From: Promethearchaeia archaeon
GTDB taxonomy: Archaea; Asgardarchaeota; Lokiarchaeia; Sigyniarchaeales; SOKP01
Direction: 5' to 3'
Length of the DNA: 64,000 nt
Assembly (NCBI GenBank): GCA_029856045.1
Contig: JAHQWG010000043.1
Span: 1-64,000 of the forward strand
Position numbers and translations under genes: made by a program. Of this stretch, positions 1 through 64,000 are shown in pieces. The notes beneath the pieces are model-generated. The model made no database searches and was not told the origin of the DNA. It was given only the letters and a program-made list of their open reading frames with translations. Within the stretch, counting starts at the first letter, position 1. Each line of letters starts with the position of its first letter.

Positions 1-1257
1 GAATATATAGTATATGGGCTTACTTACATTCAAATCATTGATGTTGATAGTCAATCTACAATTAGTAAAATTCCCACAACTAATTTAAATACATTTGGTA
101 GTTCTACGACTGCGGGAAAAATTGATTTTAGCTCAAAGGGTGTTGGTTATAGATTATTAATTTCTTATGAAGATTTTGATGGAGATAATTACCTTGATCA
201 TGTAGGTTTGTATAATTATTACTCAGAACAAGTTGATATGTGGGTTTATGGTAAAGAATTCATAGTATATAGCGGAAATTCGGCAGATAATGATTCAATT
301 ATTTTGTTTAGAAAATTATTTGGAAACACAGATGTACCATCGAGTAGTACTTCAAATCAAAATAAACTTAAAATGCCATTTGCATCAATTGGAGATTGCA
401 ATAATGATGGAATATTAGATGTAATAATCGGATTACAGGCAGAGAGTTATGGATCTGGTTGGGGGGATTACTGTAAAGGATCAGAAATAAGGTTTTATGA
501 TATTTCTAGCAGTGATGAAAATAATGCAATTGAACTAACTGAATATTATTGGGAACTAGATCCTTTTAGCTGTCTTATGCCTTATTATACGCCATCATAT
601 GAATTTTTTGATTCTATTGAAAATATTGGAGATATAAATGGAGATAACAAAGGTGAGACTCTTATTGAGCGTAATTCATATATAAAAACAACGACTCAAT
701 ATTATACTGCAGTTCCGACTACTGAAATATTTGATGTAATTAATCGAACTATGCTTTATAGATTTAAGATGGATATTGACTCTATATTTCCAATTATTGA
801 TTTAAATGAAGATGGAAAAAAAGAACTTTTAGTTAGTAGTGGCGAATTAATATTCTGTGTAAATTCAAAATTTAAGATTCAAATTTTAAACCCACTGGAT
901 GAACAAGCACTAACTTCGCATAATTTTAACATTGAATGGGAGACAGATTCAAATTATGATTTTTTCGAAGTTTTCGTAGAAGGAATTAGTCAGGGATCTA
1001 CAACATCAAAAATTATTCCTGTTTCTTTAAGTTCTGGGTGGAAACAAATTAATATCGTTATGTATGATAGAAGTGGTTTAATTATAGCTATTAATACAAT
1101 AAACGTATTAGTTGCCCCTAATTTAATTCAATATATTTTAACTTTTGTTATTGTTGGTGTAGCTGTTGGAGGTTTCATTGTTTATAGGCGATTTAGGAAA
1201 AAAGAAAAAGAAATGGTTTTAATTGATAAAAAAATCAATGAAGGAGGGAAAAAATAG
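1..1257 (+). CDS. FG-GAP/VCBS-repeat surface protein with C-terminal membrane anchor (5' partial)
   Basis: Frame is open from base 1. Repeated Ca-binding DxDxDG motifs (DFDGDNYLD, DCNNDGILD, DINGDNKGE, DLNEDGKKE), an Ig-like segment, a C-terminal TM helix and a basic tail. Confidence 0.75.
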   Translation, partial: EYIVYGLTYIQIIDVDSQSTISKIPTTNLNTFGSSTTAGKIDFSSKGVGYRLLISYEDFDGDNYLDHVGLYNYYSEQVDMWVYGKEFIVYSGNSADNDSIILFRKLFGNTDVPSSSTSNQNKLKMPFASIGDCNNDGILDVIIGLQAESYGSGWGDYCKGSEIRFYDISSSDENNAIELTEYYWELDPFSCLMPYYTPSYEFFDSIENIGDINGDNKGETLIERNSYIKTTTQYYTAVPTTEIFDVINRTMLYRFKMDIDSIFPIIDLNEDGKKELLVSSGELIFCVNSKFKIQILNPLDEQALTSHNFNIEWETDSNYDFFEVFVEGISQGSTTSKIIPVSLSSGWKQINIVMYDRSGLIIAINTINVLVAPNLIQYILTFVIVGVAVGGFIVYRRFRKKEKEMVLIDKKINEGGKK

Positions 1258-2223
1258 ATGACACAAAAAAAAATGAAAATCAATTATGAAGTATGGAGTG
1301 AAAGATTAACGAAAATATATGGAGATGGAAAAGAAAAGTTAGAAGCGGTATCAAAAATTGATCTCCGTGTAGCACCTGGGATTCATGGATTTCTTGGACC
1401 AAATGGAGCTGGAAAAACAACTACTTATAATATGTTGGTAGGTGCTATTTCAATTACGGAAGGAGAGGCTAAAATAAGAGAACTAAAAGCTGGGTCTGTT
1501 GCCGCTAAACAACTAATTGGCTTTCTCCCCCAAGATCCAGTTTTTTATGAGGATATGGCTGGTGAAGATTATTTAATATACATGGGACAATTAGGTGGTT
1601 TACAAGCAAAAGAAGCAAAAAGAAAAGCTCAAGAATGGTTAAATTATTTTGACCTCTTTAATGAAAGAGAAAGGGAAATTGGGAAATATTCTGGTGGCAT
1701 GAAGCAAAAGATTGGTATTGCAGCAGCCTTAATACATGATCCCAAAGTTTTAATCTTAGATGAACCCACGGCTAATTTAGATCCACTTGGGAGAGTAGAT
1801 GTTATCCAAAAAATTAAAGAATTATCAGAAAAAGTTAGCGTATTTGTTTCAAGCCATATTTTATCTGAAATTGAGCAAATGTGTGAAGATGTTACAATGA
1901 TAAACCATGGTAAAATTGTTGTATCTGATTCAATTAAGAATATAAAGAAAAGCTTTGTTAGTAATTTATATATTTTAGATACTGATATGAATGAAAAATT
2001 CTTGGAAATTTTGAAAAATGAGGATTTTATCTCAAAAGCAAGAATTGAAGAAATCGATGGTAAAATTCACATCATCCCCAAAGATCCAGAAAAACTGAGA
2101 AAAATAATACCCAAAATGCTAATTGAAAATAAGGCTACATTATTAAGCTTCCATCAACCTGAGTTATCATTACAAGATATTTTTATGGAAATTATGTCAA
2201 AAAAGGAGGATGATGAGAAATGA
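1258..2223 (+). CDS. ABC-2 type transporter ATP-binding protein
   Basis: Walker A GPNGAGKTT, signature YSGGMKQ, Walker B LILDEPT, H-loop SSH. Confidence 0.95.
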   Translation: MTQKKMKINYEVWSERLTKIYGDGKEKLEAVSKIDLRVAPGIHGFLGPNGAGKTTTYNMLVGAISITEGEAKIRELKAGSVAAKQLIGFLPQDPVFYEDMAGEDYLIYMGQLGGLQAKEAKRKAQEWLNYFDLFNEREREIGKYSGGMKQKIGIAAALIHDPKVLILDEPTANLDPLGRVDVIQKIKELSEKVSVFVSSHILSEIEQMCEDVTMINHGKIVVSDSIKNIKKSFVSNLYILDTDMNEKFLEILKNEDFISKARIEEIDGKIHIIPKDPEKLRKIIPKMLIENKATLLSFHQPELSLQDIFMEIMSKKEDDEK

Positions 2224-3251
2224 AAAATGAACAATCAAGCCCTACTAAAGAAATTAAGCCTGGAGCTAAGAAATTAAATAATAAATTCTTTGAATCACTG
2301 AAAACTTGGTTTGGTAAATATATTTCAATAAAAACATTTATAATAATTAGAAAAACGTTTTTTGATATATGTTCACTAAAAAAAATTATAATAACTATTA
2401 TCGCAATGCTATCTCTTCCATTTATCTTTATGCTCATGCCAACGGGTATCGATTTCGGTTTAATCTCATCACATCACGCTGCAACAATAATAGGTATAGC
2501 AATTCTTTTTCCTGTATTCTTTTGGACTCTGGGAATTGCATATACAGCTATTATCGGAACTTCTGGATCACATCTTATTGCTGAAGAAGTAAGTTCAGGG
2601 ACAATGCTGATATTAGTGAGTAAGCCAATTAGTCGTATTAAAATTTTCTTGGGTAAATATTTAGCAGTCATTTTCTTTGGAATGTTAATAAGTTTTATTT
2701 CCATCTTTACAATTGGATGGAGTGGAGTATTAATAAAGTCAGGAAATATTGACCATTTTATTAGCTTAATACCATTCTTAACTGCTTTGTATCTCTATAG
2801 TGTTTTTATCGTATTTTTATTCACAAGTATTACAATGGCGTTTTCTTCGATATTCAAAAAATCAAGAACTGCATCGATAGTTGTATTGATATTAATAATT
2901 TTATCATTTCTTGCCTTTATGATAATTAGAACTCTTACAGGTGCTTTATATGGAATGTTCCAAATTTATCACTTCGATCTTGGTTATCATTTAGGAAATG
3001 TTTTTGTTCTATTTATTGAAACATTGAATGCTATTCCACCCTCAGCAGCTTGGCAAAGTTTTTTCGGACAAATGACCGGAGTATATAGCCTAACTTCAAC
3101 TATAGACCCTGATCAAGGAATAAACCTTGGTGGTTTAGAAAAAACAAATTATTATTTGCCGGTTTTTTCACTATTGATTTGGATTTTAATCGCTGCACTA
3201 CTTTTGTTCTTTGGTATATGGAGTCTAAAGAGACGAGAAATATCCGTTTAA
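2220..3251 (+). CDS. ABC-2 type transporter permease
   Basis: Multiple TM helices and the motif IAEEVSSGTMLILVSKPISRxxIFLGKY. ATGA overlap with the ATPase gene. Confidence 0.9.
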   Translation: MKNEQSSPTKEIKPGAKKLNNKFFESLKTWFGKYISIKTFIIIRKTFFDICSLKKIIITIIAMLSLPFIFMLMPTGIDFGLISSHHAATIIGIAILFPVFFWTLGIAYTAIIGTSGSHLIAEEVSSGTMLILVSKPISRIKIFLGKYLAVIFFGMLISFISIFTIGWSGVLIKSGNIDHFISLIPFLTALYLYSVFIVFLFTSITMAFSSIFKKSRTASIVVLILIILSFLAFMIIRTLTGALYGMFQIYHFDLGYHLGNVFVLFIETLNAIPPSAAWQSFFGQMTGVYSLTSTIDPDQGINLGGLEKTNYYLPVFSLLIWILIAALLLFFGIWSLKRREISV

Positions 3252-3261
3252 ATTCTAATTC

Positions 3262-3302
3262 AATTCCTTTTTTTTTTAATTTCAATTCTTTAATCTTTTT
3301 TA
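3262..3302 (+). terminator. U-rich archaeal-type terminator region between convergent genes
   Basis: Long T runs just after the permease stop. A-runs nearby form the reverse-strand equivalent. Confidence 0.4.
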
Positions 3303-3361
3303 ACTAGGTAAAATGAATTTAAATCATTGAAAAAAAATGAAAATAAGAAAAAATTTTATTA

Positions 3362-5029
3362 TTATTTTTTAGCTTTCTTTTTCTTTTCAGCAATTCTAAA
3401 TGATTTTAATTCTTGAGAAAGTCGGCTTCTAGATTGTCCTTTAGCTGCCATATAACTTGCTTTTGGAGATGCTGCAACTTCTTTTTGTTCAGATTCCATT
3501 TCTTCTAATTCATCATCTAAAAATTCTAAACTCTCAGAAAATGCGTTTTGCGAATAATCGGCGCCTATAGACTTCAAACGATTTAACTCATTTAACATTT
3601 CACTTTTTAATCCGCTTAATTGCTTTTTAGACTTATCTGCTTTACCTGCATAATAAGATGTACCTGCAGATTGAATATTCATCATGGCATTAAGCTTTTG
3701 ATCGTATTTAGCTACAAATTCATTTTCATCTTTTGTGATTTTTACTCTATCATTAATAACTCGTAATCTTTTACGTCCATCTTTATCTTTATATTCCACT
3801 TGTAATTGAATCGGAATTTCTTCTTTTTTAGCTTCTTTAATAACTTTTGGTGCTTCTAATTCAATAAATAATTCCCGGTCTTCAGTTATTGCTCCTAAAT
3901 TAACTTCAGATTCTTTTACTGTTTCTTTAGAACTGAATGCTCCTGTAATATTTCTTATATTTATTATTTTTGGAGTGATAATCTTAACTTTTACATCTTT
4001 ACCAAGATATTTGGTCTGCCTTAATTGTGTAAAAATAGACTCCATTTCTTGACTTGAAACTAAAAATAATTTTCCTCCCGTTTTATCAGTTAATTTCCCT
4101 AAAATTTGTAAACCCATTTCATTATTATCACCATGTGTAGATACTCCTACTACATCAACAACGATATTTAATTGATTGCATAATTCTGACATCTTTTCAT
4201 AAAATTTTTCAGCTCCCACACTTGTACCAGATAAATTTCCAACTCCTTGATTTGCTAATCCATCTGTTAAAAGAGTTATTCTCCCAGTAGATTGAAATTT
4301 TTCAAATGAATTTATTCCAAAATATAAGGCAGGTCCTAATGCAGTCATATCCATAGACCTTAATTCTTGAACTTTTCTAACCCATCCATCAGCAAATTCT
4401 CCTATTGAACCTAACCGTTCTTTAACAATGGATTTTTTTAATTGTTCTTTCATTTTCCCCAAGTTGAATAATAAATCACCACTAAACCTTATTGGGTCTT
4501 TATCATGCCTTAAATAATAATAAACTGAACTTTCAAATGCAATAAGGATATATTTAGTAGTTGGAGAATTTAGTTTGAAATCCTTTATTGTTTGAATAAG
4601 CGATTTTTTGACAGCCTCAATCTTTGCCCCACTCATACTTCCTGAAATATCTATGATGGAGATATATAATTCTCCCTCTATTGCTCCTACTTTAGTAATC
4701 TCTTCTTCCGTTTTTGGTTCTTTTTTAATAATATCCTCAATTATAAAATCAATATCATCTGGAAAGGATTCTACAATTTGTTCTTTATCAATAACATTAA
4801 CGGTTCCGCAATATTCGCATTTATAATAAGTCCCAATTTTAGAATCTTCCTGAATTAATTCTATATTAGTTAAAATAGCTCCACATTGACTGCATCTTAT
4901 GGGTTCTGTAGTTATTTTCTTTTTTGCCTTAGTCTTTAAACCCTTGAAATTAATTGAATAAATATAAGGATATAAACTAGGTTTGGAAGGAGATTTTTCT
5001 AAAAATTTATCAAATGATCTTTTAAACAT
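3362..5029 (-). CDS. Sec23/Sec24-like protein (zinc finger + vWA trunk + beta-sandwich + helical region)
   Basis: PIRCSQCGAIL..YKCEYCGTVN zinc finger, MIDAS DISGSMS, TALGPAL, LLTDGLANQG, LTDKTGG, and QVEYKDKDGRKRLRV resembling the Sec23/24 beta-sandwich. Confidence 0.7.
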   Translation of the reverse strand: MFKRSFDKFLEKSPSKPSLYPYIYSINFKGLKTKAKKKITTEPIRCSQCGAILTNIELIQEDSKIGTYYKCEYCGTVNVIDKEQIVESFPDDIDFIIEDIIKKEPKTEEEITKVGAIEGELYISIIDISGSMSGAKIEAVKKSLIQTIKDFKLNSPTTKYILIAFESSVYYYLRHDKDPIRFSGDLLFNLGKMKEQLKKSIVKERLGSIGEFADGWVRKVQELRSMDMTALGPALYFGINSFEKFQSTGRITLLTDGLANQGVGNLSGTSVGAEKFYEKMSELCNQLNIVVDVVGVSTHGDNNEMGLQILGKLTDKTGGKLFLVSSQEMESIFTQLRQTKYLGKDVKVKIITPKIINIRNITGAFSSKETVKESEVNLGAITEDRELFIELEAPKVIKEAKKEEIPIQLQVEYKDKDGRKRLRVINDRVKITKDENEFVAKYDQKLNAMMNIQSAGTSYYAGKADKSKKQLSGLKSEMLNELNRLKSIGADYSQNAFSESLEFLDDELEEMESEQKEVAASPKASYMAAKGQSRSRLSQELKSFRIAEKKKKAKK

Positions 5030-5205
5030 ATTTTTCTCACACTAAAAATTGAACTTCCTTTTTATTCATAATAAAAAGTTTTAGAATTTAAATTTAAGTT
5101 AGAAAAAAGTATATTTTATTACAAGGTTTCAAACAATATACTATTAACATGATTTTATTCATTTTTACTAAAAATTTACTTATCTATCCCAAATAAAAAA
5201 TTAAT

Positions 5206-6063
5206 ATGATATTTATGAAAGAATTTAAAACAATTAAAATTGAAGAAAGAAACGATGGAATCTCAATCATCACATTAAACAGACCTGAAAGGTTAAATGC
5301 ACTAAATTTTGAAATGATGGAAGAACTCTATGATTACATAACTCTTTTAGAAAATAATTTTAAAATACGTGTCGTTATCTTAACCGGTGAAGGGCGTGCA
5401 TTCTCAGCTGGACTTGATTTAAAAGATAGTAGAGTCGTTATTATGAAGAAAGTTCCCGAAGAATTCCAGAGATTTAAACACCTGCTGGCAAAAGATAAAA
5501 CTAAGAGAATGATAATTGGACAAAAAATTATGACCGATATATTAATTAAGCTTAGAAAAATTCCACAACCCATAATAGCGGCAGTTAAAGGAGCTGCTCA
5601 TGGTGCAGCTTTTGGACTTGCACTTGCTTCTGACATTCGAATAGCAGGAGAAAGTGCTTATTTTTGTAATGCATTCATAAAAATAGGCGTTTCAGGTGCA
5701 GATTGTGGGAGTTCATATTGGCTCCCGCGGCTGATCGGTTATTCAAAAGCTGCAGAAATTATTTATACTGGAAGAAATGTTGAAGCAAAAGAAGCTGATC
5801 GGATAGGTCTTGTCTCGAAAGTAGTTCCTGATAGTAAAATTATTGAGGAATCAATAAAAATGGCAAAAGAAATATTTAATAAAAGTCCTATGGGAATACG
5901 ATTTACAAAGGACGCATTAAATATGAATATTGATGCACCATCTTTTGAGTCAGCAATAAAACTGGAAAATAGAACTCAAACACTTTTACTGAATACTAAC
6001 GACGCTATGGAAGGAATGTTTTCTTTTCTGGAAAGAAGAGACCCAAAATATGATGAATGGTAA
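5206..6063 (+). CDS. enoyl-CoA hydratase/isomerase (crotonase) family protein
   Basis: ITLNRPERLNAL, GRAFSAGLDL, PIIAAVKGAAHG, LALASDIRIA. Confidence 0.93.
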   Translation: MIFMKEFKTIKIEERNDGISIITLNRPERLNALNFEMMEELYDYITLLENNFKIRVVILTGEGRAFSAGLDLKDSRVVIMKKVPEEFQRFKHLLAKDKTKRMIIGQKIMTDILIKLRKIPQPIIAAVKGAAHGAAFGLALASDIRIAGESAYFCNAFIKIGVSGADCGSSYWLPRLIGYSKAAEIIYTGRNVEAKEADRIGLVSKVVPDSKIIEESIKMAKEIFNKSPMGIRFTKDALNMNIDAPSFESAIKLENRTQTLLLNTNDAMEGMFSFLERRDPKYDEW

Positions 6064-6192
6064 ATTCTTGACTTTTAAAATCTCTTATTACTTCAAAAAT
6101 ATATTCAATGAGCTAATTTAGATTCTATTAATCTAAAAATATTTAAATTAATAGAAGAACGGATGACTAAATTACATAAGTGATGTTATATT

Positions 6193-6828
6193 ATGAAGGT
6201 TGAGTTATTATCAATTACTTCCAATCCTGAAAAATTAATAGAAATTGCAGGACGTACATCTCATTTATCCTTCAATAGACAAGGAAAAAAATCTGAGAAA
6301 AATTTTATTAAAATGCTTATTAAAAGAGGGCATACTTCTGTATTAGAACATGCTTATGCTACTTTTAACATTTCTGGTGTATCGAGAGTATTAACTCATC
6401 AATTAGTTAGGCATAGATTGTGTTCATTTACTCAACAATCACAAAGATATGTATCTGAGCTTAATTTTAAATACATTGAACCGGATTCTATAAAAAAAAA
6501 TTCAAAAGCCCATTCTCTTTTTATTAAATTTATGGAAGAGGCAAGAAGAGTTTATTCAGAATTAAAAAATCTAGAAATAAGAAATGAAGATGCAAGATTT
6601 ATGTTACCTAATGCTATTGAAAGCCAAATTGTAGTTTCTGCAAATTTTAGAGAATGGCGTAATATAATAGAACTTCGTGGCAATATAGGTGCACAATGGG
6701 AAATAAGAAAATTAGTAATTAAGATTTTAAAACAATTAAAAAAAAATGCTCCTACTGCTTTTGAAGATTTTGAAATTGATCAAGAAAAGTCAACTATAAG
6801 AAAAATCAAAAATAATTTCCAAAATTAA
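6193..6828 (+). CDS. thyX: FAD-dependent thymidylate synthase
   Basis: GHTSVLEH, ThyX motif RHRLCSFTQQSQRY, EDARFMLP, AQWEIR. Confidence 0.97.
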   Translation: MKVELLSITSNPEKLIEIAGRTSHLSFNRQGKKSEKNFIKMLIKRGHTSVLEHAYATFNISGVSRVLTHQLVRHRLCSFTQQSQRYVSELNFKYIEPDSIKKNSKAHSLFIKFMEEARRVYSELKNLEIRNEDARFMLPNAIESQIVVSANFREWRNIIELRGNIGAQWEIRKLVIKILKQLKKNAPTAFEDFEIDQEKSTIRKIKNNFQN

Positions 6829-6857
6829 AATCGTTTAATTGTAAAAGGTTAAAAAAT

Positions 6858-7088
6858 TCACAGAAAAAGATACTCTTTTAATTCAGGCTTTAACTCAGAT
6901 ATACTAAAAGCATTATTCCATACCGGAACATCTTTCATTACTTCTCCAAATTTATTTAAATACTTTTTAGAGAATTGTATGACAAAAAAGTGTTCCCAAA
7001 CATAAGATTGCTCGATAAAATCCGTGTTTCGAACCAAATCACGAAAATTTTCCTTCTCTATTTCATCCCTATCATACCTTAATCTCAC
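6858..7088 (-). CDS. small hypothetical protein
   Basis: 76-aa ORF co-oriented with the upstream gene, with a GGTGA element upstream. No recognisable motif. Confidence 0.4.
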   Translation of the reverse strand: MRLRYDRDEIEKENFRDLVRNTDFIEQSYVWEHFFVIQFSKKYLNKFGEVMKDVPVWNNAFSISELKPELKEYLFL

Positions 7089-7131
7089 AACTTTAATTTT
7101 TTCTCACCTTTTATATTGAATTCTTCTTTTT

Positions 7132-7557
7132 TTAATCCTTTCTAGGAGAAATAAAATCTCCATCTATTACAACATTTAACTTATCATTATTATTAATTAT
7201 TAAACTCAACAAATTTGCTCGATTCACTTCTATAAGCTCCACAAGATCATCAATTTTAATTCTTGCTACCTCTCTAATAACATTTTTAATATCATTAAGC
7301 TTGGTTATATCCTCTTTTGTTGATATGATTTCACGTCTTATTCCCGCCACATCTATTCCATATACATTTTTTATATCTTCTAAATTATCATTTATCCATG
7401 TTTTAATGATGAAATTAATAACTCCAGACTGACTTTTTCCAAGAGTTCCAACTAAATTCTTTACAATTTTGCTATAGAATATATCCAAATTTGCAGTAAT
7501 TCTGTCGGATACTATAGTTTTTTCTATTGAATCATCAACAAATTCTTTTTCAGACAT
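7132..7557 (-). CDS. putative ribbon-helix-helix plus winged-helix DNA-binding protein
   Basis: RITANL strand followed by two helices (LVGTLGKSQSGVINFII) fits RHH. The C-terminal IKIDDLVELIEVNRANLL..VVIDGDFI looks like a wHTH. Confidence 0.5.
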   Translation of the reverse strand: MSEKEFVDDSIEKTIVSDRITANLDIFYSKIVKNLVGTLGKSQSGVINFIIKTWINDNLEDIKNVYGIDVAGIRREIISTKEDITKLNDIKNVIREVARIKIDDLVELIEVNRANLLSLIINNNDKLNVVIDGDFISPRKD

Positions 7558-7628
7558 TATTTTTCATTAATTTTTTTTTTTAATTTAATTGTTTTTTTTT
7601 AACCGACAATATTTGGAAACAAATTTTC

Positions 7629-7680
7629 ATATATAAATCTTTGCATCAGATATGATGCAGATCCGATGCATTTATATATT
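7629..7680. promoter_or_regulatory. divergent TATA boxes flanking a palindromic operator candidate
   Basis: TTTATATAT on the minus strand (7629-7637) and plus strand (7671-7679). Between them lie TGCATCA-gata-TGATGCA (7642-7659) and a further GATGCA (7665-7670). Confidence 0.5.
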
Positions 7681-7753
7681 ATAAGCGTGATATATGGATC
7701 GTACAAAAATTTTTATATCAGAAATAAATTTTTGTTAGAGGTTGTGTGGTTGT

Positions 7754-8368
7754 ATGTTAGAATTGGCTAATACAAAGGAAAGGATTATTGTAGAGATAAT
7801 TAATAAAGGGCAGTTGCATCTTGAGGATCTTGGTGTTCCGAAAAAGATATCGGTATATACATCATCAATTATGTTTCGATATTTAGAGGAGGGGAGAATT
7901 CCTCAGAGTATTTTGAATTATTTCGTTGCTGCTTTATATGTTGCCCAGCGTCATCCATTATCTTTCCCGATGCACAGGAAGAAGTCGAAATTTTGTGATT
8001 TATATATGATTGAGGAAGGTTCTTTAGATTATTGTGTTAATGAGATAGTTAGGGTATTGGGTTTCAGAAAGATTTTGGACGATAAGAATTATCCATATTT
8101 TTTGGACCCGCTTGATTTAGGTTTGAAGATTATTAAGAATATGGTTGAGAAGGAATGTCAGGAGGAGTTGGTGCATTTTTTTAGAAGCAGTATTCTGGTA
8201 GATGCACAATTTTTGAGTGAGAAATTAACTACGATGGTAATTTTTGAGATGCGAGTTTTCCACGATGAGTTATTTCGGCAGATTTATGAGATTATTTACG
8301 GGCTTGTATCGGATGAGTTGAAGGAATATAATAATTACGTGAAGTTGCAAAAGGAAGTTTTTATTTAA
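7754..8368 (+). CDS. cyclin/TFIIB-fold-like hypothetical protein
   Basis: LEDLGVPKKISVYTSSIMFRY...FVAALYVAQR resembles the cyclin-box helices of TFIIB repeats. ATG at 7754 (the track starts at TTG 7742). Confidence 0.5.
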   Translation: MLELANTKERIIVEIINKGQLHLEDLGVPKKISVYTSSIMFRYLEEGRIPQSILNYFVAALYVAQRHPLSFPMHRKKSKFCDLYMIEEGSLDYCVNEIVRVLGFRKILDDKNYPYFLDPLDLGLKIIKNMVEKECQEELVHFFRSSILVDAQFLSEKLTTMVIFEMRVFHDELFRQIYEIIYGLVSDELKEYNNYVKLQKEVFI

Positions 8369-8477
8369 CTCTTTTTTTCTTTTTTTAAGTAGATTATTTA
8401 ATCTTTTATCATAAAAACATTTATATATTTTAGTTTAACTTTGTTTTACAACCAATAATAATGAATTGGTGTATTTT

Positions 8478-9491
8478 ATGAGCAAATCTAAAAAAGAATA
8501 TTATGTCCGAGATTTAATTATCGATGATGAATATGGTATAATTGATTCTAATGTTTCAATTCAAGATGCTGCTAAAAAAATGAAGGAGCTAGGAGTGCCG
8601 GATTTAGTGGTTGTTGAAAAGGAGTCAAACAAGGTCCTTGGGGTTATAGCAGATTTTGATATAGTTCAGAATGTAGTTGCAGAAGGTATTGATCCAAAAT
8701 CTGCAAAGGTTATTTCAGCAATGTATACAATTACTTCTGTATCATTAGACACTCCGGTTTCCGAAGCATTTACAAGGATGCGAGATTTACAAGTTAATGT
8801 AGTTCCCGTGGTTGATAAAGAAAAACTTATTGGGGTATGTACAATTCAAGACTGTTGGGATTATATTCCAGATGTAAGTGAAGATGAAATAGGTCTTATT
8901 CCAGTTGCAGATCCAAAAAACGCAGAATTCTGGTTTACAAGTGTATGTTCAATTTTAGCGTTCGTCTTGGGTATCCTTTTACCTCTTGTTGGAGTTTTTG
9001 GATACTTTTCAGCAAATCAAACAGATCTTATGAATTTTTTTGGCATGGCTGAAGTTAGAGGAGGAGAAATTACTTTTTATTTATTTGAAGCGCGTGGCAC
9101 GGATTTCTTTGTTCCTTTAAGTAACTTAATAACTAGAAATGGTATTATATGGGCAATATTAGTTACTTGTAGTTTCTTAATACTAATTATTGGTATTATA
9201 GGTTTATTCTCTTTAATTTATACAAGTTTTTCTGATGCTAGGAATATTAAAACGGGGCGTATTGTACGAAAAGTGATTCCATGGTTAATTATCGTTTTTC
9301 TAATCCTTGAATGGGTGTTTTTCATTGTTGGATTTATGACTGTAGCACCTCCTGTTAATGTATTGGTTGATGGCGTTGGGTTATTTATGTCAATTATTTC
9401 AGTGATACTATTTCTTCTGGCTATCAATCGTGACTATTTGTTCCGTCAAAAAGGAACATCTAAGTCCATTACAGATGAGGTGTCGATGTAA
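8478..9491 (+). CDS. CBS-pair domain membrane protein
   Basis: Two CBS repeats (SIQDAAKKMKELGV..VLGVIADFDI; PVSEAFTRMRDLQVNVVPVV..LIGVCTIQD) followed by about 4 TM helices. Confidence 0.85.
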   Translation: MSKSKKEYYVRDLIIDDEYGIIDSNVSIQDAAKKMKELGVPDLVVVEKESNKVLGVIADFDIVQNVVAEGIDPKSAKVISAMYTITSVSLDTPVSEAFTRMRDLQVNVVPVVDKEKLIGVCTIQDCWDYIPDVSEDEIGLIPVADPKNAEFWFTSVCSILAFVLGILLPLVGVFGYFSANQTDLMNFFGMAEVRGGEITFYLFEARGTDFFVPLSNLITRNGIIWAILVTCSFLILIIGIIGLFSLIYTSFSDARNIKTGRIVRKVIPWLIIVFLILEWVFFIVGFMTVAPPVNVLVDGVGLFMSIISVILFLLAINRDYLFRQKGTSKSITDEVSM

Positions 9492-9492
9492 G

Positions 9493-10956
9493 ATGCCTCG
9501 TGGTGGGGGTGGTCGTGGTGGTGGCGGCCGAGGTGGAGGTGGTTTTAGAGGCGGCGGATTTCGTGGAGGTGGTGCCAGTTTTCGTAGTAGTCGTGGAGGT
9601 ACAAGTGGAAGACCTTTTGGTCGAACCGGTGCCAGTCGAACAGTAAGTAGAAGCACACGAGGTCCTTATAGACATAGATCTTATGGACGTTATGGTAGAT
9701 ATTACAGACATTGGTATTACCCTTATTATCGCCCTTGGTACCGAAGATGGTGGTATCACCCCTGGTGGTCAGGGTATTATTATCGTCCATGGTATTATTC
9801 TCCTGCATACATTGGTGGAGGTATAATTTTTATTATTATATTTGCATTAATAGCACTTCCATTTCTCGGTATTGCTATAGCATTTCCTTTTGGTAATGCA
9901 GATACATCTGGTGTTGTAAATTATCGCTCAACGGAAACATTATATTATAATGAATATTGGTATGAATATGAAAATTTAAATCAAGGAAAAGAAATCACTT
10001 TTTCCGTTCAATCATCGCCCAGTAAAATCAGTTTTGCCATTTGGGATCAACCATTTGAATCATTCCCTTTAACAACTAAGTATGGATTTTTTAGTGATCA
10101 ATTTACTGTTCAATCTGGTAACTATGAATATTATTCTTTATTTTTAAAACCTGGGTCGACAATTGATTATCAATTTAATGCAAGTAATCCAATAGAATTC
10201 TTCATAGTTGATGGCGATAATTTCAATAAATGGAATACATATGGAGCTCCTACATACTTTGAATATATTGAGAATTGCACACAAGAAGATGGAATTCTTT
10301 CAATTACTGAGAATATGGGAACTCAAGATTACTTCCTCGTTTGGTATTGTGACGATATTACTGCTGCTAATGTGGAGTTTATTGTTAATTATACCGCTAC
10401 AAATGTAATAGATCTAACTGAAGCAGACTATTATGTAGAAGCAGTCAATTTAGTTTCTGAGAGCTCAATCACAGTTCCTAATGATGGAAATTGGTACTTT
10501 TTCGTTTATTTTGACGCAATGAATTCACAAGAAGAATCCACATATATTACTTTTGATGTAAGTTATGATACAGGGGTTACTGCTATTGATAGTTGGATTG
10601 ACTTTAGACCAATATTGCTGATAATTGGTGTAATCGTCTTTATAGTTATTATAGCAGCAGTATTAGCTAGAAGAAGTCAAAAAAAACTGAAAGCTAAAGC
10701 ACCTTCAAAACCATCAGCTGAAACGCCTTATACAAAAGAAACACCTGCAACTTCCTCTACATGCATCCGCTGTGGTTCAAAACTTAAACCAAATGATCAA
10801 TTTTGTCGGAATTGCGGAGGTAAAAGAGAAGGAAGAGCAATCGGCAGTACTTCAAAAACTACACCAGCAAAATCCAAAATTTGTTCTTACTGCGGTAGTA
10901 AAATTCCAATAAAAGCCAAATTTTGCGGATTTTGTGGCACTAAAATTGGAGATTAA
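9493..10956 (+). CDS. membrane protein with N-terminal RGG/aromatic low-complexity tail, extracellular beta-sandwich domains and C-terminal double zinc ribbon
   Basis: Likely start is ATG 9493 (MPRGGGGRGGGG), 1 nt after the CBS gene stop. Two TM helices and two CxxC-x10-CxxC ribbons. Confidence 0.8.
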   Translation: MPRGGGGRGGGGRGGGGFRGGGFRGGGASFRSSRGGTSGRPFGRTGASRTVSRSTRGPYRHRSYGRYGRYYRHWYYPYYRPWYRRWWYHPWWSGYYYRPWYYSPAYIGGGIIFIIIFALIALPFLGIAIAFPFGNADTSGVVNYRSTETLYYNEYWYEYENLNQGKEITFSVQSSPSKISFAIWDQPFESFPLTTKYGFFSDQFTVQSGNYEYYSLFLKPGSTIDYQFNASNPIEFFIVDGDNFNKWNTYGAPTYFEYIENCTQEDGILSITENMGTQDYFLVWYCDDITAANVEFIVNYTATNVIDLTEADYYVEAVNLVSESSITVPNDGNWYFFVYFDAMNSQEESTYITFDVSYDTGVTAIDSWIDFRPILLIIGVIVFIVIIAAVLARRSQKKLKAKAPSKPSAETPYTKETPATSSTCIRCGSKLKPNDQFCRNCGGKREGRAIGSTSKTTPAKSKICSYCGSKIPIKAKFCGFCGTKIGD

Positions 10957-11232
10957 CTAGTTAAATGATATTTAAACTTTAATCTATAAATTTTTTTCTT
11001 TTTTTGTTTGTTTATTTTCATTTAAAGCATATATATAATTATTAAAAATTAAAGAATTTCTAAAAAATATTAAAAAAAAATTTACCTATCAAGTGGTATA
11101 AATTTTTAACAAAAATCTAGGGTATTAAGCAAGAATATAAATATATATCCTATTTTAAATCAATTAAATTTGTAAAAAACCTTAGATATTATTATTTTTA
11201 GAAATAAAAAATTTTATGGATGTAATTCTATA

Positions 11233-12240
11233 ATGGAAAATCAAGATAAGGATGACCCTGAAAAAATATATTTTGAGGACATCGTTAATCTAAAGAAAAG
11301 TGGTGGGATAACTATACCTAAAAATATTCGGGATGAATTATTTCCCGAATCAATAGAGAATATTTTTTTCAAATTATATGTCCCTAAAGAAAAAGATAAG
11401 ATAATTTTAGAAATTTTGCCTGAAGAGCAGGCTAAAAAGCTTTCTGAGGAATTAAAATTAAGGAAAAAAACCGAGCAAAAAATAATGCCGAAATCAAAAG
11501 AAGTTGGAGGAAAGAAAAAAAAAGAAAGGGTTTTAGGGCCTCAACCTGACTTTGGTCGTTATTTTGTTTATGATTTTGAAGCCCAACAAAAACTTAGAAC
11601 AATATTAGAATCTGTATTTGATAAATTTGCTGAAACACCTATTAATTTTGAAGATGCTATGGGACGAATTAAGTATGGTTTGGTCTCTTATCTTGGTTCA
11701 AACAACATTGAAAATGCGAGATTATATTTTTCGGTTATAAATTTCTTATGTGATGTAATTGAGAAATTTAACATACCGAATTTGATAGAATGGATTAATG
11801 ATAAGATTATTAATAATATAAAAAGCAAATTTCTTTACGAACAATCGTTATTAAGTTTAATCTCAACGTCAAATAAAATGCAAAAGTATGAGAAAAGCGA
11901 ATTATTTGTGAAAAAAATTTTAGATAATATTGATAGCTATTCAAAAAATGAGTTATATAACATTTTGAATTCATTTGAAAATTTAGTAAAAATAGTATAT
12001 AAAGATCGCTCCTCTCCACAAATATTTGAACTAATTAAAGAGAAGTTGTTGATTTATCTAAAAGAAATTGAAGATATTGATTATAAAATACAAATAATTG
12101 AGATGCTAGAAAATCTTAAATTTATTGAAATTGCATATGATATCGCGAAGGAAATATCAATGAGTTTACCTCCAGAATCACATAGAGTAGAAATTCTCAG
12201 AGAAATTGTAAAAAGATTACATAAAAAACCGATTATTTAA
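11233..12240 (+). CDS. AbrB/MraZ-type DNA-binding domain fused to an alpha-solenoid
   Basis: IVNLKKSGGITIPKNIRDEL is a swapped-hairpin motif. The remainder is helical. Confidence 0.6.
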   Translation: MENQDKDDPEKIYFEDIVNLKKSGGITIPKNIRDELFPESIENIFFKLYVPKEKDKIILEILPEEQAKKLSEELKLRKKTEQKIMPKSKEVGGKKKKERVLGPQPDFGRYFVYDFEAQQKLRTILESVFDKFAETPINFEDAMGRIKYGLVSYLGSNNIENARLYFSVINFLCDVIEKFNIPNLIEWINDKIINNIKSKFLYEQSLLSLISTSNKMQKYEKSELFVKKILDNIDSYSKNELYNILNSFENLVKIVYKDRSSPQIFELIKEKLLIYLKEIEDIDYKIQIIEMLENLKFIEIAYDIAKEISMSLPPESHRVEILREIVKRLHKKPII

Positions 12241-12264
12241 AATTTTTGAAATTTTATTGTAATA

Positions 12265-13296
12265 TTAATTATTTTTTTTCTTTTTTTCTACTTTATTCAG
12301 TGTCTTTTTAATTCTTTGCTTTTCTTTTTCTCTTACTTCATGTTCTTTCTCTTTAAGTTCTTCTTCTTTTAAGTCTAGCTCTGCATGGGATAATTCCTTT
12401 TCTTTTTCAACTAATTCTTTTTTCTTTTCTAGTAATTCTTCCTTTACTTCTAAACTCTTTTCTTCTAATTCAAGTTCTTTTCCTTTTAATTCGCGTTCTT
12501 TATCTGCGAGAATTTTTTCTTTTTGTTCTAATTCATCATCGACTACTTTATCCAATAAAGCTTTCTCTTTATCTTCTAATTCTTTTTCTTTAAATTCAAG
12601 TTCTTCTTTCTTAATTTCAATTTCGCGTTCTTCTAATACTTTTTCTTTTGCGGCCAGTTCTCTTTTCTCTATATCTTTTTCTTCTAAATCTTTAACAAAA
12701 GTAAGAGATTTTAATACGTTATCGCATTTTTCCTTAAAATTATCGTCTGCTAGTTTACAAGCGTCTAAAATTACTTCTTCTAAATTAGTGGGATTATTTT
12801 TTCCAATAGACTTTAATGTTTGAATTGCTTTGGTCTGAACAAATTCTTGTTCATCAGAAAGTTTTTCAAGAATTAATTTAATTAAATCTTTATCTTCGAT
12901 TTTATATACATTAGCAATGAAATTAATTAATTGAAGCATTCCTTCCTTCACATTTGGATTTTCAGATTTTAATAATTCCTTAGCGAAGGGCAAAATAATT
13001 TCATATTCCAGTTCACATATTGGTTTTAAGGCTAATACGAAAGCATATCTTAGAACATCATCTTTTATTTCTAAGTTTTTAAGCAACTTAGGGATTATTG
13101 TCCTTATAACAACAGCCCCTTTCTTTGCAATATGAGAAAGTTTTTCAATTAAAATCTCCAGACGATTAATATAATCCTTATGTTCTTCGTCTAAATATTC
13201 ATATATTGCTTCTACAGCACTTTGGAACTTTTCTTCTTTAATTAGTTCTAAAATTTTTTCCATTGCTGTTGGTGCTCCAGATATTTCGTTAGACAT
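12265..13296 (-). CDS. HEAT-repeat protein with long charged coiled coil
   Basis: HEAT units (LLKSENPNVKEG, LSDEQEFVQTKAIQTLKSIG) followed by ~140 aa of E/K/L heptads. Confidence 0.75.
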   Translation of the reverse strand: MSNEISGAPTAMEKILELIKEEKFQSAVEAIYEYLDEEHKDYINRLEILIEKLSHIAKKGAVVIRTIIPKLLKNLEIKDDVLRYAFVLALKPICELEYEIILPFAKELLKSENPNVKEGMLQLINFIANVYKIEDKDLIKLILEKLSDEQEFVQTKAIQTLKSIGKNNPTNLEEVILDACKLADDNFKEKCDNVLKSLTFVKDLEEKDIEKRELAAKEKVLEEREIEIKKEELEFKEKELEDKEKALLDKVVDDELEQKEKILADKERELKGKELELEEKSLEVKEELLEKKKELVEKEKELSHAELDLKEEELKEKEHEVREKEKQRIKKTLNKVEKKKKNN

Positions 13297-13367
13297 TTAT
13301 CACTATCTCACTTATTTTATTTAGATGAATTAAATTTATATATATTTTTTTCATTTTTTCTGCTCTT

Positions 13368-14285
13368 TTAGTTTTTTTTATATAAATGGTTAAAAAATTC
13401 AAATATATTTTGAATATTCTCATAATTTATTTGCCGTTTTCCAAAAAATTCATGATTTATGTTTGTTTTTGGTTTTACATTTAATTTTACATCAATGTTG
13501 TTTAATTCATCAAAATAGATTTGAATTTCATCAGAGATATCGCTTATCATATCAATATCTTTTAAAAATAACGACCTATTTTCATCGATATCTTCATTAA
13601 AATATTTATGTAAATCCGTTAGTTTCTCTTTAAATACTCTTAAAGAAATTAAAATTGAATCTTCTGGTGTTCTTTCAACTATTATATGAGAATAATTTGT
13701 TGCTAAAAATAAAATTAGATTTTCCAGTAAATTTATATCAGAAATTTCATCTCTTCTTAAATTACAGCAAACGTATTGTCCTTTTAAATAAGCGAGATAA
13801 ATTTTTTCATAAAATTCGATAATTAAGTAATTGTCTGTCAAAAAATATCTAAAATCATCTTTCATTTTTTTCTTGAAAGATTCTAACACATCTATGGCTT
13901 CTTCATATTTTCTAAATGATAAATTTTTAAAAAGAGATCGGTAATTTTTTGGGAAAAAAATTGCGAAGAAATCTAATAGATAGATATAGGAATCAACTGG
14001 TTTATATAAGGTTCTTTTCTTTTCTTTATCTCGAGCAATAAGATTCACCAATTGTCGATAACAAAATGTAGGAACATCATCTAATTTCGCTCCTGATTTT
14101 ATCCGCAATTTTAATAAAAATCTTCTTGAACATAAGGGGGATAAAGTACATTGAATTCTATCTTGTTGGCATTTGTTACATAAAGTATCAATATCTTTAG
14201 CGATTTTTTTTAAGAGTTCTGTGTTTTGTTTTTTAAATCCATGTTTTAAAAGGAAATCAATGATTGAGTGGGGATCAGTATTCAT
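13368..14285 (-). CDS. hypothetical protein with N-terminal Cys cluster
   Basis: CNKC-x6-C-x5-C...FC motif in a 305-aa ORF. Confidence 0.6.
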   Translation of the reverse strand: MNTDPHSIIDFLLKHGFKKQNTELLKKIAKDIDTLCNKCQQDRIQCTLSPLCSRRFLLKLRIKSGAKLDDVPTFCYRQLVNLIARDKEKKRTLYKPVDSYIYLLDFFAIFFPKNYRSLFKNLSFRKYEEAIDVLESFKKKMKDDFRYFLTDNYLIIEFYEKIYLAYLKGQYVCCNLRRDEISDINLLENLILFLATNYSHIIVERTPEDSILISLRVFKEKLTDLHKYFNEDIDENRSLFLKDIDMISDISDEIQIYFDELNNIDVKLNVKPKTNINHEFFGKRQINYENIQNIFEFFNHLYKKN

Positions 14286-14441
14286 CGTATTTTTTTAAGC
14301 CAAAATATTTCTAATTGATTTATTAAGTTATAGTAAAAATCTAATCTATTTAATTTTGATTTTTCTAAAATAAGGAACACTTATAAGAGTTATTTTTTAT
14401 TATAGATAATATAAAAAGCTGTGAATAGATGGTTTTGAGAA

Positions 14442-15866
14442 TTGCTACGGCATATTTATATTATTTTTAATAAAAATATAATTTTTAGTTATTCTTATGC
14501 ATTAGCTTTTAATAATGAGCAATTTAAAAATGTTCAAGATCTATTAAATGAGTTTATTGATTTACCAATATCAAATCAGTTTTTTCATCGTCCGTTTGGA
14601 GATTATCAATTGTTTTACATTACAAAAAATAATGTTTTCTATTTAATTATAGCCGATCTTGTTGATAAAAGCGATTATATTAAAGAAGTTTTAAATAAAA
14701 TTATTAAAAGATTTCAAAATTTATTTCCCAATTCTTTGGAGATTAAAGAAAAAAATAAAGAAAAAAATGAATTTACTGAGTTTTTGAGAAAAATTCATTA
14801 TGAACTTCATTCAAAGATCGCATTAGTAGGGCCTTATGGTTCAGGAAAAACAACAATTGCAAATCTTTTAAAATTAAATTTTGAACCCAAAATATTCATG
14901 AATTTTGCAAAATCTTATAAAATAAATATTGATAACTTATATTTTGATTTATGGGATTTCCAATTGGAAGATAATTTTTCTCCCTTATGGAATAAATTTT
15001 TAAGTGGAGCTGATTTAATTTTGCTGGTTTTTGATTCTTCAAATTATAAAATTAAAACATTGGCACATTTTATTAATCTTCAAAAAACAGATGCAAAATT
15101 TTCAAAACTTATAGTATTAGCAAATAAAAGAGATTTATCGGAAGCAAGAGAGCTCAAACAAATAGAAAATGAATTTAATTTTCCAGTATTTGGCATTTCA
15201 TTTAAAGATCCTGAAATTAAGAATAAATTGATAAATATTATTTCAAATGAATTAAAGGTAATAAAAGAATTTCCATCAGAATTTGATGATTTATTAAAAA
15301 TTGCAGAAAATGAAGTTATTAACAAAAGATATTTAGATGCACTTAATCATTTTAATCATTTAAAAGATATTTGCAATAAGTTTCAAGAATTTATACATTT
15401 ATCGACCATCGAGCAAAAAATTAGTGAAATTGAAAAATTAATCGAAAAAGAAAAAAGAGAAAAAGAAGTTGAGAAATTTAAGATTAAAGCTCCTGAAAAA
15501 ATTTCATTTTCTCAAAAAGTTTTGGTAAAGCCTCTTCCTCCTCAAGTTAAAACAACAAAAATAAAAACTTCAGAAAAAAAGCCAATTAAGGAAATTGAGA
15601 AAAAGCCAAAAAAACAATTTTTAAAACCTCAGGATATTAAAGTTAATCTAGATACTGTTAAAAAAGATTCAATTATAGAGAAATCATTTGATACGTTAGA
15701 GAGCGAATTATTTTATTTAATAAAAGAAAAACAAGGAAATTTAAGTTTAAAATTATGTAAAACTTATGTTGAGAAACTACAGAATAAATTGAAACGGTCA
15801 TTAACTTCAGTTGATCTTAATAAAGCTGCAGAAATATATTTAAAGAGAAAGGAAATCTCCAATTAA
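14442..15866 (+). CDS. longin-like domain + Arf/Ras-like small GTPase domain + helical/low-complexity tail
   Basis: G1 GPYGSGKT, G4 NKRD, degenerate G3 WDFQL. The N-terminal alpha/beta region is longin-like. Confidence 0.75.
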   Translation: MLRHIYIIFNKNIIFSYSYALAFNNEQFKNVQDLLNEFIDLPISNQFFHRPFGDYQLFYITKNNVFYLIIADLVDKSDYIKEVLNKIIKRFQNLFPNSLEIKEKNKEKNEFTEFLRKIHYELHSKIALVGPYGSGKTTIANLLKLNFEPKIFMNFAKSYKINIDNLYFDLWDFQLEDNFSPLWNKFLSGADLILLVFDSSNYKIKTLAHFINLQKTDAKFSKLIVLANKRDLSEARELKQIENEFNFPVFGISFKDPEIKNKLINIISNELKVIKEFPSEFDDLLKIAENEVINKRYLDALNHFNHLKDICNKFQEFIHLSTIEQKISEIEKLIEKEKREKEVEKFKIKAPEKISFSQKVLVKPLPPQVKTTKIKTSEKKPIKEIEKKPKKQFLKPQDIKVNLDTVKKDSIIEKSFDTLESELFYLIKEKQGNLSLKLCKTYVEKLQNKLKRSLTSVDLNKAAEIYLKRKEISN

Positions 15867-17368
15867 TGCGTAAATTGTTCAGTAGAAAAATTTAATATTT
15901 CCATAAACAAAAGATTGTTGAAAAAATAAAAGATACATAAAAATATTGAAAATATAATAATTAAGATTAGAGGAAGGTAGTCTAATTTAGTTATTGGTCT
16001 AATATCTTTATTTTTTAAATATTTTGGAGTCCCAATAAATATATCATTAAAAGTGATAGAAACCCAAATTAATATAATTATGAAATAAAAAATTAATATA
16101 GCCCAAATTGTAAAACCAATAAATGAAATATGCGGTAAATCGATTAGAGATTCTGTAAAAATATTTGAGATTAAATTTATTAAGATATTTCCCAAAGCAA
16201 ACGGAATTGTTAGTAAAATACCCCCGATTAAATAAGAGATTCCAAAAATCTTATATTTTTGCCAAAATCCACCTAAAATTTTAATATTATCATCCAAAGT
16301 CTCAAGCATTACTGGTTTTAAACTATAAAATAATAATATTTTTATTAAAATCATACAAAAAATAAAGAAAAAAACAAAATTCCCATATTCAATTTTTATT
16401 GATTCAGTTGGTAGAAATCCAATAAAAGCTGAAATTAATAAAATCATATTGAAATCAGAATTTGAAGACAATCCTAAAATCTTTTTAATTGAAAAGGAAT
16501 TTCCATCAATTGTAGTAAAAGTCTCAGTTAGTGAGTAAGTAATTGATATAATTAACCCAACAGCTGCAATGATTAAAATTATTAGTGAATTAATTCCTAA
16601 ATCATAAGTGAAGGTTAAAAGTAATTTAAATAGAATAAAATTAATTATTGGGAATGTTAAATTGGTAATTATAAATAAAGTTGTATATGTTGAATCGTGA
16701 TAATAAACCTTAAGATGAAATATTGAAAAGGGAATAATTCCGCATGGAATACCAAATCCAAATAAGAATAATAAAGAGATTAGTAGATTTAAGCCAGGAT
16801 TTAACTCAAAATTTTTAATTTCAGTTAATATAAAAGAATCAATTATAAAATAAATTAAAAATACTCCGAGAATTAAAAAAATGATGCTTAAAATTATTGA
16901 AATAAAGAAAAGTCTTAATAATTTAAACGGTTTTGAATATATTCCAAAATAAAAAATTAACCCCAGAGATATAAAAACAATTATAACAAAAATTACAATA
17001 ATTAAAATATTTGAAGTAAGCGATGCCCCTACTAAACTAAATATAATTAAAATTATTAAGGAATCATATAAATTTTCATTTAAAATGCCTGTCATTTCAT
17101 CTTTTGAAAAATATAATATGATTAAATTCAAAGCAAATATAATTTCCCATAAAAAGAAGGTTCCAACATTTAAATTGAAATTGAAATCATATATTTGGAA
17201 ATCAAATAATGAAAAAATAATAATATTTAATGTATTAGTAAATAAAATTAAAATTGAAATTAAAATTAAAATTTTCTTTCTAAAAGTTGATTTAGAACAA
17301 GAAATTGACCAAAATAATCCAATTAAAAGACAGTAAAGCGGAATAGTAGCAATTAGAATGCCAATCAT
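15863..17368 (-). CDS. divergent MrpD/NuoN-like antiporter-family membrane protein
   Basis: About 14 TM helices, with GFGIPCGIIPF, KKILGLSS and DNIKILGGF echoing the proton-conducting membrane transporter family. Confidence 0.65.
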   Translation of the reverse strand: MIGILIATIPLYCLLIGLFWSISCSKSTFRKKILILISILILFTNTLNIIIFSLFDFQIYDFNFNLNVGTFFLWEIIFALNLIILYFSKDEMTGILNENLYDSLIILIIFSLVGASLTSNILIIVIFVIIVFISLGLIFYFGIYSKPFKLLRLFFISIILSIIFLILGVFLIYFIIDSFILTEIKNFELNPGLNLLISLLFLFGFGIPCGIIPFSIFHLKVYYHDSTYTTLFIITNLTFPIINFILFKLLLTFTYDLGINSLIILIIAAVGLIISITYSLTETFTTIDGNSFSIKKILGLSSNSDFNMILLISAFIGFLPTESIKIEYGNFVFFFIFCMILIKILLFYSLKPVMLETLDDNIKILGGFWQKYKIFGISYLIGGILLTIPFALGNILINLISNIFTESLIDLPHISFIGFTIWAILIFYFIIILIWVSITFNDIFIGTPKYLKNKDIRPITKLDYLPLILIIIFSIFLCIFYFFNNLLFMEILNFSTEQFTH

Positions 17369-17383
17369 TATTTTCTCAAAATT

Positions 17384-17716
17384 TTAATCTTTTTGTTGTT
17401 TTTCTACAATGGTTGAATCCATTTTTAAATCTTCCCAGACTTCTGATTTTATTTCTGTAAATAAGAACTGTTCCTTAATGTAAAATAACCTAGGGATGAA
17501 AAAAAAGAACACAATATATATAATTAAAATAATAATACATACAAAAAATAATAATTGAATTATTGTATTTTCTATAAAGATCTCAATTCCGATAAATCCA
17601 ATTAAAATAATAAGAGAAGTAAGGATACCTTTATCTCCCTTCTCTGAAATTTTATAGCAAATAATTATTATTATTAATAACATAATTCCAAAAATCGATA
17701 AAAGTATAACAAACAA
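17384..17716 (-). CDS. small 3-TM membrane protein
   Basis: Hydrophobic 110-aa ORF directly upstream of the MrpD-like gene. Confidence 0.55.
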   Translation of the reverse strand: MFVILLSIFGIMLLIIIIICYKISEKGDKGILTSLIILIGFIGIEIFIENTIIQLLFFVCIIILIIYIVFFFFIPRLFYIKEQFLFTEIKSEVWEDLKMDSTIVEKQQKD

Positions 17717-17873
17717 ATCCGAAAATTCTGCAATATATCCTATTTATATCACTAATTTTTGGTATTTCTATTTAATTCTATATTAACAATTGTTTAATAT
17801 AAAATTTTTTTTTAAACCTTTATTTAACTTAAATTAAAACATTAAAAATTATTATATTTTAAAAGGAAAAATT

Positions 17874-19199
17874 ATGCCGAAAGTAATAATAATTGGTCAT
17901 GGAGCTCGTGAACATACGATTGCTGAAGCCTTAGTAAAAGGTGGGGCTGAATTATATGCTTTTATGAGTTTTAGAAATGCTGGCTTAGAAGAATTGAGTA
18001 AAGGGCGTGTCAAAATAGAAAAGGAAGATAGTTTCAAAGAATTAATAAATTTCATCAAACAAAATGGCATTGATTTTGCTGTAGTTGGACCAGAGGCTCC
18101 GTTAGTAGTAGGAATTGCAGATGCACTCGAGAAAGCTCAAATTCCATGCATAGGTCCAAAGATTGAAGCAGCACAATTAGAAGGTTCAAAAATATTTACA
18201 AGACAATTATTAGATAAAAATAACCTTAAATCAAATATAATGTATGAAATCTTCGTTTCTCTGGATGGGGTAGAAGCGTTTATCAAAGAGCTCGGAGTTG
18301 AGAATGTTGTTGTGAAACCTAATGGATTAACAGGCGGTAAAGGTGTAAGGGTTTATGGAGATCATCTTTTTTCAAAACAAGAAATAATTGATTATTGTCA
18401 AAAATTAGTTAAGAATGGCTCATATTTCATTATTGAAGAAAAATTAAATGGAGAAGAATTTACTTTACAGGCATTTGTTGATGGAAATAGAGTTGTGGGA
18501 AATCCTTTAGTTCAGGATTTTAAAAGAGCATATAATGACGATAAAGGACCTAACACTGGTGGAATGGGTTCTTATTCTATTGAAGACCATTCATTGCCAT
18601 TTATTGATGTGTTTGATGTAAATGAAGCAATTTCAGAAATGAATAAAGTTGTTAGTGCTGTAAAGAAAGAGACTGGAACGGAATACAAGGGATTTTTATA
18701 TGGTCAATTTATGAAAGTTAAAAAGGGAATAAAATTAGTAGAATTCAATGTTAGATTAGGAGATCCAGAAGCAATGAATGTTCTTCCAATTTTAAAAGAT
18801 AATTTTGTTGATTTGTGCTATAAGATTTTAGATGGCAATTTACCCGTTAAACTTAATTTTGAGAAAAAAGCGACTGTATGTAAATATTTAGCCCCAGAAG
18901 GTTATCCTGTAAATCCTTTAAGAGATCAGAGAATTATTATTCATAAAGAAAAAATTGAAGAAATTGGGGCAAAATTTTATTATGCTTCTGTTTATAAAAA
19001 GGATAATTCAATTTATACAACTACTTCGAGAGCGATTGGAATGTTAGGAATTTCTGATACTCTTGAAGAAGCAGAAAAAATTGCTGAAAAAGGAGTAAGT
19101 TTTATAGAAGGGAAATTATTTCATAGAAGTGACGTTGGGACTAAAAAGATTTTGCAAAAAAGAATTGATCATATGAAATTAGTTCAAAATCAGCAGTAG
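17874..19199 (+). CDS. purD: phosphoribosylamine--glycine ligase
   Basis: GHGAREH, VGPEAPL, LEGSK, GPNTGGMG, EFNVRLGDPE. Confidence 0.97.
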   Translation: MPKVIIIGHGAREHTIAEALVKGGAELYAFMSFRNAGLEELSKGRVKIEKEDSFKELINFIKQNGIDFAVVGPEAPLVVGIADALEKAQIPCIGPKIEAAQLEGSKIFTRQLLDKNNLKSNIMYEIFVSLDGVEAFIKELGVENVVVKPNGLTGGKGVRVYGDHLFSKQEIIDYCQKLVKNGSYFIIEEKLNGEEFTLQAFVDGNRVVGNPLVQDFKRAYNDDKGPNTGGMGSYSIEDHSLPFIDVFDVNEAISEMNKVVSAVKKETGTEYKGFLYGQFMKVKKGIKLVEFNVRLGDPEAMNVLPILKDNFVDLCYKILDGNLPVKLNFEKKATVCKYLAPEGYPVNPLRDQRIIIHKEKIEEIGAKFYYASVYKKDNSIYTTTSRAIGMLGISDTLEEAEKIAEKGVSFIEGKLFHRSDVGTKKILQKRIDHMKLVQNQQ

Positions 19200-19218
19200 T
19201 TATAGAGTAGAGATTAAA

Positions 19219-19572
19219 ATGAGTAAAAAAGAAGAAGAAATAATTGGAATTATTGTTAATGTTAGTGAAAGCCAATTATATAGGGATTTCAAGAGATCTC
19301 CAAAATCTGGTTATCATCATATTATGCTTCAGCAGAAAAATGGAGTAAATATTAAAGTATATTTATCTGATTTAGCAATGGGGATACAAGATTTCAATAA
19401 AAGTGTTATTTATTTTATAAATAAAAATACAGGTGAAATGGTAAAAACAGGAATCGCTAATCCTAGACGGTTTATTGGCAGTAAGGTTAGTGTAAAAGGT
19501 ATGATTGACAAATCCCAAGAGCCATATTATATGAATAGAGTTTCTGAGTTCGTTTTACTTGATAGAGATTAA
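19219..19572 (+). CDS. hypothetical protein, possible OB fold
   Basis: Beta-rich pattern IIGIIVNV...GSKVSVKG. Co-oriented 19 nt after purD. Confidence 0.55.
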   Translation: MSKKEEEIIGIIVNVSESQLYRDFKRSPKSGYHHIMLQQKNGVNIKVYLSDLAMGIQDFNKSVIYFINKNTGEMVKTGIANPRRFIGSKVSVKGMIDKSQEPYYMNRVSEFVLLDRD

Positions 19573-19638
19573 AAATTTTTATTGAAATATCAATTTAATG
19601 GTTTTTAAAATATCTTGTTTAATGGTTTAAAATTATGA

Positions 19639-20238
19639 TTACTTTTTGCCATTAGGCTGAGAAATAAATTTTTTATAATATTTTCTCCCTTCCCTGAGAT
19701 AAAATATTTTCTTTATATCTTTCATGCTCGTAGAAAACCAGAAAATCAAAAACATTAAACCAAATATAATAAATATTGTTGGGGACAAGAGAGTGATAAA
19801 AAAATAAAAAATGAGATAGATTGATATTAAAAAACTAATCATGAACCCCACCAGGCGCAACTTTGTTCTCTGCATAAATGACTGATCATTCAAGCTTAAA
19901 TGACAATCACAGCAAATTAGAGGTACTTTAACATTAAATTTTGCTTCATAATAAAGACTTTGAACAATTGTCAGGAGTCTATGAATTCTATTACCACACA
20001 ATTGACATTTAATTCTTTCTTTCTGCCGATCTCTTTCAATCAAATCAATTTCCCTCTTTGGAAAAAAACAATCATTATTATAATAATGTTCACAAGCCTT
20101 ACAAGTTAATATCTTCTCAAGTTGCCTTTCTTGATATACCGTTTTATGTGGAATTTTAAAAAATTGATAATAATTATGATTTTTACAAATTGTTCTACCC
20201 TTATTATCAATTTCAAAAGAGGGCTCTATAAACTTCAT
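19639..20238 (-). CDS. Cys-rich zinc-binding membrane protein
   Basis: CKNH, CKAC, CQLC and CCDC motifs plus two C-terminal TM helices. Confidence 0.65.
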   Translation of the reverse strand: MKFIEPSFEIDNKGRTICKNHNYYQFFKIPHKTVYQERQLEKILTCKACEHYYNNDCFFPKREIDLIERDRQKERIKCQLCGNRIHRLLTIVQSLYYEAKFNVKVPLICCDCHLSLNDQSFMQRTKLRLVGFMISFLISIYLIFYFFITLLSPTIFIIFGLMFLIFWFSTSMKDIKKIFYLREGRKYYKKFISQPNGKK

Positions 20239-20489
20239 TAAATATCAAACAAATTCGAAATGATCTTCTAATAAAGAAGTATTTTTTACATATTTATTTT
20301 TTTCCATTTGATTATATTGCTAAAGTTTAAATGAATTTATGCATTGTATTTATTTCCTTTAATATTTTCCTAAGGAATGAATTTTATACCGGATTTCATA
20401 AGATTTAAACGAGTAAAAATTAATTTTTTGAAAAATGATTTATAAAAATTTTTATATAGTCATATTTTTATCTTGTTTTTAGCTTACTT

Positions 20490-21734
20490 ATGAATATTCC
20501 AGATCTATCTGAAAATTTTTCCAATTTAAATAAAAAGGATATTCTCGAAAGAGCAAAGAAATTTATTTTTTCTACAGGGCTAAATGACGGAGCAAGTCAG
20601 CTAAGTAAGACAAATATGGCATATGGATTGGCCCAGTTTCATTATATACAACAAAAATATGGTTTAAACCCAAATGCATTATTTATTTCAACTCCAGATG
20701 AAACAATTTCAAGAAACATATTTCGATGGAATTCTGGAGTTAGTTATGGAGGCCGGCTTAATTGGGGAAACGGTCAAGAAAGAATTATTTTTTTAAATAC
20801 AAAACCCAATGGTTGTGGTTTATTGGTTGGAGGTTTATATGAAAGACCAAGCCCCTCTGAAATAATTAAAAAAATTGAAGATATTAAAAATGAAGAGCTG
20901 TATTTAGAAAATGTTAAACTCAAGTGGGATTACTCTATAGGAAATCATTTTATTGATATTTATCAAACAAAAAATTTATCTGATATTGACTTTCCACCAT
21001 TTATGTTTGTTATTCATGGCTCCGTATCTGAATTTCGTGATGATCACTATGGTTTAGGATTATATATTGATAAATCTAATACATTAAAGGAACATGCAAC
21101 TCTTGTTAAAACACCTTTTGGGAATCAGTACATATTACAAGATAGTTTAGCAAAGGAATATTTGGATTTTCATAATTACGCAATTAATTTTGCTGAAAAA
21201 AAAAGAGAATATATTGGAACGAAAATATTTAATGAGTTTAATATTATATCTAATAAATCCCATCAATTCTTATCTGATTATAATAATATATATTTAGGTT
21301 GCCATTGTACAGATCTTTCAAAGTACAATAATACTCATTCAAATTTATTTCCAATTTGTATTAGGGCAGATATGCCCGCATATATTTTCGAAGGAAAACA
21401 AAATTTTTCTTATACAGTTTTAAAAAATCTTAATTTTCTTGAACTTGCACAGAAATTTGATTTAATAGATACAATGTTAAATGCAAATGTCTTACCTCAC
21501 GGTGCAGGATATGCATTTCCTGATATCGAAAATGTAGAAGAAGTAATAGAAGTTGGAACAAATAGATATTATCTGTGTAGTCTAAAATCTAAAGTTGGCG
21601 CCAAAAAGATTTTCAGAAATCCTAGAGAAATGCAATTTATATATCGGGATCGAAGTGTGATACTTAAAACATTGCAATTAGATTTAGGATCAATTGTGGC
21701 AAGGCTAGACCCTGATTTTATATTAAAGATTTAG
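20490..21734 (+). CDS. divergent RtcB-like RNA ligase-family protein
   Basis: Motifs in RtcB order: PD..., NGCG, GNHF, IHGS, HQ, PHGAG. Confidence 0.65.
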   Translation: MNIPDLSENFSNLNKKDILERAKKFIFSTGLNDGASQLSKTNMAYGLAQFHYIQQKYGLNPNALFISTPDETISRNIFRWNSGVSYGGRLNWGNGQERIIFLNTKPNGCGLLVGGLYERPSPSEIIKKIEDIKNEELYLENVKLKWDYSIGNHFIDIYQTKNLSDIDFPPFMFVIHGSVSEFRDDHYGLGLYIDKSNTLKEHATLVKTPFGNQYILQDSLAKEYLDFHNYAINFAEKKREYIGTKIFNEFNIISNKSHQFLSDYNNIYLGCHCTDLSKYNNTHSNLFPICIRADMPAYIFEGKQNFSYTVLKNLNFLELAQKFDLIDTMLNANVLPHGAGYAFPDIENVEEVIEVGTNRYYLCSLKSKVGAKKIFRNPREMQFIYRDRSVILKTLQLDLGSIVARLDPDFILKI

Positions 21735-21747
21735 AAAAAAATAGTAG

Positions 21748-23862
21748 TTATTCAATTTTTGATCCCAATTTTAAATCTTTTTTTTCATCAATAGTTAAGA
21801 GAGAAATATTATCGTTTTCATCAACAGCGGCTAAAAGCATTCCTTGAGATAAAATTCCTTTCATTTTTTTAGGTTGTAAATTGGTTAATACAATGATCTT
21901 CTTTCCAATGAGTTCTTCTGGTTTGTAGGTCTCAGCTATTCCAGCAACCAGAGTTCTTTGCTCAAATTCCAGATCAATTTTTAATTTTAATAATTTATCC
22001 GCATTTTTAATAGGTTTTGCTTCAATTATCTTGGCAATACGTATATCCAATTTTTTAAAATCTTCATATGTGATAGGGGAGTTTTTTTTAGATTCTTTTA
22101 TCAATTCCTTTCTTACTCCTTTTTGACTTCGAATTTCTTTTAATTTATTTTGTAAATCTTTTATTTCAAGTTTTTGGAAGATAGGTTCTGGTTTTTTAAT
22201 TTTATGTCCAGTTTGAATAGCATTAATGGAAATTTGAGACCATTTAGTAAGTATTCTTTCTTCCTCAAAATTTAAGAAAAATTCAATTTTTTTAGATGAT
22301 AAAGGAATAAATGGTTCTAATAAAATAGATAAGCTGTGAACAAATTGAATGCATATATTTAAAACATGTCCTGCTTTTGCCTTTGTTTTATCTTCTTTAA
22401 TTAAATGCCAAGGTTCTTTTTCACTTAAATAAACATTTGCTTCTCTAGAACAAGATATTATCTCTTTTAATGCCTTTTTTAACTCAAACTGATCAATTAA
22501 ATTTCCAACAACTTTACCAATATTTTCGATTTTTGAGAGAAATTTTTTATCTAAGTTATCTGTTTTCATTCGTGGAGGAACTTTTCCCTCAAAATATCTG
22601 TAAATAAAAGTAAATGTTCGATGGATAAAATTTCCTAAATTATCATTTAAAATATTAATATTATTTTGAAATTCAGACCATAAAAATGAAGTATCGCTCT
22701 TCTCTGGACGATTAAAAATTAAATTAAATCGCCAATAATCTACAGGTGCTAATTCTAAAGCCTCATCAATCCAAATTCCTATATTTCTAGATTTTGAAAA
22801 TTTATCATCCTCAAACATTAAAAATTCAGTTGATGAAACATTATAAGGAAGTTCAAATTTCTCACTTTCGAGTTTATTTTTATTATATGCTATAATTAAA
22901 CCGGGAAATATCAATAAATGAAAAATTATATTATCTTTCGCGATGAAATAAACAGAACGAGTGTTTTTATCATTCCAAAAATATTCAAATTTTGATTTAT
23001 CTCCAACTATTTTTTCTGCCCATTCTTTAACTGCAGAGATATATCCCAATACGGCTTCAAACCATACGTATATAGATTTATTTTCTGCTTCTTTAAATGG
23101 TGCGGGAATTCCCCATTTTAAATCACGAGTAATTGCTCTCTGTGGTAATCCTTTTTTAATTGAATTAAGGCATGATGTTCGGGCATTTGCAGGTATTAGT
23201 TTATTTTCAACAATAAATTTCTCCAATTCTTTCTCTAATTTTGAAAAATCCAAATACCAATGTTTTGTTTTCCTTATTATTGGTTCTTTTCCACATATGT
23301 TACATCGGGGTTCTATCAATTCCACAGGTGTTAATAATTTTCCACATTCTGGCGAATCACATTGATCGCCTCGAGCAGCATCAAATCCACAATGAGGACA
23401 TGTTCCAACAATAAATCGGTCGGGTAAGAACAATTTATCATTATCACAATAAAATTCATCTGTCTCTTTCTCAAAGATATACCCATTTTTTTGAATTTCA
23501 AGGAAAAAATCTTGAACGAATTTCATATGTATTGGGTTATGTGTATCTGTATAATTATCAAAAGATATTTGCCATTTCTCGAAAAGATCTTTGATTAAGT
23601 TATGATTTTTTATTGCTAACTCTTCGGGAGTTATATTTATTTTTTTTGCTGCTACAATAGCAGGACTTCCATGCATATCACTACCAGATACAAATACAAC
23701 TTCTGCACCTTTTGATCTTAAATATCTTGCAAAAATATCAGCAGAGAGAATACTCCCAATCATGTTTCCTAAATGCGGAATAGCATTTACATAAGGCCAT
23801 GCAGAAGTACAAACCCATTTTTCTTTTTTATCGGTGTTTTTCAATTTAATTATCACCTTCAA
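21748..23862 (-). CDS. metG: methionine--tRNA ligase with C-terminal tRNA-binding domain
   Basis: PYVNAIPHLGN (HIGH), zinc knuckles, YVWFEA, KFSKS (KMSKS) and a C-terminal OB domain. The real start may be TTG 23844, after a GGTGA element. Confidence 0.97.
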   Translation of the reverse strand: MKVIIKLKNTDKKEKWVCTSAWPYVNAIPHLGNMIGSILSADIFARYLRSKGAEVVFVSGSDMHGSPAIVAAKKINITPEELAIKNHNLIKDLFEKWQISFDNYTDTHNPIHMKFVQDFFLEIQKNGYIFEKETDEFYCDNDKLFLPDRFIVGTCPHCGFDAARGDQCDSPECGKLLTPVELIEPRCNICGKEPIIRKTKHWYLDFSKLEKELEKFIVENKLIPANARTSCLNSIKKGLPQRAITRDLKWGIPAPFKEAENKSIYVWFEAVLGYISAVKEWAEKIVGDKSKFEYFWNDKNTRSVYFIAKDNIIFHLLIFPGLIIAYNKNKLESEKFELPYNVSSTEFLMFEDDKFSKSRNIGIWIDEALELAPVDYWRFNLIFNRPEKSDTSFLWSEFQNNINILNDNLGNFIHRTFTFIYRYFEGKVPPRMKTDNLDKKFLSKIENIGKVVGNLIDQFELKKALKEIISCSREANVYLSEKEPWHLIKEDKTKAKAGHVLNICIQFVHSLSILLEPFIPLSSKKIEFFLNFEEERILTKWSQISINAIQTGHKIKKPEPIFQKLEIKDLQNKLKEIRSQKGVRKELIKESKKNSPITYEDFKKLDIRIAKIIEAKPIKNADKLLKLKIDLEFEQRTLVAGIAETYKPEELIGKKIIVLTNLQPKKMKGILSQGMLLAAVDENDNISLLTIDEKKDLKLGSKIE

Positions 23863-24017
23863 TTAATCTACAGTAAGAATAACTACAAGATAAATAAAAT
23901 TAATAAAAATTTGAAGTTTATGGTTTATTTAATAATAGAAGATTCAAGATTAAATAAATTCAGAAATTGATTATCGTTTTTTCTAGAAAAAAAACACTCA
24001 TTGAAATCTTTTTTTTC

Positions 24018-25481
24018 TCAAATTTTTTCATTAGGTCCAACTTCGGTATTATTAAGATTTTTCAGTTCAATTGCTCTTTTTGCAAGGATAAGTTTTATAT
24101 TTTCAATATCTTCATTTATTTTACGTTTTGCATATCCCCATAGTATTGCTCCGGGCACACCAATAAAAGTAATAACTAAGGATGCTAAAATATAATTCTG
24201 TCCACTTGCTGAAAGCACAGCTCCTGCAATTAAAGGTCCAGTTCCTTGACCTAATGTTTCTAAAAATTGATTCCAAGAGGATACTCTTCCTTGAGCCTCT
24301 GGTAAATTAATTGCTTGTAGAATTGGTGGTTGATTAATTTGATATATTGCTCGAACTGAGCTGATGGAAAACCAGAGAACACCAGTAATCCAAAATTGAG
24401 GGAATTGCAATAAAAAAAAGAAATTATTGCCTTGTTCTTCAGTAAATCCCGAATCCCCAAAAGGCACTATAAAAATAAATAATTGAGCAATAGCAAGCCA
24501 TATAATTGAAAAAACAATCAGATCAAGGCGGATTTGGATATTCTTTTTACCCCATTCATCTGATTTTTTTGCAAAACCCAAAGAGCCTAGAAATGCGCCA
24601 GGCATACCGAACAAAACTACAATGAATGCAGTAGAAACTGAACTAATATTTAATGGAGGTGTTTGTAGATATGGTAATATTAAAAAATTAAGTGTGCCTA
24701 ATAAGACACAGGTGAATATACCTTCAATAAAAGCAACAATATTAGTTGTTCTTAAAATCGTAGATTTAATTGTTTTTTTTGTTAAACGATAGTTATATGT
24801 AATGTTGTTATCTTCAAGTACTTCCGTTAATACACCTAAAGATCGAAATGCTCTCTTGGGTTCATTGATTTTTAAACCAATTATGAATGTGCTTAAAATG
24901 ACCATTATACCTATACTCCAATAATAAATTTTCCAATATCCCCCATAAATTAAAGCTGATGAGATAATCATACCAATAACTAATGAAATTTGGGCTATTG
25001 AGTGAAAAATTCCAAAAAATTGGGAGCGATTTTCACTTTCAAGATTATCATTAGTGTAGCTCAATAATATTGGACGGATGCCTCCAAGTCCAAATCCCGC
25101 TATCATATTACATAAGAGAAACCATACCCAAGTAATTATTCCTTCACCCTCTGGTGCAAAACCATTCAAGAGATAAGCGGATCCAATTAAACTTAAAATA
25201 AATAGAAATAGATTTTTTCTCGAAAAAAGGTCAGTGAAGTGCCCAATAATCATTCCTGAAAATGCCATTGCTACAAATTTTACTGATACGATTAAACCCA
25301 TTTCAAATGCATGGAATTCATCATTAGGCCACATAATATTGGAGAAATTTATCATATTTAGAACAAAAGCAGCCATTGTAAGAGCAATAATACTATATGA
25401 TAAAAAAATTGGCCATAATTCTTTAACTTTTGGTGCAACTTCAATTTTCTCATCTTTTCGGCCAAATACTCTCCCAATCAT
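24018..25481 (-). CDS. MFS transporter
   Basis: 12-TM pattern with motif A-like GHFTDLFSRK. Confidence 0.85.
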   Translation of the reverse strand: MIGRVFGRKDEKIEVAPKVKELWPIFLSYSIIALTMAAFVLNMINFSNIMWPNDEFHAFEMGLIVSVKFVAMAFSGMIIGHFTDLFSRKNLFLFILSLIGSAYLLNGFAPEGEGIITWVWFLLCNMIAGFGLGGIRPILLSYTNDNLESENRSQFFGIFHSIAQISLVIGMIISSALIYGGYWKIYYWSIGIMVILSTFIIGLKINEPKRAFRSLGVLTEVLEDNNITYNYRLTKKTIKSTILRTTNIVAFIEGIFTCVLLGTLNFLILPYLQTPPLNISSVSTAFIVVLFGMPGAFLGSLGFAKKSDEWGKKNIQIRLDLIVFSIIWLAIAQLFIFIVPFGDSGFTEEQGNNFFFLLQFPQFWITGVLWFSISSVRAIYQINQPPILQAINLPEAQGRVSSWNQFLETLGQGTGPLIAGAVLSASGQNYILASLVITFIGVPGAILWGYAKRKINEDIENIKLILAKRAIELKNLNNTEVGPNEKI

Positions 25482-25570
25482 TATCTATCTAAATATTTAA
25501 TATAATTTAATCTTACTGATATTTATTAAATAATATAAAGAAGGAAAAATATGATTAAATCCATTCGAAT

Positions 25571-26743
25571 TTACATGATTATTGAACCACAGTTTCTACA
25601 TGACTTTGTTTCATTATACATCTTCTTTAAGCAAGGTTCATGGAAATATGCACCACAATTCTCGCAACGGTAAATATCATATTGTCCAATAAAAATATTT
25701 CTACATTGTGAACAAGACTCATCTATCTCAACGACTTTATTTACAGGTATTTTAATCATTCGTGTTGATTTTTTATCTTGTTGATCAATAATTTTAATAC
25801 CAATTTTTTCTTTTGAAATAGAATTAACCATTTTCATTATTGATTGAGGCACTCTCAATAAAAAATAACAGAAAGGGCAGCGAAAAATAGAAACTGCATA
25901 TTCTGATTTCTTTGCCCAGAGCGCAGCGCAATGTAGATGATACGATCGGCCACAAGAAGGGCAATAGCGACCGCTGGCAAAAAAATCCGCACCATTAAGA
26001 GGATTTTTAATTGAGTGGCAAATTTGACATTTTTCCTGACCTTTTCCTCCCATCATTGCTTTAATTTCGGTTACTGTAGGACGTCGTAATTCAACTGCAA
26101 TATCATTCACTAATGGCGGATGATGATTTTCAGATTTATTGGAGGAAAAATAATCTGATGTTTCCTTCAAATTTTTCTTCGAAGCAAATTGTTTACCTGC
26201 ACTAATTAATGCCTTTGAATTATTGAAATAACCAAATTCACCATTTGTCTTTTGAGAATAATTTTTAAGATAGTTTTCCTGATAATGCATACTTTTACCG
26301 ATTTGACACACATCAATAAAAATTCCTAACCCTTGTGCAATATCAACCAGTTTATCAAGATCAGGTCTATCATCTTCAATCTTTCCATCAGTTATGATAA
26401 ATATTCTCTGAATCTTTCCTCCGATTTTTCTCATTTCTTGGACAAGTACTTGTAGAGCAAATTTAATCCCTTCACCTAAATTTCCTTGACCCGAAATTTC
26501 TACATTTTCTAATAGTTTTAATAACTTAGTTTCATCATTCAAAAAAGGACTTATTCTTTTTGTGCCTTTTCCATATGTAATTAACATAATTCGGTCTTTA
26601 GGATCAATTAGAATTTTGGAAGAAATGAAATTCTTTACCGAGTTTAAAGCTACTGTTAATCTTCTTGGTTTAAAATCACTTCTAATCATTGAACGGGAGC
26701 AATCGATGAGGATTACAGTATCTTCGAGTTTAATTTCTTCCAA
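25571..26743 (-). CDS. Ssl1/p44- or Rpn10-like vWA protein with two C-terminal RING/PHD-like zinc fingers
   Basis: LIDCSRSMIRSDFKPRRL vWA start. Fingers CQIC..CPSC..HLHC..CPFC and CSQC..CENC..HEPC..CRNC. Confidence 0.75.
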   Translation of the reverse strand: MEEIKLEDTVILIDCSRSMIRSDFKPRRLTVALNSVKNFISSKILIDPKDRIMLITYGKGTKRISPFLNDETKLLKLLENVEISGQGNLGEGIKFALQVLVQEMRKIGGKIQRIFIITDGKIEDDRPDLDKLVDIAQGLGIFIDVCQIGKSMHYQENYLKNYSQKTNGEFGYFNNSKALISAGKQFASKKNLKETSDYFSSNKSENHHPPLVNDIAVELRRPTVTEIKAMMGGKGQEKCQICHSIKNPLNGADFFASGRYCPSCGRSYHLHCAALWAKKSEYAVSIFRCPFCYFLLRVPQSIMKMVNSISKEKIGIKIIDQQDKKSTRMIKIPVNKVVEIDESCSQCRNIFIGQYDIYRCENCGAYFHEPCLKKMYNETKSCRNCGSIIM

Positions 26744-26883
26744 TATAATTCACTAATTTACAAATAAACCCATATCACTTATTTTTATTCTTACTTATAC
26801 TAATTGTTACGTTAAAATAATTAAAAATTTTGTAAAATTATAAAAATTTTGTAAACCTTCAATTTAGCTAAAAAGATATAAAT

Positions 26884-28251
26884 TTAACGCAATAAATTTT
26901 GAATCTTTTTTATGTGTTGATTTAATTTAATTAATCTCTTTTCATTTTTCTCGTTATCAAATTCGGCAGTTAATATATCCTTAATTTCAAATAAATATTT
27001 TAAAGTTTTTATAAAATCTTTTTTCTTTTCTGCTTTAGTTGATTGATCTTTTGCAAATTCTAATTCTATTTCTTTATTTAAATTTAAAACTTCTAAAATT
27101 TGAAAGGAAATTTTTCCGATTTCAGCTTGCGCATTATATCTTTTAGCATAAACAAGTGCTTTTTCATATTCATTTAAAGCTTCTTGATACGCAGAATTTT
27201 TTTTAGCAACCTCAGCTTTTTTGAGATAAAAATTCATTTTTTGATGAGCTTCTTCAATACTTATTAATGTGCTTTCATTTACAATCTCTATTAATTCTTT
27301 TTTCTCCAAAATCTTTCGAATTTCGAATTCTCTTTCTTTTTTTTTCTGCTTCCTTATATCAAGTTCGTTTCTCTGAAATTGTAAATCTTTACTTAGAATT
27401 AGATTATGTCTAAGCATTTGATAAATATTCCAAAGTATTTCTTCTCTTGGTATAGTTCCTAATATTCGTGCAGTTGTATCTAAAATATTTGGAATAAAAA
27501 AATAGGGTTTCTCCTTCAACAAATCATTACTATATTCAAAAACAGCTTGTTGAATGAGAGAGAAATTATCGACAATATTGGGAGGAATTTGAGCAGATAA
27601 AGTCTGTGGATAAATTAAATTTACTTCAAACATTTTTTCAATCAATTTTTTAACAGATTTAAAAAATTCTAAATTACCGGTTTTTTCAAATTCTTTCAAT
27701 TTATCTCCATAGATCTTTTCAAAAATGTCTACAAAATGTGATAATAATTCTCTTAAATTAGATGAAGCGCTATTATCTAGTATTAGACAGATTCTACAAA
27801 ACTTACCATTTCGTAAAAGAATATTAAAATCTTTATATTGGAATTCATAAAAGTTTCTATCATAGGTATCCTGAGAAGTCCGTTTTTTATCAGATATTGC
27901 TAATTTTTCAGATGAAAATAGAATATTTGCTTGAATAAATCCTGACAATAAAGCTGCATCAATAGGAAAATCTCCAACAGCCATATTATATATAGGAACT
28001 CCATTATTTGAAAGTATTATAATATGCCTTATATTTAAAATATCTTTATATTTTTTCCAAATATATCTATAATTCATTTCTTGTCTTTTTATATCAGAAT
28101 CCTGTTCTAATGTCTCTATTTTGTCAATTATAAATTCTGCATTTTTAAATTTTTTAAATATACATCTTGGACAATAATCTGGATAACCTAGAGGACAAAC
28201 TGATTTATCTACTCCACATTCATAACCTAAAACCAATTTAAAGTAAGTCAA
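26884..28251 (-). CDS. longin-domain protein with N-terminal Cys motif and C-terminal TPR-like helices
   Basis: IRHIIILSNNGVPIY..DAALLSGFIQA is a longin pattern. C-x6-C-x7-CPRC at the N-terminus. YQEALNEYEKAL is TPR-like. Confidence 0.65.
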   Translation of the reverse strand: MTYFKLVLGYECGVDKSVCPLGYPDYCPRCIFKKFKNAEFIIDKIETLEQDSDIKRQEMNYRYIWKKYKDILNIRHIIILSNNGVPIYNMAVGDFPIDAALLSGFIQANILFSSEKLAISDKKRTSQDTYDRNFYEFQYKDFNILLRNGKFCRICLILDNSASSNLRELLSHFVDIFEKIYGDKLKEFEKTGNLEFFKSVKKLIEKMFEVNLIYPQTLSAQIPPNIVDNFSLIQQAVFEYSNDLLKEKPYFFIPNILDTTARILGTIPREEILWNIYQMLRHNLILSKDLQFQRNELDIRKQKKKEREFEIRKILEKKELIEIVNESTLISIEEAHQKMNFYLKKAEVAKKNSAYQEALNEYEKALVYAKRYNAQAEIGKISFQILEVLNLNKEIELEFAKDQSTKAEKKKDFIKTLKYLFEIKDILTAEFDNEKNEKRLIKLNQHIKKIQNLLR

Positions 28252-28496
28252 TTAATCAACCCTTAATTAATTGTTCAGTTATTTTATTTTAACAGTTTAA
28301 GTCTTACAATATTATTAATATTTATTTTTTCTTTTAAATTTAAAGGAATCTCTGGGATTTTAATATAAATTAAAAATTTAATAATTTGTTGCAATACGTA
28401 ATATATTTTCTATTGAATTAAAAATAACAACGAATTTAATATTAATTCTAAAATTTTAAAATCTATAGGAAATTTTAATTTTTATAAATTAAGTAA

Positions 28497-31400
28497 ATGG
28501 TAATACAAGTGAATATCAAAAAATCAAAATTGAAATGTATCTTTTTGGTCATATTTTTAGCATTTTTAATTTTGAATTCTTTGATAATAACTCCTAATAA
28601 TTTAACTTTTCAAAATAATGAGAATTCTCTTGATTCTCCAATTAAATATAAAAAAGATAATCCATCAATCTCCCAAACCGATTTGAACGATCCATTCTAT
28701 GGAGATGGATTAAATCAAACAATAAGGGCGTATATGAATAATATCTCTACTTCAACAATGACTAATGGTTCTTTTAATATCGCTGCTCCCAATTTAAACT
28801 CAAAATTGACCGCTGGTGAATTTAATTTCACATTTGATCAGAATTATAATACAACATACGAAATCGAAGATGATTCTGCATATGATTATCCAATTATTAC
28901 ATTTCCGTTTCAGGATACAACAGAGAATATAATTAGTGGTAATAACATTTCGGGTGGGATAGCGGAGATTACAGATGATAATTCCACATCATACTGGAAA
29001 ATAAATTCTACATCTTCTCCTGGTGTTATTAATTTTACAATTACTACCAATTTTACAAGTTCAAAAGATTCATTCTCTTTTAATTATTATAATATTAGTA
29101 GAATTGATGTGGATTTTACAATTAACTTAACAAAAGATGTTTATCTAACTGTTAAAATTCTGGACACACTTGATAATATATGGAAAAATGTCTCAACGGA
29201 TATTTTTATAAATAGTTCAGATTTAAATCAAAAGATAATAAATCTGGATATAATTAATGAAAACTTAAGGTATATAAATTCTTCTACTGGAAATAGTATT
29301 TTTCAATTTTATTTTAAAAACGCTATAGATAGTTTCAATTTGAGTTTTTATGAATTTGATGCTTTTGCCTCTTCTGTTTTTGAATTACCAATTACCAATG
29401 AAACTTATGTTGCATTGGAGTTTGATTTAAGAGGAAATGCAACTGTAAATGGTTTTCAAGCGTGGATAAGATCTTTAAATTTATCAGCAGCCACTAATTC
29501 AAAATTAAATATATCACTATATCGAGCAAATAGTACAGTCCAAAGAAGCCAAATAACCAGTGATACCACCCCTGCCGAAAATATCTTAATTAAACCAGAA
29601 GACTTTATTGATTCTATTGAATTAATTAATTATACTGATGATTCAGTAGTCAATTTTAGTTTTACTACACCGATAACAAATCTCAATGTAAGTAATTATT
29701 TTTTTGTAATAAAATCAAATATTAGCACGGACGCCTTTCATTTAATGATTTTACCACGGACGGGTCAAGGCAGTGATCCTGATTCGATAAATAATCATTT
29801 ATTACTTAAAACGGAGGATGATGGATCTTCTTGGATAAAATATCAAAAACTAGGCTATGGACCAAACTTTGATGCAAGTCCTTTCACAATTAATGTAACC
29901 AGAGGATGGATGCCTAATGATATTTTAAATATCACTATAGAAAATAAAACAATATCAAATATGGAGATTAGCACTTATCCATACAATGAATCTTCAACAT
30001 ATACTTGGGGTTTAGGGAATTGGACTGGAGAATTTGAAGAACCAGTAAATACATCAAACGGTGCAAAATTTGAGGTTGTTTTGAATTGGAATAAAAATAT
30101 TACATCTCACTTATTTTTCAATGTATCATACTCTGCAACTGCTTATTCATTAGAAAATGCTACTGCACTTTATAACTGCACATATAACAATCTTCCAAAA
30201 TGGGAGTTGAATTATACTTTTAATAATGATAGTAGTTATTTCGTCAATTGGTCATTTTTAGAATTTTGGTATATATATCCTTTATATTGGACTCCATATG
30301 ATTTAATCTGTGCAGATTATAAATCAAAATATGATGCAAATTCTGCAGGAACTTTAATTGAGAATGGTTCTTTCGGTAAATATATTGTTCAAAATAATAC
30401 TATTATAAATACTACAAATCCAAATCATAATGGAAATTATTCTCTAAAATTAACCAGTTTTAATTGTATTTACAATATGACATCTTATCTAAACTTCAAT
30501 AATTCATATTATTGGCCAACTAATGGGTTTATGTTTGGAGATAATGTTTCAGTTCAATTAAATATCCAAGATCATACGGGGGACTCAGTCTATAATGGAA
30601 TTGCAAATGCAAGTCTATTTTTACCAAATGGAACAAAATTAAATATTTGGAATCTTTCTGATTCTGAAGGAATAATTGATGATACTTTAAATGTTGCAAC
30701 TTATGATTTCGATAATTCGAATATTTTTAATTCAACCTTTTTAAACGAAAAAGGTTCTTACACAATTGGTTTCTTTTGGAATAATGGAACTGCAATAGGC
30801 TGCAAAAAGAAAGTTTTCTTTTTATCTGAATACGATTTTAATATAATTGATTGTATTTATGATGAGGAGGAAGGAGGAAATATTTTTGAAGGAAATCTAA
30901 TTAGGGCTGACACTGATTTAAATAATATCTCTCTGTTAATTGCAACTGTTAATGAATCAACGGATATAAATAAATTTGCAATTAATAATTCAATCTCTGA
31001 GCAATTTTCAAGTATTGATAATTTGATTGTAGAAATGACTAATTTCCTTCAAAATGAGACGATAATAAGCCCAGAAGAAGATATTTCCTTTAAGATTACA
31101 GTAAAAAATAAAGATTTATATTTTCCTTTTAACGTAAGATTATCCATTCAATTAATTTCACCCATTAATCCAAATTGGATCATGACTGAAGTGAATACTC
31201 CAAATCAATTATTGAACTTTACAGGAACACCTAATGATTCATATGAATTTAATTATAATATAACTTTTAATAGTAAAAATCTGGATGGGACATGGTATGG
31301 GGTAAATTCACCTATTAGACTTGGTGGTTGTCAAACAAAAGTTAAAATATTTATTGAAGATGAATTTTGTGGTTCTTGGATAAATAATGATTATTCAATT

Positions 31401-32534
31401 ATTATAAATGATAATGAAACTGTTTTTGAAGGGGAGATTCTTTCTTTTAAATACTTAGAAGATTTAACATCAAGGGGGTTAGCACTCAATTTTAATAGAG
31501 ATGAATTTAATATACCTGGAATCACATCTTTTTTCATAAATATAATAGATGAATATTATATGAGTTCATTTAATCAAATTAATGAATCATTCTCGTTTAG
31601 ACTTGATAGCAGTTTTAAAAACTTATCAGTTAATCCTAGTGAAATTACTTGGAGTAATAAATTTAATTTAACAGCATATTTACGAACGGAGAATGCAGAA
31701 CCTTTAGAAGGAAAGGAAATTAGATATTACTTCTTAAATTCTAACAATGAATGGCAAGAACTTTTAGGAACCGATGGAGATAATTATGATCTTACAGATA
31801 TAAATGGAAGGACAATTGTCGAGATAGATTCAAATCAATTCATGAAAAATTCATCTGGAAAAATTAAATTGAATTGGACCGGAAATCTAGATATATTATC
31901 TTCTGAAATTAATTATACTTTTAATTTTATCATTTTTTCAAACGAAATTACCGTAGAATCTTCTACAAATAATACAATATTTTTACGAAATAAAGAAAAT
32001 CAAGTAAACATTAGAATAAAAAATATTGGTACATCTACACTTACAGATATTAATATTACTTTAATAACAAATTTTTCATATTCAATATCTAAATATAACA
32101 ATTATGAGTTAAATTATCTTGAACCAGAAGAAACTACTGAAATTTCTTATAAAATTTCTATTCCTAATATAGAGGATAATAATATAACTATTTTATTCAA
32201 TATTTCATTTAATACTTTAAAAACTAATGAAAAGGATGAATTTCAATTTTTTCTTAAATATGATTTAGATAGTGAATCTTTCTTTACTCAGATTGTACAA
32301 TTATCAATTATATTTCTTTTTATTGGCATTGGCTTGTTTTATGCATTAGCTCTCTTATATAGAATAAGAATAAACAAAAAGATAGAGAAAATTTTTGAAA
32401 AACCTCCTGAAAGAATTAGGAAAGGTAAATATGTGAAAGTTTCTGAATTACGTGCAAAGGAAATTGATAAAAGAGAAATTAAAAAAGAAAAAGCTGATTT
32501 GGATGAACTACTTAAAAAAGAAAAGATAAAATAA
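28497..32534 (+). CDS. large secreted, membrane-anchored glycoprotein (S-layer/adhesin-like)
   Basis: N-terminal signal/TM, very many N-x-S/T sequons, beta-rich Ig/CARDB-like units, C-terminal TM and charged tail. Confidence 0.8.
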   Translation: MVIQVNIKKSKLKCIFLVIFLAFLILNSLIITPNNLTFQNNENSLDSPIKYKKDNPSISQTDLNDPFYGDGLNQTIRAYMNNISTSTMTNGSFNIAAPNLNSKLTAGEFNFTFDQNYNTTYEIEDDSAYDYPIITFPFQDTTENIISGNNISGGIAEITDDNSTSYWKINSTSSPGVINFTITTNFTSSKDSFSFNYYNISRIDVDFTINLTKDVYLTVKILDTLDNIWKNVSTDIFINSSDLNQKIINLDIINENLRYINSSTGNSIFQFYFKNAIDSFNLSFYEFDAFASSVFELPITNETYVALEFDLRGNATVNGFQAWIRSLNLSAATNSKLNISLYRANSTVQRSQITSDTTPAENILIKPEDFIDSIELINYTDDSVVNFSFTTPITNLNVSNYFFVIKSNISTDAFHLMILPRTGQGSDPDSINNHLLLKTEDDGSSWIKYQKLGYGPNFDASPFTINVTRGWMPNDILNITIENKTISNMEISTYPYNESSTYTWGLGNWTGEFEEPVNTSNGAKFEVVLNWNKNITSHLFFNVSYSATAYSLENATALYNCTYNNLPKWELNYTFNNDSSYFVNWSFLEFWYIYPLYWTPYDLICADYKSKYDANSAGTLIENGSFGKYIVQNNTIINTTNPNHNGNYSLKLTSFNCIYNMTSYLNFNNSYYWPTNGFMFGDNVSVQLNIQDHTGDSVYNGIANASLFLPNGTKLNIWNLSDSEGIIDDTLNVATYDFDNSNIFNSTFLNEKGSYTIGFFWNNGTAIGCKKKVFFLSEYDFNIIDCIYDEEEGGNIFEGNLIRADTDLNNISLLIATVNESTDINKFAINNSISEQFSSIDNLIVEMTNFLQNETIISPEEDISFKITVKNKDLYFPFNVRLSIQLISPINPNWIMTEVNTPNQLLNFTGTPNDSYEFNYNITFNSKNLDGTWYGVNSPIRLGGCQTKVKIFIEDEFCGSWINNDYSIIINDNETVFEGEILSFKYLEDLTSRGLALNFNRDEFNIPGITSFFINIIDEYYMSSFNQINESFSFRLDSSFKNLSVNPSEITWSNKFNLTAYLRTENAEPLEGKEIRYYFLNSNNEWQELLGTDGDNYDLTDINGRTIVEIDSNQFMKNSSGKIKLNWTGNLDILSSEINYTFNFIIFSNEITVESSTNNTIFLRNKENQVNIRIKNIGTSTLTDINITLITNFSYSISKYNNYELNYLEPEETTEISYKISIPNIEDNNITILFNISFNTLKTNEKDEFQFFLKYDLDSESFFTQIVQLSIIFLFIGIGLFYALALLYRIRINKKIEKIFEKPPERIRKGKYVKVSELRAKEIDKREIKKEKADLDELLKKEKIK

Positions 32535-32568
32535 GTCAATAAATACGATAAAAAAATATAAGAAAAAA

Positions 32569-32925
32569 TTATTGAGAACTTAAAACATTAATCAGATTAC
32601 GCCTTATTAGAGCCAATGAAGATAATGCATCATTTCCTGCTAAAGCAATCAAAATCAATTGTTCTGATCCAACCAATATTAAAAATCCATCTTCTAAAGT
32701 AAGAGTAATATCTTGTAATTTACCTTTTGAAATATCTTTTCCGATCTCATCAGAATTCTTAATAATATTAACACAGTCTAATGCAATTTTCTTGTGGTCC
32801 ATTTCTGTTAACGTTTGACCAATAATTACATTGCCTTGAGTATCAGCTGCGATCAATCCTTCACATACTTCAACAGCATCCATCAGATTAGCAAGAGATT
32901 GTTCGAGTTTTTCTTTATCGACCAT
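32569..32925 (-). CDS. roadblock/LC7 domain protein
   Basis: 118 aa with EGLIAADTQGNVI and a C-terminal LALIRRNL helix. Confidence 0.75.
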   Translation of the reverse strand: MVDKEKLEQSLANLMDAVEVCEGLIAADTQGNVIIGQTLTEMDHKKIALDCVNIIKNSDEIGKDISKGKLQDITLTLEDGFLILVGSEQLILIALAGNDALSSLALIRRNLINVLSSQ

Positions 32926-33165
32926 TTGTTTGACACTTCAATTTTTATTTTCTATAAGATCCTTAATACATTTTAATGAAATATAATAATATATTAATAC
33001 CTTTATTTTAATTTAAAATTTTATCTATGAAGGCATGTTAATTTGAAATTTCAAATTCAAAATAATTAAAATTTTTAAAAAAACTCATCAATATTAAATA
33101 GAATCAGTTTTTATCGATAAAGCGATGCTTTGAAATTGGATTTTTTAAAAAGATTATCAATACTT

Positions 33166-33450
33166 TTATTTTAGAACTATTAGGATAAACATATCCTCTT
33201 TAGCAACCATTACTTCGCCTTTACTAGTCTCTAGTCTGATAAATTTTAGTTCTCCTTCCTTAAGAGATTCAACACATTGCTTTCCTTTTCCAATAAGAGA
33301 GGTTATATAAGCAGAGACATTTTCAGCAATTTCAATATCAAGATTACTTTTAATGGGGAGACCGTTGGAATCAGCAATTATTACCCCTCTAACACCTTCT
33401 TTTTCTTCAAATCGCCTAATTATGGCTTTTATTGCTTTTGAATCAATCAT
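33166..33450 (-). CDS. roadblock/LC7 (dynein light chain-like) protein
   Basis: GVRGVIIADSNGLPIKS and ELKFIRLETSKGEVMVA..FILIVL closely match the LC7 pattern. Confidence 0.88.
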   Translation of the reverse strand: MIDSKAIKAIIRRFEEKEGVRGVIIADSNGLPIKSNLDIEIAENVSAYITSLIGKGKQCVESLKEGELKFIRLETSKGEVMVAKEDMFILIVLK

Positions 33451-33616
33451 TATAAAAAAGACCTAATCTATTTTAAAAAATAACTTTGTTAAATTTTATA
33501 TTACGTAGATATTATATTTTATTTTATTTTTTTTATATATCTTTTTAATAAGAGAATTTAAATATAAATCTTCACTTAAAAACAATTTTGTATGAACTCA
33601 TCTTGGTTTTCTACTA

Positions 33617-34516
33617 ATGGAAAAGTTTCCTAATCGTCTAATAAATCAGTCTTTATTAAGTAAAGAAAATATTGACTCAATGAATGAATTTTCTGCAAAT
33701 CAAAATTATAATCTTCTTTTAAATGAAATGAGTTTAAAAAAAATTATTAGAAGAAATATTTGGAATTGCCATTTAGATTCTATGCTAACAAACTATATTA
33801 AAGATGTCAAGCAAGAAAAAGAAGAAATTAATTTCCGTAAAAGTGGTAAAATATTATTTTCATCATCTTATTTACTCAAAGCAAAAACCAAACGTATTAT
33901 AAATGATTCACTTGATACACAAGATAGTATTGAAGAAATGGAGGAAATAAATAAAAATAATTTTGAAGATGAAATACTTGATGATTATGATGAGAAAACT
34001 AAAACCAATAAGCATTTGGACTTAAGAACAATAAATCAAAAAATAAATAATAATGAAATCTGCCTGAAATCACCAAAAAATATGGTTTATAAATCGATTA
34101 ATCTAAATGATTTAGCTCTCGCATTAACAGAAGTAATGAAAATCAAAGATAAAGAAAAAATATCAAGAAAACCAAAAGATAATATTAAGGAAAAAATCAG
34201 CTTTCTTCCTAAAAGTCTTATTGAAAATAACAAAGAAAAGCGAGAAAACCTAAATATAAGAATTCAAAATTTTTATAATAAACTCTTAGAAGTATATGAT
34301 AATGAACCAATATCTTTTCTAAATTTGCTTAATAAGCCAAATAGGCAGTGCTTGGTCGATTTATTAATTTATATTTTATATCTGTGTAATAGAAAAAAAA
34401 TAAAAATCTGGCAAAGAGTTTCTCAAGAAAACATAGATGATATACAAGAATCTAAATGTGAAAATTATGAAAATTTAGGTAACAGTAAAAATATATACAT
34501 TTCTCCTGTCTTATAA
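33617..34516 (+). CDS. scpA: ScpA/kleisin-like segregation and condensation protein
   Basis: N-terminal IWNCHL..NFRKSGKILFSSSYLLKAKT and C-terminal wHTH ISFLNLL..LIYILYLCNRKKIKIWQ, joined by an acidic linker. Confidence 0.7.
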   Translation: MEKFPNRLINQSLLSKENIDSMNEFSANQNYNLLLNEMSLKKIIRRNIWNCHLDSMLTNYIKDVKQEKEEINFRKSGKILFSSSYLLKAKTKRIINDSLDTQDSIEEMEEINKNNFEDEILDDYDEKTKTNKHLDLRTINQKINNNEICLKSPKNMVYKSINLNDLALALTEVMKIKDKEKISRKPKDNIKEKISFLPKSLIENNKEKRENLNIRIQNFYNKLLEVYDNEPISFLNLLNKPNRQCLVDLLIYILYLCNRKKIKIWQRVSQENIDDIQESKCENYENLGNSKNIYISPVL

Positions 34517-34598
34517 TTAACTTTATTTATAAGATTGTTTATAGAAAAGATATATTTATCTATTTTCTAATATATTCATATTATTTAATTTTAAAAAA

Positions 34599-36209
34599 AT
34601 GAATTTATCGTTTAATATGACTTTAGGATATTTTGGTTTAGTCTTACATGGACATATTCCATATTGTAAACGTTCTGGTACTTGGCCTGCGGGGGAGGAA
34701 TGGTTGTTTGAAGCGATTTTAGAGACTTATATTCCTATGCTTAATATTTTAAGGGAACTTAAAAACAATGGTATTAATACAGCAATTACTATAAATATTA
34801 CTCCGATTTTGGCGGACCAATTAGCTGATGAATATATGAAAAATCGTTTTTCGGAATATATGGAAGATTTAATTTCTCGAGCTAAAAAAGATATTAAACG
34901 ATTTGAAAATCATATTATAAGAAAACAAATTGCAGATTTTCATCTTAAAAATTTCGAAGAAGCTTTGGATGCATTTTATCATGATTATTATAGGGATATT
35001 TTAGGGACTTTTAAATGGCTGCAAGAGGAAAATATGATTGAAATAATTACATCTGCGGCTACTCATGGCTTTTTACCGTTACTAGAAAGCGATTCAGGAA
35101 TTTTTTCTCAAATACAAATTGGTGTAGATACATACAAGAAATATTTTAATAAGGATCCCCTTGGATTTTGGTTACCCGAATGTGCTTATAGGCCAAAAGA
35201 AGAGAAATATGGAATTTTTAGGGAAAGCATTGATTATTGGTTAAACAATTCGGGTATAAAATATTTTTTTGTTGAAGCTCATGGAATTTTAGATGCAAAT
35301 ATTATTGAAAAAAAAAACAATATAGGATTAAATACAAATTTTGGATATAAGTTAAAGAATGGTCTTGCGGTTTTTGGGAGAAATAAAAAGACTAGTCGGC
35401 AAGTTTGGGATGCACAAATTGGATATCCTGGTGATTTTTTCTATAGAGAATTTCATAAAAAAGACCATCAATCTGGTCTGCATTATTGGAGAATTACAGA
35501 TAAAAAAGTAAATAACGAAAATAAAGAACTTTATGATCCAGTTAAAGCACAAGAAAGCGTTAATTCTCATGCAAATCATTTTATTTCTTCATTAATTGAA
35601 GAGTTAAAAAGTTATAATAAAAATTTTCAAAAAAAAGGAATAATCATATCACCATTTGATTTCGAACTATTTGGACATTGGTGGATGGAAGGGATTGCTT
35701 GGCTAAAAAAAGTGTTCGAATTAGTCTCCAAAAGTGAAATTGTAAGTATGACAACAATCTCTGATTATGTTTCGAAATTTAAAGCCGAATTTTCAATCAT
35801 TGAAATGGGAGAGAGCAGTTGGGGAGAGGGCGGTCACTATCAAGTGTGGAAAAATAAAGAACATATATGGATTTGGCCGTATATAAACTCAAGCATGAGA
35901 GAATTCGAAAAAGTATTGGAAATAAATCCCAATCCTAACGAATGGGGTAAAAGGCTGTTTAAACAAATGGCTAGAGAAATGCTTTTAATGGAAGGGAGCG
36001 ATTGGCCTTTTTTACTTTATACTAAACAAGCTAAAGATTATGCAAATCAGAGATTTCATAATCATCATCAAAGATTTAATAAATTATTATGGGCTGCAAA
36101 AGATTTGAAAGATAAAAATAGAATTAGTTTACAAGAATTAGAAACAATAGAAACTATTGATACTTGTTTTCAAGATATTAACATTAATTATTTTAAGAAA
36201 ATCCAATAA
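34599..36209 (+). CDS. GH57 1,4-alpha-glucan branching enzyme
   Basis: LHGHIPY, EEWLFEA, ATHGFLPL, nucleophile WLPECAY, acid/base FDFELFGHWW, SDWPF. Confidence 0.93.
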   Translation: MNLSFNMTLGYFGLVLHGHIPYCKRSGTWPAGEEWLFEAILETYIPMLNILRELKNNGINTAITINITPILADQLADEYMKNRFSEYMEDLISRAKKDIKRFENHIIRKQIADFHLKNFEEALDAFYHDYYRDILGTFKWLQEENMIEIITSAATHGFLPLLESDSGIFSQIQIGVDTYKKYFNKDPLGFWLPECAYRPKEEKYGIFRESIDYWLNNSGIKYFFVEAHGILDANIIEKKNNIGLNTNFGYKLKNGLAVFGRNKKTSRQVWDAQIGYPGDFFYREFHKKDHQSGLHYWRITDKKVNNENKELYDPVKAQESVNSHANHFISSLIEELKSYNKNFQKKGIIISPFDFELFGHWWMEGIAWLKKVFELVSKSEIVSMTTISDYVSKFKAEFSIIEMGESSWGEGGHYQVWKNKEHIWIWPYINSSMREFEKVLEINPNPNEWGKRLFKQMAREMLLMEGSDWPFLLYTKQAKDYANQRFHNHHQRFNKLLWAAKDLKDKNRISLQELETIETIDTCFQDININYFKKIQ

Positions 36210-36212
36210 AAA

Positions 36213-36845
36213 TTATAAAAAATAATTTTTGAATAAATTCATTGTGCGTTCTTCTCCAATTGTGGTATTCCCCATATGCCCGGGAAATATAATAAAATTA
36301 TCAGAAAGGTCCTCATTATACATAATTTTATTTTTTATGCTTTCAAATAAAAGTTTTTGATTACCACCTTCAAAATCGGATCTACCAATACTCCTTCTAA
36401 AAATCAAATCTCCAGAAAATAAGATTCCATCAACTGGAAAATCTTTATAAAATTTGATATCTTTAGTATAAAAACATAAACTTCCTGGACTATGCCCTGG
36501 AGTTTCTAATACATGAAGATTAAATTCGTCCACTTTAACTATATCACCTTCAAAAAGCCATCTACCCGCTTCTTTTTTTACTATACTTTTATCTTTCTCA
36601 TTATACATCAATGGAATCTGATAAGTTCTAATGAGAGCTCGCATTGCCCTTGTATGATCAAAATGCCCATGAGTGAGTAAAATTGCGAGTGGAATTAAAG
36701 AATTATTATCAATCATAGTCATTATTCGATCGGATTCTTCTCCAGGGTCTATAATAACTACTTCTTTAGATTTTTCTGAGCCAAAGATATAACAGTTTGT
36801 AGCCAGCATTCCAACGATTAGCTTTTCAAGAATCATAAATCTCAA
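36213..36845 (-). CDS. MBL-fold metallo-hydrolase (glyoxalase II-like)
   Basis: THGHFDH, TPGHSPG, FSGD, PGH. Confidence 0.92.
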   Translation of the reverse strand: MRFMILEKLIVGMLATNCYIFGSEKSKEVVIIDPGEESDRIMTMIDNNSLIPLAILLTHGHFDHTRAMRALIRTYQIPLMYNEKDKSIVKKEAGRWLFEGDIVKVDEFNLHVLETPGHSPGSLCFYTKDIKFYKDFPVDGILFSGDLIFRRSIGRSDFEGGNQKLLFESIKNKIMYNEDLSDNFIIFPGHMGNTTIGEERTMNLFKNYFL

Positions 36846-36948
36846 AATTAACTAAAGGTTATTAATTTTTTTATAATTTTTTAGAAATCATCAAATTTCT
36901 AAGAACGTTGTTAAATAAATGAAAAAAAAAAAGAAATAATAGAAAAAT

Positions 36949-37248
36949 CTAAATTAAGCCATTGCCTTTAGTAAATAGCTCATTTAATTCTTCTATTTTT
37001 TCTAACATAATAACACCTTTCGGCGTTAAGGATATTTCCAATTTTTTGTTTTTATTCTTTTTTACATGTATAAGATCCCGATTTAAAAGTGTATCTTTGA
37101 CTCTCAAAAATGAATTATAATAAGAAAATTTGTTTAATTCATTATAGAAGGTATGCTTATTCATCTTGTAATCTTTTCTTTTTGAAAGAATTTGTAAGGT
37201 ATCCTTAAAACCCTTTTTTTTCATAAGTTCTAATATTTCAAACGACAA
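36949..37248 (-). CDS. winged-helix DNA-binding protein
   Basis: C-terminal wing ISLTPKG followed by a helix. 99 aa. Confidence 0.65.
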   Translation of the reverse strand: MSFEILELMKKKGFKDTLQILSKRKDYKMNKHTFYNELNKFSYYNSFLRVKDTLLNRDLIHVKKNKNKKLEISLTPKGVIMLEKIEELNELFTKGNGLI

Positions 37249-37577
37249 AATGCTATACCAAACCCTAATCTAAGTTCGATTTTATGAGTAACAAAATTAA
37301 TCCTCTTTTATAAGTTTTATTTTTTTTAACAATAAAGTTATTTTAGGAGAATTAATACTCAAAACTAAGTTAAATTACTTAAAAAAATTGATTTTTTCTT
37401 ATTCTTTAGTAAGATGAATTTCTAATTTATGGAAAAGAAAATCAGATATAAATAATTTTAAACCAATTAAGAAATTCTTGAAAGAATCATAGAAGAAACT
37501 TCATTTTTTAAAGTTTTAGATGAAGACATTCATTAAAAAAAAAAATAATAGATTTTAATATTATACCCTTAAAATTT

Positions 37578-38081
37578 CTAATCTAATCCCCGTATTTGCA
37601 ATTTTGGTGTTATTTTTGATGCTCCAGCAAAATTTGTTAATACTGGGCAGTGACTAAATACTTTTTCCATTAGTTCTTCTACCTTCTCTTTTGGAGCAGA
37701 TGATTTGATTCTTATAACAGGTTCTAGTTTATCATAACCAGGTAGCATATTATCATCGAGCCCAAAAAGTGCACCAAGATTAATATGACCACGAGAAAAT
37801 ACTTTCATCTCTTCTAAAGGAATATCAAGAATCATACTCCAGAATTTAGTAACAGCAATAATACAGGCACCAATAGAGCCTAATATAGCTAATAAAGGAG
37901 AAGGCCCTTGATTTGTCCCTCCTAAACCTTCAGGAGCATCAATTAAAACTACATGAGGTTTAGCCCCCATAGAAACTTTTGTCTGCATACCTTCCGGGAG
38001 CATTTCACACTCTACATTAAAGTTTTTTTCTCCGGCATTGATATCTTTTTTAATATCTTCATACGTTTCTTTAAATCCCAT
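37578..38081 (-). CDS. OsmC/Ohr family protein
   Basis: DAPEGLGGTNQGPSP, LGSIGAC, HCPV. Confidence 0.88.
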   Translation of the reverse strand: MGFKETYEDIKKDINAGEKNFNVECEMLPEGMQTKVSMGAKPHVVLIDAPEGLGGTNQGPSPLLAILGSIGACIIAVTKFWSMILDIPLEEMKVFSRGHINLGALFGLDDNMLPGYDKLEPVIRIKSSAPKEKVEELMEKVFSHCPVLTNFAGASKITPKLQIRGLD

Positions 38082-38287
38082 ATTTCTTCACATTTATGTA
38101 AAATTTTTATTTTCTGTTAATCTTAATTATATTTTAATATTTGTTAGAATTTTTAAAAATATTTTGAATTTAAATTAGTAAATCTAAATATTCTAAAATA
38201 AATATCTGTCTGTGTTGTAAATAAAGAAATCGATTTAATCATTGAATTTGATGATCTAATAAAGAATTTAGAAAATTATTATTATTT

Positions 38288-39556
38288 TTAGTCTTTTTCT
38301 CTGGTTGGTTTTAATAATTTAGATAAATTACCTTTTTGATATTCATTTAACACCTTTTCTACAGTATTAACACTTAGTTTATTCAATGAATATATATCTA
38401 CTAGATGATCTCTCAGTAAATGATAAGATATTTCACCTATTTGCATAGTGAAAAGAATATCAATCTCTTTTTGAATAAAAAATTTGGCTACAGATAATCC
38501 TGCCCTGATTTTTTTATCAATAAAGGGATTTTTTAATATTTCCGATTCTTTCAATATATAATTTTCTATATTACCAAGAAAAAAAAAATTTGCTCGTCCA
38601 AAATGCTCCACAATTTCAGAATTTAAATCCTTTTTATTTTTAATTGGAATAACTATTTTAATTAATTTTTTCTCACTTGGTTCAATATATACCATAAATG
38701 ATTCTATTTGTGGTATTATTTTATATATTTGAGATTCAATTTTTTCTGAAATTTCATGTGCTTTATCAACATTAATGGTTTTTCTAACATTTATTTTTAC
38801 CTCTCCAAAAATTAAAGATCCCGATTTTCTTAATTTTAGATCTTTAAAATCATCAACACCCTCAATTTCATTCAAGATTTCCTTAATAGATTCGTCAAAC
38901 TTTTTACTTGGACTTACATCCATTAATGAAAAAATAGCGTCCTTTATTGAAATAATTCCAATTCTAAACACTAATGTTGATATGACCATTGTAATAACTC
39001 CCTCAATAAATGGAATTTGAAAAGAACTAGCTAAAATTGCTATAAAAACTATGAACGATGATATAACATCGATCATCCGCTCCTTGGAATTAAGAATTAA
39101 AAGATCTGAATTTATTTTAACCCCCATGTATCTTAAATATCTTGAAATTACAAAGGACAATCCAATAGATATAATAGATATTGTTAAAGCAAAAAAAGGA
39201 TTATATATTTCAGGTAATTCGAAAATATTATAAAAACCTTCAAAAAATAAAAAAATTGTTCCCAAAGTCATAAATATTGACAAAGTTAAAGTCATTAGAG
39301 ACTCCGCTTTATAAAACCCAAATTGAAATTTTAATGTTTTTTCCCTTTTAGAGATTCGAAAACCGATCCATGATGCAACCATAATCATTAAATCCGAAAA
39401 ATTATTCAATGCATCACTTTGTAGAGCTGAACTATTTGAGAAAAATCCGATTAAAATTTTAAAAAAAAATAAAATAAACGCAATAATTCCTGAAACTAAA
39501 GTTGCCTTTTGGCCTTTTTTAAATATTTTTTTTGTTTTTAGTTGTATTTCAGTCAT
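38288..39556 (-). CDS. cation diffusion facilitator fused to a NifB/NifX-type domain
   Basis: CDF TM region (SDALNNFSD, FGFYKAE) and ZT dimer domain (AHEISEKIE), then HFGRANFF..IGEISYHLL. Confidence 0.88.
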   Translation of the reverse strand: MTEIQLKTKKIFKKGQKATLVSGIIAFILFFFKILIGFFSNSSALQSDALNNFSDLMIMVASWIGFRISKREKTLKFQFGFYKAESLMTLTLSIFMTLGTIFLFFEGFYNIFELPEIYNPFFALTISIISIGLSFVISRYLRYMGVKINSDLLILNSKERMIDVISSFIVFIAILASSFQIPFIEGVITMVISTLVFRIGIISIKDAIFSLMDVSPSKKFDESIKEILNEIEGVDDFKDLKLRKSGSLIFGEVKINVRKTINVDKAHEISEKIESQIYKIIPQIESFMVYIEPSEKKLIKIVIPIKNKKDLNSEIVEHFGRANFFFLGNIENYILKESEILKNPFIDKKIRAGLSVAKFFIQKEIDILFTMQIGEISYHLLRDHLVDIYSLNKLSVNTVEKVLNEYQKGNLSKLLKPTREKD

Positions 39557-39623
39557 ATTTAAGTTATGAATAAAGATTAATATTTAAAAGAAATACTAAA
39601 AATCCGAAAATTTTCTTTTTAAA

Positions 39624-40859
39624 TTAATGATATAATAATTCTGTAACGTTTTTAGTTAGTGATGGAAGGTGTCTACTTTCTTTGCGTAAATAATTCATCG
39701 CTTTTTCTAATCCTTCTAAAGTTAAATTAAACATAGGAAAAATTTTGGATAATACTTTCCTGGTATAACACGCCCAATCGGGATTAATAATCTCTGGATT
39801 TAACCATACAGTGAAAGGAAAATGTTCTTTTAATTTTTGCATATAAATTGCCCCTGGAATTTCATTGCGATGATAATAGTAAATTGAGCCGTATCGCTCT
39901 GATAATTCATATGGTGCCATTGCTGCGTCTCCAACAATTATTACTCTATACTTTGAATCATATTTACGAATAAAATCTTCAAATAAAATACTGCGATTAT
40001 CTTCTCGAGCTGCGGTCTCATATAATCGTTCATAGATACAATTATGAAAATAGTAATATTTAAAATCACGAAAATGAGATAATTGATGAGCAGCAGAAAA
40101 CAATTTATTAACTAGAGTAGCGTAAGGCGTCATACTTCCACCAACATCAAGAAGTAAAAGTACTTTAATGTCATTTTTTCTTCTTTTATGAAAGACCAAC
40201 TCAATATCTCCGCAATTTTTGCAGGTTTCATCAATTGTTTTATCTAGATCTAACTCATCTTGCTTTCCAATTTCTTCTAATTTTTTCAAACGTTTCAAAG
40301 CGACTTTAATTTGCCTTGTATCCAAAACAATATCTTTTCGATAATCTTTGAAAATTCGTTTTTCTGCAATTTGAACTGCCATTCTTGCACCACTACTGCC
40401 ACCAACTCTGATACCAAATGGGTTTTTTCCAGAGTGCCCCAAGGGAGATGTTCCCTGTTGCCCTATAAAACGATTGCCAAAATTATGAGGTTCATCTTGT
40501 TCCTTCATGATTTTTTCAAAATATTCCCTTAATTCTTCTAAATCCTTAGGAATCATACCCGGCGGCATTTGAAGCTGAAAAGGGAGATTATCAAAATCTA
40601 ATGGTTGATTTAACCAGTCCCATATCTCGTCTTTTATGGATTGGGGGAATTCTACATCTATATCCTTATAAAAAGAAGCAAAACATCTATCAAATATATC
40701 AAAATCATGTTCTGATTTCACAAGAATACTCCGACAAGTATAATAATATGAAACCATATCGGAAATAAGTCCTTTATTAAATGCTTCTAATAATGTTAAA
40801 AATTCCGTTATACTAACTGGTAATTTTCCCTTTAAAAAATAAAAGAAATCAACAAACAT
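39624..40859 (-). CDS. vWA-domain protein, CoxE-like partner of MoxR
   Basis: LLLDVGGSM, YYFHNCIY, IVGDAAMAPYEL, VWLNP. Confidence 0.88.
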   Translation of the reverse strand: MFVDFFYFLKGKLPVSITEFLTLLEAFNKGLISDMVSYYYTCRSILVKSEHDFDIFDRCFASFYKDIDVEFPQSIKDEIWDWLNQPLDFDNLPFQLQMPPGMIPKDLEELREYFEKIMKEQDEPHNFGNRFIGQQGTSPLGHSGKNPFGIRVGGSSGARMAVQIAEKRIFKDYRKDIVLDTRQIKVALKRLKKLEEIGKQDELDLDKTIDETCKNCGDIELVFHKRRKNDIKVLLLLDVGGSMTPYATLVNKLFSAAHQLSHFRDFKYYYFHNCIYERLYETAAREDNRSILFEDFIRKYDSKYRVIIVGDAAMAPYELSERYGSIYYYHRNEIPGAIYMQKLKEHFPFTVWLNPEIINPDWACYTRKVLSKIFPMFNLTLEGLEKAMNYLRKESRHLPSLTKNVTELLYH

Positions 40860-40899
40860 ATTGTTTGAACATTTAATTTTTATTTTGATTATTTTTTTT

Positions 40900-41763
40900 T
40901 TATGGCTTTACAGAAAAACCAGTTTTTTTTGAGATATACTCCATATCCTGTTCTTTCTTAATGAGAACTCCCAAAAACGGAATATCCTTTTCCAAATCAT
41001 CAGCAGTTATTCCACTTTTTAATAAAACTCCAATCCAATCTAATAATTCTGAAGTTGAGGGCTTTTTTCTAAGATTTTTATATAATCGAAGTGAATAAAA
41101 TTGCTTTAAACATTGCATTAAAATATTCCTTTTTAGATTTGGATAATGCAATTGACAAATCTGTCCCATAAAATCTTTCTCTGGAAATTCAATCCAATGA
41201 AAAACACAACGTCTCAGAAATGCATCTGGTAGCTCTTTTTCATTATTTGAAGTGATTATGACAATTGGACGATAATTTGCTTTAATAACCTCTTTAGTTT
41301 CCTTGATATAAAATTCCATTACATCTAACTCTTGTAAGAGGTCATTTGGAAATTCTATGTCAGCTTTATCTATTTCATCAATGAGGAGAACAACTTGTTC
41401 ATTAGAAACAAAAGCCTCACCTAAAGGACCATAAGTAATGTAATCTTTAATATTATTAACATTTCGATCATTTGAACCAAATCGACTATCATTAAGTCTT
41501 TGAACGGTGTCGTACATATAACACCCATCTATTGCTTCAGAGGTTGATTTAACATTCCAAACAAATAGATTTTTTCCTAATGCTTCCGAAATCGCATGAG
41601 CTAAGAGAGTTTTACCAGTTCCAGGCTCTCCCTTAACTAATAAAGGTCTCTCAAGCGCAATCGAAACATTAACTATATTTCTAAGTTGAGGATCTGCGAT
41701 ATATCGAATTCTATCTGTGTTCACATTGCCAATAAATTGATCAAATTGATAATTACTAGCCAT
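40900..41763 (-). CDS. MoxR family AAA+ ATPase
   Basis: GEPGTGKT, LLIDEIDKAD, TSNNEKELPDAFLRRC. Confidence 0.93.
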   Translation of the reverse strand: MASNYQFDQFIGNVNTDRIRYIADPQLRNIVNVSIALERPLLVKGEPGTGKTLLAHAISEALGKNLFVWNVKSTSEAIDGCYMYDTVQRLNDSRFGSNDRNVNNIKDYITYGPLGEAFVSNEQVVLLIDEIDKADIEFPNDLLQELDVMEFYIKETKEVIKANYRPIVIITSNNEKELPDAFLRRCVFHWIEFPEKDFMGQICQLHYPNLKRNILMQCLKQFYSLRLYKNLRKKPSTSELLDWIGVLLKSGITADDLEKDIPFLGVLIKKEQDMEYISKKTGFSVKP

Positions 41764-41868
41764 TATATGTAAATTAAAGAAATACAGAATTAAAAATTTG
41801 TTATTATTATTTTAAGGATTGCCTAATCCAAAAAGAAAAAAAAAAAAGAAAATAAGAAGAAGATTTTT

Positions 41869-43044
41869 TTATTTATTTTGGCTTAAAATGGTAACAGAGC
41901 ATACAGTGTAGGCTCCACCTAAATTATGAGCGAGGCCAATTTTTGCATCTGGGGTTTGTCTTCCATCTGCTCTTCCTTGAACTTGTTTAGTTACTTCATA
42001 GAGCATACGACAACCTGTAGCTCCTATTGGATGACCAAAACTTTTAAGACCACCCGATGGATTAACCGCAGTTTCTCCGTCCCAATTAAACGTACCATTT
42101 TTTAATTCTTCAGCTGCTTGTCCTCTTTCACATAATTGAAGATCCTGGCAATTTAATAATTCAGTAATTGTAAAACAATCGTGGACTTCAGCGCAATCAA
42201 TTTCTTTACGAGGATTTGTTATTCCTGCTTCTTTATATGCCAATTTAGCGGCGGTTGTTGTCGATGGAAATGATGTAAAGTCAAAATTTGGCCAGTACCA
42301 AGGCAGATTAGTATAAACTGATAATGCATTTGCTTTAACTATGACATAATCATCTCCATGGGCGTAACTTGGTGCAAGTTCCGGTCTGGTTAGAATTAAA
42401 GCTGCCGAACCATCTGACATTGCACAGCAATCAAAACGACCTAATGGATCTGCGATCATTGGAGCTTTCATAACCGTTTCCAGTGAAACAGGTTTCCTAA
42501 AATGCGCTTTAGGATGGTATGAACCATTATCATGATTCTTTACAGCAACCCTAGCAAGATCTTCTTTTGTCCATCCATATTCCTTAAAACTACGAGTAGC
42601 AGCAAACGAAAACATAGCGGGTGCTGAAGGCATTGGTAATACTGGAAACCCAAATTCTCGAAATCCAGGTAATCCTTTAGAACCTTCATCCAAAAGCTTT
42701 TCAACTCCACATGCCAGAACTACATCATTTACACCAGAAGCGACTGCATTACACGCATTTCTAAATGCATCCATACCCGAAGCACAATAATTCTCTATTC
42801 TTGTAATTGGCTTACCCCATAATTTTAACGCATCAGCAACTGTTCCTCCTGAAAGTCCTGTAAAATAATATTGGATTCCAACCCAAATAGCTTCAATATC
42901 ATCTCGTTTAACACCTGCATCTGCCATTGCGTCATCTGTTGATTTTATTAAAAGTGAAAACTGGTTTTCATCCCATAATTCTCCAAACTTTGTTGCACCA
43001 ACACCAATTATAGCAACTTTATCTCTTATTCCTTTAACAGCCAT
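41869..43044 (-). CDS. acetyl-CoA acetyltransferase (archaeal/SCP2-type thiolase)
   Basis: ENYCASG, EVHDCF, NPSGGL..GHPIGATG, HNLGG. GGAGGT SD at 43053-43058. Confidence 0.93.
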   Translation of the reverse strand: MAVKGIRDKVAIIGVGATKFGELWDENQFSLLIKSTDDAMADAGVKRDDIEAIWVGIQYYFTGLSGGTVADALKLWGKPITRIENYCASGMDAFRNACNAVASGVNDVVLACGVEKLLDEGSKGLPGFREFGFPVLPMPSAPAMFSFAATRSFKEYGWTKEDLARVAVKNHDNGSYHPKAHFRKPVSLETVMKAPMIADPLGRFDCCAMSDGSAALILTRPELAPSYAHGDDYVIVKANALSVYTNLPWYWPNFDFTSFPSTTTAAKLAYKEAGITNPRKEIDCAEVHDCFTITELLNCQDLQLCERGQAAEELKNGTFNWDGETAVNPSGGLKSFGHPIGATGCRMLYEVTKQVQGRADGRQTPDAKIGLAHNLGGAYTVCSVTILSQNK

Positions 43045-43059
43045 TTTTTATTACCTCCT

Positions 43060-44502
43060 TTATGGTCTCCCCCTTACGGGTCTACATTTCCAATAATAAT
43101 TCATAAAATTTGCTCCTTCATGCACTTTTCTGAATGTTAATTCAACTTCCATATCAATTTCTACTTCTTCTTCAGGATTTTCGCATTCTGTCATATCACA
43201 TAAAATACGACCACCACCATCTAAATCAAGTACACATCTTGGGGTTGGTTTACTGTAATATCCACCGCCGACCAAATGATCCAGGGTATAGGTAAATATT
43301 TTTCCTTTTAACTTTAAGGGAATTTCAGTTAAATCTCGACTTCCACATATACTACAAATTGGCCAAATTGGATATTGTACAACATTACAACTATTACATT
43401 TCATACCGTGCATCGGATATATTGAAGCACTATCACGCCAAATAGTAACAGGAGATGATTTACGAATATAACGATCTTTTATTAAATATTTTCTATTGTC
43501 TATAAATATGCTGTAATTTTTTAATTCAATCATACTCTTTTCTGATTTAATCATTCCCATTCTTGTCTTTTTTATATTTCTAATGCCTTTATCATTTACA
43601 ATTTTCATATAAAACGCTATTGCTCCATCACCATATCCAGCAAATAAGATTTTCTGTTCAGGTTTAACTCTTTTTAGCGCTGTAATCAATAACATAAAAC
43701 AGAAAGGTGTTCCAGTGTCTCCAAGGGTAAAAAACAAACTATCTTGAATTTGTGCTTGAGAAAATTTCAACATTTTGCTTACTCGACCAAGAAGTCCTGG
43801 ATTGTTGTAATAATAGACCACTATTCCCATATCTTCTGGTTTTAGATTATTTTTATCCATAACTCCCTTTATAGCTGCGGTTATATTGTTGACATAACCA
43901 TATTTTGCCTCATGTTTAGGTTCGAAATTTCTTACAAAAGAATCAGAATCAGTTCTCTTCCAAGGTCCAGTTACGTTATCAGATACACTAAAATAATTTT
44001 CAATTGATACCAAAATATCTTCTACAGTCCCCTCTCCTATAAGAAAAGCGGCTGCTCCATCAGACATTGCAAATTCAGACATTGTTGAGGGTTCTGGTTC
44101 TCTTTTATCAGAAGCAATCACAATAATGTTTTTGATATCATCATTGCTTTTAATAGTGTCAAATGCTCTTGCCATAGCTGCAGCTCCAGCATTTATTGAA
44201 TCTGTAAAATCCATGCTAATTATGTCTTTTTTTAAGTCTAGAACCGTAGCAATTAATGAGGAAGAATTTTTCTCGAGATAAGGTTGAGTAGTAGTAGCAA
44301 AATATAAACCATCTATAGTAGATTTATCAAAACCCCACAGACAATCTATTCCAGCCTCAACAGCCATTGTTATGCTATCTTCGTCGTGATTTGCAACTGT
44401 TTTATTTCCTGGGATTACAGGAAAACCCCATGCATCAGCAATTAACTTTCTTGAAAGTAAGTACCTGGGCAAATATGCACCATAAGACTTTATTCCTATC
44501 AT
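43060..44502 (-). CDS. HMG-CoA synthase-like domain fused to DUF35 (zinc ribbon + OB fold)
   Basis: GIKSYGAYLPRY, DEDSITMAVEA, GDTG, YGDGA, then CNSC..CSIC and a C-terminal YYWKCRP. Confidence 0.88.
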   Translation of the reverse strand: MIGIKSYGAYLPRYLLSRKLIADAWGFPVIPGNKTVANHDEDSITMAVEAGIDCLWGFDKSTIDGLYFATTTQPYLEKNSSSLIATVLDLKKDIISMDFTDSINAGAAAMARAFDTIKSNDDIKNIIVIASDKREPEPSTMSEFAMSDGAAAFLIGEGTVEDILVSIENYFSVSDNVTGPWKRTDSDSFVRNFEPKHEAKYGYVNNITAAIKGVMDKNNLKPEDMGIVVYYYNNPGLLGRVSKMLKFSQAQIQDSLFFTLGDTGTPFCFMLLITALKRVKPEQKILFAGYGDGAIAFYMKIVNDKGIRNIKKTRMGMIKSEKSMIELKNYSIFIDNRKYLIKDRYIRKSSPVTIWRDSASIYPMHGMKCNSCNVVQYPIWPICSICGSRDLTEIPLKLKGKIFTYTLDHLVGGGYYSKPTPRCVLDLDGGGRILCDMTECENPEEEVEIDMEVELTFRKVHEGANFMNYYWKCRPVRGRP

Positions 44503-44754
44503 AATTTCTCAAAATTTTTTTTTTATATTTTTTTAAATTATATTGTGAATATTTTATGTTGAGAAATTTAATAATATTCGGAAAAATGGTCACTTATTAA
44601 ATGTAATTGGAAATAAGAGAAAAAAAATCAATTAATTATTTTGTATAATTTCCGATAAAATATTTTTGTATTTGAATATCTTTTTTTAGTTTTTTTTTCT
44701 TATTCTACTTAATTAATAAATAATTAATAAATAATTTTGATTTTAGTGTAAATT

Positions 44755-46368
44755 ATGAAATCTATGTACGATTTAGGTGTTCCAGTTCCTGCCAATAAAT
44801 CTTTGGTGGCCCGAACAATTAAAAATGTTACAAAGGAGCAACGTGAAAGAGTACTTCAAGAAATAGAGTATAATATGTTTTCTTTTCCAGCAGATTTACT
44901 TGTCTTAGATTTTCTTTCAGATAGTGGCACTTCCACGATGACTGATTTACAATGGTCTGCTCTTTTTCATGGAGATGAGTCTTATGGGAGAAATAAGGGA
45001 TATTATGTACTATTAGATGCAATTCGGGATACCTTTGAAAGAGGTAATAAGCCTAGAAAGGTAATAGATCTAATTCTCACAGGAGAAACAAATATCCAAA
45101 AGTTATTAGATGAATTATATTTAAAATCATTTGAAGGTGGATTCGTTAATGGTGGAATTCATCAACTCATTCGTCCTAATGCTTTTATTGTCCCTCAAGG
45201 TCGGTGTGCAGAGCATTTGTTATTTTCAACTCTCGCAGAAGTTTTAAAAAAAATTGACAGAGCGAAAAAATATGTTATTCCAAGTAATGGACATTTTGAT
45301 ACAACAGCTGCAAATATTGCAGCGAACAGAATTATTCCTGTGAATCTATTTTCTTCTGATATTTTAAATGAATTTCCCCTTGATCAGATTGATATTAAAA
45401 ATCCATTCAAGGGAGATATGGATACTAAAAAATTAGAAGAATTAATTAATGTTAAGGGTCCAGATTCTATTCCTTTAATCTATTTAACAATTACAAACAA
45501 TACAGCTGCGGGGCAACCAGTTTCTATGAAAAATATTAAATCAGTGCAAAAGATTGCCAGAAAATTCGGGATTCCTTTATTTTTTGATGCATGTAGGTTC
45601 GCAGAAAATACTTTTTTTATTAAAAAATTCGAGAATGGTTATCAAAATAAATCAATCTCGAGAATAATTGAAGAAATGTTCTCATATGTGGATGGGTTTT
45701 CAATAAGTTTTAAAAAAGATGGGTTAGCTAATATGGGAGGAGGGTTATTCTTTAGAGATAATGGTGTTTTTCATAAGCGTTTTTCTATTTATGGTGATAT
45801 TGGACTCCAACTAAAGGAAAAACAAATTTTAACCTATGGAAATGATTCATATGGAGGGTTAAGTGGGAGGGATATTATGGCATTAACAGTAGGTTTATAT
45901 GAAATCGTAAAGGAACCATACTTAAATAGAAGAATTGGACAAGTAAGGGATTTTACAAAAAAATTAGCTCAAAATGATATCCCAGTTATTCTTCCTGCGG
46001 GAGGTCATGCAGTTTATATTGACATGGAAAAATTTTTTCAGGGAACAAATATGAAAATTGGTGATTTTGGGGGTGTAGGTTTTACTATAGAGCTTTTAAA
46101 ACATTACGGAATAAGAGCCTGTGAATTAGGACCTTTTGCATTTGAGTGGGATAAAAAACCTCCAGAACAGAGAAAAGATATTTTTAATTTGGTTCGATTT
46201 GCAGTACCTCGGAATGTTTATAATGAATCACATATAGCATATGCAGTTGCAGCAATAACTGAGTTATATCATAACAGGCAAAAAATTCCGAAAGTAAAAA
46301 TCTCACGTGGGGCTGATCTTAGATTACGACATTTTCAAACTGGACTTCAACCTATTTATAATGAGTAA
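44755..46368 (+). CDS. tnaA: tryptophanase (beta-eliminating lyase family, PLP)
   Basis: DFLSDSGT, GDESY, QGRCAE, FDTT, DACRFAEN, PLP lysine in SFKKDG, and LRHF (TnaA-type, not the LRFF of tyrosine phenol-lyase). Confidence 0.82.
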   Translation: MKSMYDLGVPVPANKSLVARTIKNVTKEQRERVLQEIEYNMFSFPADLLVLDFLSDSGTSTMTDLQWSALFHGDESYGRNKGYYVLLDAIRDTFERGNKPRKVIDLILTGETNIQKLLDELYLKSFEGGFVNGGIHQLIRPNAFIVPQGRCAEHLLFSTLAEVLKKIDRAKKYVIPSNGHFDTTAANIAANRIIPVNLFSSDILNEFPLDQIDIKNPFKGDMDTKKLEELINVKGPDSIPLIYLTITNNTAAGQPVSMKNIKSVQKIARKFGIPLFFDACRFAENTFFIKKFENGYQNKSISRIIEEMFSYVDGFSISFKKDGLANMGGGLFFRDNGVFHKRFSIYGDIGLQLKEKQILTYGNDSYGGLSGRDIMALTVGLYEIVKEPYLNRRIGQVRDFTKKLAQNDIPVILPAGGHAVYIDMEKFFQGTNMKIGDFGGVGFTIELLKHYGIRACELGPFAFEWDKKPPEQRKDIFNLVRFAVPRNVYNESHIAYAVAAITELYHNRQKIPKVKISRGADLRLRHFQTGLQPIYNE

Positions 46369-46401
46369 AAAAAAATTCCGAAATAATAAATCATTAATAA
46401 A

Positions 46402-46944
46402 TTATAATATAAAAATCGCTGCTGCAATTACTGTTGTCCATTCATTTTCTACTCCAACGGTTGCGGATGCAGTTATACTTTTTGTTTTAATTGCTTTTCC
46501 TTTTTCTCTAAAAAATTTGATTTTTTCATCATAATCTAAATTTTGATTAAATCTGATACCCCAAGTTGTTCCTAACATAGATGCGGCTAAATCTTCAGCA
46601 ATCACACCAGCTTTTCTACTTTCCATACCAAAAGCCTGATACTCACTAAGATATCCATAGGAATTATTATCCCTTGATCTTGCCATACCAATTGAAGCTG
46701 AAAATAATTTGTTTAATTCGTTTGAACTGGCCTTACACATCACTGTATAGACAATTTGTCCAGGTTTCAAGAGTTTTAAACCACTTGAAATTGAAATCTC
46801 CTCACATTTAGGAGGTATGATAGATGATACTTTTACTAAATTAAATTTCTCAATACTTGCGTTTCTAAGTGCTAACTCAAACGATTGTAATTTATCATAA
46901 TGATTACCAACACCTTTAGTAAAAAAAATTTTTTTGGGTATCAT
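46402..46944 (-). CDS. pdaD: pyruvoyl-dependent arginine decarboxylase
   Basis: SFELALRNASIEKFNLVKVSSIIPP (S-S cleavage site), GYLSE, WTTVIAAA. Confidence 0.92.
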   Translation of the reverse strand: MIPKKIFFTKGVGNHYDKLQSFELALRNASIEKFNLVKVSSIIPPKCEEISISSGLKLLKPGQIVYTVMCKASSNELNKLFSASIGMARSRDNNSYGYLSEYQAFGMESRKAGVIAEDLAASMLGTTWGIRFNQNLDYDEKIKFFREKGKAIKTKSITASATVGVENEWTTVIAAAIFIL

Positions 46945-46992
46945 ATAGTTATACCTTTAATAATAATGTGCATGAGCTAAAAGATTAAGTTT

Positions 46993-47166
46993 ATGATTAA
47001 ATTAAAGAGGCAAGGAATGACAAATCTTGCAATTAGTAAAGAATTAGAATATGATAATAAAATAGTTGGGAAATATCTCAAAAAATTTATGCCCGATTAC
47101 AATAAATATAAACTCTTAGCGATAAGAAACGAAAGGTATCTTCGAAAGATTTCAAAAGATTCCTAA
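46993..47166 (+). CDS. small helix-turn-helix protein or remnant (57 aa, below the ORF-track cutoff)
   Basis: Manual translation gives MIKLKRQGMTNLAISKELEYDNKIVGKYLKKF..., an HTH pattern. Confidence 0.45.
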   Translation: MIKLKRQGMTNLAISKELEYDNKIVGKYLKKFMPDYNKYKLLAIRNERYLRKISKDS

Positions 47167-47343
47167 ATAATCGGTTCTTTTAATAGCTTCTTTAGAAATA
47201 CTTGAGAGATATTAATAATTAATTATTATATCATTCATTTTTAATTAACTTTTATCAATAATAATAAATTAATTCACAATAGGCAATCATAGATAATGCT
47301 AAATTAAGGCATGACCATCAATCAGTTTGCGAATTATTCAAAT

Positions 47344-47814
47344 TCAATCGAATACCTTTTCTAATACAATTATTATAGGTTTGAAGCCCCCTCCTCTACA
47401 GATAACATCTTGTACTTTTTTATCTCCATCATATGCAAAATTAATTCTTATTCTATCAACACCCCATGATCTTAAGAGTTTAATAGCTCTTTCAGCCAAT
47501 ATCTTCCCTATACCTTTTCCAAGATATTCTTTCTTGGTTGCCCAACTTTCAAGATACCCAATATATTCACCAAGTGAAGATTTTTTAGCTTCTAATACTC
47601 CTAGAGCTACAACTAAACTATCAAATTCAGCAACTAATGTCATTCTCTTTAAATTGGGTTTAAATTGCCGTAATCCGGAAGATTCCTTCCATTTATCTTC
47701 ATTAAATCCCATATCATATAATTCTGATAATTCTTTTAAAATTTCAAGAGTTTCTTGATAATCAGATTTTCGATAATTTCGAATTATAATTTTATCTTCA
47801 TCCATAATCAACAC
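47344..47814 (-). CDS. GNAT family N-acetyltransferase
   Basis: Motif A YLGKGIGKIL, and IIIRNY at the N-terminus. Confidence 0.88.
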   Translation of the reverse strand: MLIMDEDKIIIRNYRKSDYQETLEILKELSELYDMGFNEDKWKESSGLRQFKPNLKRMTLVAEFDSLVVALGVLEAKKSSLGEYIGYLESWATKKEYLGKGIGKILAERAIKLLRSWGVDRIRINFAYDGDKKVQDVICRGGGFKPIIIVLEKVFD

Positions 47815-47830
47815 TATATTTATTTAAATT

Positions 47831-48856
47831 TTACATATATTTTTTTATTTCAATTAGTTTTGAAAAAATTCTTAAATTTTTATCTTTTTGATTTATATTC
47901 AAAATATAAGAATCTATATGGGGATACAATGGAGCTACAAAGAGCAACTCCTCATGCGGATACCATTCATCAACAAATTCATTCAATATTTCTTTCTCAA
48001 AAAATTCTCTAACATGAGAAATAGTTACTTGTATAGAATGCATATTGGCTTCAGAAGAGTTTTCAATAACAACTTCTAATTCTTGACTGTTTTTTGAAAG
48101 AGTTATTTCTGAAATTTTAAAAGGATTAAAAGTTCCTTGTAAAATTTTGGCAGAAGCTGCTTTTTCAAATAGATTTACATCATCATACGGTGCCCCTTCA
48201 AATCCTTTTAATGAAGAAATATAGAATCCCTTTAGTGCTAAAAAAGACATAGCTTTCTGTTTTTTAATTGAATCAGATTTGCTGTCCATTAACACATTTC
48301 CAAAATATTTTAAGATGGTATTATGAATATCGAAATTTATATTTTGTTTAATTTCATCACTTTTTTTTATATTCTCTAACACCGATTTGTTTTTAATGAC
48401 TACACTTTTAGCAATTTCTCCTTCAATTAATTTCCATAGAACATTACCATAATTTTTTTGTATAATTTTTAAAAGCTTTTTGATTATATAACTTCCAAAA
48501 ATTTCAATTTCATTAGGTAGGGCTACGATAATAACAATAGTTTCAGGAGTTTCTTTCTTTAATCCAGCTCTTTGTTTTTTTCGTTCAGATTTCACTAAAA
48601 ATTTTTTTGCAGAGTATATTTTATTTTTATATTCTAGATCCACATGATCTAATACTTCTTGTTCTTTAAAATCTAAAAACCAAATTGAATGGATATTTAT
48701 TGGTCGCATTGCTTTTGGATTATATATTAATTTTTCATCTGGATAAGATAATAATGGCATATGACCTCTCATTTCATCGAAATAAAGTAAGAAGACTTCA
48801 CACAGATTCAAACCAGAAGAATCTTTTATGCTTTTATCGTCAAATATGTCAGCCAT
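47831..48856 (-). CDS. uDENN/longin-like protein with C-terminal Ig-like domain
   Basis: VFLLYFDEMRGHMPLLSYP resembles uDENN/longin first strands. The C-terminal domain is shared with 59913-61406 and 62424-63620. Likely ATG at 48856. Confidence 0.6.
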   Translation of the reverse strand: MADIFDDKSIKDSSGLNLCEVFLLYFDEMRGHMPLLSYPDEKLIYNPKAMRPINIHSIWFLDFKEQEVLDHVDLEYKNKIYSAKKFLVKSERKKQRAGLKKETPETIVIIVALPNEIEIFGSYIIKKLLKIIQKNYGNVLWKLIEGEIAKSVVIKNKSVLENIKKSDEIKQNINFDIHNTILKYFGNVLMDSKSDSIKKQKAMSFLALKGFYISSLKGFEGAPYDDVNLFEKAASAKILQGTFNPFKISEITLSKNSQELEVVIENSSEANMHSIQVTISHVREFFEKEILNEFVDEWYPHEELLFVAPLYPHIDSYILNINQKDKNLRIFSKLIEIKKYM

Positions 48857-49005
48857 AATTTTTTCAGAAAGATGAAAAATTAAATATATAACAAATCTCA
48901 AATTAACAAATGTAAAGATAAAAATAAAATTTATTGTATTAATAAAGAATATATTGAATTTCTAACATCTTTATTTTATTTTTTTTTTAATCTATTTTTT
49001 TCCAG

Positions 49006-49179
49006 CTAATCTTCTCTAAGCATATAATATCTCAAATCATCAAAATAGCATCTATCAATATATATCCCTTCTTTTAATATTGTTTCTAATATAAATCCAT
49101 ACTTCTTAGCACTATATGATAAAGGTTTGTTTGGGGCAATTACTCCTGTAAAAATTTTAATTCTATAGTTTAAATCTTT
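49006..49179 (-). pseudogene. RimJ/RimL-type GNAT C-terminal remnant
   Basis: Manual translation KIFTGVIAPNKPLSYSAKKYGFILETILKEGIYIDRCYFDDLRYYMLRED*. No start codon for the domain, and TAG falls where W is typical. Confidence 0.55.
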
Positions 49180-49626
49180 CTAAATGTTGTTTAATGGTCC
49201 TAATTTCTTAATTTGATTTGTAAAAGTAGTTACTAATTCAGCAAATTTTTTCCCTTCACTTGCGGATATCCATTCAAGCCGAAATCTATCCTTTAATCCC
49301 AAATATTTTAAGATTTTCATTAACCGTTCAAATCTATCTTTTGTAAATTCATTCCCGCTAATATAGTGACAATCTCCTATATGACACCCAGTAACTAACA
49401 CACCATCTACATTATCCTTAAAAGATTTCAGAATAAAAGCTGGTTCAACTCGACCAGAACACATTACTCGAATTATTCTAATAGAGGCAGGATACTGAAA
49501 ACGAGATACTCCAGCCAAATCAGCTCCAGCATAGCTACACCAATTGCAGCAAAAACATACAATATTAGGTTTAAATTCCCTATCTTTTTTAACTTGTTTT
49601 TTATCTGATTTTTCTACGATTTTCAT
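49180..49626 (-). CDS. mvhD: hydrogenase iron-sulfur subunit MvhD (Cys form)
   Basis: [38 protein letters not shown]. Confidence 0.95.
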
Positions 49627-49645
49627 ATTTTTTCATTTATTCTCA

Positions 49646-52600
49646 TTAATTTTTTAAATAAGCCTTAATCATCGCATTTATTTGTTTAAAACTAAAATGT
49701 GAAATAAATATGGCCGAATTAGGGCATTGAACACCACAGGTACCACATCCTTTACATAACGCAGAATTAATATTGGATTTTTTTAAACAAAGTGTATAAT
49801 CTTCAAATGTTTTTTCAACCTCAATTAATTCTATTGCGTTATATGGACAAACGTCAGCACATTTCCCGCAGCCGATGCAATAATCTTCAATTACCTCAGC
49901 AACAAGACCAGAAGTTTTCATTTCTTTAGCACTTAAAATCCTGATAGCTCTTCCAGCTGCACCATTTGCTTGAGCTATTGATTCTTGAATATTCTTAGGC
50001 CAATGAGCGCAACCACATAAAAAAACTCCATCTGTTGCAAAATCAATAGGTCTTAGTTTAACATGAGCTTCTAGAAAAAAACCACTTTGATCTTGCGGAA
50101 CTTTCAGCATTTTTGATAATTCTTTAAAATTTTCAGGTGCAATCATAGGTGTAGCTAAAATTATAAGATCGCCATAAAATTCTACTTCTCCTTTTAAATT
50201 GTGTTCGAATAACGTAATTTTATAATTAAATTTTCCATTTTTAGTTTTTGAAATTATAGGAAGTTTATCCAATGAATATCGTAAGAATAAAGCGTTTTTT
50301 CTTGAATCTCTATAAAATTCTTCATTTCCTTTTTTGGACATTTGAAGATCTCGATAAATTAAAATTAATGCCAAATCAGGTTTTAATTTCTTTAAGATAT
50401 TAATATTCTTTAATGCATTTGTACAACATATATTGGAACAATATGTTATACCCTCTTTTTGTCTGGAATTCACACATAAAATAAATGTAATACTTTTAAT
50501 ATTATCTAGCCATTCTATATTTTCTTTCCTTAATTTTTGCTCTAATTCAAGTTGTGTAATAACATTTTTTTCTTTTTTATAATTGTATATTGTTTCCGGT
50601 ATCAACTCATTCGCTCCAGTTGCAACAATTATTATTCCAACTTTTATATTATTTACTTTATTTCCTTTAGTGGTTATTATAACATCATAATTTCCAATAT
50701 ATCCCCTAATTTCCGTGATATTTGAATTCAAATAAATATTAATGTTTGAATGTGATTTTACTTTATTTACAAAAGGTTCTAAAAATTCTGAGGCTTTTTG
50801 ATATCCTGGGAAAATTTGATATAAATTATTTAAATTTCCACCAAGTTTAGATTCCTTTTCTACAAGATGGGTTGTAAACCCTTGTATTGCAATATTTAAT
50901 GTGGCTATTAAACCAGAAATGCCACCTCCGATTATTAATGCCTCTGGAGTAATTGATAGTTTTGATTCTTTTTGTGGTTTTAATAATCTCGATTTTGCAA
51001 CAGCCATTTCTATGAGGTCTTTGGCTTTCTTAGTTCCATCCACTTTTTGTTCCATATGTACCCAAGAACATTGATCTCGAATATTAACCATTTCAAAAAG
51101 ATATTTATTCAAACCCGCTTCTTCACATGTTTCTTGAAATAATTTTTCATGGGTTCTAGGCGTACAGGACGCAACTATAAATCTATTTAAATCATACTCA
51201 GCAATTAATTCCTTAATTCTAGTTTGGGAATCACTAGAACATGAATATAAATTATCTACTGCAACAGTCACATTAGGTAATGTTTTGATATATTCTAAAA
51301 CCTGGGGAACATCTACATATTTTCCAATATTTATTCCACAATGGCAAATCATAACACCTATGCAAGGTTCATCTTCTAAATTTATCTTTTTTTCAGGTAC
51401 AGATACTACCTTTTCTTTTAATAGAGTATTTCTCACTAGATATAGTAATGTTGAAACCTTATTTGCTACTCCACTTGCATCAGCAACTGTTTCAGGGATA
51501 TCTAATGGTCCTTGACAAAAACCACATAGAAAAATTCCTTCTTGTTCAGATGATAATTTATCATATAATGTCTTTTCTTTAAAAAACTTATATTTATCAA
51601 CGTTTATTCCTAATATTTTGGCAACCTTCTCAGAATCCTCAGATGGTACTAATGGTGTTGCTAAAACTACTAAATTTGCCCTTAAATCATGAAATTTCCC
51701 ATCATCGAGATCTTCATATTTTATAATTAAATCTTTAGTCTTAGGGTCTTCTACTATTTTGCTAATTTTTGAATTAAAATATTTAACCCCATACTCATCT
51801 TGTGCTCTTTGAGTATATTCATAAAAATTTTTCCCATATGCCCTCAAATCATGCCTAAAAATATAACATTCTGAAGAATTCGAATGTTCTTTAGTAATTA
51901 TTGCTTCTTTTGCTGTATACATACAACAGACACTAGAACAATAAGGAATTCCAATATGAAAATCTCTAGAACCAGCACATTGTATAAAAGCAATTTTATG
52001 GGGTTCTTTCTCATCTGATAATCTTAAAACGTGCCCCTCGAATGGACCAGAAGCACATAAAATCCTTTCATACTCTAAAGAGGTAATAACATTTTCATAT
52101 TTATAACCCCAATTATCTGGAAGTTTAGAAGCTAACATATCAAAACCAATAGCAACTATAATTGCCCCAACTTCTATTTGGACTTCTTCTGGTTTCTGCT
52201 CAAAATTAATCGCTTGGGCTTCACAGATTCTTTCACAAACTCTACATACCCCTTTATTCAAAAATAAGCACATATCTGAGTCTATTAAATAAACTGGAGG
52301 TACAGCTTGTGGAAAGGGGATATAAATAGATTTTCTTCTCCCCAAATTCATATCAAAAATATTTGGAGCCTCAATCTTAGGACATTTCGAGGCACAATCT
52401 CCACAACCCTTACATTTATCCTCATCCACATATCTGGGTTTTTTTAAAATTTTTATAAAAAAATGACCTGCATGACCTGATACTTCAATGACTTCTGAAT
52501 AAGTCATTAATTTAATATTTGGATTTCTAAAAACCTCAACCATTTTTGGAGCAAGAATACATAAAGAACAATCATTAGTAGGAAATGTTTTGTCTAATTG

Positions 52601-52771
52601 AGCCATACGTCCTCCAATTGAAGGAGTCTTTTCTACTAGAAATACTTTAAATCCCATTTCAGTTAAATCTAAAGAGGCTTGAATTCCTGCAATACCACCA
52701 CCAATTACTAAGGCTGCTCCGATTAAATCATCGGTTTGACTTTTTTGTGATGAGTTTTTACTTTTACTCAT
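49646..52771 (-). CDS. hdrA: heterodisulfide reductase subunit A, long two-module Cys form
   Basis: Two GGGIxG FAD motifs, DKTFPTNDCSLC, CSSVCC, internal CHCG/CTPRTHE module, and ferredoxin CxxCxxCxxxC motifs. Confidence 0.93.
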   Translation of the reverse strand: MSKSKNSSQKSQTDDLIGAALVIGGGIAGIQASLDLTEMGFKVFLVEKTPSIGGRMAQLDKTFPTNDCSLCILAPKMVEVFRNPNIKLMTYSEVIEVSGHAGHFFIKILKKPRYVDEDKCKGCGDCASKCPKIEAPNIFDMNLGRRKSIYIPFPQAVPPVYLIDSDMCLFLNKGVCRVCERICEAQAINFEQKPEEVQIEVGAIIVAIGFDMLASKLPDNWGYKYENVITSLEYERILCASGPFEGHVLRLSDEKEPHKIAFIQCAGSRDFHIGIPYCSSVCCMYTAKEAIITKEHSNSSECYIFRHDLRAYGKNFYEYTQRAQDEYGVKYFNSKISKIVEDPKTKDLIIKYEDLDDGKFHDLRANLVVLATPLVPSEDSEKVAKILGINVDKYKFFKEKTLYDKLSSEQEGIFLCGFCQGPLDIPETVADASGVANKVSTLLYLVRNTLLKEKVVSVPEKKINLEDEPCIGVMICHCGINIGKYVDVPQVLEYIKTLPNVTVAVDNLYSCSSDSQTRIKELIAEYDLNRFIVASCTPRTHEKLFQETCEEAGLNKYLFEMVNIRDQCSWVHMEQKVDGTKKAKDLIEMAVAKSRLLKPQKESKLSITPEALIIGGGISGLIATLNIAIQGFTTHLVEKESKLGGNLNNLYQIFPGYQKASEFLEPFVNKVKSHSNINIYLNSNITEIRGYIGNYDVIITTKGNKVNNIKVGIIIVATGANELIPETIYNYKKEKNVITQLELEQKLRKENIEWLDNIKSITFILCVNSRQKEGITYCSNICCTNALKNINILKKLKPDLALILIYRDLQMSKKGNEEFYRDSRKNALFLRYSLDKLPIISKTKNGKFNYKITLFEHNLKGEVEFYGDLIILATPMIAPENFKELSKMLKVPQDQSGFFLEAHVKLRPIDFATDGVFLCGCAHWPKNIQESIAQANGAAGRAIRILSAKEMKTSGLVAEVIEDYCIGCGKCADVCPYNAIELIEVEKTFEDYTLCLKKSNINSALCKGCGTCGVQCPNSAIFISHFSFKQINAMIKAYLKN

Positions 52772-53958
52772 TTTTTAGATACCTCCTTATTTTGTTGTGA
52801 GGGTATAACTTCAATAACGTTTTCCAAGAGATTTGATAAATCTATAACATTAATATCTTGGACAGTTTCTGTATCATTTTGAAGGCATCTAAAGTGAATT
52901 TCACATTTTGGACAAGTAGTGACTAAATTATCAGCAACATCTTTAGCTTCCAACATTCTATGATATCGAAGTGCTTTTGCTTTATCAGAACAATTTAGCC
53001 AACAACTTACTCCGCAACATAAAGAATTGGATTTATTGTGAACCATTTCATTATATACATAACCTACTTTTTCCAATTCTTTAAAAATATATCTTATTTT
53101 TTCATATATATTAAAAGATTTTGGTAAAAATCTACTTAATCTACATGGATCATGATAAGTTAATTTGAGTATTTTTGTGTTTTTCTTTTCCTTTTTAAAT
53201 TTAATTTTATTTTCCTTCAATTTCTCATAAAGATATTCAACAAGGTGTTTAACCTTAACATTAAAATTCTCAAACATCGAAGGATAATCAATTTTAAGAG
53301 TCCTATACCCTTCTGCACAAGAAGTTATTATTAAAGAAGCTCCACTTCTTTCAAAAGATTTAATATTATGGATTGCTAATTTTTTAAAAGCTTCGATTTT
53401 ACCTTGCCACAATAAATCATGACCACAACATTTTTCATCTTTCAACAAAACTATTGGTTCATTTTCAATTTTGCATAATATTTTTAAAGTATCTACAGCA
53501 TTATTCATTGACTCATCGAATTCATAACTAAAAAGGGGAGCACATCCTACAAAATATAAGATATTTCCCTTTTCTGATACCTCACACCCAGAAGGAACCC
53601 ACTCAAAAGTCTTTTCCGGAGTAATATTTTCTTTACTCATAATTTCCGAAAGAAGTGTATAGAATCCCTTATGAGCAATTTTAGGCATAATTCCGGCATC
53701 TAACATTTTATTTCTTGCATCACGTACTATTTCAGCAAAATTAACTTCATATGGACATTTTTCAAGGCAAGAATTGCAAGTTAAGCAATCCCAAAGCATT
53801 CCACTTTCAACAATTCGATCTTCAAAACCTTCAATGATCAGTTGTATTATCCTACTAGGAGTGTATTTTTGGATTCTTCCCATTTGGCAAATGCCACTAC
53901 ACATAGCACATTGATAGCAATTGTTAAGATATTCTCTTAATTTTCCTTTTATAATCAT
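52768..53958 (-). CDS. HdrD/GlpC-like Fe-S protein (2x[4Fe-4S] + two CCG domains)
   Basis: CYQCAMCSGIC, CLTCNSCLEKCP, KCCG, YHDPC, LCCG, CPKC. Confidence 0.9.
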   Translation of the reverse strand: MIIKGKLREYLNNCYQCAMCSGICQMGRIQKYTPSRIIQLIIEGFEDRIVESGMLWDCLTCNSCLEKCPYEVNFAEIVRDARNKMLDAGIMPKIAHKGFYTLLSEIMSKENITPEKTFEWVPSGCEVSEKGNILYFVGCAPLFSYEFDESMNNAVDTLKILCKIENEPIVLLKDEKCCGHDLLWQGKIEAFKKLAIHNIKSFERSGASLIITSCAEGYRTLKIDYPSMFENFNVKVKHLVEYLYEKLKENKIKFKKEKKNTKILKLTYHDPCRLSRFLPKSFNIYEKIRYIFKELEKVGYVYNEMVHNKSNSLCCGVSCWLNCSDKAKALRYHRMLEAKDVADNLVTTCPKCEIHFRCLQNDTETVQDINVIDLSNLLENVIEVIPSQQNKEVSKK

Positions 53959-53983
53959 AGAATTGTCAGAAATCTGAGTAATT

Positions 53984-55096
53984 TTAAAATTTAACTCCTA
54001 AGTTTTTTTGCGATAAATTATATCTATCTTCTTTATATTTTGAAAACTGAATTAATTTTTCTAACATTTTATCTCTTTTTCCTTCTAAATCCTCTAAAAC
54101 TTTTATATATCCCTCATTTATAGCGGATTTAACAATATTTGTTCCAAGTTTGGTTCTAGGTATAGTTGTTGTATATTTTTCAGGTGATGATAATCCACCA
54201 AATGAAATATCTGCATAAATATTAGTAAAATCATTACATGCATTACAAGCGGAACGAATATAATCTGATAATTCATTAAACGATATATGCTGAATAACTT
54301 CACTTCCTTTTAATTTTATTAACATATCTTCCTTAATATTTAATTTCTCAATCTCATCAATTTTTAAATTAAATTGAGTTTCAAATTTCTCTTTTTTATC
54401 TTTACCCATTGTAAAATTTCCATAACAAAATAATCCAAGAAGATATTTTATATTTTGAGAGGGGGTAACCCCCATTTCTTGCATGCATCTTATCGTATAA
54501 ATTTGGCAAGGCGTTCCTATAACAGCTAACTTTTTAAATTTATATCTATTTAATGCCATAATTGTAGGACTATAAGTACTAAAATTGGCAATTTCTGTTA
54601 CTTGTGAAGAAATATCAAAATGAGAACCTGCAGCTAAAATTAAATCATCTTTAGATTTTGCAATCATTGAATCTCTCGAAAATGGTCCCAACTTTTTTGA
54701 AACGATTGCTCCATCAATTAAATTATGTTCTAATAAATACAATAATATAGCAGATACTACTCCACCATCAGTTCCATTTTTTAAGAGATCTTTATCTAAC
54801 GCTTGAAATGAATATATCTTTTCATAATTGCCAAGTGGTTTGATATAATTATATTGATTATTTAAATCATTTTCTAATACTTTAGTTTGTGGACAAATAT
54901 GATAACATATTCCGCACTCTAAGCATTCATTTTCATTTATATATTGTGGTGGCAAATCTGGTTTAATAAAATCAATAATCTTATAATCAGCAGAACTACA
55001 AAAACTTACACACCCACCACATAATTGACAAATGCCTTTATCATGAACTTCTTTAATTAAATCTTTAAAATTTTTTATTGGTTTATCTTGACTCAT
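53984..55096 (-). CDS. F420 hydrogenase/dehydrogenase beta subunit (FrhB/FdhB family) with ferredoxin domain
   Basis: DGGVVSA, IGTPCQ, LGLFC, CNACND, ADISFG. Confidence 0.9.
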   Translation of the reverse strand: MSQDKPIKNFKDLIKEVHDKGICQLCGGCVSFCSSADYKIIDFIKPDLPPQYINENECLECGICYHICPQTKVLENDLNNQYNYIKPLGNYEKIYSFQALDKDLLKNGTDGGVVSAILLYLLEHNLIDGAIVSKKLGPFSRDSMIAKSKDDLILAAGSHFDISSQVTEIANFSTYSPTIMALNRYKFKKLAVIGTPCQIYTIRCMQEMGVTPSQNIKYLLGLFCYGNFTMGKDKKEKFETQFNLKIDEIEKLNIKEDMLIKLKGSEVIQHISFNELSDYIRSACNACNDFTNIYADISFGGLSSPEKYTTTIPRTKLGTNIVKSAINEGYIKVLEDLEGKRDKMLEKLIQFSKYKEDRYNLSQKNLGVKF

Positions 55097-55113
55097 TTTT
55101 TAATAAAATTTTA

Positions 55114-56595
55114 TTATTTTTTTACATCGAATTCAATTTTTTTACATTTTGAATTTTTAATTCCTGAAATTTTCTTAACCAAACCGAATCCAGGTTTTAC
55201 TTCAGCTAAATCCTTAACTTCTACTAAATTGCCATTTATTAATTTATTAAATAAATCATTCCCAACTTTTGTTCTTGTAATAACTGAAGACCAGCCTGCA
55301 CTAGAACCTATTGAACCTACTGAAATATCTGCAAATTCGGACGTTAAATCACTACAATAATGGCATACATCTCTTGCTAAGGAAGTTACTTCTTTTAATG
55401 GAACTTTGGCTTCTTCTCCATTTTTATCTTTGATAATAAATTTTCCTCCACTAATGTCCATTTTTAAAATGTTCTCTAATTTCTTATTAAAAATTTCAGT
55501 GCTTATTTTGATAACATTATCATAGCTGAATGATTCCATGCAGAATAAACCAATAGTATATTTAATATTATTAAAAAAAGATGTTCCAATTGGATAAATA
55601 CTTCCTTTTTTGAGTGCTAACATCATACATGGAGTTCCAACGACTGCAATTTTATCAAATTTTTGTGCTTCATTCAAAATTGTTAAACTTGGAGAATTAG
55701 CATATTTTGTACCAGCGGTTTTATAAAGATCATCAACATTCTCAATTATAATAGGTTTTGGCCTCCAAATATCTTCAGAATGGGTTACTGCTATCGCAGC
55801 ATCAATTTCTTTTTCTTTTAGTAAATAATATAACAATGTTGTTATTATACCACCATCTTGGCATACTTCTTTAATTTCATCACTTTTTGTACTTGCAGTA
55901 TATGCATTTATATAATAATTACTTGCGGCACCATCCTTCAAATTAGGATTTAATTTATTTAAAACTGTAAAAATATGCTCAGATGGAAATGACCTCGGGC
56001 AAACAGAAAAACAAAGTCCGCATTTAATGCAAGTCTCAGAATCAATTTTAAGATCATCTGCAGTTACTGTTATTGAGCCAACTGGGCATATTGATGAACA
56101 ATAACCACAATTACAACAAAAATTATTCTCAAATACTAAAGACACTGGCTCAAAATAATTTTCTCGAAAAGAATTATCAAGGGATTTGGCTTGATATCGA
56201 ATAATTTCAATCTTAATTTCTTTATCTATCAAATTTCCCTCTTTATTTTTTACTTTTTTAATTTCTGTCTTTATTTCAATTAATTTTTCAACATAACCTT
56301 GTTGGGTTAAATATTCAACTGTTTGTACTAATTTTTTCTTATCATATTCCACTTTCTCCACTATTTCTTCAAGAGTAAGCAGAGGAAGCCCTATTAATTT
56401 TTTTAATATTAAATTTCTTTCTGTCTCAGCATCGAGAAGTGAATCTAAAATAAAATTAAAATCTTCCTCACTAAATCTTCCAAATTTTAAAATATCATCT
56501 TTTCCTTCATATAATGCACGAATTTGAAAATTACTTATAGCGTTATATGTAGATTCCATTAGATTTTTTAGATCAGTATTTTCTATAAGATTCAC
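55114..56595 (-). CDS. FrhB-family protein with N-terminal helical/wHTH extension and ferredoxin domain
   Basis: QDGGIIT, GTKY, VGTPC, IGLFCME, CHYCSD, ADISVG. The first ~150 aa carry a wHTH pattern. Confidence 0.9.
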   Translation of the reverse strand: MNLIENTDLKNLMESTYNAISNFQIRALYEGKDDILKFGRFSEEDFNFILDSLLDAETERNLILKKLIGLPLLTLEEIVEKVEYDKKKLVQTVEYLTQQGYVEKLIEIKTEIKKVKNKEGNLIDKEIKIEIIRYQAKSLDNSFRENYFEPVSLVFENNFCCNCGYCSSICPVGSITVTADDLKIDSETCIKCGLCFSVCPRSFPSEHIFTVLNKLNPNLKDGAASNYYINAYTASTKSDEIKEVCQDGGIITTLLYYLLKEKEIDAAIAVTHSEDIWRPKPIIIENVDDLYKTAGTKYANSPSLTILNEAQKFDKIAVVGTPCMMLALKKGSIYPIGTSFFNNIKYTIGLFCMESFSYDNVIKISTEIFNKKLENILKMDISGGKFIIKDKNGEEAKVPLKEVTSLARDVCHYCSDLTSEFADISVGSIGSSAGWSSVITRTKVGNDLFNKLINGNLVEVKDLAEVKPGFGLVKKISGIKNSKCKKIEFDVKK

Positions 56596-56619
56596 CTTCC
56601 TAATTAAATTTTTTTTAAG

Positions 56620-56698
56620 CCCCCATATCCCTTGCAGGGATGTCCCAATAAAATTTCTTAATTTTAAGCTTTAATTTTAAAGATCATTCAAATGGGGG
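56620..56698 (-). ncRNA. eukaryote-type SECIS element (type II-like, with apical mini-stem)
   Basis: Helix I CCCCCAU:AUGGGGG. AUGA (56687-56684) and GA (56644-56643) core. 11-nt helix II UCUUUAAAAUU:AAUUUUAUUGG. Unpaired AAA and mini-stem CUUA:UAAG. Lies directly 3' of two UGA-containing genes. Confidence 0.85.
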
Positions 56699-57155
56699 TT
56701 TTAGTTTTTAATTTTTTATCTGCATCTTTTATTTCTGCCTTAAAAACTGCTTGATCTGTTTTTAATGGGTTCAATCCCAATTTTTCTATTTTATTTACCA
56801 TATCTTCGACCGATTTTACAAATTTTACAGCTTCAGCTCCAGTGCAGTTATACATGTTTACTCGGTCTCCTCCCAAACCACGCCTATCTAGAATTCGCCT
56901 AACAAATTCGACATGTTTTGCAGCGATAAAGTTTCCAGTTTTAAATTCACATTGATTTTCTAGTCAGCCTACAACCATTACTCCATCGGCACCATTATTA
57001 ATTGCATAGATTAGGTGTTTTATATCAACTCTACCTGTACAGCGCAGACGAATAATTTTTACATTGGGACTATATTTCAATCTTGAAACACCAGCTAAAT
57101 CTGCAGCACTATAACCTCATTTATTACAAGCAAATGTAATGATATTCATTTTCAT
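56688..57155 (-). CDS. vhuD: selenocysteine-containing MvhD/VhuD (U13, U64), 155 aa
   Basis: Continuous frame from ATG 57155 reading FACNK-U-GYSAADLAG, LRCTGRV, VVG-U-LENQCEF. TGA at 57117-57119 and 56964-56966 align with Cys of the mvhD paralogue. GGTGA SD at 57161-57165. Confidence 0.92.
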
Positions 57156-57178
57156 ATATCTCACCTGAATTTTTCGGT

Positions 57179-59122
57179 TTATGCATTTTCCTCCTTTACT
57201 AATGCTAAGACTTGATTAAATATTTGCTCATCTGTATAATATCTAATTTGTATTGCTTGAGTTGGACAACAAGTTGCACAGATTCCACATCCGTCACAAT
57301 TGATCTCATCGACCTCAGCAATTTTTCCTTCAGGTACAATAATAGCATTCTTTGGACAATTTTTTTCGCAGCGACAACAAGAAATACAATTTTCTTCATC
57401 AACAATCGCACATATTAATTCAAGCTCCGCTTCTCCCTTGGATGTTAATTCTGCAACCTTACTTGCGGTTGCTCTCGCTTGAGAAACCGAGTATGATATA
57501 TTTTTTGGTCCTTGCGCAAAACCACAAATATAAATCCCTAGATATTTTGTTTCTTGAGGACTTAAGCCAAAATGATGTTCAGTCAGGTATCCATTTGTAT
57601 CATAATCAATTCCAAGAACATCTGCTATTTGTTTCGTTCCTTTAGATGGTAATACTGCAGTTGATAAAACTACTAAGTCTGCATCAATTTTTATTATCTC
57701 ATCTGTTAATGAAGAATATACTCTTACCTTGAGATTTTTGGTTTCAGAATCCTCTATTAGTTCTGGAACTTTACCTCGAATAAAGTCAATACCTTTATCA
57801 CGAGTTCTCATATAGTATTCTTCAAAGTTCTTTTCAGATGCTCTTATATCAATGTAGCAGATGGTTATATGGCAATCAGGGATTTCTTCTTTAAGTAATT
57901 TAGCATTTTTTAAAGCGATCATGCAACACACACCAGAACAATACGCTCTTTCTGTATCTCTCGAGCCAACACATTGAATAAATAATATTTCTTTAGGTGT
58001 TTTTCCATCTGATGGTCTTTTTACATGGCCCATTGTTGGACCATTTGGTGCTAATATCCTTTCAAGCTGGATTTCGTTTATAACATTTTGATATTCTCCA
58101 TATCCATATTCTATAGGATTATATAAGTCCCAACCCGTTGCAACTATTATTGTACCCACTTCAATTTCGACATATTCAGGTTCTTGACTCAAATCAATTG
58201 CATGTGGCTCGCAAGCATCTACACAGGCATATCATTCAACGCAAGATTCTTTTTCAAGATCATAAACAAAAGGAATAGCTTGCCCAAAACATATATCGAT
58301 ACATTTTCTTGAACCTAAATTTTCTTGCCAATAATTTGGTATGTAAATTGGACATACTGGCGTACAATCTCCACAACCATTACACAAATCTTCTATAACA
58401 TATCTAGGTTTTTTCTTTATCGTAACTTCATAATTTCCAACATATCCTTCAACTTTATCAACTTCACTATAACTAATAATTTCAATATTTTCATTTCGAT
58501 TAGCTTCAAGCATTTTTGGACCAAGAATTCATATAGAACAATCATCAGTTGGAAATGTTCGATCTAACTGAGCCATTCTGCCCCCAATTGTAGTTTTACT
58601 CTCTATTAAATACACCCTTATTCCTTGATTTGCCAGATCTAATGCCGCATTTAATCCAGCGATTCCTCCACCAACTACCAAAGTAGCTTTTTTTATAGGA
58701 ATAATTTTTGTCGGTACTATTTCCAATCTTTTAGCCCTTTCATAACCTGCTCTGCTTAAAATCTTTGCTTTATTGGTTGCTGAAACTTCGTCTTCAGTAA
58801 TCCAAGAACATTGTTCTCTAATATTTACCATTTGAAAATAAAATTTACTAAGTCCTGCCCGTTCTAAAGACTCTCTATAAATCGGTTCATGAGTTCTAGG
58901 AGTTCAAGCTGCCGCTACAACCCGATTTATCTTTTTTTCTTTGATATCATCCATTATTAATTTCTGCCCTTGTTCAGTACATAAAAAACTAAAGATGCGA
59001 CTTGTTTCAATATTATCAAATTGTTTCATATACTCTGCAACTTCAGAACAATTAACTTTCGCAGAAATATTCAAGCCTCATTGACATGCATAATATCCAA
59101 TGCGTAAAATTTCTTTACTCAA
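57179..59122 (-). CDS. hdrA: selenocysteine-containing heterodisulfide reductase subunit A (U15, U73, U198, U297), 647 aa
   Basis: Single frame from TTG 59122 to TAA 57179, with in-frame TGA at 59078-80 (CQ-U-G), 58904-06 (AA-U-TPRTHE), 58529-31 (DCSI-U-ILGPK) and 58232-34 (CVE-U-YACVDAC). Joins the three ORF-track fragments. Confidence 0.92.
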
Positions 59123-59566
59123 TTTTTTTTCACATCAACTCGTTTAATAATTTTTATTTTAAAATTTATACTATTAGATTAAAAAAATTCAAAATGCTCC
59201 AAATTAAAAAAATTTTTTATAATAATTTTCAGATTCAATAATTTTATATTTTGAAATTACCTTATTTAATAATTTTTATCTTAATGATTATATAAATTAT
59301 TCGATACTGACAGAAATGGAAAATAAAATAATTAATTTTTACGAGAAACCTTAAGAAATTATTTTGAATTATACAATTTCGGTTATTATCCCCGATTTCC
59401 TAAATCTTTATATAAAATCATTTCCGAAATTGATAACTTCATTAATAATAATTTCGAAGACTAATAAAAAATCAAAAAAGAATTTTTAAATCCAAAAATA
59501 TATTTAAAAAAATGTATTATATTCCTAAATAAATTTAACAAAAAGAACAATACTTACAAAAGATAG

Positions 59567-59779
59567 ACAATAGAACTATTAAGTAATTATTTCAATTCAT
59601 GTAATAGAGCAATTTTTAAAAGAGATGTGGTTAAACATTTGGGAGAAATTGATGATGAAAAAATTCTTAAGTATCTTTTAAAATATGTAGGAGATTATCA
59701 TAGTAAAGTCCGGCTTTTAATGACTAAAATGATAAAAAAAATTGAAGCAAGAATAGATAACAAACTCAATAATCAATAA
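59567..59779 (+). pseudogene. probable HEAT-repeat gene remnant
   Basis: RDVVKHLGEIDDEKILKYLLKYVGDYHSKVRLLMTKMIKKI. The upstream part of the same frame is interrupted by TAG and TAA TAA. Confidence 0.35.
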
Positions 59780-59912
59780 AATATCTTTTTTTTCCTCTGA
59801 TATTTTTCTAAAAAAAATGAATTGTTATTTAATTATAATAATTTTTTTTAAGGATTAAGGTTTTAAATAAGTATTTCTATTCAAATCTCAGTGTAAATAA
59901 AGGTTTTATAGA

Positions 59913-61406
59913 GTGAGTGAAGAAATAAATAAAGTAAAATCTGAATCTAAATATGAACATTCTTTTGAATATATAAGAAAAAAATTAGAAGGAAAAAAAG
60001 ATTCATTTGGAAAATTAGTAAAGGAAGTTATAAGAACAGGTGTTTGTACTCATTGTGGCACTTGTGCAGCGATTTGCAGTGCTCTTGAATGGGATCCAAT
60101 TTTAGAGGAACCAAAATTAATTGGAGTATGTTCTGGGTGTGGAATTTGTTATAATCAATGTCCAAGGACTATTACTAATCCCGAACAACTTGTTGGTCAT
60201 TTTAAAACAGGTTATGTTACAAAAAGTGGAATTCCTGAAGTTATTGGTGGTCAGGACGGAGGAACCGTTACGAGCTTATTATGTTATTTATTTGATGAAA
60301 ATTTAATTGATGGAGCAGTTGTTACTAAAAAAAATCCAAATAAACCATGGGTTCCGTTACCTCAACTTATTAATACAAAAGAAGAAGCTGTTGAAGCTGC
60401 TGGTTCTATTTATAGCCATTCACAAACAGTTGATTCTTTAATTGACGGGATTAGAAATAACATGGGCTCTATCGCATTTGTAGGAACTCCTTGCAACATA
60501 GATGCTGTGTTTAAAATGGAAAGTAGTCCACTTGGAATGTTAAAATATTTTATGAGAGCACATGTTTTTAAAATTGGATTATTTTGTATGGATTCATTTT
60601 CACATGAAGCATTATTACCATTTTTTGAGAAGGAGGGAATTAAATTAGCGGAAATAACAAAAATGGATATCAATAAAGGAAAATTTTATCTTTACAGAGG
60701 AGATACAGAAGTAAAATCCTATAAAATAAGGGAATTAGATAAATTTAAATCATCAAGTTGCAATTTTTGCACAGATTTAACTTCAGAAAATGCTGATATC
60801 TCGGTGGGTTCTGTTGGAAGTGGCCCGAAGAAAAACACAGTTTTAGCACGATCAGGTATAGGAGTAGAAATTATAGAGGATGCTATAAAAAAGGGATATT
60901 TATGTTCTGAACCATTTTCAGTGGAAAATTTAAATTCTGTCTTGTTCTTAGCAAGATTAAAGAAAGTATCTCAATATACAGTTCTTAAAAGGAAGGTTTT
61001 TATAGTTAAAGATATAGATAAAAAAGAACCATTTAAACAATCACCAGAATTGAAAGAGCAAGCTGAGATCGCAACGCCGTTTGGAACAAGAAAAATTTTA
61101 AAGGTTACTCAAAAACTGAATGAAAGTCAAACGGCTACTGCAATTACAATAGAAAATGTTATTGGATATCTTCTTGAAAATTTACAAATTAGGGTTGCTT
61201 TTGTGGAAGAACTATTTGAAAAACGACCGTGGACTACAACAATAAAAGAAATTTTTCCTTTTGAATCTATTCAGATTAATTATCCATTAGAAATTAAAGA
61301 TGGAGAACACGATCTTGGAGAAATAATTATAGATATTTCTGATTCACATAGAAAACTCTTTTTTAAGAAATATTCTCTTAAACCAAAAGAAAAAAAATCA
61401 AAATAA
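59913..61406 (+). CDS. FrhB-family protein with N-terminal ferredoxin and C-terminal Ig-like domain
   Basis: CTHCGTCAAIC, CSGCGICYNQCP, GQDGGTVT, VGTPC, IGLFCM, CNFCTD, ADISVG, plus a ~100-aa extra C-terminal domain. Confidence 0.88.
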   Translation: MSEEINKVKSESKYEHSFEYIRKKLEGKKDSFGKLVKEVIRTGVCTHCGTCAAICSALEWDPILEEPKLIGVCSGCGICYNQCPRTITNPEQLVGHFKTGYVTKSGIPEVIGGQDGGTVTSLLCYLFDENLIDGAVVTKKNPNKPWVPLPQLINTKEEAVEAAGSIYSHSQTVDSLIDGIRNNMGSIAFVGTPCNIDAVFKMESSPLGMLKYFMRAHVFKIGLFCMDSFSHEALLPFFEKEGIKLAEITKMDINKGKFYLYRGDTEVKSYKIRELDKFKSSSCNFCTDLTSENADISVGSVGSGPKKNTVLARSGIGVEIIEDAIKKGYLCSEPFSVENLNSVLFLARLKKVSQYTVLKRKVFIVKDIDKKEPFKQSPELKEQAEIATPFGTRKILKVTQKLNESQTATAITIENVIGYLLENLQIRVAFVEELFEKRPWTTTIKEIFPFESIQINYPLEIKDGEHDLGEIIIDISDSHRKLFFKKYSLKPKEKKSK

Positions 61407-61484
61407 TAGATAAAAAAATTTTTCAACAAAATTTTTATTAAATCAAATTAAAAATTTAAATAAGAATAAACGAGATATAAAAAA

Positions 61485-62396
61485 ATGAAAATTAGTTTAA
61501 TAGGATTATCTGGTTGTGGAAAAACCTCTTTATATTCGGTAATATTCGCGGAAAAAACACCTGAAGAAACAAAGGGATTATCTCCAACGATACTCTATGA
61601 AACAAGAAGGCATCCCTTTTTAGGATTAGAAATATCAATTTTTGATTTTGGAGGTCAAGACCAATACATCAAAGAATATCTTGATAAGCCGAAAATATTC
61701 ATGGGCACGGATGTTCTCGTGCCTGTCGTAGATTTACACGATCCAAATTCTTTTGATAAATCAAAAAAGTATTTTGAAGATGTTTTAAAGTTATATAAAG
61801 ATAATTATCAGAAACCAAAAGTATGTCTATTTTATCATAAATATGATACTGAAGATTATCAAAAGGAACTTTTAGATACAAATATAATTAAAGCTAAAGA
61901 GTTTTTTTCGGACATGTTCAAAGATTATAACCCACAAACTTTCCTAACGAGTATCTATGATCAGCAAAATTTAACAAAGATTTTCAGAGATATATTAATG
62001 GGATCTTATTCAGAATTAAAGGGTCATATAGAAAAAGCGGAAAAGCACTTACAGGAGATAAATGCACGAATTATTATTTCCGATATATCAGGAAATGTTT
62101 TGGTTCATAATGTTCAAGGAGTTTCAAGCGGACTATCATTAAGGGCAGACTTAAGAGACTTTATCAGTTCTTGTAATGTAATTAGAGAGAATGTCTTTTT
62201 ATCTGATTCTGCAGAGTTTAAAGGAAATTCAGAAGAAGGTAAAGAGCTTCAACTATATATCTTTAAATACATATTGGCTGTTTTAATAATGAAATCGGAA
62301 AAGAAATTGGATCCTGAATCGAGTGAAAAGATAAGAGTTCTCCTCGAAGATATGAAATTATTTTCTGATATAATTGTTTCTATCCATTCTGAATAA
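61485..62396 (+). CDS. Rag/Gtr-like small GTPase with C-terminal roadblock-like domain
   Basis: GLSGCGKTSLYSVIF, LSPT (G2), FDFGGQ, Rag-type HKYD (G4), TSIYD (G5), and C-terminal IIISDISGNVLV. Confidence 0.85.
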   Translation: MKISLIGLSGCGKTSLYSVIFAEKTPEETKGLSPTILYETRRHPFLGLEISIFDFGGQDQYIKEYLDKPKIFMGTDVLVPVVDLHDPNSFDKSKKYFEDVLKLYKDNYQKPKVCLFYHKYDTEDYQKELLDTNIIKAKEFFSDMFKDYNPQTFLTSIYDQQNLTKIFRDILMGSYSELKGHIEKAEKHLQEINARIIISDISGNVLVHNVQGVSSGLSLRADLRDFISSCNVIRENVFLSDSAEFKGNSEEGKELQLYIFKYILAVLIMKSEKKLDPESSEKIRVLLEDMKLFSDIIVSIHSE

Positions 62397-62423
62397 TTTT
62401 TTTAGAGCGATCAAACGATAAAA

Positions 62424-63620
62424 ATGAAATTAAGTCTTGTTAATGATGATAATATCATTTTGGGAGATTATCTTAGTGTAATTACTAAAATTTTTTTTGA
62501 AGAGACAACTGATATCTTGTGGGGAGGTATAAAATTAATTTCTAAAAACCCATGTAAAAGAGACTTAATTATAACCAAATCTGAATTATTCAATCAAGGT
62601 ACTTTTGAGCCTGGTGAATATATCAGAAATAGATCACAACTTATTAATCCCAAAGTAGTTCCAACAATTCCAGCAAGAAATATTCACTACTTAGTTAAAA
62701 TGACTTTAAGAATTAAAAGTCCTCTTAATTCTCAAAAAGAAATAGAAATTTTTAAAGAAAATCCCATTAAAATTCTTCCAAAAGGGAATATGTTTCAAAA
62801 TAGAACTCCCACCCCAATTAAATTAATTATGTCAGGGATGAATATTGAAATTTCTAAAGATATTTTTAAACCAGGCGAAACTATTAAGATTGATTATAAA
62901 ACAGATAATTTAACATTATTTCAAATAAGATTAAAACAGAAGACTAATTTAATCTGTATTTGTGAACCTTTTGGTGAACAATGTGGAAGTATTGAGGAAT
63001 TACCTCCAGTGATTGCGGGTGTAGCAAAAACATCCAAAACAGATCAAGGTTTTCTATTGATAAAACTTCCAAATCACGCTGAACCAAGTCATGAATATCT
63101 TTGGGAACCTCAAGAAAAAGATCAGTGGGGAATTAAATTTGGGGATTATTCTAAATGGTTTCTGGAGATAATAGGAAATAGGAAGAGAGAAGTTGGGGGA
63201 GATACAATCTCTTTTGAAATCCCAATTATTGTAATCCCTCAAAAGGAGCAAGAAATAGTCGATAATAGTTTATTTAGAGAAAGAGAAGAGGGTTTAGAAT
63301 TATTTGAACCCCCTCCTGCAATAAAAAAAGGTATGAATATAATTTCTATTGATATTAATAAAGATACTTCTTCAAGTACATTTATTTATAAATTACGAAT
63401 TAAAAATAATCTTAAAGATACTCTTAACGGTGTTACCATAGAAAATTCAGGTATTCAACAAGGTCTATTTGAGACTTATAAACATATGATGGGATTTAAT
63501 ACATGGTTACCAGGAGAAGAAAAATCAATTGAATATAAAACAAGACAAGAAATTGATACCTTAATTTCTACAATCGAAACAAATTCTCAAAAGCAAATTA
63601 GAATTCAAACAATATTATGA
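62424..63620 (+). CDS. arrestin/Vps26-fold protein with C-terminal Ig-like domain
   Basis: FEPGEY..VVPT..NIHYLVKMTL (N lobe) and ISKDIFKPGETIKI..LPNHAEPS..FEIPIIV (C lobe). Confidence 0.6.
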   Translation: MKLSLVNDDNIILGDYLSVITKIFFEETTDILWGGIKLISKNPCKRDLIITKSELFNQGTFEPGEYIRNRSQLINPKVVPTIPARNIHYLVKMTLRIKSPLNSQKEIEIFKENPIKILPKGNMFQNRTPTPIKLIMSGMNIEISKDIFKPGETIKIDYKTDNLTLFQIRLKQKTNLICICEPFGEQCGSIEELPPVIAGVAKTSKTDQGFLLIKLPNHAEPSHEYLWEPQEKDQWGIKFGDYSKWFLEIIGNRKREVGGDTISFEIPIIVIPQKEQEIVDNSLFREREEGLELFEPPPAIKKGMNIISIDINKDTSSSTFIYKLRIKNNLKDTLNGVTIENSGIQQGLFETYKHMMGFNTWLPGEEKSIEYKTRQEIDTLISTIETNSQKQIRIQTIL

Positions 63621-63879
63621 GCGCAATTTAATTTGTTTTATAATTTTTCAAAATATTTTTTTTATCTCCTTTAATCTTTTAAAAGAAGTATTAGAATTTG
63701 AATACAGATTTCCCTTATTTTATTATTAAATCTCAATTTTTTTTGATTTAAAATCTAGTGAAATTTAATTACAAGAAAGAAACCAGTGAAATATTTATGT
63801 TAAAAAGATAGCATATATTATATTTAAAAAGAGAAATAATTCAAATTGTTTAAGAAAAAAAATAGAGTAATTATTAAAA

Positions 63880-64000
63880 ATGAGAAGTATATTCCCAAAT
63901 TTAACGGAACAAGAAATAATGTGGAAAAATGAAGTTGATGAAACGTTAAAAAATGAGCTCGCTCCTTTTATTGATGACATTGAAAATGGGAAAAAGGAAA
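63880..64000 (+). CDS. probable acyl-CoA dehydrogenase N-terminus (3' partial)
   Basis: MRSIFPNLTEQEIMWKNEVDETLKNELAPFIDDIE resembles ACAD N-terminal helices. Runs off the window. Confidence 0.5.
   Translation, partial: MRSIFPNLTEQEIMWKNEVDETLKNELAPFIDDIENGKKE

Follow-up and report, generated by a model that had tools for sequence, protein, structure and literature searches.

A conserved Asgard gene set around a RagA/Gtr1-type GTPase, with longin, FrhB and arrestin-fold proteins that share a C-terminal domain

The window, the whole 64,000-nucleotide stretch analysed from a Promethearchaeia archaeon, contains three proteins with different N-terminal parts that end in a common C-terminal domain (CTD): a longin-CTD protein (P0001, open reading frame 47831-48901, minus strand), an FrhB-type Fe-S flavoprotein (P0002, 59913-61406, plus strand), and an arrestin/Vps26-fold protein (P0004, 62424-63620, plus strand). 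The original prediction had described a shared tail on these proteins, and all three segments were found there. Its gene order also stands: the gene for a RagA/Gtr1-type GTPase (61485-62396, plus strand) lies between the FrhB-CTD and arrestin-CTD genes, and an Hdr/FrhB/MvhD operon lies between the longin-CTD and FrhB-CTD genes.

The CTD copies comprise residues 240-341 of the longin-CTD protein (47834-48139, minus strand), residues 385-497 of the FrhB protein (61065-61403, plus strand), and residues 295-398 of the arrestin-fold protein (63306-63617, plus strand). Within-genome BLASTP among the three gave E-values of 5e-6, 0.046 and 0.78, a weak to moderate similarity, and genome-wide cross-detection by family-specific HMMs was marginal (at best E 0.003, from the longin-family CTD to FrhB). 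Firm homology was obtained after orthologues from other Asgard families were added to the profiles; hhalign then aligned the longin-CTD with the FrhB-CTD at a probability of 99.6% (P 4e-24) and the arrestin-CTD with the longin-CTD and with the FrhB-CTD at 97% each (P 9e-11 in both cases). By this profile-profile comparison, the shared tail is one homologous beta-sandwich domain of ~100 aa. Used alone, the longin-family profile picks up the C-terminal end of FrhB proteins of ~500 aa, with per-genome E-values of 1e-14 to 1e-17. The proposed I-x-N ... F-E ... P-x-E motif shows no variation across the alignment of the three segments, and N27, F47, E48 and E63 are near-invariant in a 75-sequence alignment. 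In the CTD tree the copies cluster by host protein, not by genome, with the arrestin CTDs forming one clade (support 100/99); we count this grouping as support for a domain that is probably ancient and maintained.

The description of the tail as a private domain is correct for the sequence family and not for the fold, a generic Ig-like sandwich that faintly resembles CARDB/ASH-type domains. The modeled CTD of the longin protein has seven strands (pLDDT 75-92); like CARDB, ASH and DUF1573-type Ig-like domains, it folds as a seven-stranded beta-sandwich and has an Asn at a strand end, and multi-Ig proteins give weak profile matches at the tail of the CTD search. Unlike those domains, the CTD occurs once per protein, at the C-terminus of cytoplasmic-type proteins, and shows conserved F-E and W-x-P-x-E-E motifs of its own. 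No CTD matched Pfam CARDB at E<=1. The three CTDs are also closer to one another than to generic CARDB/Ig domains, the comparison on which the original prediction was to fall: the CTD profile scored them at 85-98 bits, values inflated since all three sit in its training set, versus 8.7 bits for the CARDB-like domain of the protein at 28497-32534. In structure, the longin CTD also matches one FrhB cluster of the Atlas (299 members; TM 0.77).

The CTD family is rare, accounting for 123 clusters among 1.84 billion (1.84e9) representatives; where the N-terminus is recognisable it is longin (38 clusters), arrestin (18) or FrhB (9). Only three ORFs carry it in the whole genome, where the Rag profile matches about 25 ORFs for Rag-like or other small GTPases and where FrhB has about 9 paralogues. 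A fourth host, an NfnB/GltD-like flavoprotein, carries the CTD in one family (f22), and a longin-CTD-4xCBS fusion protein exists (P0286).

The longin-CTD protein (47831-48856, minus strand) has 341 aa from an ATG at 48856 and belongs to a conserved Asgard family (fam1) of about 345 aa. Its reading frame extends to a TTG at 48901; each of 169 homologues begins at the equivalent of M16, and the profile match covers 47834-48856. The AF2 model has a pLDDT of 79. For the longin domain and its trailing helices (residues 17-190; 48287-48808, minus strand), VIA returned folliculin (FLCN; 6nzd_H, Z 10.2, 145 aligned) and NPRL2 (8fw5_B, Z 9.8) as the closest longins, followed by Sec22 (Z 9.6) and a Lokiarchaeal longin (8yqg, Z 9.3). 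Structural neighbours in the Atlas were Folliculin-like, Npr2, NPRL2 and NPRL3 clusters (TM 0.50-0.56). The two structure searches, made with two different models, agree in suggesting a longin domain that is specifically FLCN/NPRL2-like. The N-terminus had been described as uDENN/longin-like; the longin assignment stood and the uDENN assignment did not, the protein having no DENN core and no Pfam match at the sequence level, whether to uDENN, Folliculin, NPR2 or another family.

Between predicted longin strands 4 and 5 lies an Arg-rich loop, S-x-R-x-K-x-R-A-G (residues 90-98; 48563-48589, minus strand), in which S90, R92, K94, R96, A97 and G98 are invariant among 54 sequences. The loop falls in a low-confidence stretch of the model between E79-88 and E105-114. 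Every family retains it, as does the CBS fusion, and it is absent only from the second longin paralogue of f22; with just one of its two members carrying the loop, this f22 pair is reminiscent of FLCN-FNIP and NPRL2-NPRL3. On residue conservation the loop is a candidate arginine finger, which may be equivalent to the loops containing FLCN R164 and NPRL2 R78. Because the loop is invariant, the longin protein is a candidate GAP. Where GAP longins are reported to have a contiguous GP motif, it has G-x-x-P.

The FrhB-CTD protein (497 aa) contains two ferredoxin clusters and matches Pfam FrhB_FdhB_C (4.5e-40) and FrhB_FdhB_N (4.6e-20), in agreement with the FrhB N-terminus proposed for it. It resembles the FrhB/FdhB family in its complete FrhB_N and FrhB_C domains and in keeping all cysteines, twelve of which are invariant among 25 orthologues. 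Family members occur in Hdr-associated complexes, and paralogues sit in the neighboring Hdr operon; the CTD is present on this FrhB and absent from the genome's other ~8 paralogues. Unlike known FrhB/FdhB proteins (F420-reducing hydrogenase beta subunit and relatives), it is encoded beside a GTPase and not beside a hydrogenase. The Hdr/Mvh-type operon (49180-59122, minus strand), identified by Pfam with four TGA codons read through, lacks a hydrogenase large subunit and encodes a Sec-containing HdrA, two FrhB-like proteins, an HdrBC-like CCG protein, a fused double HdrA, and MvhD; it lies upstream of the longin-CTD gene in the same direction. The genome also contains genes for F420 biosynthesis.

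The GTPase (303 aa) consists of a G domain with the motifs GLSGCGKT, DFGGQ and HKYD and a conserved C-terminal domain of about 110 aa. Pfam Gtr1_RagA (2.3e-26) and profile matches to Gtr1 (1e-21), RagA (4e-21) and RagC (1e-12) identify it as RagA/Gtr1-type, in line with its earlier assignment as a Rag-type GTPase. The arrestin-CTD protein (398 aa, 151 homologues, AF2 pLDDT 74) has the arrestin/Vps26 fold by structure search, confirming the arrestin-like N-terminus predicted for it: Vps26 was the top VIA match (Z 14.2, 239 aligned), with Spo0M, Rgp1, ARRD-6, arrestins and TXNIP at Z 11-13.6. Residues 1-275 form the two-lobed fold of the arrestin clan (Vps26 of retromer, alpha-arrestins/TXNIP, Rgp1, Spo0M), whereas the Pfam-level score falls short of the cut-off (14.3 vs 27.7 bits) and the C-terminal Ig-like domain is additional. 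Several clan members have small GTPases or a redox protein as partners; Rgp1 is part of the Ric1-Rgp1 Rab6 GEF, and TXNIP binds thioredoxin.

Searching Asgard proteomes with profiles, as the original prediction had proposed, showed that these genes are inherited together in five Asgard families. Among 151 genomes of the phylum (Asgard/Promethearchaeota), the Rag orthologue (44-70% identity) and the longin-CTD protein occur in the same five families and the arrestin-CTD protein in four of them. The Rag orthologue and the longin-CTD protein are each present in 41 genomes and together in 39 of the 43 that have either; all 33 genomes with the arrestin-CTD protein also have the Rag orthologue. Synteny is likewise conserved, as anticipated. 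The FrhB-CTD gene is directly beside the Rag gene in 30/32 genomes with both on one contig, and the arrestin gene adjoins the Rag gene in 15 genomes and lies 1-24 kb away on the same strand in 13. Families f8 and f19 have the compact order CBS, longin-CTD, C25 peptidase, FrhB-CTD, Rag, arrestin-CTD. CBS-pair genes adjoin the longin-CTD gene or are fused with it, and Hdr/MvhD genes recur between the module parts in three genera, with the same Hdr/MvhD genes in this position in genomes G135 and G025. In f22 the Rag orthologue is first in an operon with NuoE-, NuoF-, NuoG-like, NfnA-like and NfnB/GltD-like-CTD genes, opposite which stand the two longin-CTD paralogues and a CBS pair. A flavin/Fe-S redox link is supported by three independent arrangements: Hdr/MvhD genes between the parts, FrhB-CTD beside Rag, and the NfnB-like-CTD gene in the Rag-led operon.

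Eukaryotic Rags are obligate heterodimers on which NPRL2 and FLCN act as GAPs. The Asgard GTPase shares with Rag/Gtr proteins the RagA/Gtr1-type G domain, the HKxD motif and a C-terminal domain, and the longin protein shares with longin GAPs a conserved Arg-rich loop, FLCN, NPRL2 and NPRL3 of FLCN-FNIP and GATOR1/SEACIT being its nearest structural relatives. Unlike the eukaryotic systems, the module has one Rag gene, its longin protein lacks a DENN or NPRL2 C-terminal domain and the contiguous GP, and its partners share an Ig-like domain that the eukaryotic Rag system does not have; it is linked to Fe-S flavoenzymes, whereas eukaryotic Rags are linked to amino-acid sensors. No counterparts of Ragulator, TOR or DEPDC5 were seen in the locus. 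We found no published description of this module. Asgard GAP-type longins with a GP motif and an Arg finger exist, their GTPase partners being unknown (Traffic 2025, PMC12290439), NPRL2-like archaeal longins have been described (Liu et al., bioRxiv 10.1101/2020.10.19.343400), and Asgard GTPases are generally located outside operons with longin or roadblock genes (PMC10933270). The longins of PMC12290439 and 10.1101/2020.10.19.343400 are likewise archaeal, structurally resemble FLCN, SMCR8 and NPRL2, and have a conserved arginine; in their descriptions these reports, with 15 sequences, name no GTPase partner or such genomic context and do not mention the CTD, the FrhB/arrestin partners or fam1.

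We tentatively favor, at somewhat below even chances, a conserved Asgard module in which the CTD docks its carriers into an assembly around the one Rag GTPase, with redox and energy state as input. The CTD would be a common docking tag uniting the longin, FrhB and arrestin proteins, either by CTDs binding each other or by each binding one site on a Rag dimer. The longin protein would be a GAP-like regulator of the GTPase; the flavoprotein, joined in other lineages by a CBS pair that is adjacent or fused, would report redox and energy state to the switch, for which the F420/Hdr redox state may be the signal; the arrestin-fold protein would serve as adaptor or output. Counted against this module reading are the single Rag gene, loose longin linkage, Rag-less f13 genomes, the generic CTD fold, the longin's missing Pfam Folliculin/NPR2/uDENN match, and its G-x-x-P in place of GP.

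The same assembly could run in reverse, with the Rag switch, longin regulator and arrestin adaptor controlling the flavoenzyme as output, and the CTD-tagged subunit recruiting, assembling, localising or gating Hdr- or Nfn-type electron-bifurcating complexes. We regard this as unlikely. In its favor, the CTD is carried by components of multi-subunit redox complexes, the Rag gene heads the NuoEFG-like/Nfn-like operon of f22, three genera have Hdr/MvhD genes within the module, and all twelve Fe-S cysteines are kept, which makes FrhB-CTD a functional redox protein and not a degenerate sensor. However, GTPases known to mature metalloenzymes are of the G3E/SIMIBI class and not the Rag type, and the CBS pairs suggest ligand sensing upstream.

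Quite unlikely, in our judgment, is that the proteins form no common complex, the CTD being a generic Ig-like stabilising or self-association domain that was anciently duplicated among neighbor genes and kept separately by each protein, with synteny reflecting co-regulation or chance retention. Its fold is indeed generic, and in most f1 genera the longin gene is >20 kb off or on a different contig. Three f13 genomes (two closed, 96-97% complete) have FrhB-CTD as their sole CTD protein, with no Rag orthologue found; the CTD can therefore persist without the module. Yet the three hosts and the NfnB-like fourth retain the same rare domain over deep divergence with nearly invariant motif residues, co-occurrence with one particular Rag orthologue is near-perfect, and FrhB orthologues in families without it (f7, f9, f15) have no CTD. 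Very improbable is a proto-coat or trafficking adaptor, in which the arrestin/Vps26 fold, longin and small GTPase make a membrane-sorting device, the CTD is an appendage "ear" platform, and the redox genes are bystanders. Vps26 is the top match of the arrestin part, and the BBS1 GAE domain is among the structural matches of the CTD (Z 9.5), with weak Pfam GAE_BBS1 matches in four CTDs (best E 0.0018); but the GAE similarity is under any threshold and no stronger than that to numerous other Ig-like domains, neither a membrane-binding nor a cargo element was identified, and the redox partner is the tightest-linked gene.

On the favored reading of a CTD-docked Rag assembly with redox and energy input, the longin, FrhB and arrestin-fold proteins would be partners, open to testing, of an archaeal relative of the nutrient switch of eukaryotes.

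Within an AT-rich stretch (~28% GC) whose proteins find their closest relatives in Promethearchaeota/Lokiarchaeota metagenome bins, genes 2, 3 and 4 of the module lie on the plus strand, separated by only 78 and 27 bp. Gene 2 (59913–61406) encodes a 497-aa FrhB-type protein (P0002) with two ferredoxin clusters (FrhB_C 4.5e-40, FrhB_N 4.6e-20) that ends in the ~100-aa C-terminal domain (CTD); gene 3 (61485–62396) encodes a 303-aa protein (P0003) matching the Rag family in Pfam (Gtr1_RagA, 2.3e-26); and gene 4 (62424–63620) encodes a 398-aa arrestin-fold CTD protein (P0004) from a conserved ~400-aa family. Gene 1 (47831–48856, minus strand) encodes a 341-aa longin-CTD protein from a conserved ~345-aa family without a Pfam match. 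The original prediction that a Rag-type GTPase gene is sandwiched between the FrhB-CTD and arrestin-CTD genes, and that genes 1 and 2 bracket an Hdr/Frh operon, is borne out by this order and by Pfam matches to MvhD, HdrA and FrhB-like families between genes 1 and 2. This Hdr/Mvh-type operon, on the minus strand and co-directional with gene 1, encodes MvhD, a fused double HdrA, an HdrBC-like CCG protein, two FrhB-like proteins and a TGA-interrupted HdrA. The last of these (57179–59122, minus) is a single 648-codon frame broken by four TGA codons only, each at a cysteine position of an Fe-S or CxxC-type motif, and is probably a selenocysteine HdrA. A Cys-type fused HdrA is encoded in the same operon at 49646–52771. 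Directly downstream of the longin-CTD gene are genes for a GNAT acetyltransferase and a pyruvoyl-dependent arginine decarboxylase (46402–47814, minus), and downstream of the arrestin-CTD gene are an acyl-CoA dehydrogenase gene, a 271-aa ORF and a PAS-PAS histidine kinase gene (G000:C44:63880–68599, locus L035). DNA of the locus occurs in marine-sediment and salt-marsh metagenomes; no RNA runs were among the listed sequencing runs.

The three C-terminal segments on which the module was proposed (47831–48121, 61095–61406 and 63333–63620), together with their motif I-x-N-x19/20-F-E-x12-P-x-E, are present in the sequence as described. Within this genome their similarity is modest (BLASTP E 5e-6, 0.046 and 0.78), an HMM built from the three segments and family-specific HMMs cross-detected the CTDs only weakly, and hhalign with profiles from close relatives only returned probabilities of 87%, 90% and 27%. 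The demonstration of homology needed orthologues from other Asgard families, with which it became firm. Profiles from diverse members aligned the three CTD pairs with probabilities of 99.6% (P 4e-24), 97% (P 9e-11) and 97% (P 9e-11), and the longin-family profile alone matched the C-terminus of ~500-aa FrhB ORFs with E values of 1e-14 to 1e-17 per genome. In an alignment of 75 CTDs, N27, F47, E48 and E63 are nearly invariant and a W-x-P-x-E-E region is common. Judged by these sequence comparisons, the shared domain of the three proteins is real homology. The CTD tree clusters by host protein, with support of 100/99 for the arrestin clade and 89/78 for the longin clade; FrhB copies are paraphyletic, with a CTD borne by an Nfn-type protein among them. 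This sorting by host indicates a triplication that is old and has since been retained, and rules out that the CTDs were homogenised within the genome or by gene conversion.

In both AF2 models (the longin and arrestin proteins) the CTD folds into a beta sandwich of seven strands. The domains nearest to it in structure are Ig-like ones of a generic kind: GH2 and GH3 accessory domains, FlaF/FlaG, Asf1, RhoGDI and the BBS1 GAE domain. In the ESM Atlas the CTD's own family came top, with a 299-member FrhB cluster (TM 0.77) next and GH2 and CARDB proteins after that. A search of 1.84 billion representatives with the CTD profile yielded 123 clusters at E≤0.001, of which 38 have longin, 18 arrestin and 9 FrhB N-termini; the rest include many contig-end fragments, a ~315-aa class and one longin-CTD-4xCBS fusion, and the tail of the list consists of multi-Ig proteins (ASH/DUF1573/Cep192-type) with partial matches. 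As a sequence family the CTD is thus confined to this system, while its fold is ordinary; the description of the domain as private therefore holds for the sequence but not for the fold. No Pfam family was found for the CTD (75 sequences) or for the longin family (54 members), and none of the 75 CTDs matched CARDB (PF07705) at E≤1, the similarity being at the level of fold and a faint profile only. The three segments might have been no closer to one another than to CARDB or Ig domains such as that of a 1345-aa protein in the window (28497–32534). The CARDB-like domain of this protein scored 8.7 bits against the CTD profile, compared with 85–98 bits for the three CTDs, which were themselves training-set sequences; together with the lack of a Pfam family, these scores set the three apart, and the Ig-like domain of the 1345-aa protein is at best a very distant relative. 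Its own CARDB match is sub-threshold (19.8 bits, residues 1151–1231).

The match of P0003 to PF04670 scores 93.1 bits against a cut-off of 22, and profile matches were obtained to the archaeal GTP-binding protein 8yl2 (3e-28), Gtr1 (1e-21), RagA (4e-21) and RagC (1e-12). Its motifs are GLSGCGKT, DFGGQ and HKYD, and H118, K119 and D121 of the last are invariant in 28 orthologues; a G4 motif of HKxD instead of NKxD is typical of Rag GTPases. By its sequence, P0003 is a member of the Rag/Gtr GTPase family. A C-terminal region of ~110 aa is conserved, and the profile match to Gtr2 reaches residue 236. In Rag/Gtr GTPases a C-terminal roadblock domain mediates dimerisation, and the dimer is an obligate heterodimer of two paralogues. 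Whereas eukaryotic Rags are such two-paralogue heterodimers, the Asgard module holds one Rag gene, and a homodimer is possible. A second Rag copy, 54% identical (G000:C8:3469–4365, locus L034), occurs only in the genus of the window (G000, G125 and G144); it adjoins a phage-type integrase gene and a Cdc6/Orc1 gene, has no CTD protein nearby, and may lie on an integrated element.

The AF2 model of the gene 1 product (pLDDT 79) shows a beta-beta-alpha-beta-beta-beta-alpha order at residues 20–136, helices to ~208, a disordered linker and the CTD, the C-terminal half comprising a helical hairpin and, after it, the Ig-like domain. Foldseek with the whole model returned Ig-like matches to the CTD only, and the longin domain emerged only with VIA and the Atlas. 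In the VIA all-against-all search the FLCN longin ranked first (6nzd_H, Z 10.2, rmsd 3.4, 145 aligned), followed by NPRL2 (8fw5_B, Z 9.8), with Sec22 (9.6), a Lokiarchaeal longin, BLOC-3, VAMP7 and SR-alpha within one Z unit of FLCN. An independent search with the Atlas's own model placed a Heimdall cluster, in part assigned to Pfam Folliculin, ahead of eukaryotic Npr2, NPRL2 and NPRL3 clusters (TM 0.50–0.56). The two structure searches thus point to a modelled N-terminus that is a longin domain of the FLCN/NPRL2 kind; of the earlier "uDENN/longin-like" label the longin part stands, but DENN membership is ruled out because the DENN core is absent. None of the 54 family members matched Folliculin (PF11704), NPR2 (PF06218) or uDENN at E≤1, and a sequence search of PDB chains gave nothing useful (best E 0.43).

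Conserved residues of the longin family include F-D-E-x-x-G-H-x-P at the junction of strands 1 and 2, with G31 invariant and P34 nearly so at the start of strand 2, and, in the loop joining strands 4 and 5, an invariant S-x-R-x-K-x-R-A-G that contains R92, K94 and R96. This loop may be the counterpart of the finger loop of FLCN (R164) and NPRL2 (R78). The longin fold is common to gene 1 and the longin-domain GAPs FLCN, NPRL2 and SMCR8, but FLCN and NPRL2 possess a DENN or NPRL2 C-terminal domain where the Asgard protein has the Ig-like CTD. A GP motif at the junction of strands 1 and 2 and an arginine finger have been reported as features common to the longin GAPs of eukaryotes and one class of longins in Asgard archaea, the GTPase partners of the GAP-like Asgard longins being described as unknown (PMC12290439); in contrast to that GP motif, the family described here has a non-contiguous G-x-x-P.

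P0002 matches FrhB_FdhB_N and FrhB_FdhB_C with 72 and 137 bits, and none of its twelve Fe-S cysteines varies among 25 orthologues, in keeping with the predicted FrhB N-terminus; its sequence places it in the FrhB/FdhB family. Use of F420 is plausible given the CofE and CofD genes of the genome. A CofE-type F420 ligase gene and CofD are close together at G000:C27:42898–45192, and a second F420 ligase gene is at C36:145280–145939. Residues 1–275 of P0004 form a two-lobed arrestin fold, with Vps26 the best VIA match (Z 14.2, 239 aligned), and Spo0M, Rgp1, ARRD-6 (Z 13.3, 257 aligned), visual and beta-arrestins (Z ~13), Vps26C and TXNIP at Z 11–13.6. The term "arrestin-like" is accordingly right for the fold but not for Pfam Arrestin_N/Arrestin_C membership: P0004 scored 14.3 bits against Arrestin_C (cut-off 27.7), although its profile matched ARRD-6 (E 0.0082) and two homologues carry a precomputed PF02752 match.

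Conservation was followed in 151 genomes sampled across the phylum; because these are related, co-occurrence counts are purely descriptive. The Rag orthologue (E≤1e-40; 44–70% identity) and the longin-CTD family are each present in 41 of 151 genomes, in the same five families (f1, f8, f18, f19 and f22), with 39 genomes in common. The arrestin-CTD family occurs in 33 genomes (f1, f8, f18, f19), every one of which has the Rag orthologue (33/33). Full-length FrhB-CTD is found in the five Rag-bearing families and in f13; FrhB orthologues of f7, f9 and f15, which are without the Rag orthologue, end before the CTD. In three f13 genomes, two of them closed, FrhB-CTD is the sole CTD protein and no Rag orthologue was found. 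FrhB keeps its CTD at two f13 loci in nearly complete genomes (L030, G012:C1:170599–172023; L031, G023:C1:186264–187685), where neither a Rag orthologue nor a longin-CTD or arrestin-CTD gene was found.

Rag directly adjoins FrhB-CTD in 30 of the 32 genomes with both on one contig, and the Rag and arrestin genes are adjacent in 15 genomes and 1–24 kb apart on the same strand in 13. Families f8 and f19 have a compact set of ~7–8 kb on one strand, in the order CBS pair, longin-CTD, C25 peptidase, FrhB-CTD, Rag and arrestin-CTD. The gingipain-type Peptidase_C25 protein, with CarboxypepD_reg, is always encoded between longin-CTD and FrhB-CTD in these families (L001:7059–9080; L006:6430–9045; L002:6639–9188), and that of f8 also has DUF4350 and GIFT-like parts. 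In f18, longin-CTD, HdrA, MvhD, FrhB-like and FrhB-CTD follow one another in this order and converge on arrestin-CTD and Rag. Another f1 genus (G135) resembles the window in that HdrBC, double HdrA and MvhD genes separate FrhB-CTD from a tandem pair of longin-CTD genes. The synteny proposed in the original prediction is therefore conserved for Rag and FrhB-CTD but not throughout for the longin gene, which in other f1 genera is >20 kb away or on a different contig.

Family f22 departs from this layout. No arrestin-CTD gene was found there at E≤1e-10, which rules out the arrestin-fold protein as a universal module member. In the f22 genome G139 the Rag orthologue heads a same-strand series of NuoE-like, NuoF-like, NuoG/Fdh-like and NfnA-like genes that closes with an NfnB/GltD-like gene, whose 577-aa flavoprotein product (Fer4_20 and Pyr_redox_2) ends in a CTD. 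As FrhB-CTD and this independent fusion are both found near Rag, the CTD marks a flavin/Fe-S subunit beside this Rag orthologue in two enzyme families. On the opposite strand are a CBS pair and genes for two CTD proteins, one longin-like, 315 aa long and lacking the Arg loop, the other a longin-CTD protein in which the loop is present; in G130, which belongs to the genus of G139, the two longin genes, CBS and FrhB-CTD are convergent on Rag, in the order longin-b, longin-a, CBS, FrhB-CTD. The N-terminus of the 315-aa protein aligned to the longin family with 24% identity over 152 columns (hhalign E 0.006, probability only 6%). That it is an arrestin remnant is ruled out, as there is no similarity to the arrestin part. 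A longin pair of which one member has the Arg loop and the other does not recalls the NPRL2-NPRL3 and FLCN-FNIP pairs. Just upstream of the Rag-led redox operon (L026:352–4411, G139:C30) are two more tandem Rag-like GTPase genes, one with a Gtr1_RagA match of 9.5e-36, and an MFS transporter gene.

Beyond the homology, rarity and age of the CTD, the folds, the co-inheritance and the synteny, our reading of how the module works draws on the analogy with Rag-GATOR1/FLCN and on domain logic. The CTD would serve as a common docking tag, and the longin protein would regulate the Rag GTPase, perhaps as a GAP with an arginine finger. Coupling of the Rag switch to redox and energy state would fall to the flavoprotein and the CBS pair, and the arrestin-fold protein would be an adaptor or output. 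We give this picture as a whole slightly less than even confidence. The same parts and gene orders could belong to an equivalent assembly with the redox enzyme as its output, which we regard as doubtful. That the proteins form no common complex seems unlikely to us, with the same rare domain kept by several host proteins on the one side and a lone FrhB-CTD in f13 on the other; one complex prediction (Rag, FrhB CTD and arrestin CTD with the full longin protein), run with no controls, gave an ipSAE of 0.00 and counts neither for nor against. A trafficking-coat reading appears highly improbable.

Asgard genomes contain genes for dozens of Rag-, Rab- and Arf-like GTPases as well as for numerous longin and roadblock proteins. 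Asgard Rag-like GTPases, NPRL2/FLCN-like longins and arrestin-like proteins are already published (10.1101/2020.10.19.343400; PMC10933270; PMC12290439), and since Asgard GTPase and longin/roadblock genes are generally outside operons, regulators could not be matched to GTPases (PMC10933270). The module is one specific conserved pairing of a Rag orthologue with an FLCN/NPRL2-like longin bearing an invariant Arg loop, an arrestin-fold protein and a flavoenzyme, and its partners all bear one common domain, which lends itself to deletion or exchange. The original prediction knew of no description of such an arrangement, and our literature searches likewise found none of the CTD, its three or four hosts, the FrhB-Rag-arrestin unit or the Hdr/Nfn-type link.

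A more far-reaching proposal, which we consider rather improbable, sees in the module a prokaryotic precursor of Rag-GATOR1/folliculin signalling, in which a CTD-docked Fe-S flavoprotein (redox) and a CBS pair (adenylate) would gate a longin GAP on Rag and an arrestin/Vps26-fold adaptor would read the state. With one conserved partner set sharing a common CTD, a pre-eukaryotic role of a Rag-type switch becomes testable with four small recombinant proteins. The module suggests that ancestral Rag switches took redox or energy state, not amino acids, as their input; if the proposal is true, energy sensing through a Rag switch would be older than eukaryotes, TOR and lysosomes.

Follow-up and report, generated by a model that had tools for sequence, protein, structure and literature searches.

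A putative four-selenocysteine HdrA with a tandem VhuD and a divergent SECIS-like element in a Lokiarchaeia-type archaeon

The window analysed here, a 64,000-nucleotide stretch with a GC content of 28%, comes from a metagenome-assembled genome (MAG) of 55 contigs. Between 57179 and 59122 an open reading frame list presents several separate pieces. The initial annotation of this DNA had proposed that they belong to one hidden 647-codon frame for HdrA, in which four TGA codons stand for selenocysteine (Sec). The question that this locus raises is whether a frame with four internal TGAs is a working gene and, if so, how its UGAs would be decoded and in what respects the product departs from the Sec-containing HdrA proteins already described.

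One HdrA frame with four TGA codons

Translation of the minus strand gives a single frame with exactly four TGAs, no frameshift and no TAA or TAG before its terminal TAA, as had been proposed. The coordinates given for the frame are correct, and the strand, which was left unstated, is minus. A plus-strand reading of the same interval was rejected, there being many stops throughout. The pieces that make up this frame, 57179-58192, 58232-58513, 58529-58831, 58904-59074 and a short 5′ piece, are all present in the list. The TTG start is supported by orthologues, which have Met at the aligned position (KKLSK...RIGYYAC here, KKMEK...RIGYYAC in the orthologues).

Pfam assigns the product to FAD/pyridine-nucleotide-disulphide oxidoreductase (Pyr_redox_2, FAD) and 4Fe-4S (Fer4) families. 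In a phmmer search against the PDB, residues 7-639 align with residues 5-647 of 9sfi_A, the best match (E 5e-201), and further solved HdrA chains are matched by the product (5odc_A, 8rvu_a and 7bkb_A). The four-domain architecture of HdrA is complete, comprising N-terminal Fe-S, FAD/thioredoxin-reductase-fold, inserted ferredoxin and C-terminal ferredoxin domains. Moreover, the set of cluster cysteines, made up of four CxxCxxCxxxC motifs, an N-terminal set, a CxxC at about residue 197 and a CC at about residue 399, is occupied throughout by Cys or Sec, and these columns are invariant in 35 homologues, which were chosen for alignment by BLASTP.

The positions of the TGAs (Table 1) carry much of the argument. 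UGA/Cys exchange at the four sites had been put forward as something to look for among relatives, and all four columns hold Cys or Sec alone across the 35 aligned HdrA genes. The same is true of any column in which any gene has a TGA, both in these 35 genes and in a wider set of 39. By our own arithmetic, the chance that four random positions would all strike the roughly 24 invariant Cys columns in 647 is about 2e-6. BLASTP against the 1041-aa Cys paralogue in the same operon places a Cys opposite every TGA (CHCG, ASCTPRTHE, DCSLCI and the ferredoxin-motif Cys), reproducing all four matches that the initial annotation had reported. Furthermore, Sec198 aligns with the X (Sec) of the solved M. 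maripaludis HdrA, 9sfi_A. We regard the frame as very probably encoding a functional HdrA, the subunit assigned to flavin-based electron bifurcation in heterodisulfide-reductase-type complexes, with its four UGAs read as Sec.

Table 1. Features of the hdrA-vhuD locus and of neighbouring genes, in window coordinates
Feature	Position	Strand	Remarks
hdrA(Sec) CDS	57179..59122	-	647 codons, TTG start, TAA stop
hdrA TGA, predicted Sec15 (CQUG)	59078-59080	-	N-terminal Fe-S domain; column U in 28, C in 5 of 33
hdrA TGA, predicted Sec73 (AAAUTPRTHE)	58904-58906	-	N-terminal domain; column U in 19, C in 15
hdrA TGA, predicted Sec198 (DCSIUI)	58529-58531	-	canonical HdrA Sec site, equivalent to Cys197/Sec197 of methanogen HdrA
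hdrA TGA, predicted Sec297 (CVEUYACVDAC)	58232-58234	-	2nd position of the 2nd CxxCxxCxxxC motif, inserted ferredoxin domain
vhuD/mvhD(Sec)	56688..57155	-	155 codons, ATG start, TGA stop
vhuD TGA, predicted Sec13	57117-57119	-	
vhuD TGA, predicted Sec64	56964-56966	-	
SECIS-like three-way element	56620..56698	-	assigned from sequence, folds and a position homologous to the lokiSECIS of relatives
SECIS-like lower helix	56692-56698 with 56620-56626	-	CCCCCAU pairs with AUGGGGG
SECIS-like AUGA core	56684-56687	-	directly after the vhuD UGA stop, 56688-56690
SECIS-like core GA	56643-56644	-	
SECIS-like third arm, GCA loop	56627-56641	-	AUCCCU-GCA-AGGGAU
CCG-domain HdrBC-like gene	52768-53958	-	
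Cys paralogue HdrA (fused double HdrA)	49646-52771	-	1041 aa
Second MvhD (Cys-MvhD)	49180-49626	-	

On the same strand as hdrA lie two FrhB-like genes, the CCG-domain HdrBC-like gene, the fused double HdrA and the Cys-MvhD. The types of HdrA partner found are VhuD, directly downstream, and the HdrBC-like and second MvhD genes nearby; a hydrogenase was not noted among the neighbouring genes scanned (49180-63620). A gene for a Gtr1/RagA GTPase also lies near the locus. Near-identical loci are found in MAGs named 'Promethearchaeota archaeon'.

Sec machinery, the tandem vhuD and the SECIS-like element

The genome is 3.34 Mb in size and 100% complete by marker genes. It holds a tRNA-Sec with anticodon UCA (61 bits), a SepSecS gene adjoining it (483 bits) and, on the same contig, EFSec/SelB (268 bits), all three above their cut-offs. 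SelD also scores above its cut-off and has an in-frame TGA of its own. A PSTK-like gene reaches 147 bits (E 6e-43), under the NCBIfam curated cut-off. The Sec pathway, of the archaeal/eukaryal type, is complete in this genome, and the machinery that the initial annotation had proposed to check for was found, with PSTK represented by this sub-threshold candidate. TGA serves as an ordinary stop in 5/43 long ORFs of the window, which is evidence against a reassigned code.

Four genomes of the genus, this one and three that were independently assembled, retain TGA at all four codons. Pairwise dN/dS of hdrA within the genus is 0.11-0.31 for the whole gene and 0.13-0.34 for codons 298-646. Selection is therefore not relaxed past the last TGA, and the relaxation that had been named as a possible objection was looked for and not seen. 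Orthologues at ~68% identity likewise have full-length frames in which 3-5 TGAs are kept, and three of the four Sec sites described here are common to them. Judged from these sequence comparisons, hdrA is very probably a genuine selenoprotein gene.

The manner in which the hdrA UGAs would be decoded is accounted for by what lies downstream, namely a two-Sec vhuD and a SECIS-like element. The vhuD ATG is 23 nt downstream of the hdrA TAA, and its product matches the solved VhuD 9sfi_K (E 3e-37). The two Sec (X) of M. maripaludis VhuD, and Cys in MvhD, stand opposite the two vhuD TGAs. Counted over this genome and its relatives, a two-Sec VhuD follows 22/22 multi-Sec HdrA genes with enough downstream sequence, and a one-Sec VhuD follows each of three single-Sec-site HdrA genes. 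The hdrA stop is TAA or TAG in every relative. The two-Sec vhuD and the SECIS had been missed in the initial annotation.

Between AUGA and GA, the SECIS-like element (Table 1) has an extended AU-rich helix and an A-rich apical region. Folded in isolation, the fragment runs from AUGA into a 9-bp helix interrupted by a U.U/U.U internal loop, and then through AAAG and a mini-stem of 4 bp to GA. This type-II-like shape is weak (-2.2 kcal/mol), and the 105-nt region is no more stable than its shuffles (z = -0.53). When 3′ regions were aligned on the AUGA-anchored core, 27 relatives or paralogues were found to carry the published lokiSECIS downstream of vhuD. In this element AUGA and a single unpaired base precede a stem of 8 bp, which is closed by an A-rich loop of 11 nt and followed by GA/AA. 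Across the 27, the stem is 98% paired with compensatory changes at 8/8 pairs, against 37-50% in slid registers, although the 98% is somewhat favoured because the set was chosen partly by ability to fold. A covariance model of this canonical core (R1), built from the 27 relatives, gives 42-46 bits for each of the genome's other three HdrA-VhuD pairs, and 13.8 bits (E ~1) for the window element at 56639-56690, which is only the fifth-best match in the window. The score is low because the old stem is degraded and about 10 extra nt separate AUGA from GA. Compared with orthologues, canonical remnants are still visible, and the extra nucleotides give a new 3′ strand and a new GA.

The rest of the window, the 5′ UTR and the region further downstream among it, was also searched for a canonical lokiSECIS; with filters off, nothing scored above 16.6 bits, and nothing did better than chance. 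No Rfam family, SECIS-like families included, reached its gathering threshold anywhere in the window. The lower helix and third arm are common to relatives (84% paired, with modest covariation); within the genus, covariation of the window element is unavailable, the four genomes being too similar. No terminator-like site was found between the element and the gene that follows, its GTG being 25 nt downstream. A sigma-70 promoter scan was discarded as not meaningful for an archaeon. Of the features of a canonical lokiSECIS, the AUGA...GA core behind the vhuD stop, the lower helix and the third arm are seen here; the fixed 8-9 bp stem and 11-nt apical loop with a significant model score are not. 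We conclude that the homologous position holds a SECIS, in the form of a remodelled variant, which is predicted to function as such.

Sec sites among relatives and in known systems

HdrA genes with 1-5 TGAs occur in nearly all of the 40 relatives searched. This genome holds at least ten HdrA-like genes, with four Sec-type paralogues carrying 4, 3, 3 and 3 TGAs. The common Sec sites in the alignment are 15, 73 and 198, together with 48, which is Cys here and Sec in some relatives. Over 39 HdrA genes we count ten Sec columns, all of them invariant Cys elsewhere, and up to five Sec per protein. Sec was seen both at ferredoxin-motif positions (247, 297, 300 and 615) and in the CC pair (399/400). 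According to the main text of Mariotti et al. 2016 (Mol Biol Evol, PMC4989117), HdrA of Lokiarchaeota can have as many as four Sec, distributed over five possible positions, with the canonical one always included. Given that account and the 1-5 TGAs usual in relatives, four Sec are neither a record nor a new kind. The initial annotation had called this protein unusually Se-rich in comparison with a typical DCxxU-only HdrA, a view that is contradicted by the published account, by the relatives and by the existence of five-Sec orthologues. What survives of the claim to an unusual Sec pattern is the ferredoxin-motif Sec297, which is rare, and not the count of four.

Outside the genus, whose four genomes all have U in the Sec297 column, U occurs there only in L076, a five-Sec orthologue belonging to a different genus; all other sequences examined have C. 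Among the best 150 matches to the inserted ferredoxin domain in 400 genomes of the phylum, a TGA is confined to the four orthologues of the genus and three other genes. Of these three, L076 has its ferredoxin-domain Sec at 297, L078, which has five Sec, at 300, and L077 at 247. Sec at 399, 400 and 615 occurs in one more paralogue, L079. A quick maximum-likelihood tree nests L076 within the clade that is sister to the genus, so that parsimony counts two changes for U297. An AU test on U297 as a single clade gave p = 0.108, such that a single origin is not rejected. Independent origins of U297 in the genus and in L076 are thus favoured by parsimony, but not established. The Sec297 motif, CxxUxxCxxxC, has no spare Cys adjacent. 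A site of this type is absent from the main text of PMC4989117, and the supplements of the 2024 Asgard survey (PMC11227280) contain none of the Sec motifs of this HdrA and no text on Sec positions. The Sec297 site therefore appears to be rare and, in the literature text compared, undescribed.

The closest known systems are the HdrA-VhuD pairs of Lokiarchaeota. As set out in the main text of PMC4989117, VhuD always lies directly downstream of HdrA, HdrA never ends in UGA, and one lokiSECIS behind VhuD serves up to six UGAs over ~2 kb; four of the Sec positions are non-motif Cys, and the fifth is in the last Fe-S motif, where a spare Cys follows. In the 2024 survey (PMC11227280), HdrA and FrhD/VhuD are the most abundant Asgard selenoprotein sequences and share SECIS elements. 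The pair described here resembles those of PMC4989117 in having an HdrA of ~650 aa with several Sec, each at a conserved Cys and one of them at the canonical site near residue 200, a two-Sec VhuD encoded directly after it on the same strand, a UAA/UAG stop for HdrA, and one eukaryote-like AUGA...GA SECIS directly behind VhuD for six UGAs over ~2 kb. It differs in that its fourth Sec, at 297, is in the second Fe-S motif without a neighbouring spare Cys. Its SECIS differs too: AUGA and GA are ~10 nt further apart, the canonical stem is degraded, an apical mini-stem is present and the score is at chance level.

The Sec-HdrA of Methanococcus/Methanocaldococcus, known from the Hdr-Vhu-Fwd assembly (PDB 9sfi, PMC13518236), shares the same four domains and aligns end to end (E 5e-201). 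It has Sec at CxxU (Sec197), and the two Sec of its VhuD are in the same two columns as here. However, methanogen HdrA has one Sec, whereas the present protein is predicted to have three more, of which the N-terminal domain holds two and the inserted ferredoxin domain the third. The SECIS is methanogen-type in methanogens and eukaryote-like here, and the present host is a non-methanogenic Asgard archaeon, Lokiarchaeia-type, with FrhB-like and CCG-domain HdrBC-like genes in the cluster. The Cys-type HdrA of MvhADG-HdrABC (PDB 5odc; Wagner et al. 2017, summarised in PMC9012536) is alike in its conserved Fe-S motif Cys and FAD-binding fold, its Cys197 being the counterpart of Sec198; unlike the protein described here, it has Cys throughout and no recoding. 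According to PMC9012536, Cys197 of one HdrA protomer is a ligand to the N-terminal [4Fe-4S] cluster of its partner, and electrons pass from this cluster to the inserted ferredoxin domain and on to ferredoxin. Density for Sec197 and a Cys in the cryo-EM structure from M. maripaludis was read as a selenylsulfide relay between FAD and cluster A3 (PMC13518236). Multi-Sec HdrA, a tandem VhuD and one SECIS for six UGAs have been published since 2016 (PMC4989117). Apparently new here are the Sec297 site and the divergent SECIS, and both are incremental.

Alternative explanations and a proposed mechanism

Two of the alternatives would deny that the TGAs are functional codons. If hdrA were a decaying pseudogene, the TGAs would be four nonsense mutations, with HdrA function covered by other copies and the SECIS decayed likewise. 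The presence of at least ten HdrA-like genes does provide such redundancy, and the core stem of the SECIS is indeed degraded relative to orthologues, with a chance-level score under the canonical model. Against this, the TGAs fall only on invariant Cys columns, frameshifts, TAA and TAG are absent, and both the frame and its four TGAs are kept in four genomes at a dN/dS of 0.11-0.31, with constraint continuing after the last TGA. Three of the four sites are moreover common to orthologues at 68% identity, and the downstream vhuD is likewise intact. We consider decay very improbable. Sequencing or assembly error in an AT-rich metagenome bin might be suspected from a MAG of 55 contigs and a window of 28% GC. 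However, all four TGAs recur in independent MAGs from other studies (isolates CSMAG_2237, 2R3_4 and 6H3_1) and three of the sites are common to dozens of other genomes, which makes the likelihood of such an artefact negligible.

A further alternative accepts a functional HdrA of which the UGAs are read through without Sec, either by near-cognate insertion of Cys or Trp or by Cys carried on tRNA-Sec when selenium is scarce, giving a Cys-type HdrA at least some of the time. The atypical SECIS of this pair, the PSTK candidate under its curated cut-off and the free alternation of Sec and Cys at these columns, which implies that Cys is tolerated, are all compatible with it. It has to contend, however, with a complete Sec pathway that includes a tRNA-Sec(UCA) and a Sec-containing SelD, with the use of UGA as a true stop elsewhere in the window, and with solved M. 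maripaludis HdrA and VhuD in which the same columns are experimentally Sec. Furthermore, TGT and TGC are one mutation away, and yet the genus still keeps TGA. We judge readthrough of this kind to be improbable, and Sec insertion at all four hdrA UGAs remains the preferred reading.

Under Sec insertion, hdrA and the two-Sec vhuD would be co-transcribed, and the single SECIS behind vhuD most likely directs tRNA-Sec and EFSec to all six UGAs over a span of ~2.1 kb. Following the standard ferredoxin-motif rule, Sec297 would replace a Cys ligand of the [4Fe-4S] cluster in the inserted ferredoxin domain. On the basis of homology and the literature, Sec15, Sec73, Sec198 and Sec297 would all lie along the low-potential route, on which electrons pass from FAD to the N-terminal cluster, on to the inserted ferredoxin domain and finally to ferredoxin. 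One (third-)base change is enough to turn a Cys codon into UGA. Given that a SECIS of this type would act at a distance, Cys and Sec could exchange freely along the mRNA, such that patchy, lineage-specific sites would be expected. We hypothesise, tentatively, that Sec297 may be a true selenolate ligand of a ferredoxin-type [4Fe-4S] cluster and may form, with Sec15, Sec73 and Sec198, a selenium-tuned low-potential branch, that a distance-acting SECIS may 'scan' Sec through the Cys ligands of HdrA, and that the pair may be decoded by a remodelled type-II-like SECIS. We hold this combined proposal to be possible rather than probable.

The initial annotation had expected gene callers to fragment this Sec-HdrA, and standard annotation does split HdrA, a central enzyme of Asgard energy metabolism, into four or five pieces. 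Asgard metabolic reconstructions therefore need Sec-aware gene calling. Moreover, a SECIS variant that is missed by the canonical model matters for SECIS-based selenoprotein searches. As read from its sequence, the locus would be a natural example of Sec at an unambiguous ferredoxin-type [4Fe-4S] ligand position and, judged from relatives, at least ten cluster-ligand Cys columns of HdrA can hold Sec. Such sites could be used by bioinorganic chemists to study how Se ligation tunes low-potential clusters. If true, Sec 'scanning' would amount to a natural map of the Fe-S ligands that accept, or benefit from, selenium.

A remodelled SECIS behind vhuD

The SECIS that lies 3′ of vhuD, the two-Sec gene following hdrA(Sec), is a remodelled variant. 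Its AUGA core immediately adjoins the UGA stop codon of vhuD, and the spacing from AUGA to GA is approximately 10 nt longer than in the orthologues. Moreover, the canonical 8-bp stem is degraded, its place being taken by a longer new helix together with an apical mini-stem. Against the canonical-core model, this element scores 13.8 bits, as opposed to 42-46 bits for the elements of the three paralogous HdrA-VhuD pairs in the same genome. A lower helix encloses the hairpin along with a second small hairpin, a third arm whose loop is of the GCA/GCGA type. The lower helix and the third arm can also be found in orthologues, with 84% pairing and modest covariation (alignment A3).

Features in the window, in its source genome (G000) and in relatives
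Feature	Location	Strand	Remark
Fused HdrA-HdrA protein	49646-52771	-	1041 aa
Two FrhB/FdhB-like genes	53984-56595	-	3′ of SECIS
SECIS, remodelled variant	56620-56698	-	3′ of vhuD
Lower helix and second small hairpin	56620-56641 and 56692-56698	-	around SECIS; alignment A3
AT-rich intergenic region	59123-59912		790 nt; between hdrA(Sec) and FrhB-like gene
FrhB-like gene	59913-61406	+	divergent from hdrA(Sec)
SepSecS, tRNA-Sec, EFSec/SelB (L001, L008, L016)	G000 contig C1: 885-2183, 2268-2356, 5689-6582		
SelD (L010)	G000 C44:100694-101497		window's contig, ~37 kb past window end
HdrA of relatives	L077 (G006:C124), L078 (G219:C43), L079 (G020:C12), L076 (G175:C433)		L076, orthologue from another genus

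Sec machinery and further Sec positions

SepSecS, tRNA-Sec and EFSec/SelB all fall inside 6 kb, and the Sec machinery is thus clustered. The SelD gene contains one in-frame TGA. The canonical-core SECIS model gave no match at this locus at E <= 1, which agrees with the published statement that the SelD SECIS differs in form. Among the HdrA genes of the four relatives, Sec occupies additional Fe-S ligand columns (numbered by hdrA(Sec) residues), namely 247 and 300 in the inserted ferredoxin motifs, 399 and 400, the adjacent Cys residues (CC) at the FAD-domain cluster, and 615 in the last Fe-S motif. L076, L078 and L079 carry five Sec each.

Neighbouring genes and a possible long transcript

Upstream of hdrA(Sec), the intergenic region holds nothing larger than ORFs of approximately 50 aa and has no Rfam match. 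On the other side, the fused protein joins two HdrA units whose losses are complementary. Its first half lacks the N-terminal Fe-S domain; it comprises the inserted ferredoxin domain and an FAD domain that carries DCSLC, the counterpart of Cys197. This protein resembles the fused HdrA3/4 described in ANME and Moorella (PMC9012536); however, its halves are in reverse order.

No terminator-like site lies between the SECIS and the FrhB/FdhB-like genes, the first of which has a GTG start at 56595, 25 nt past the lower helix. Therefore, the SECIS may sit between two cistrons of a longer hdrA-vhuD-frhB-frhB-hdrBC-hdrAA-mvhD transcript.
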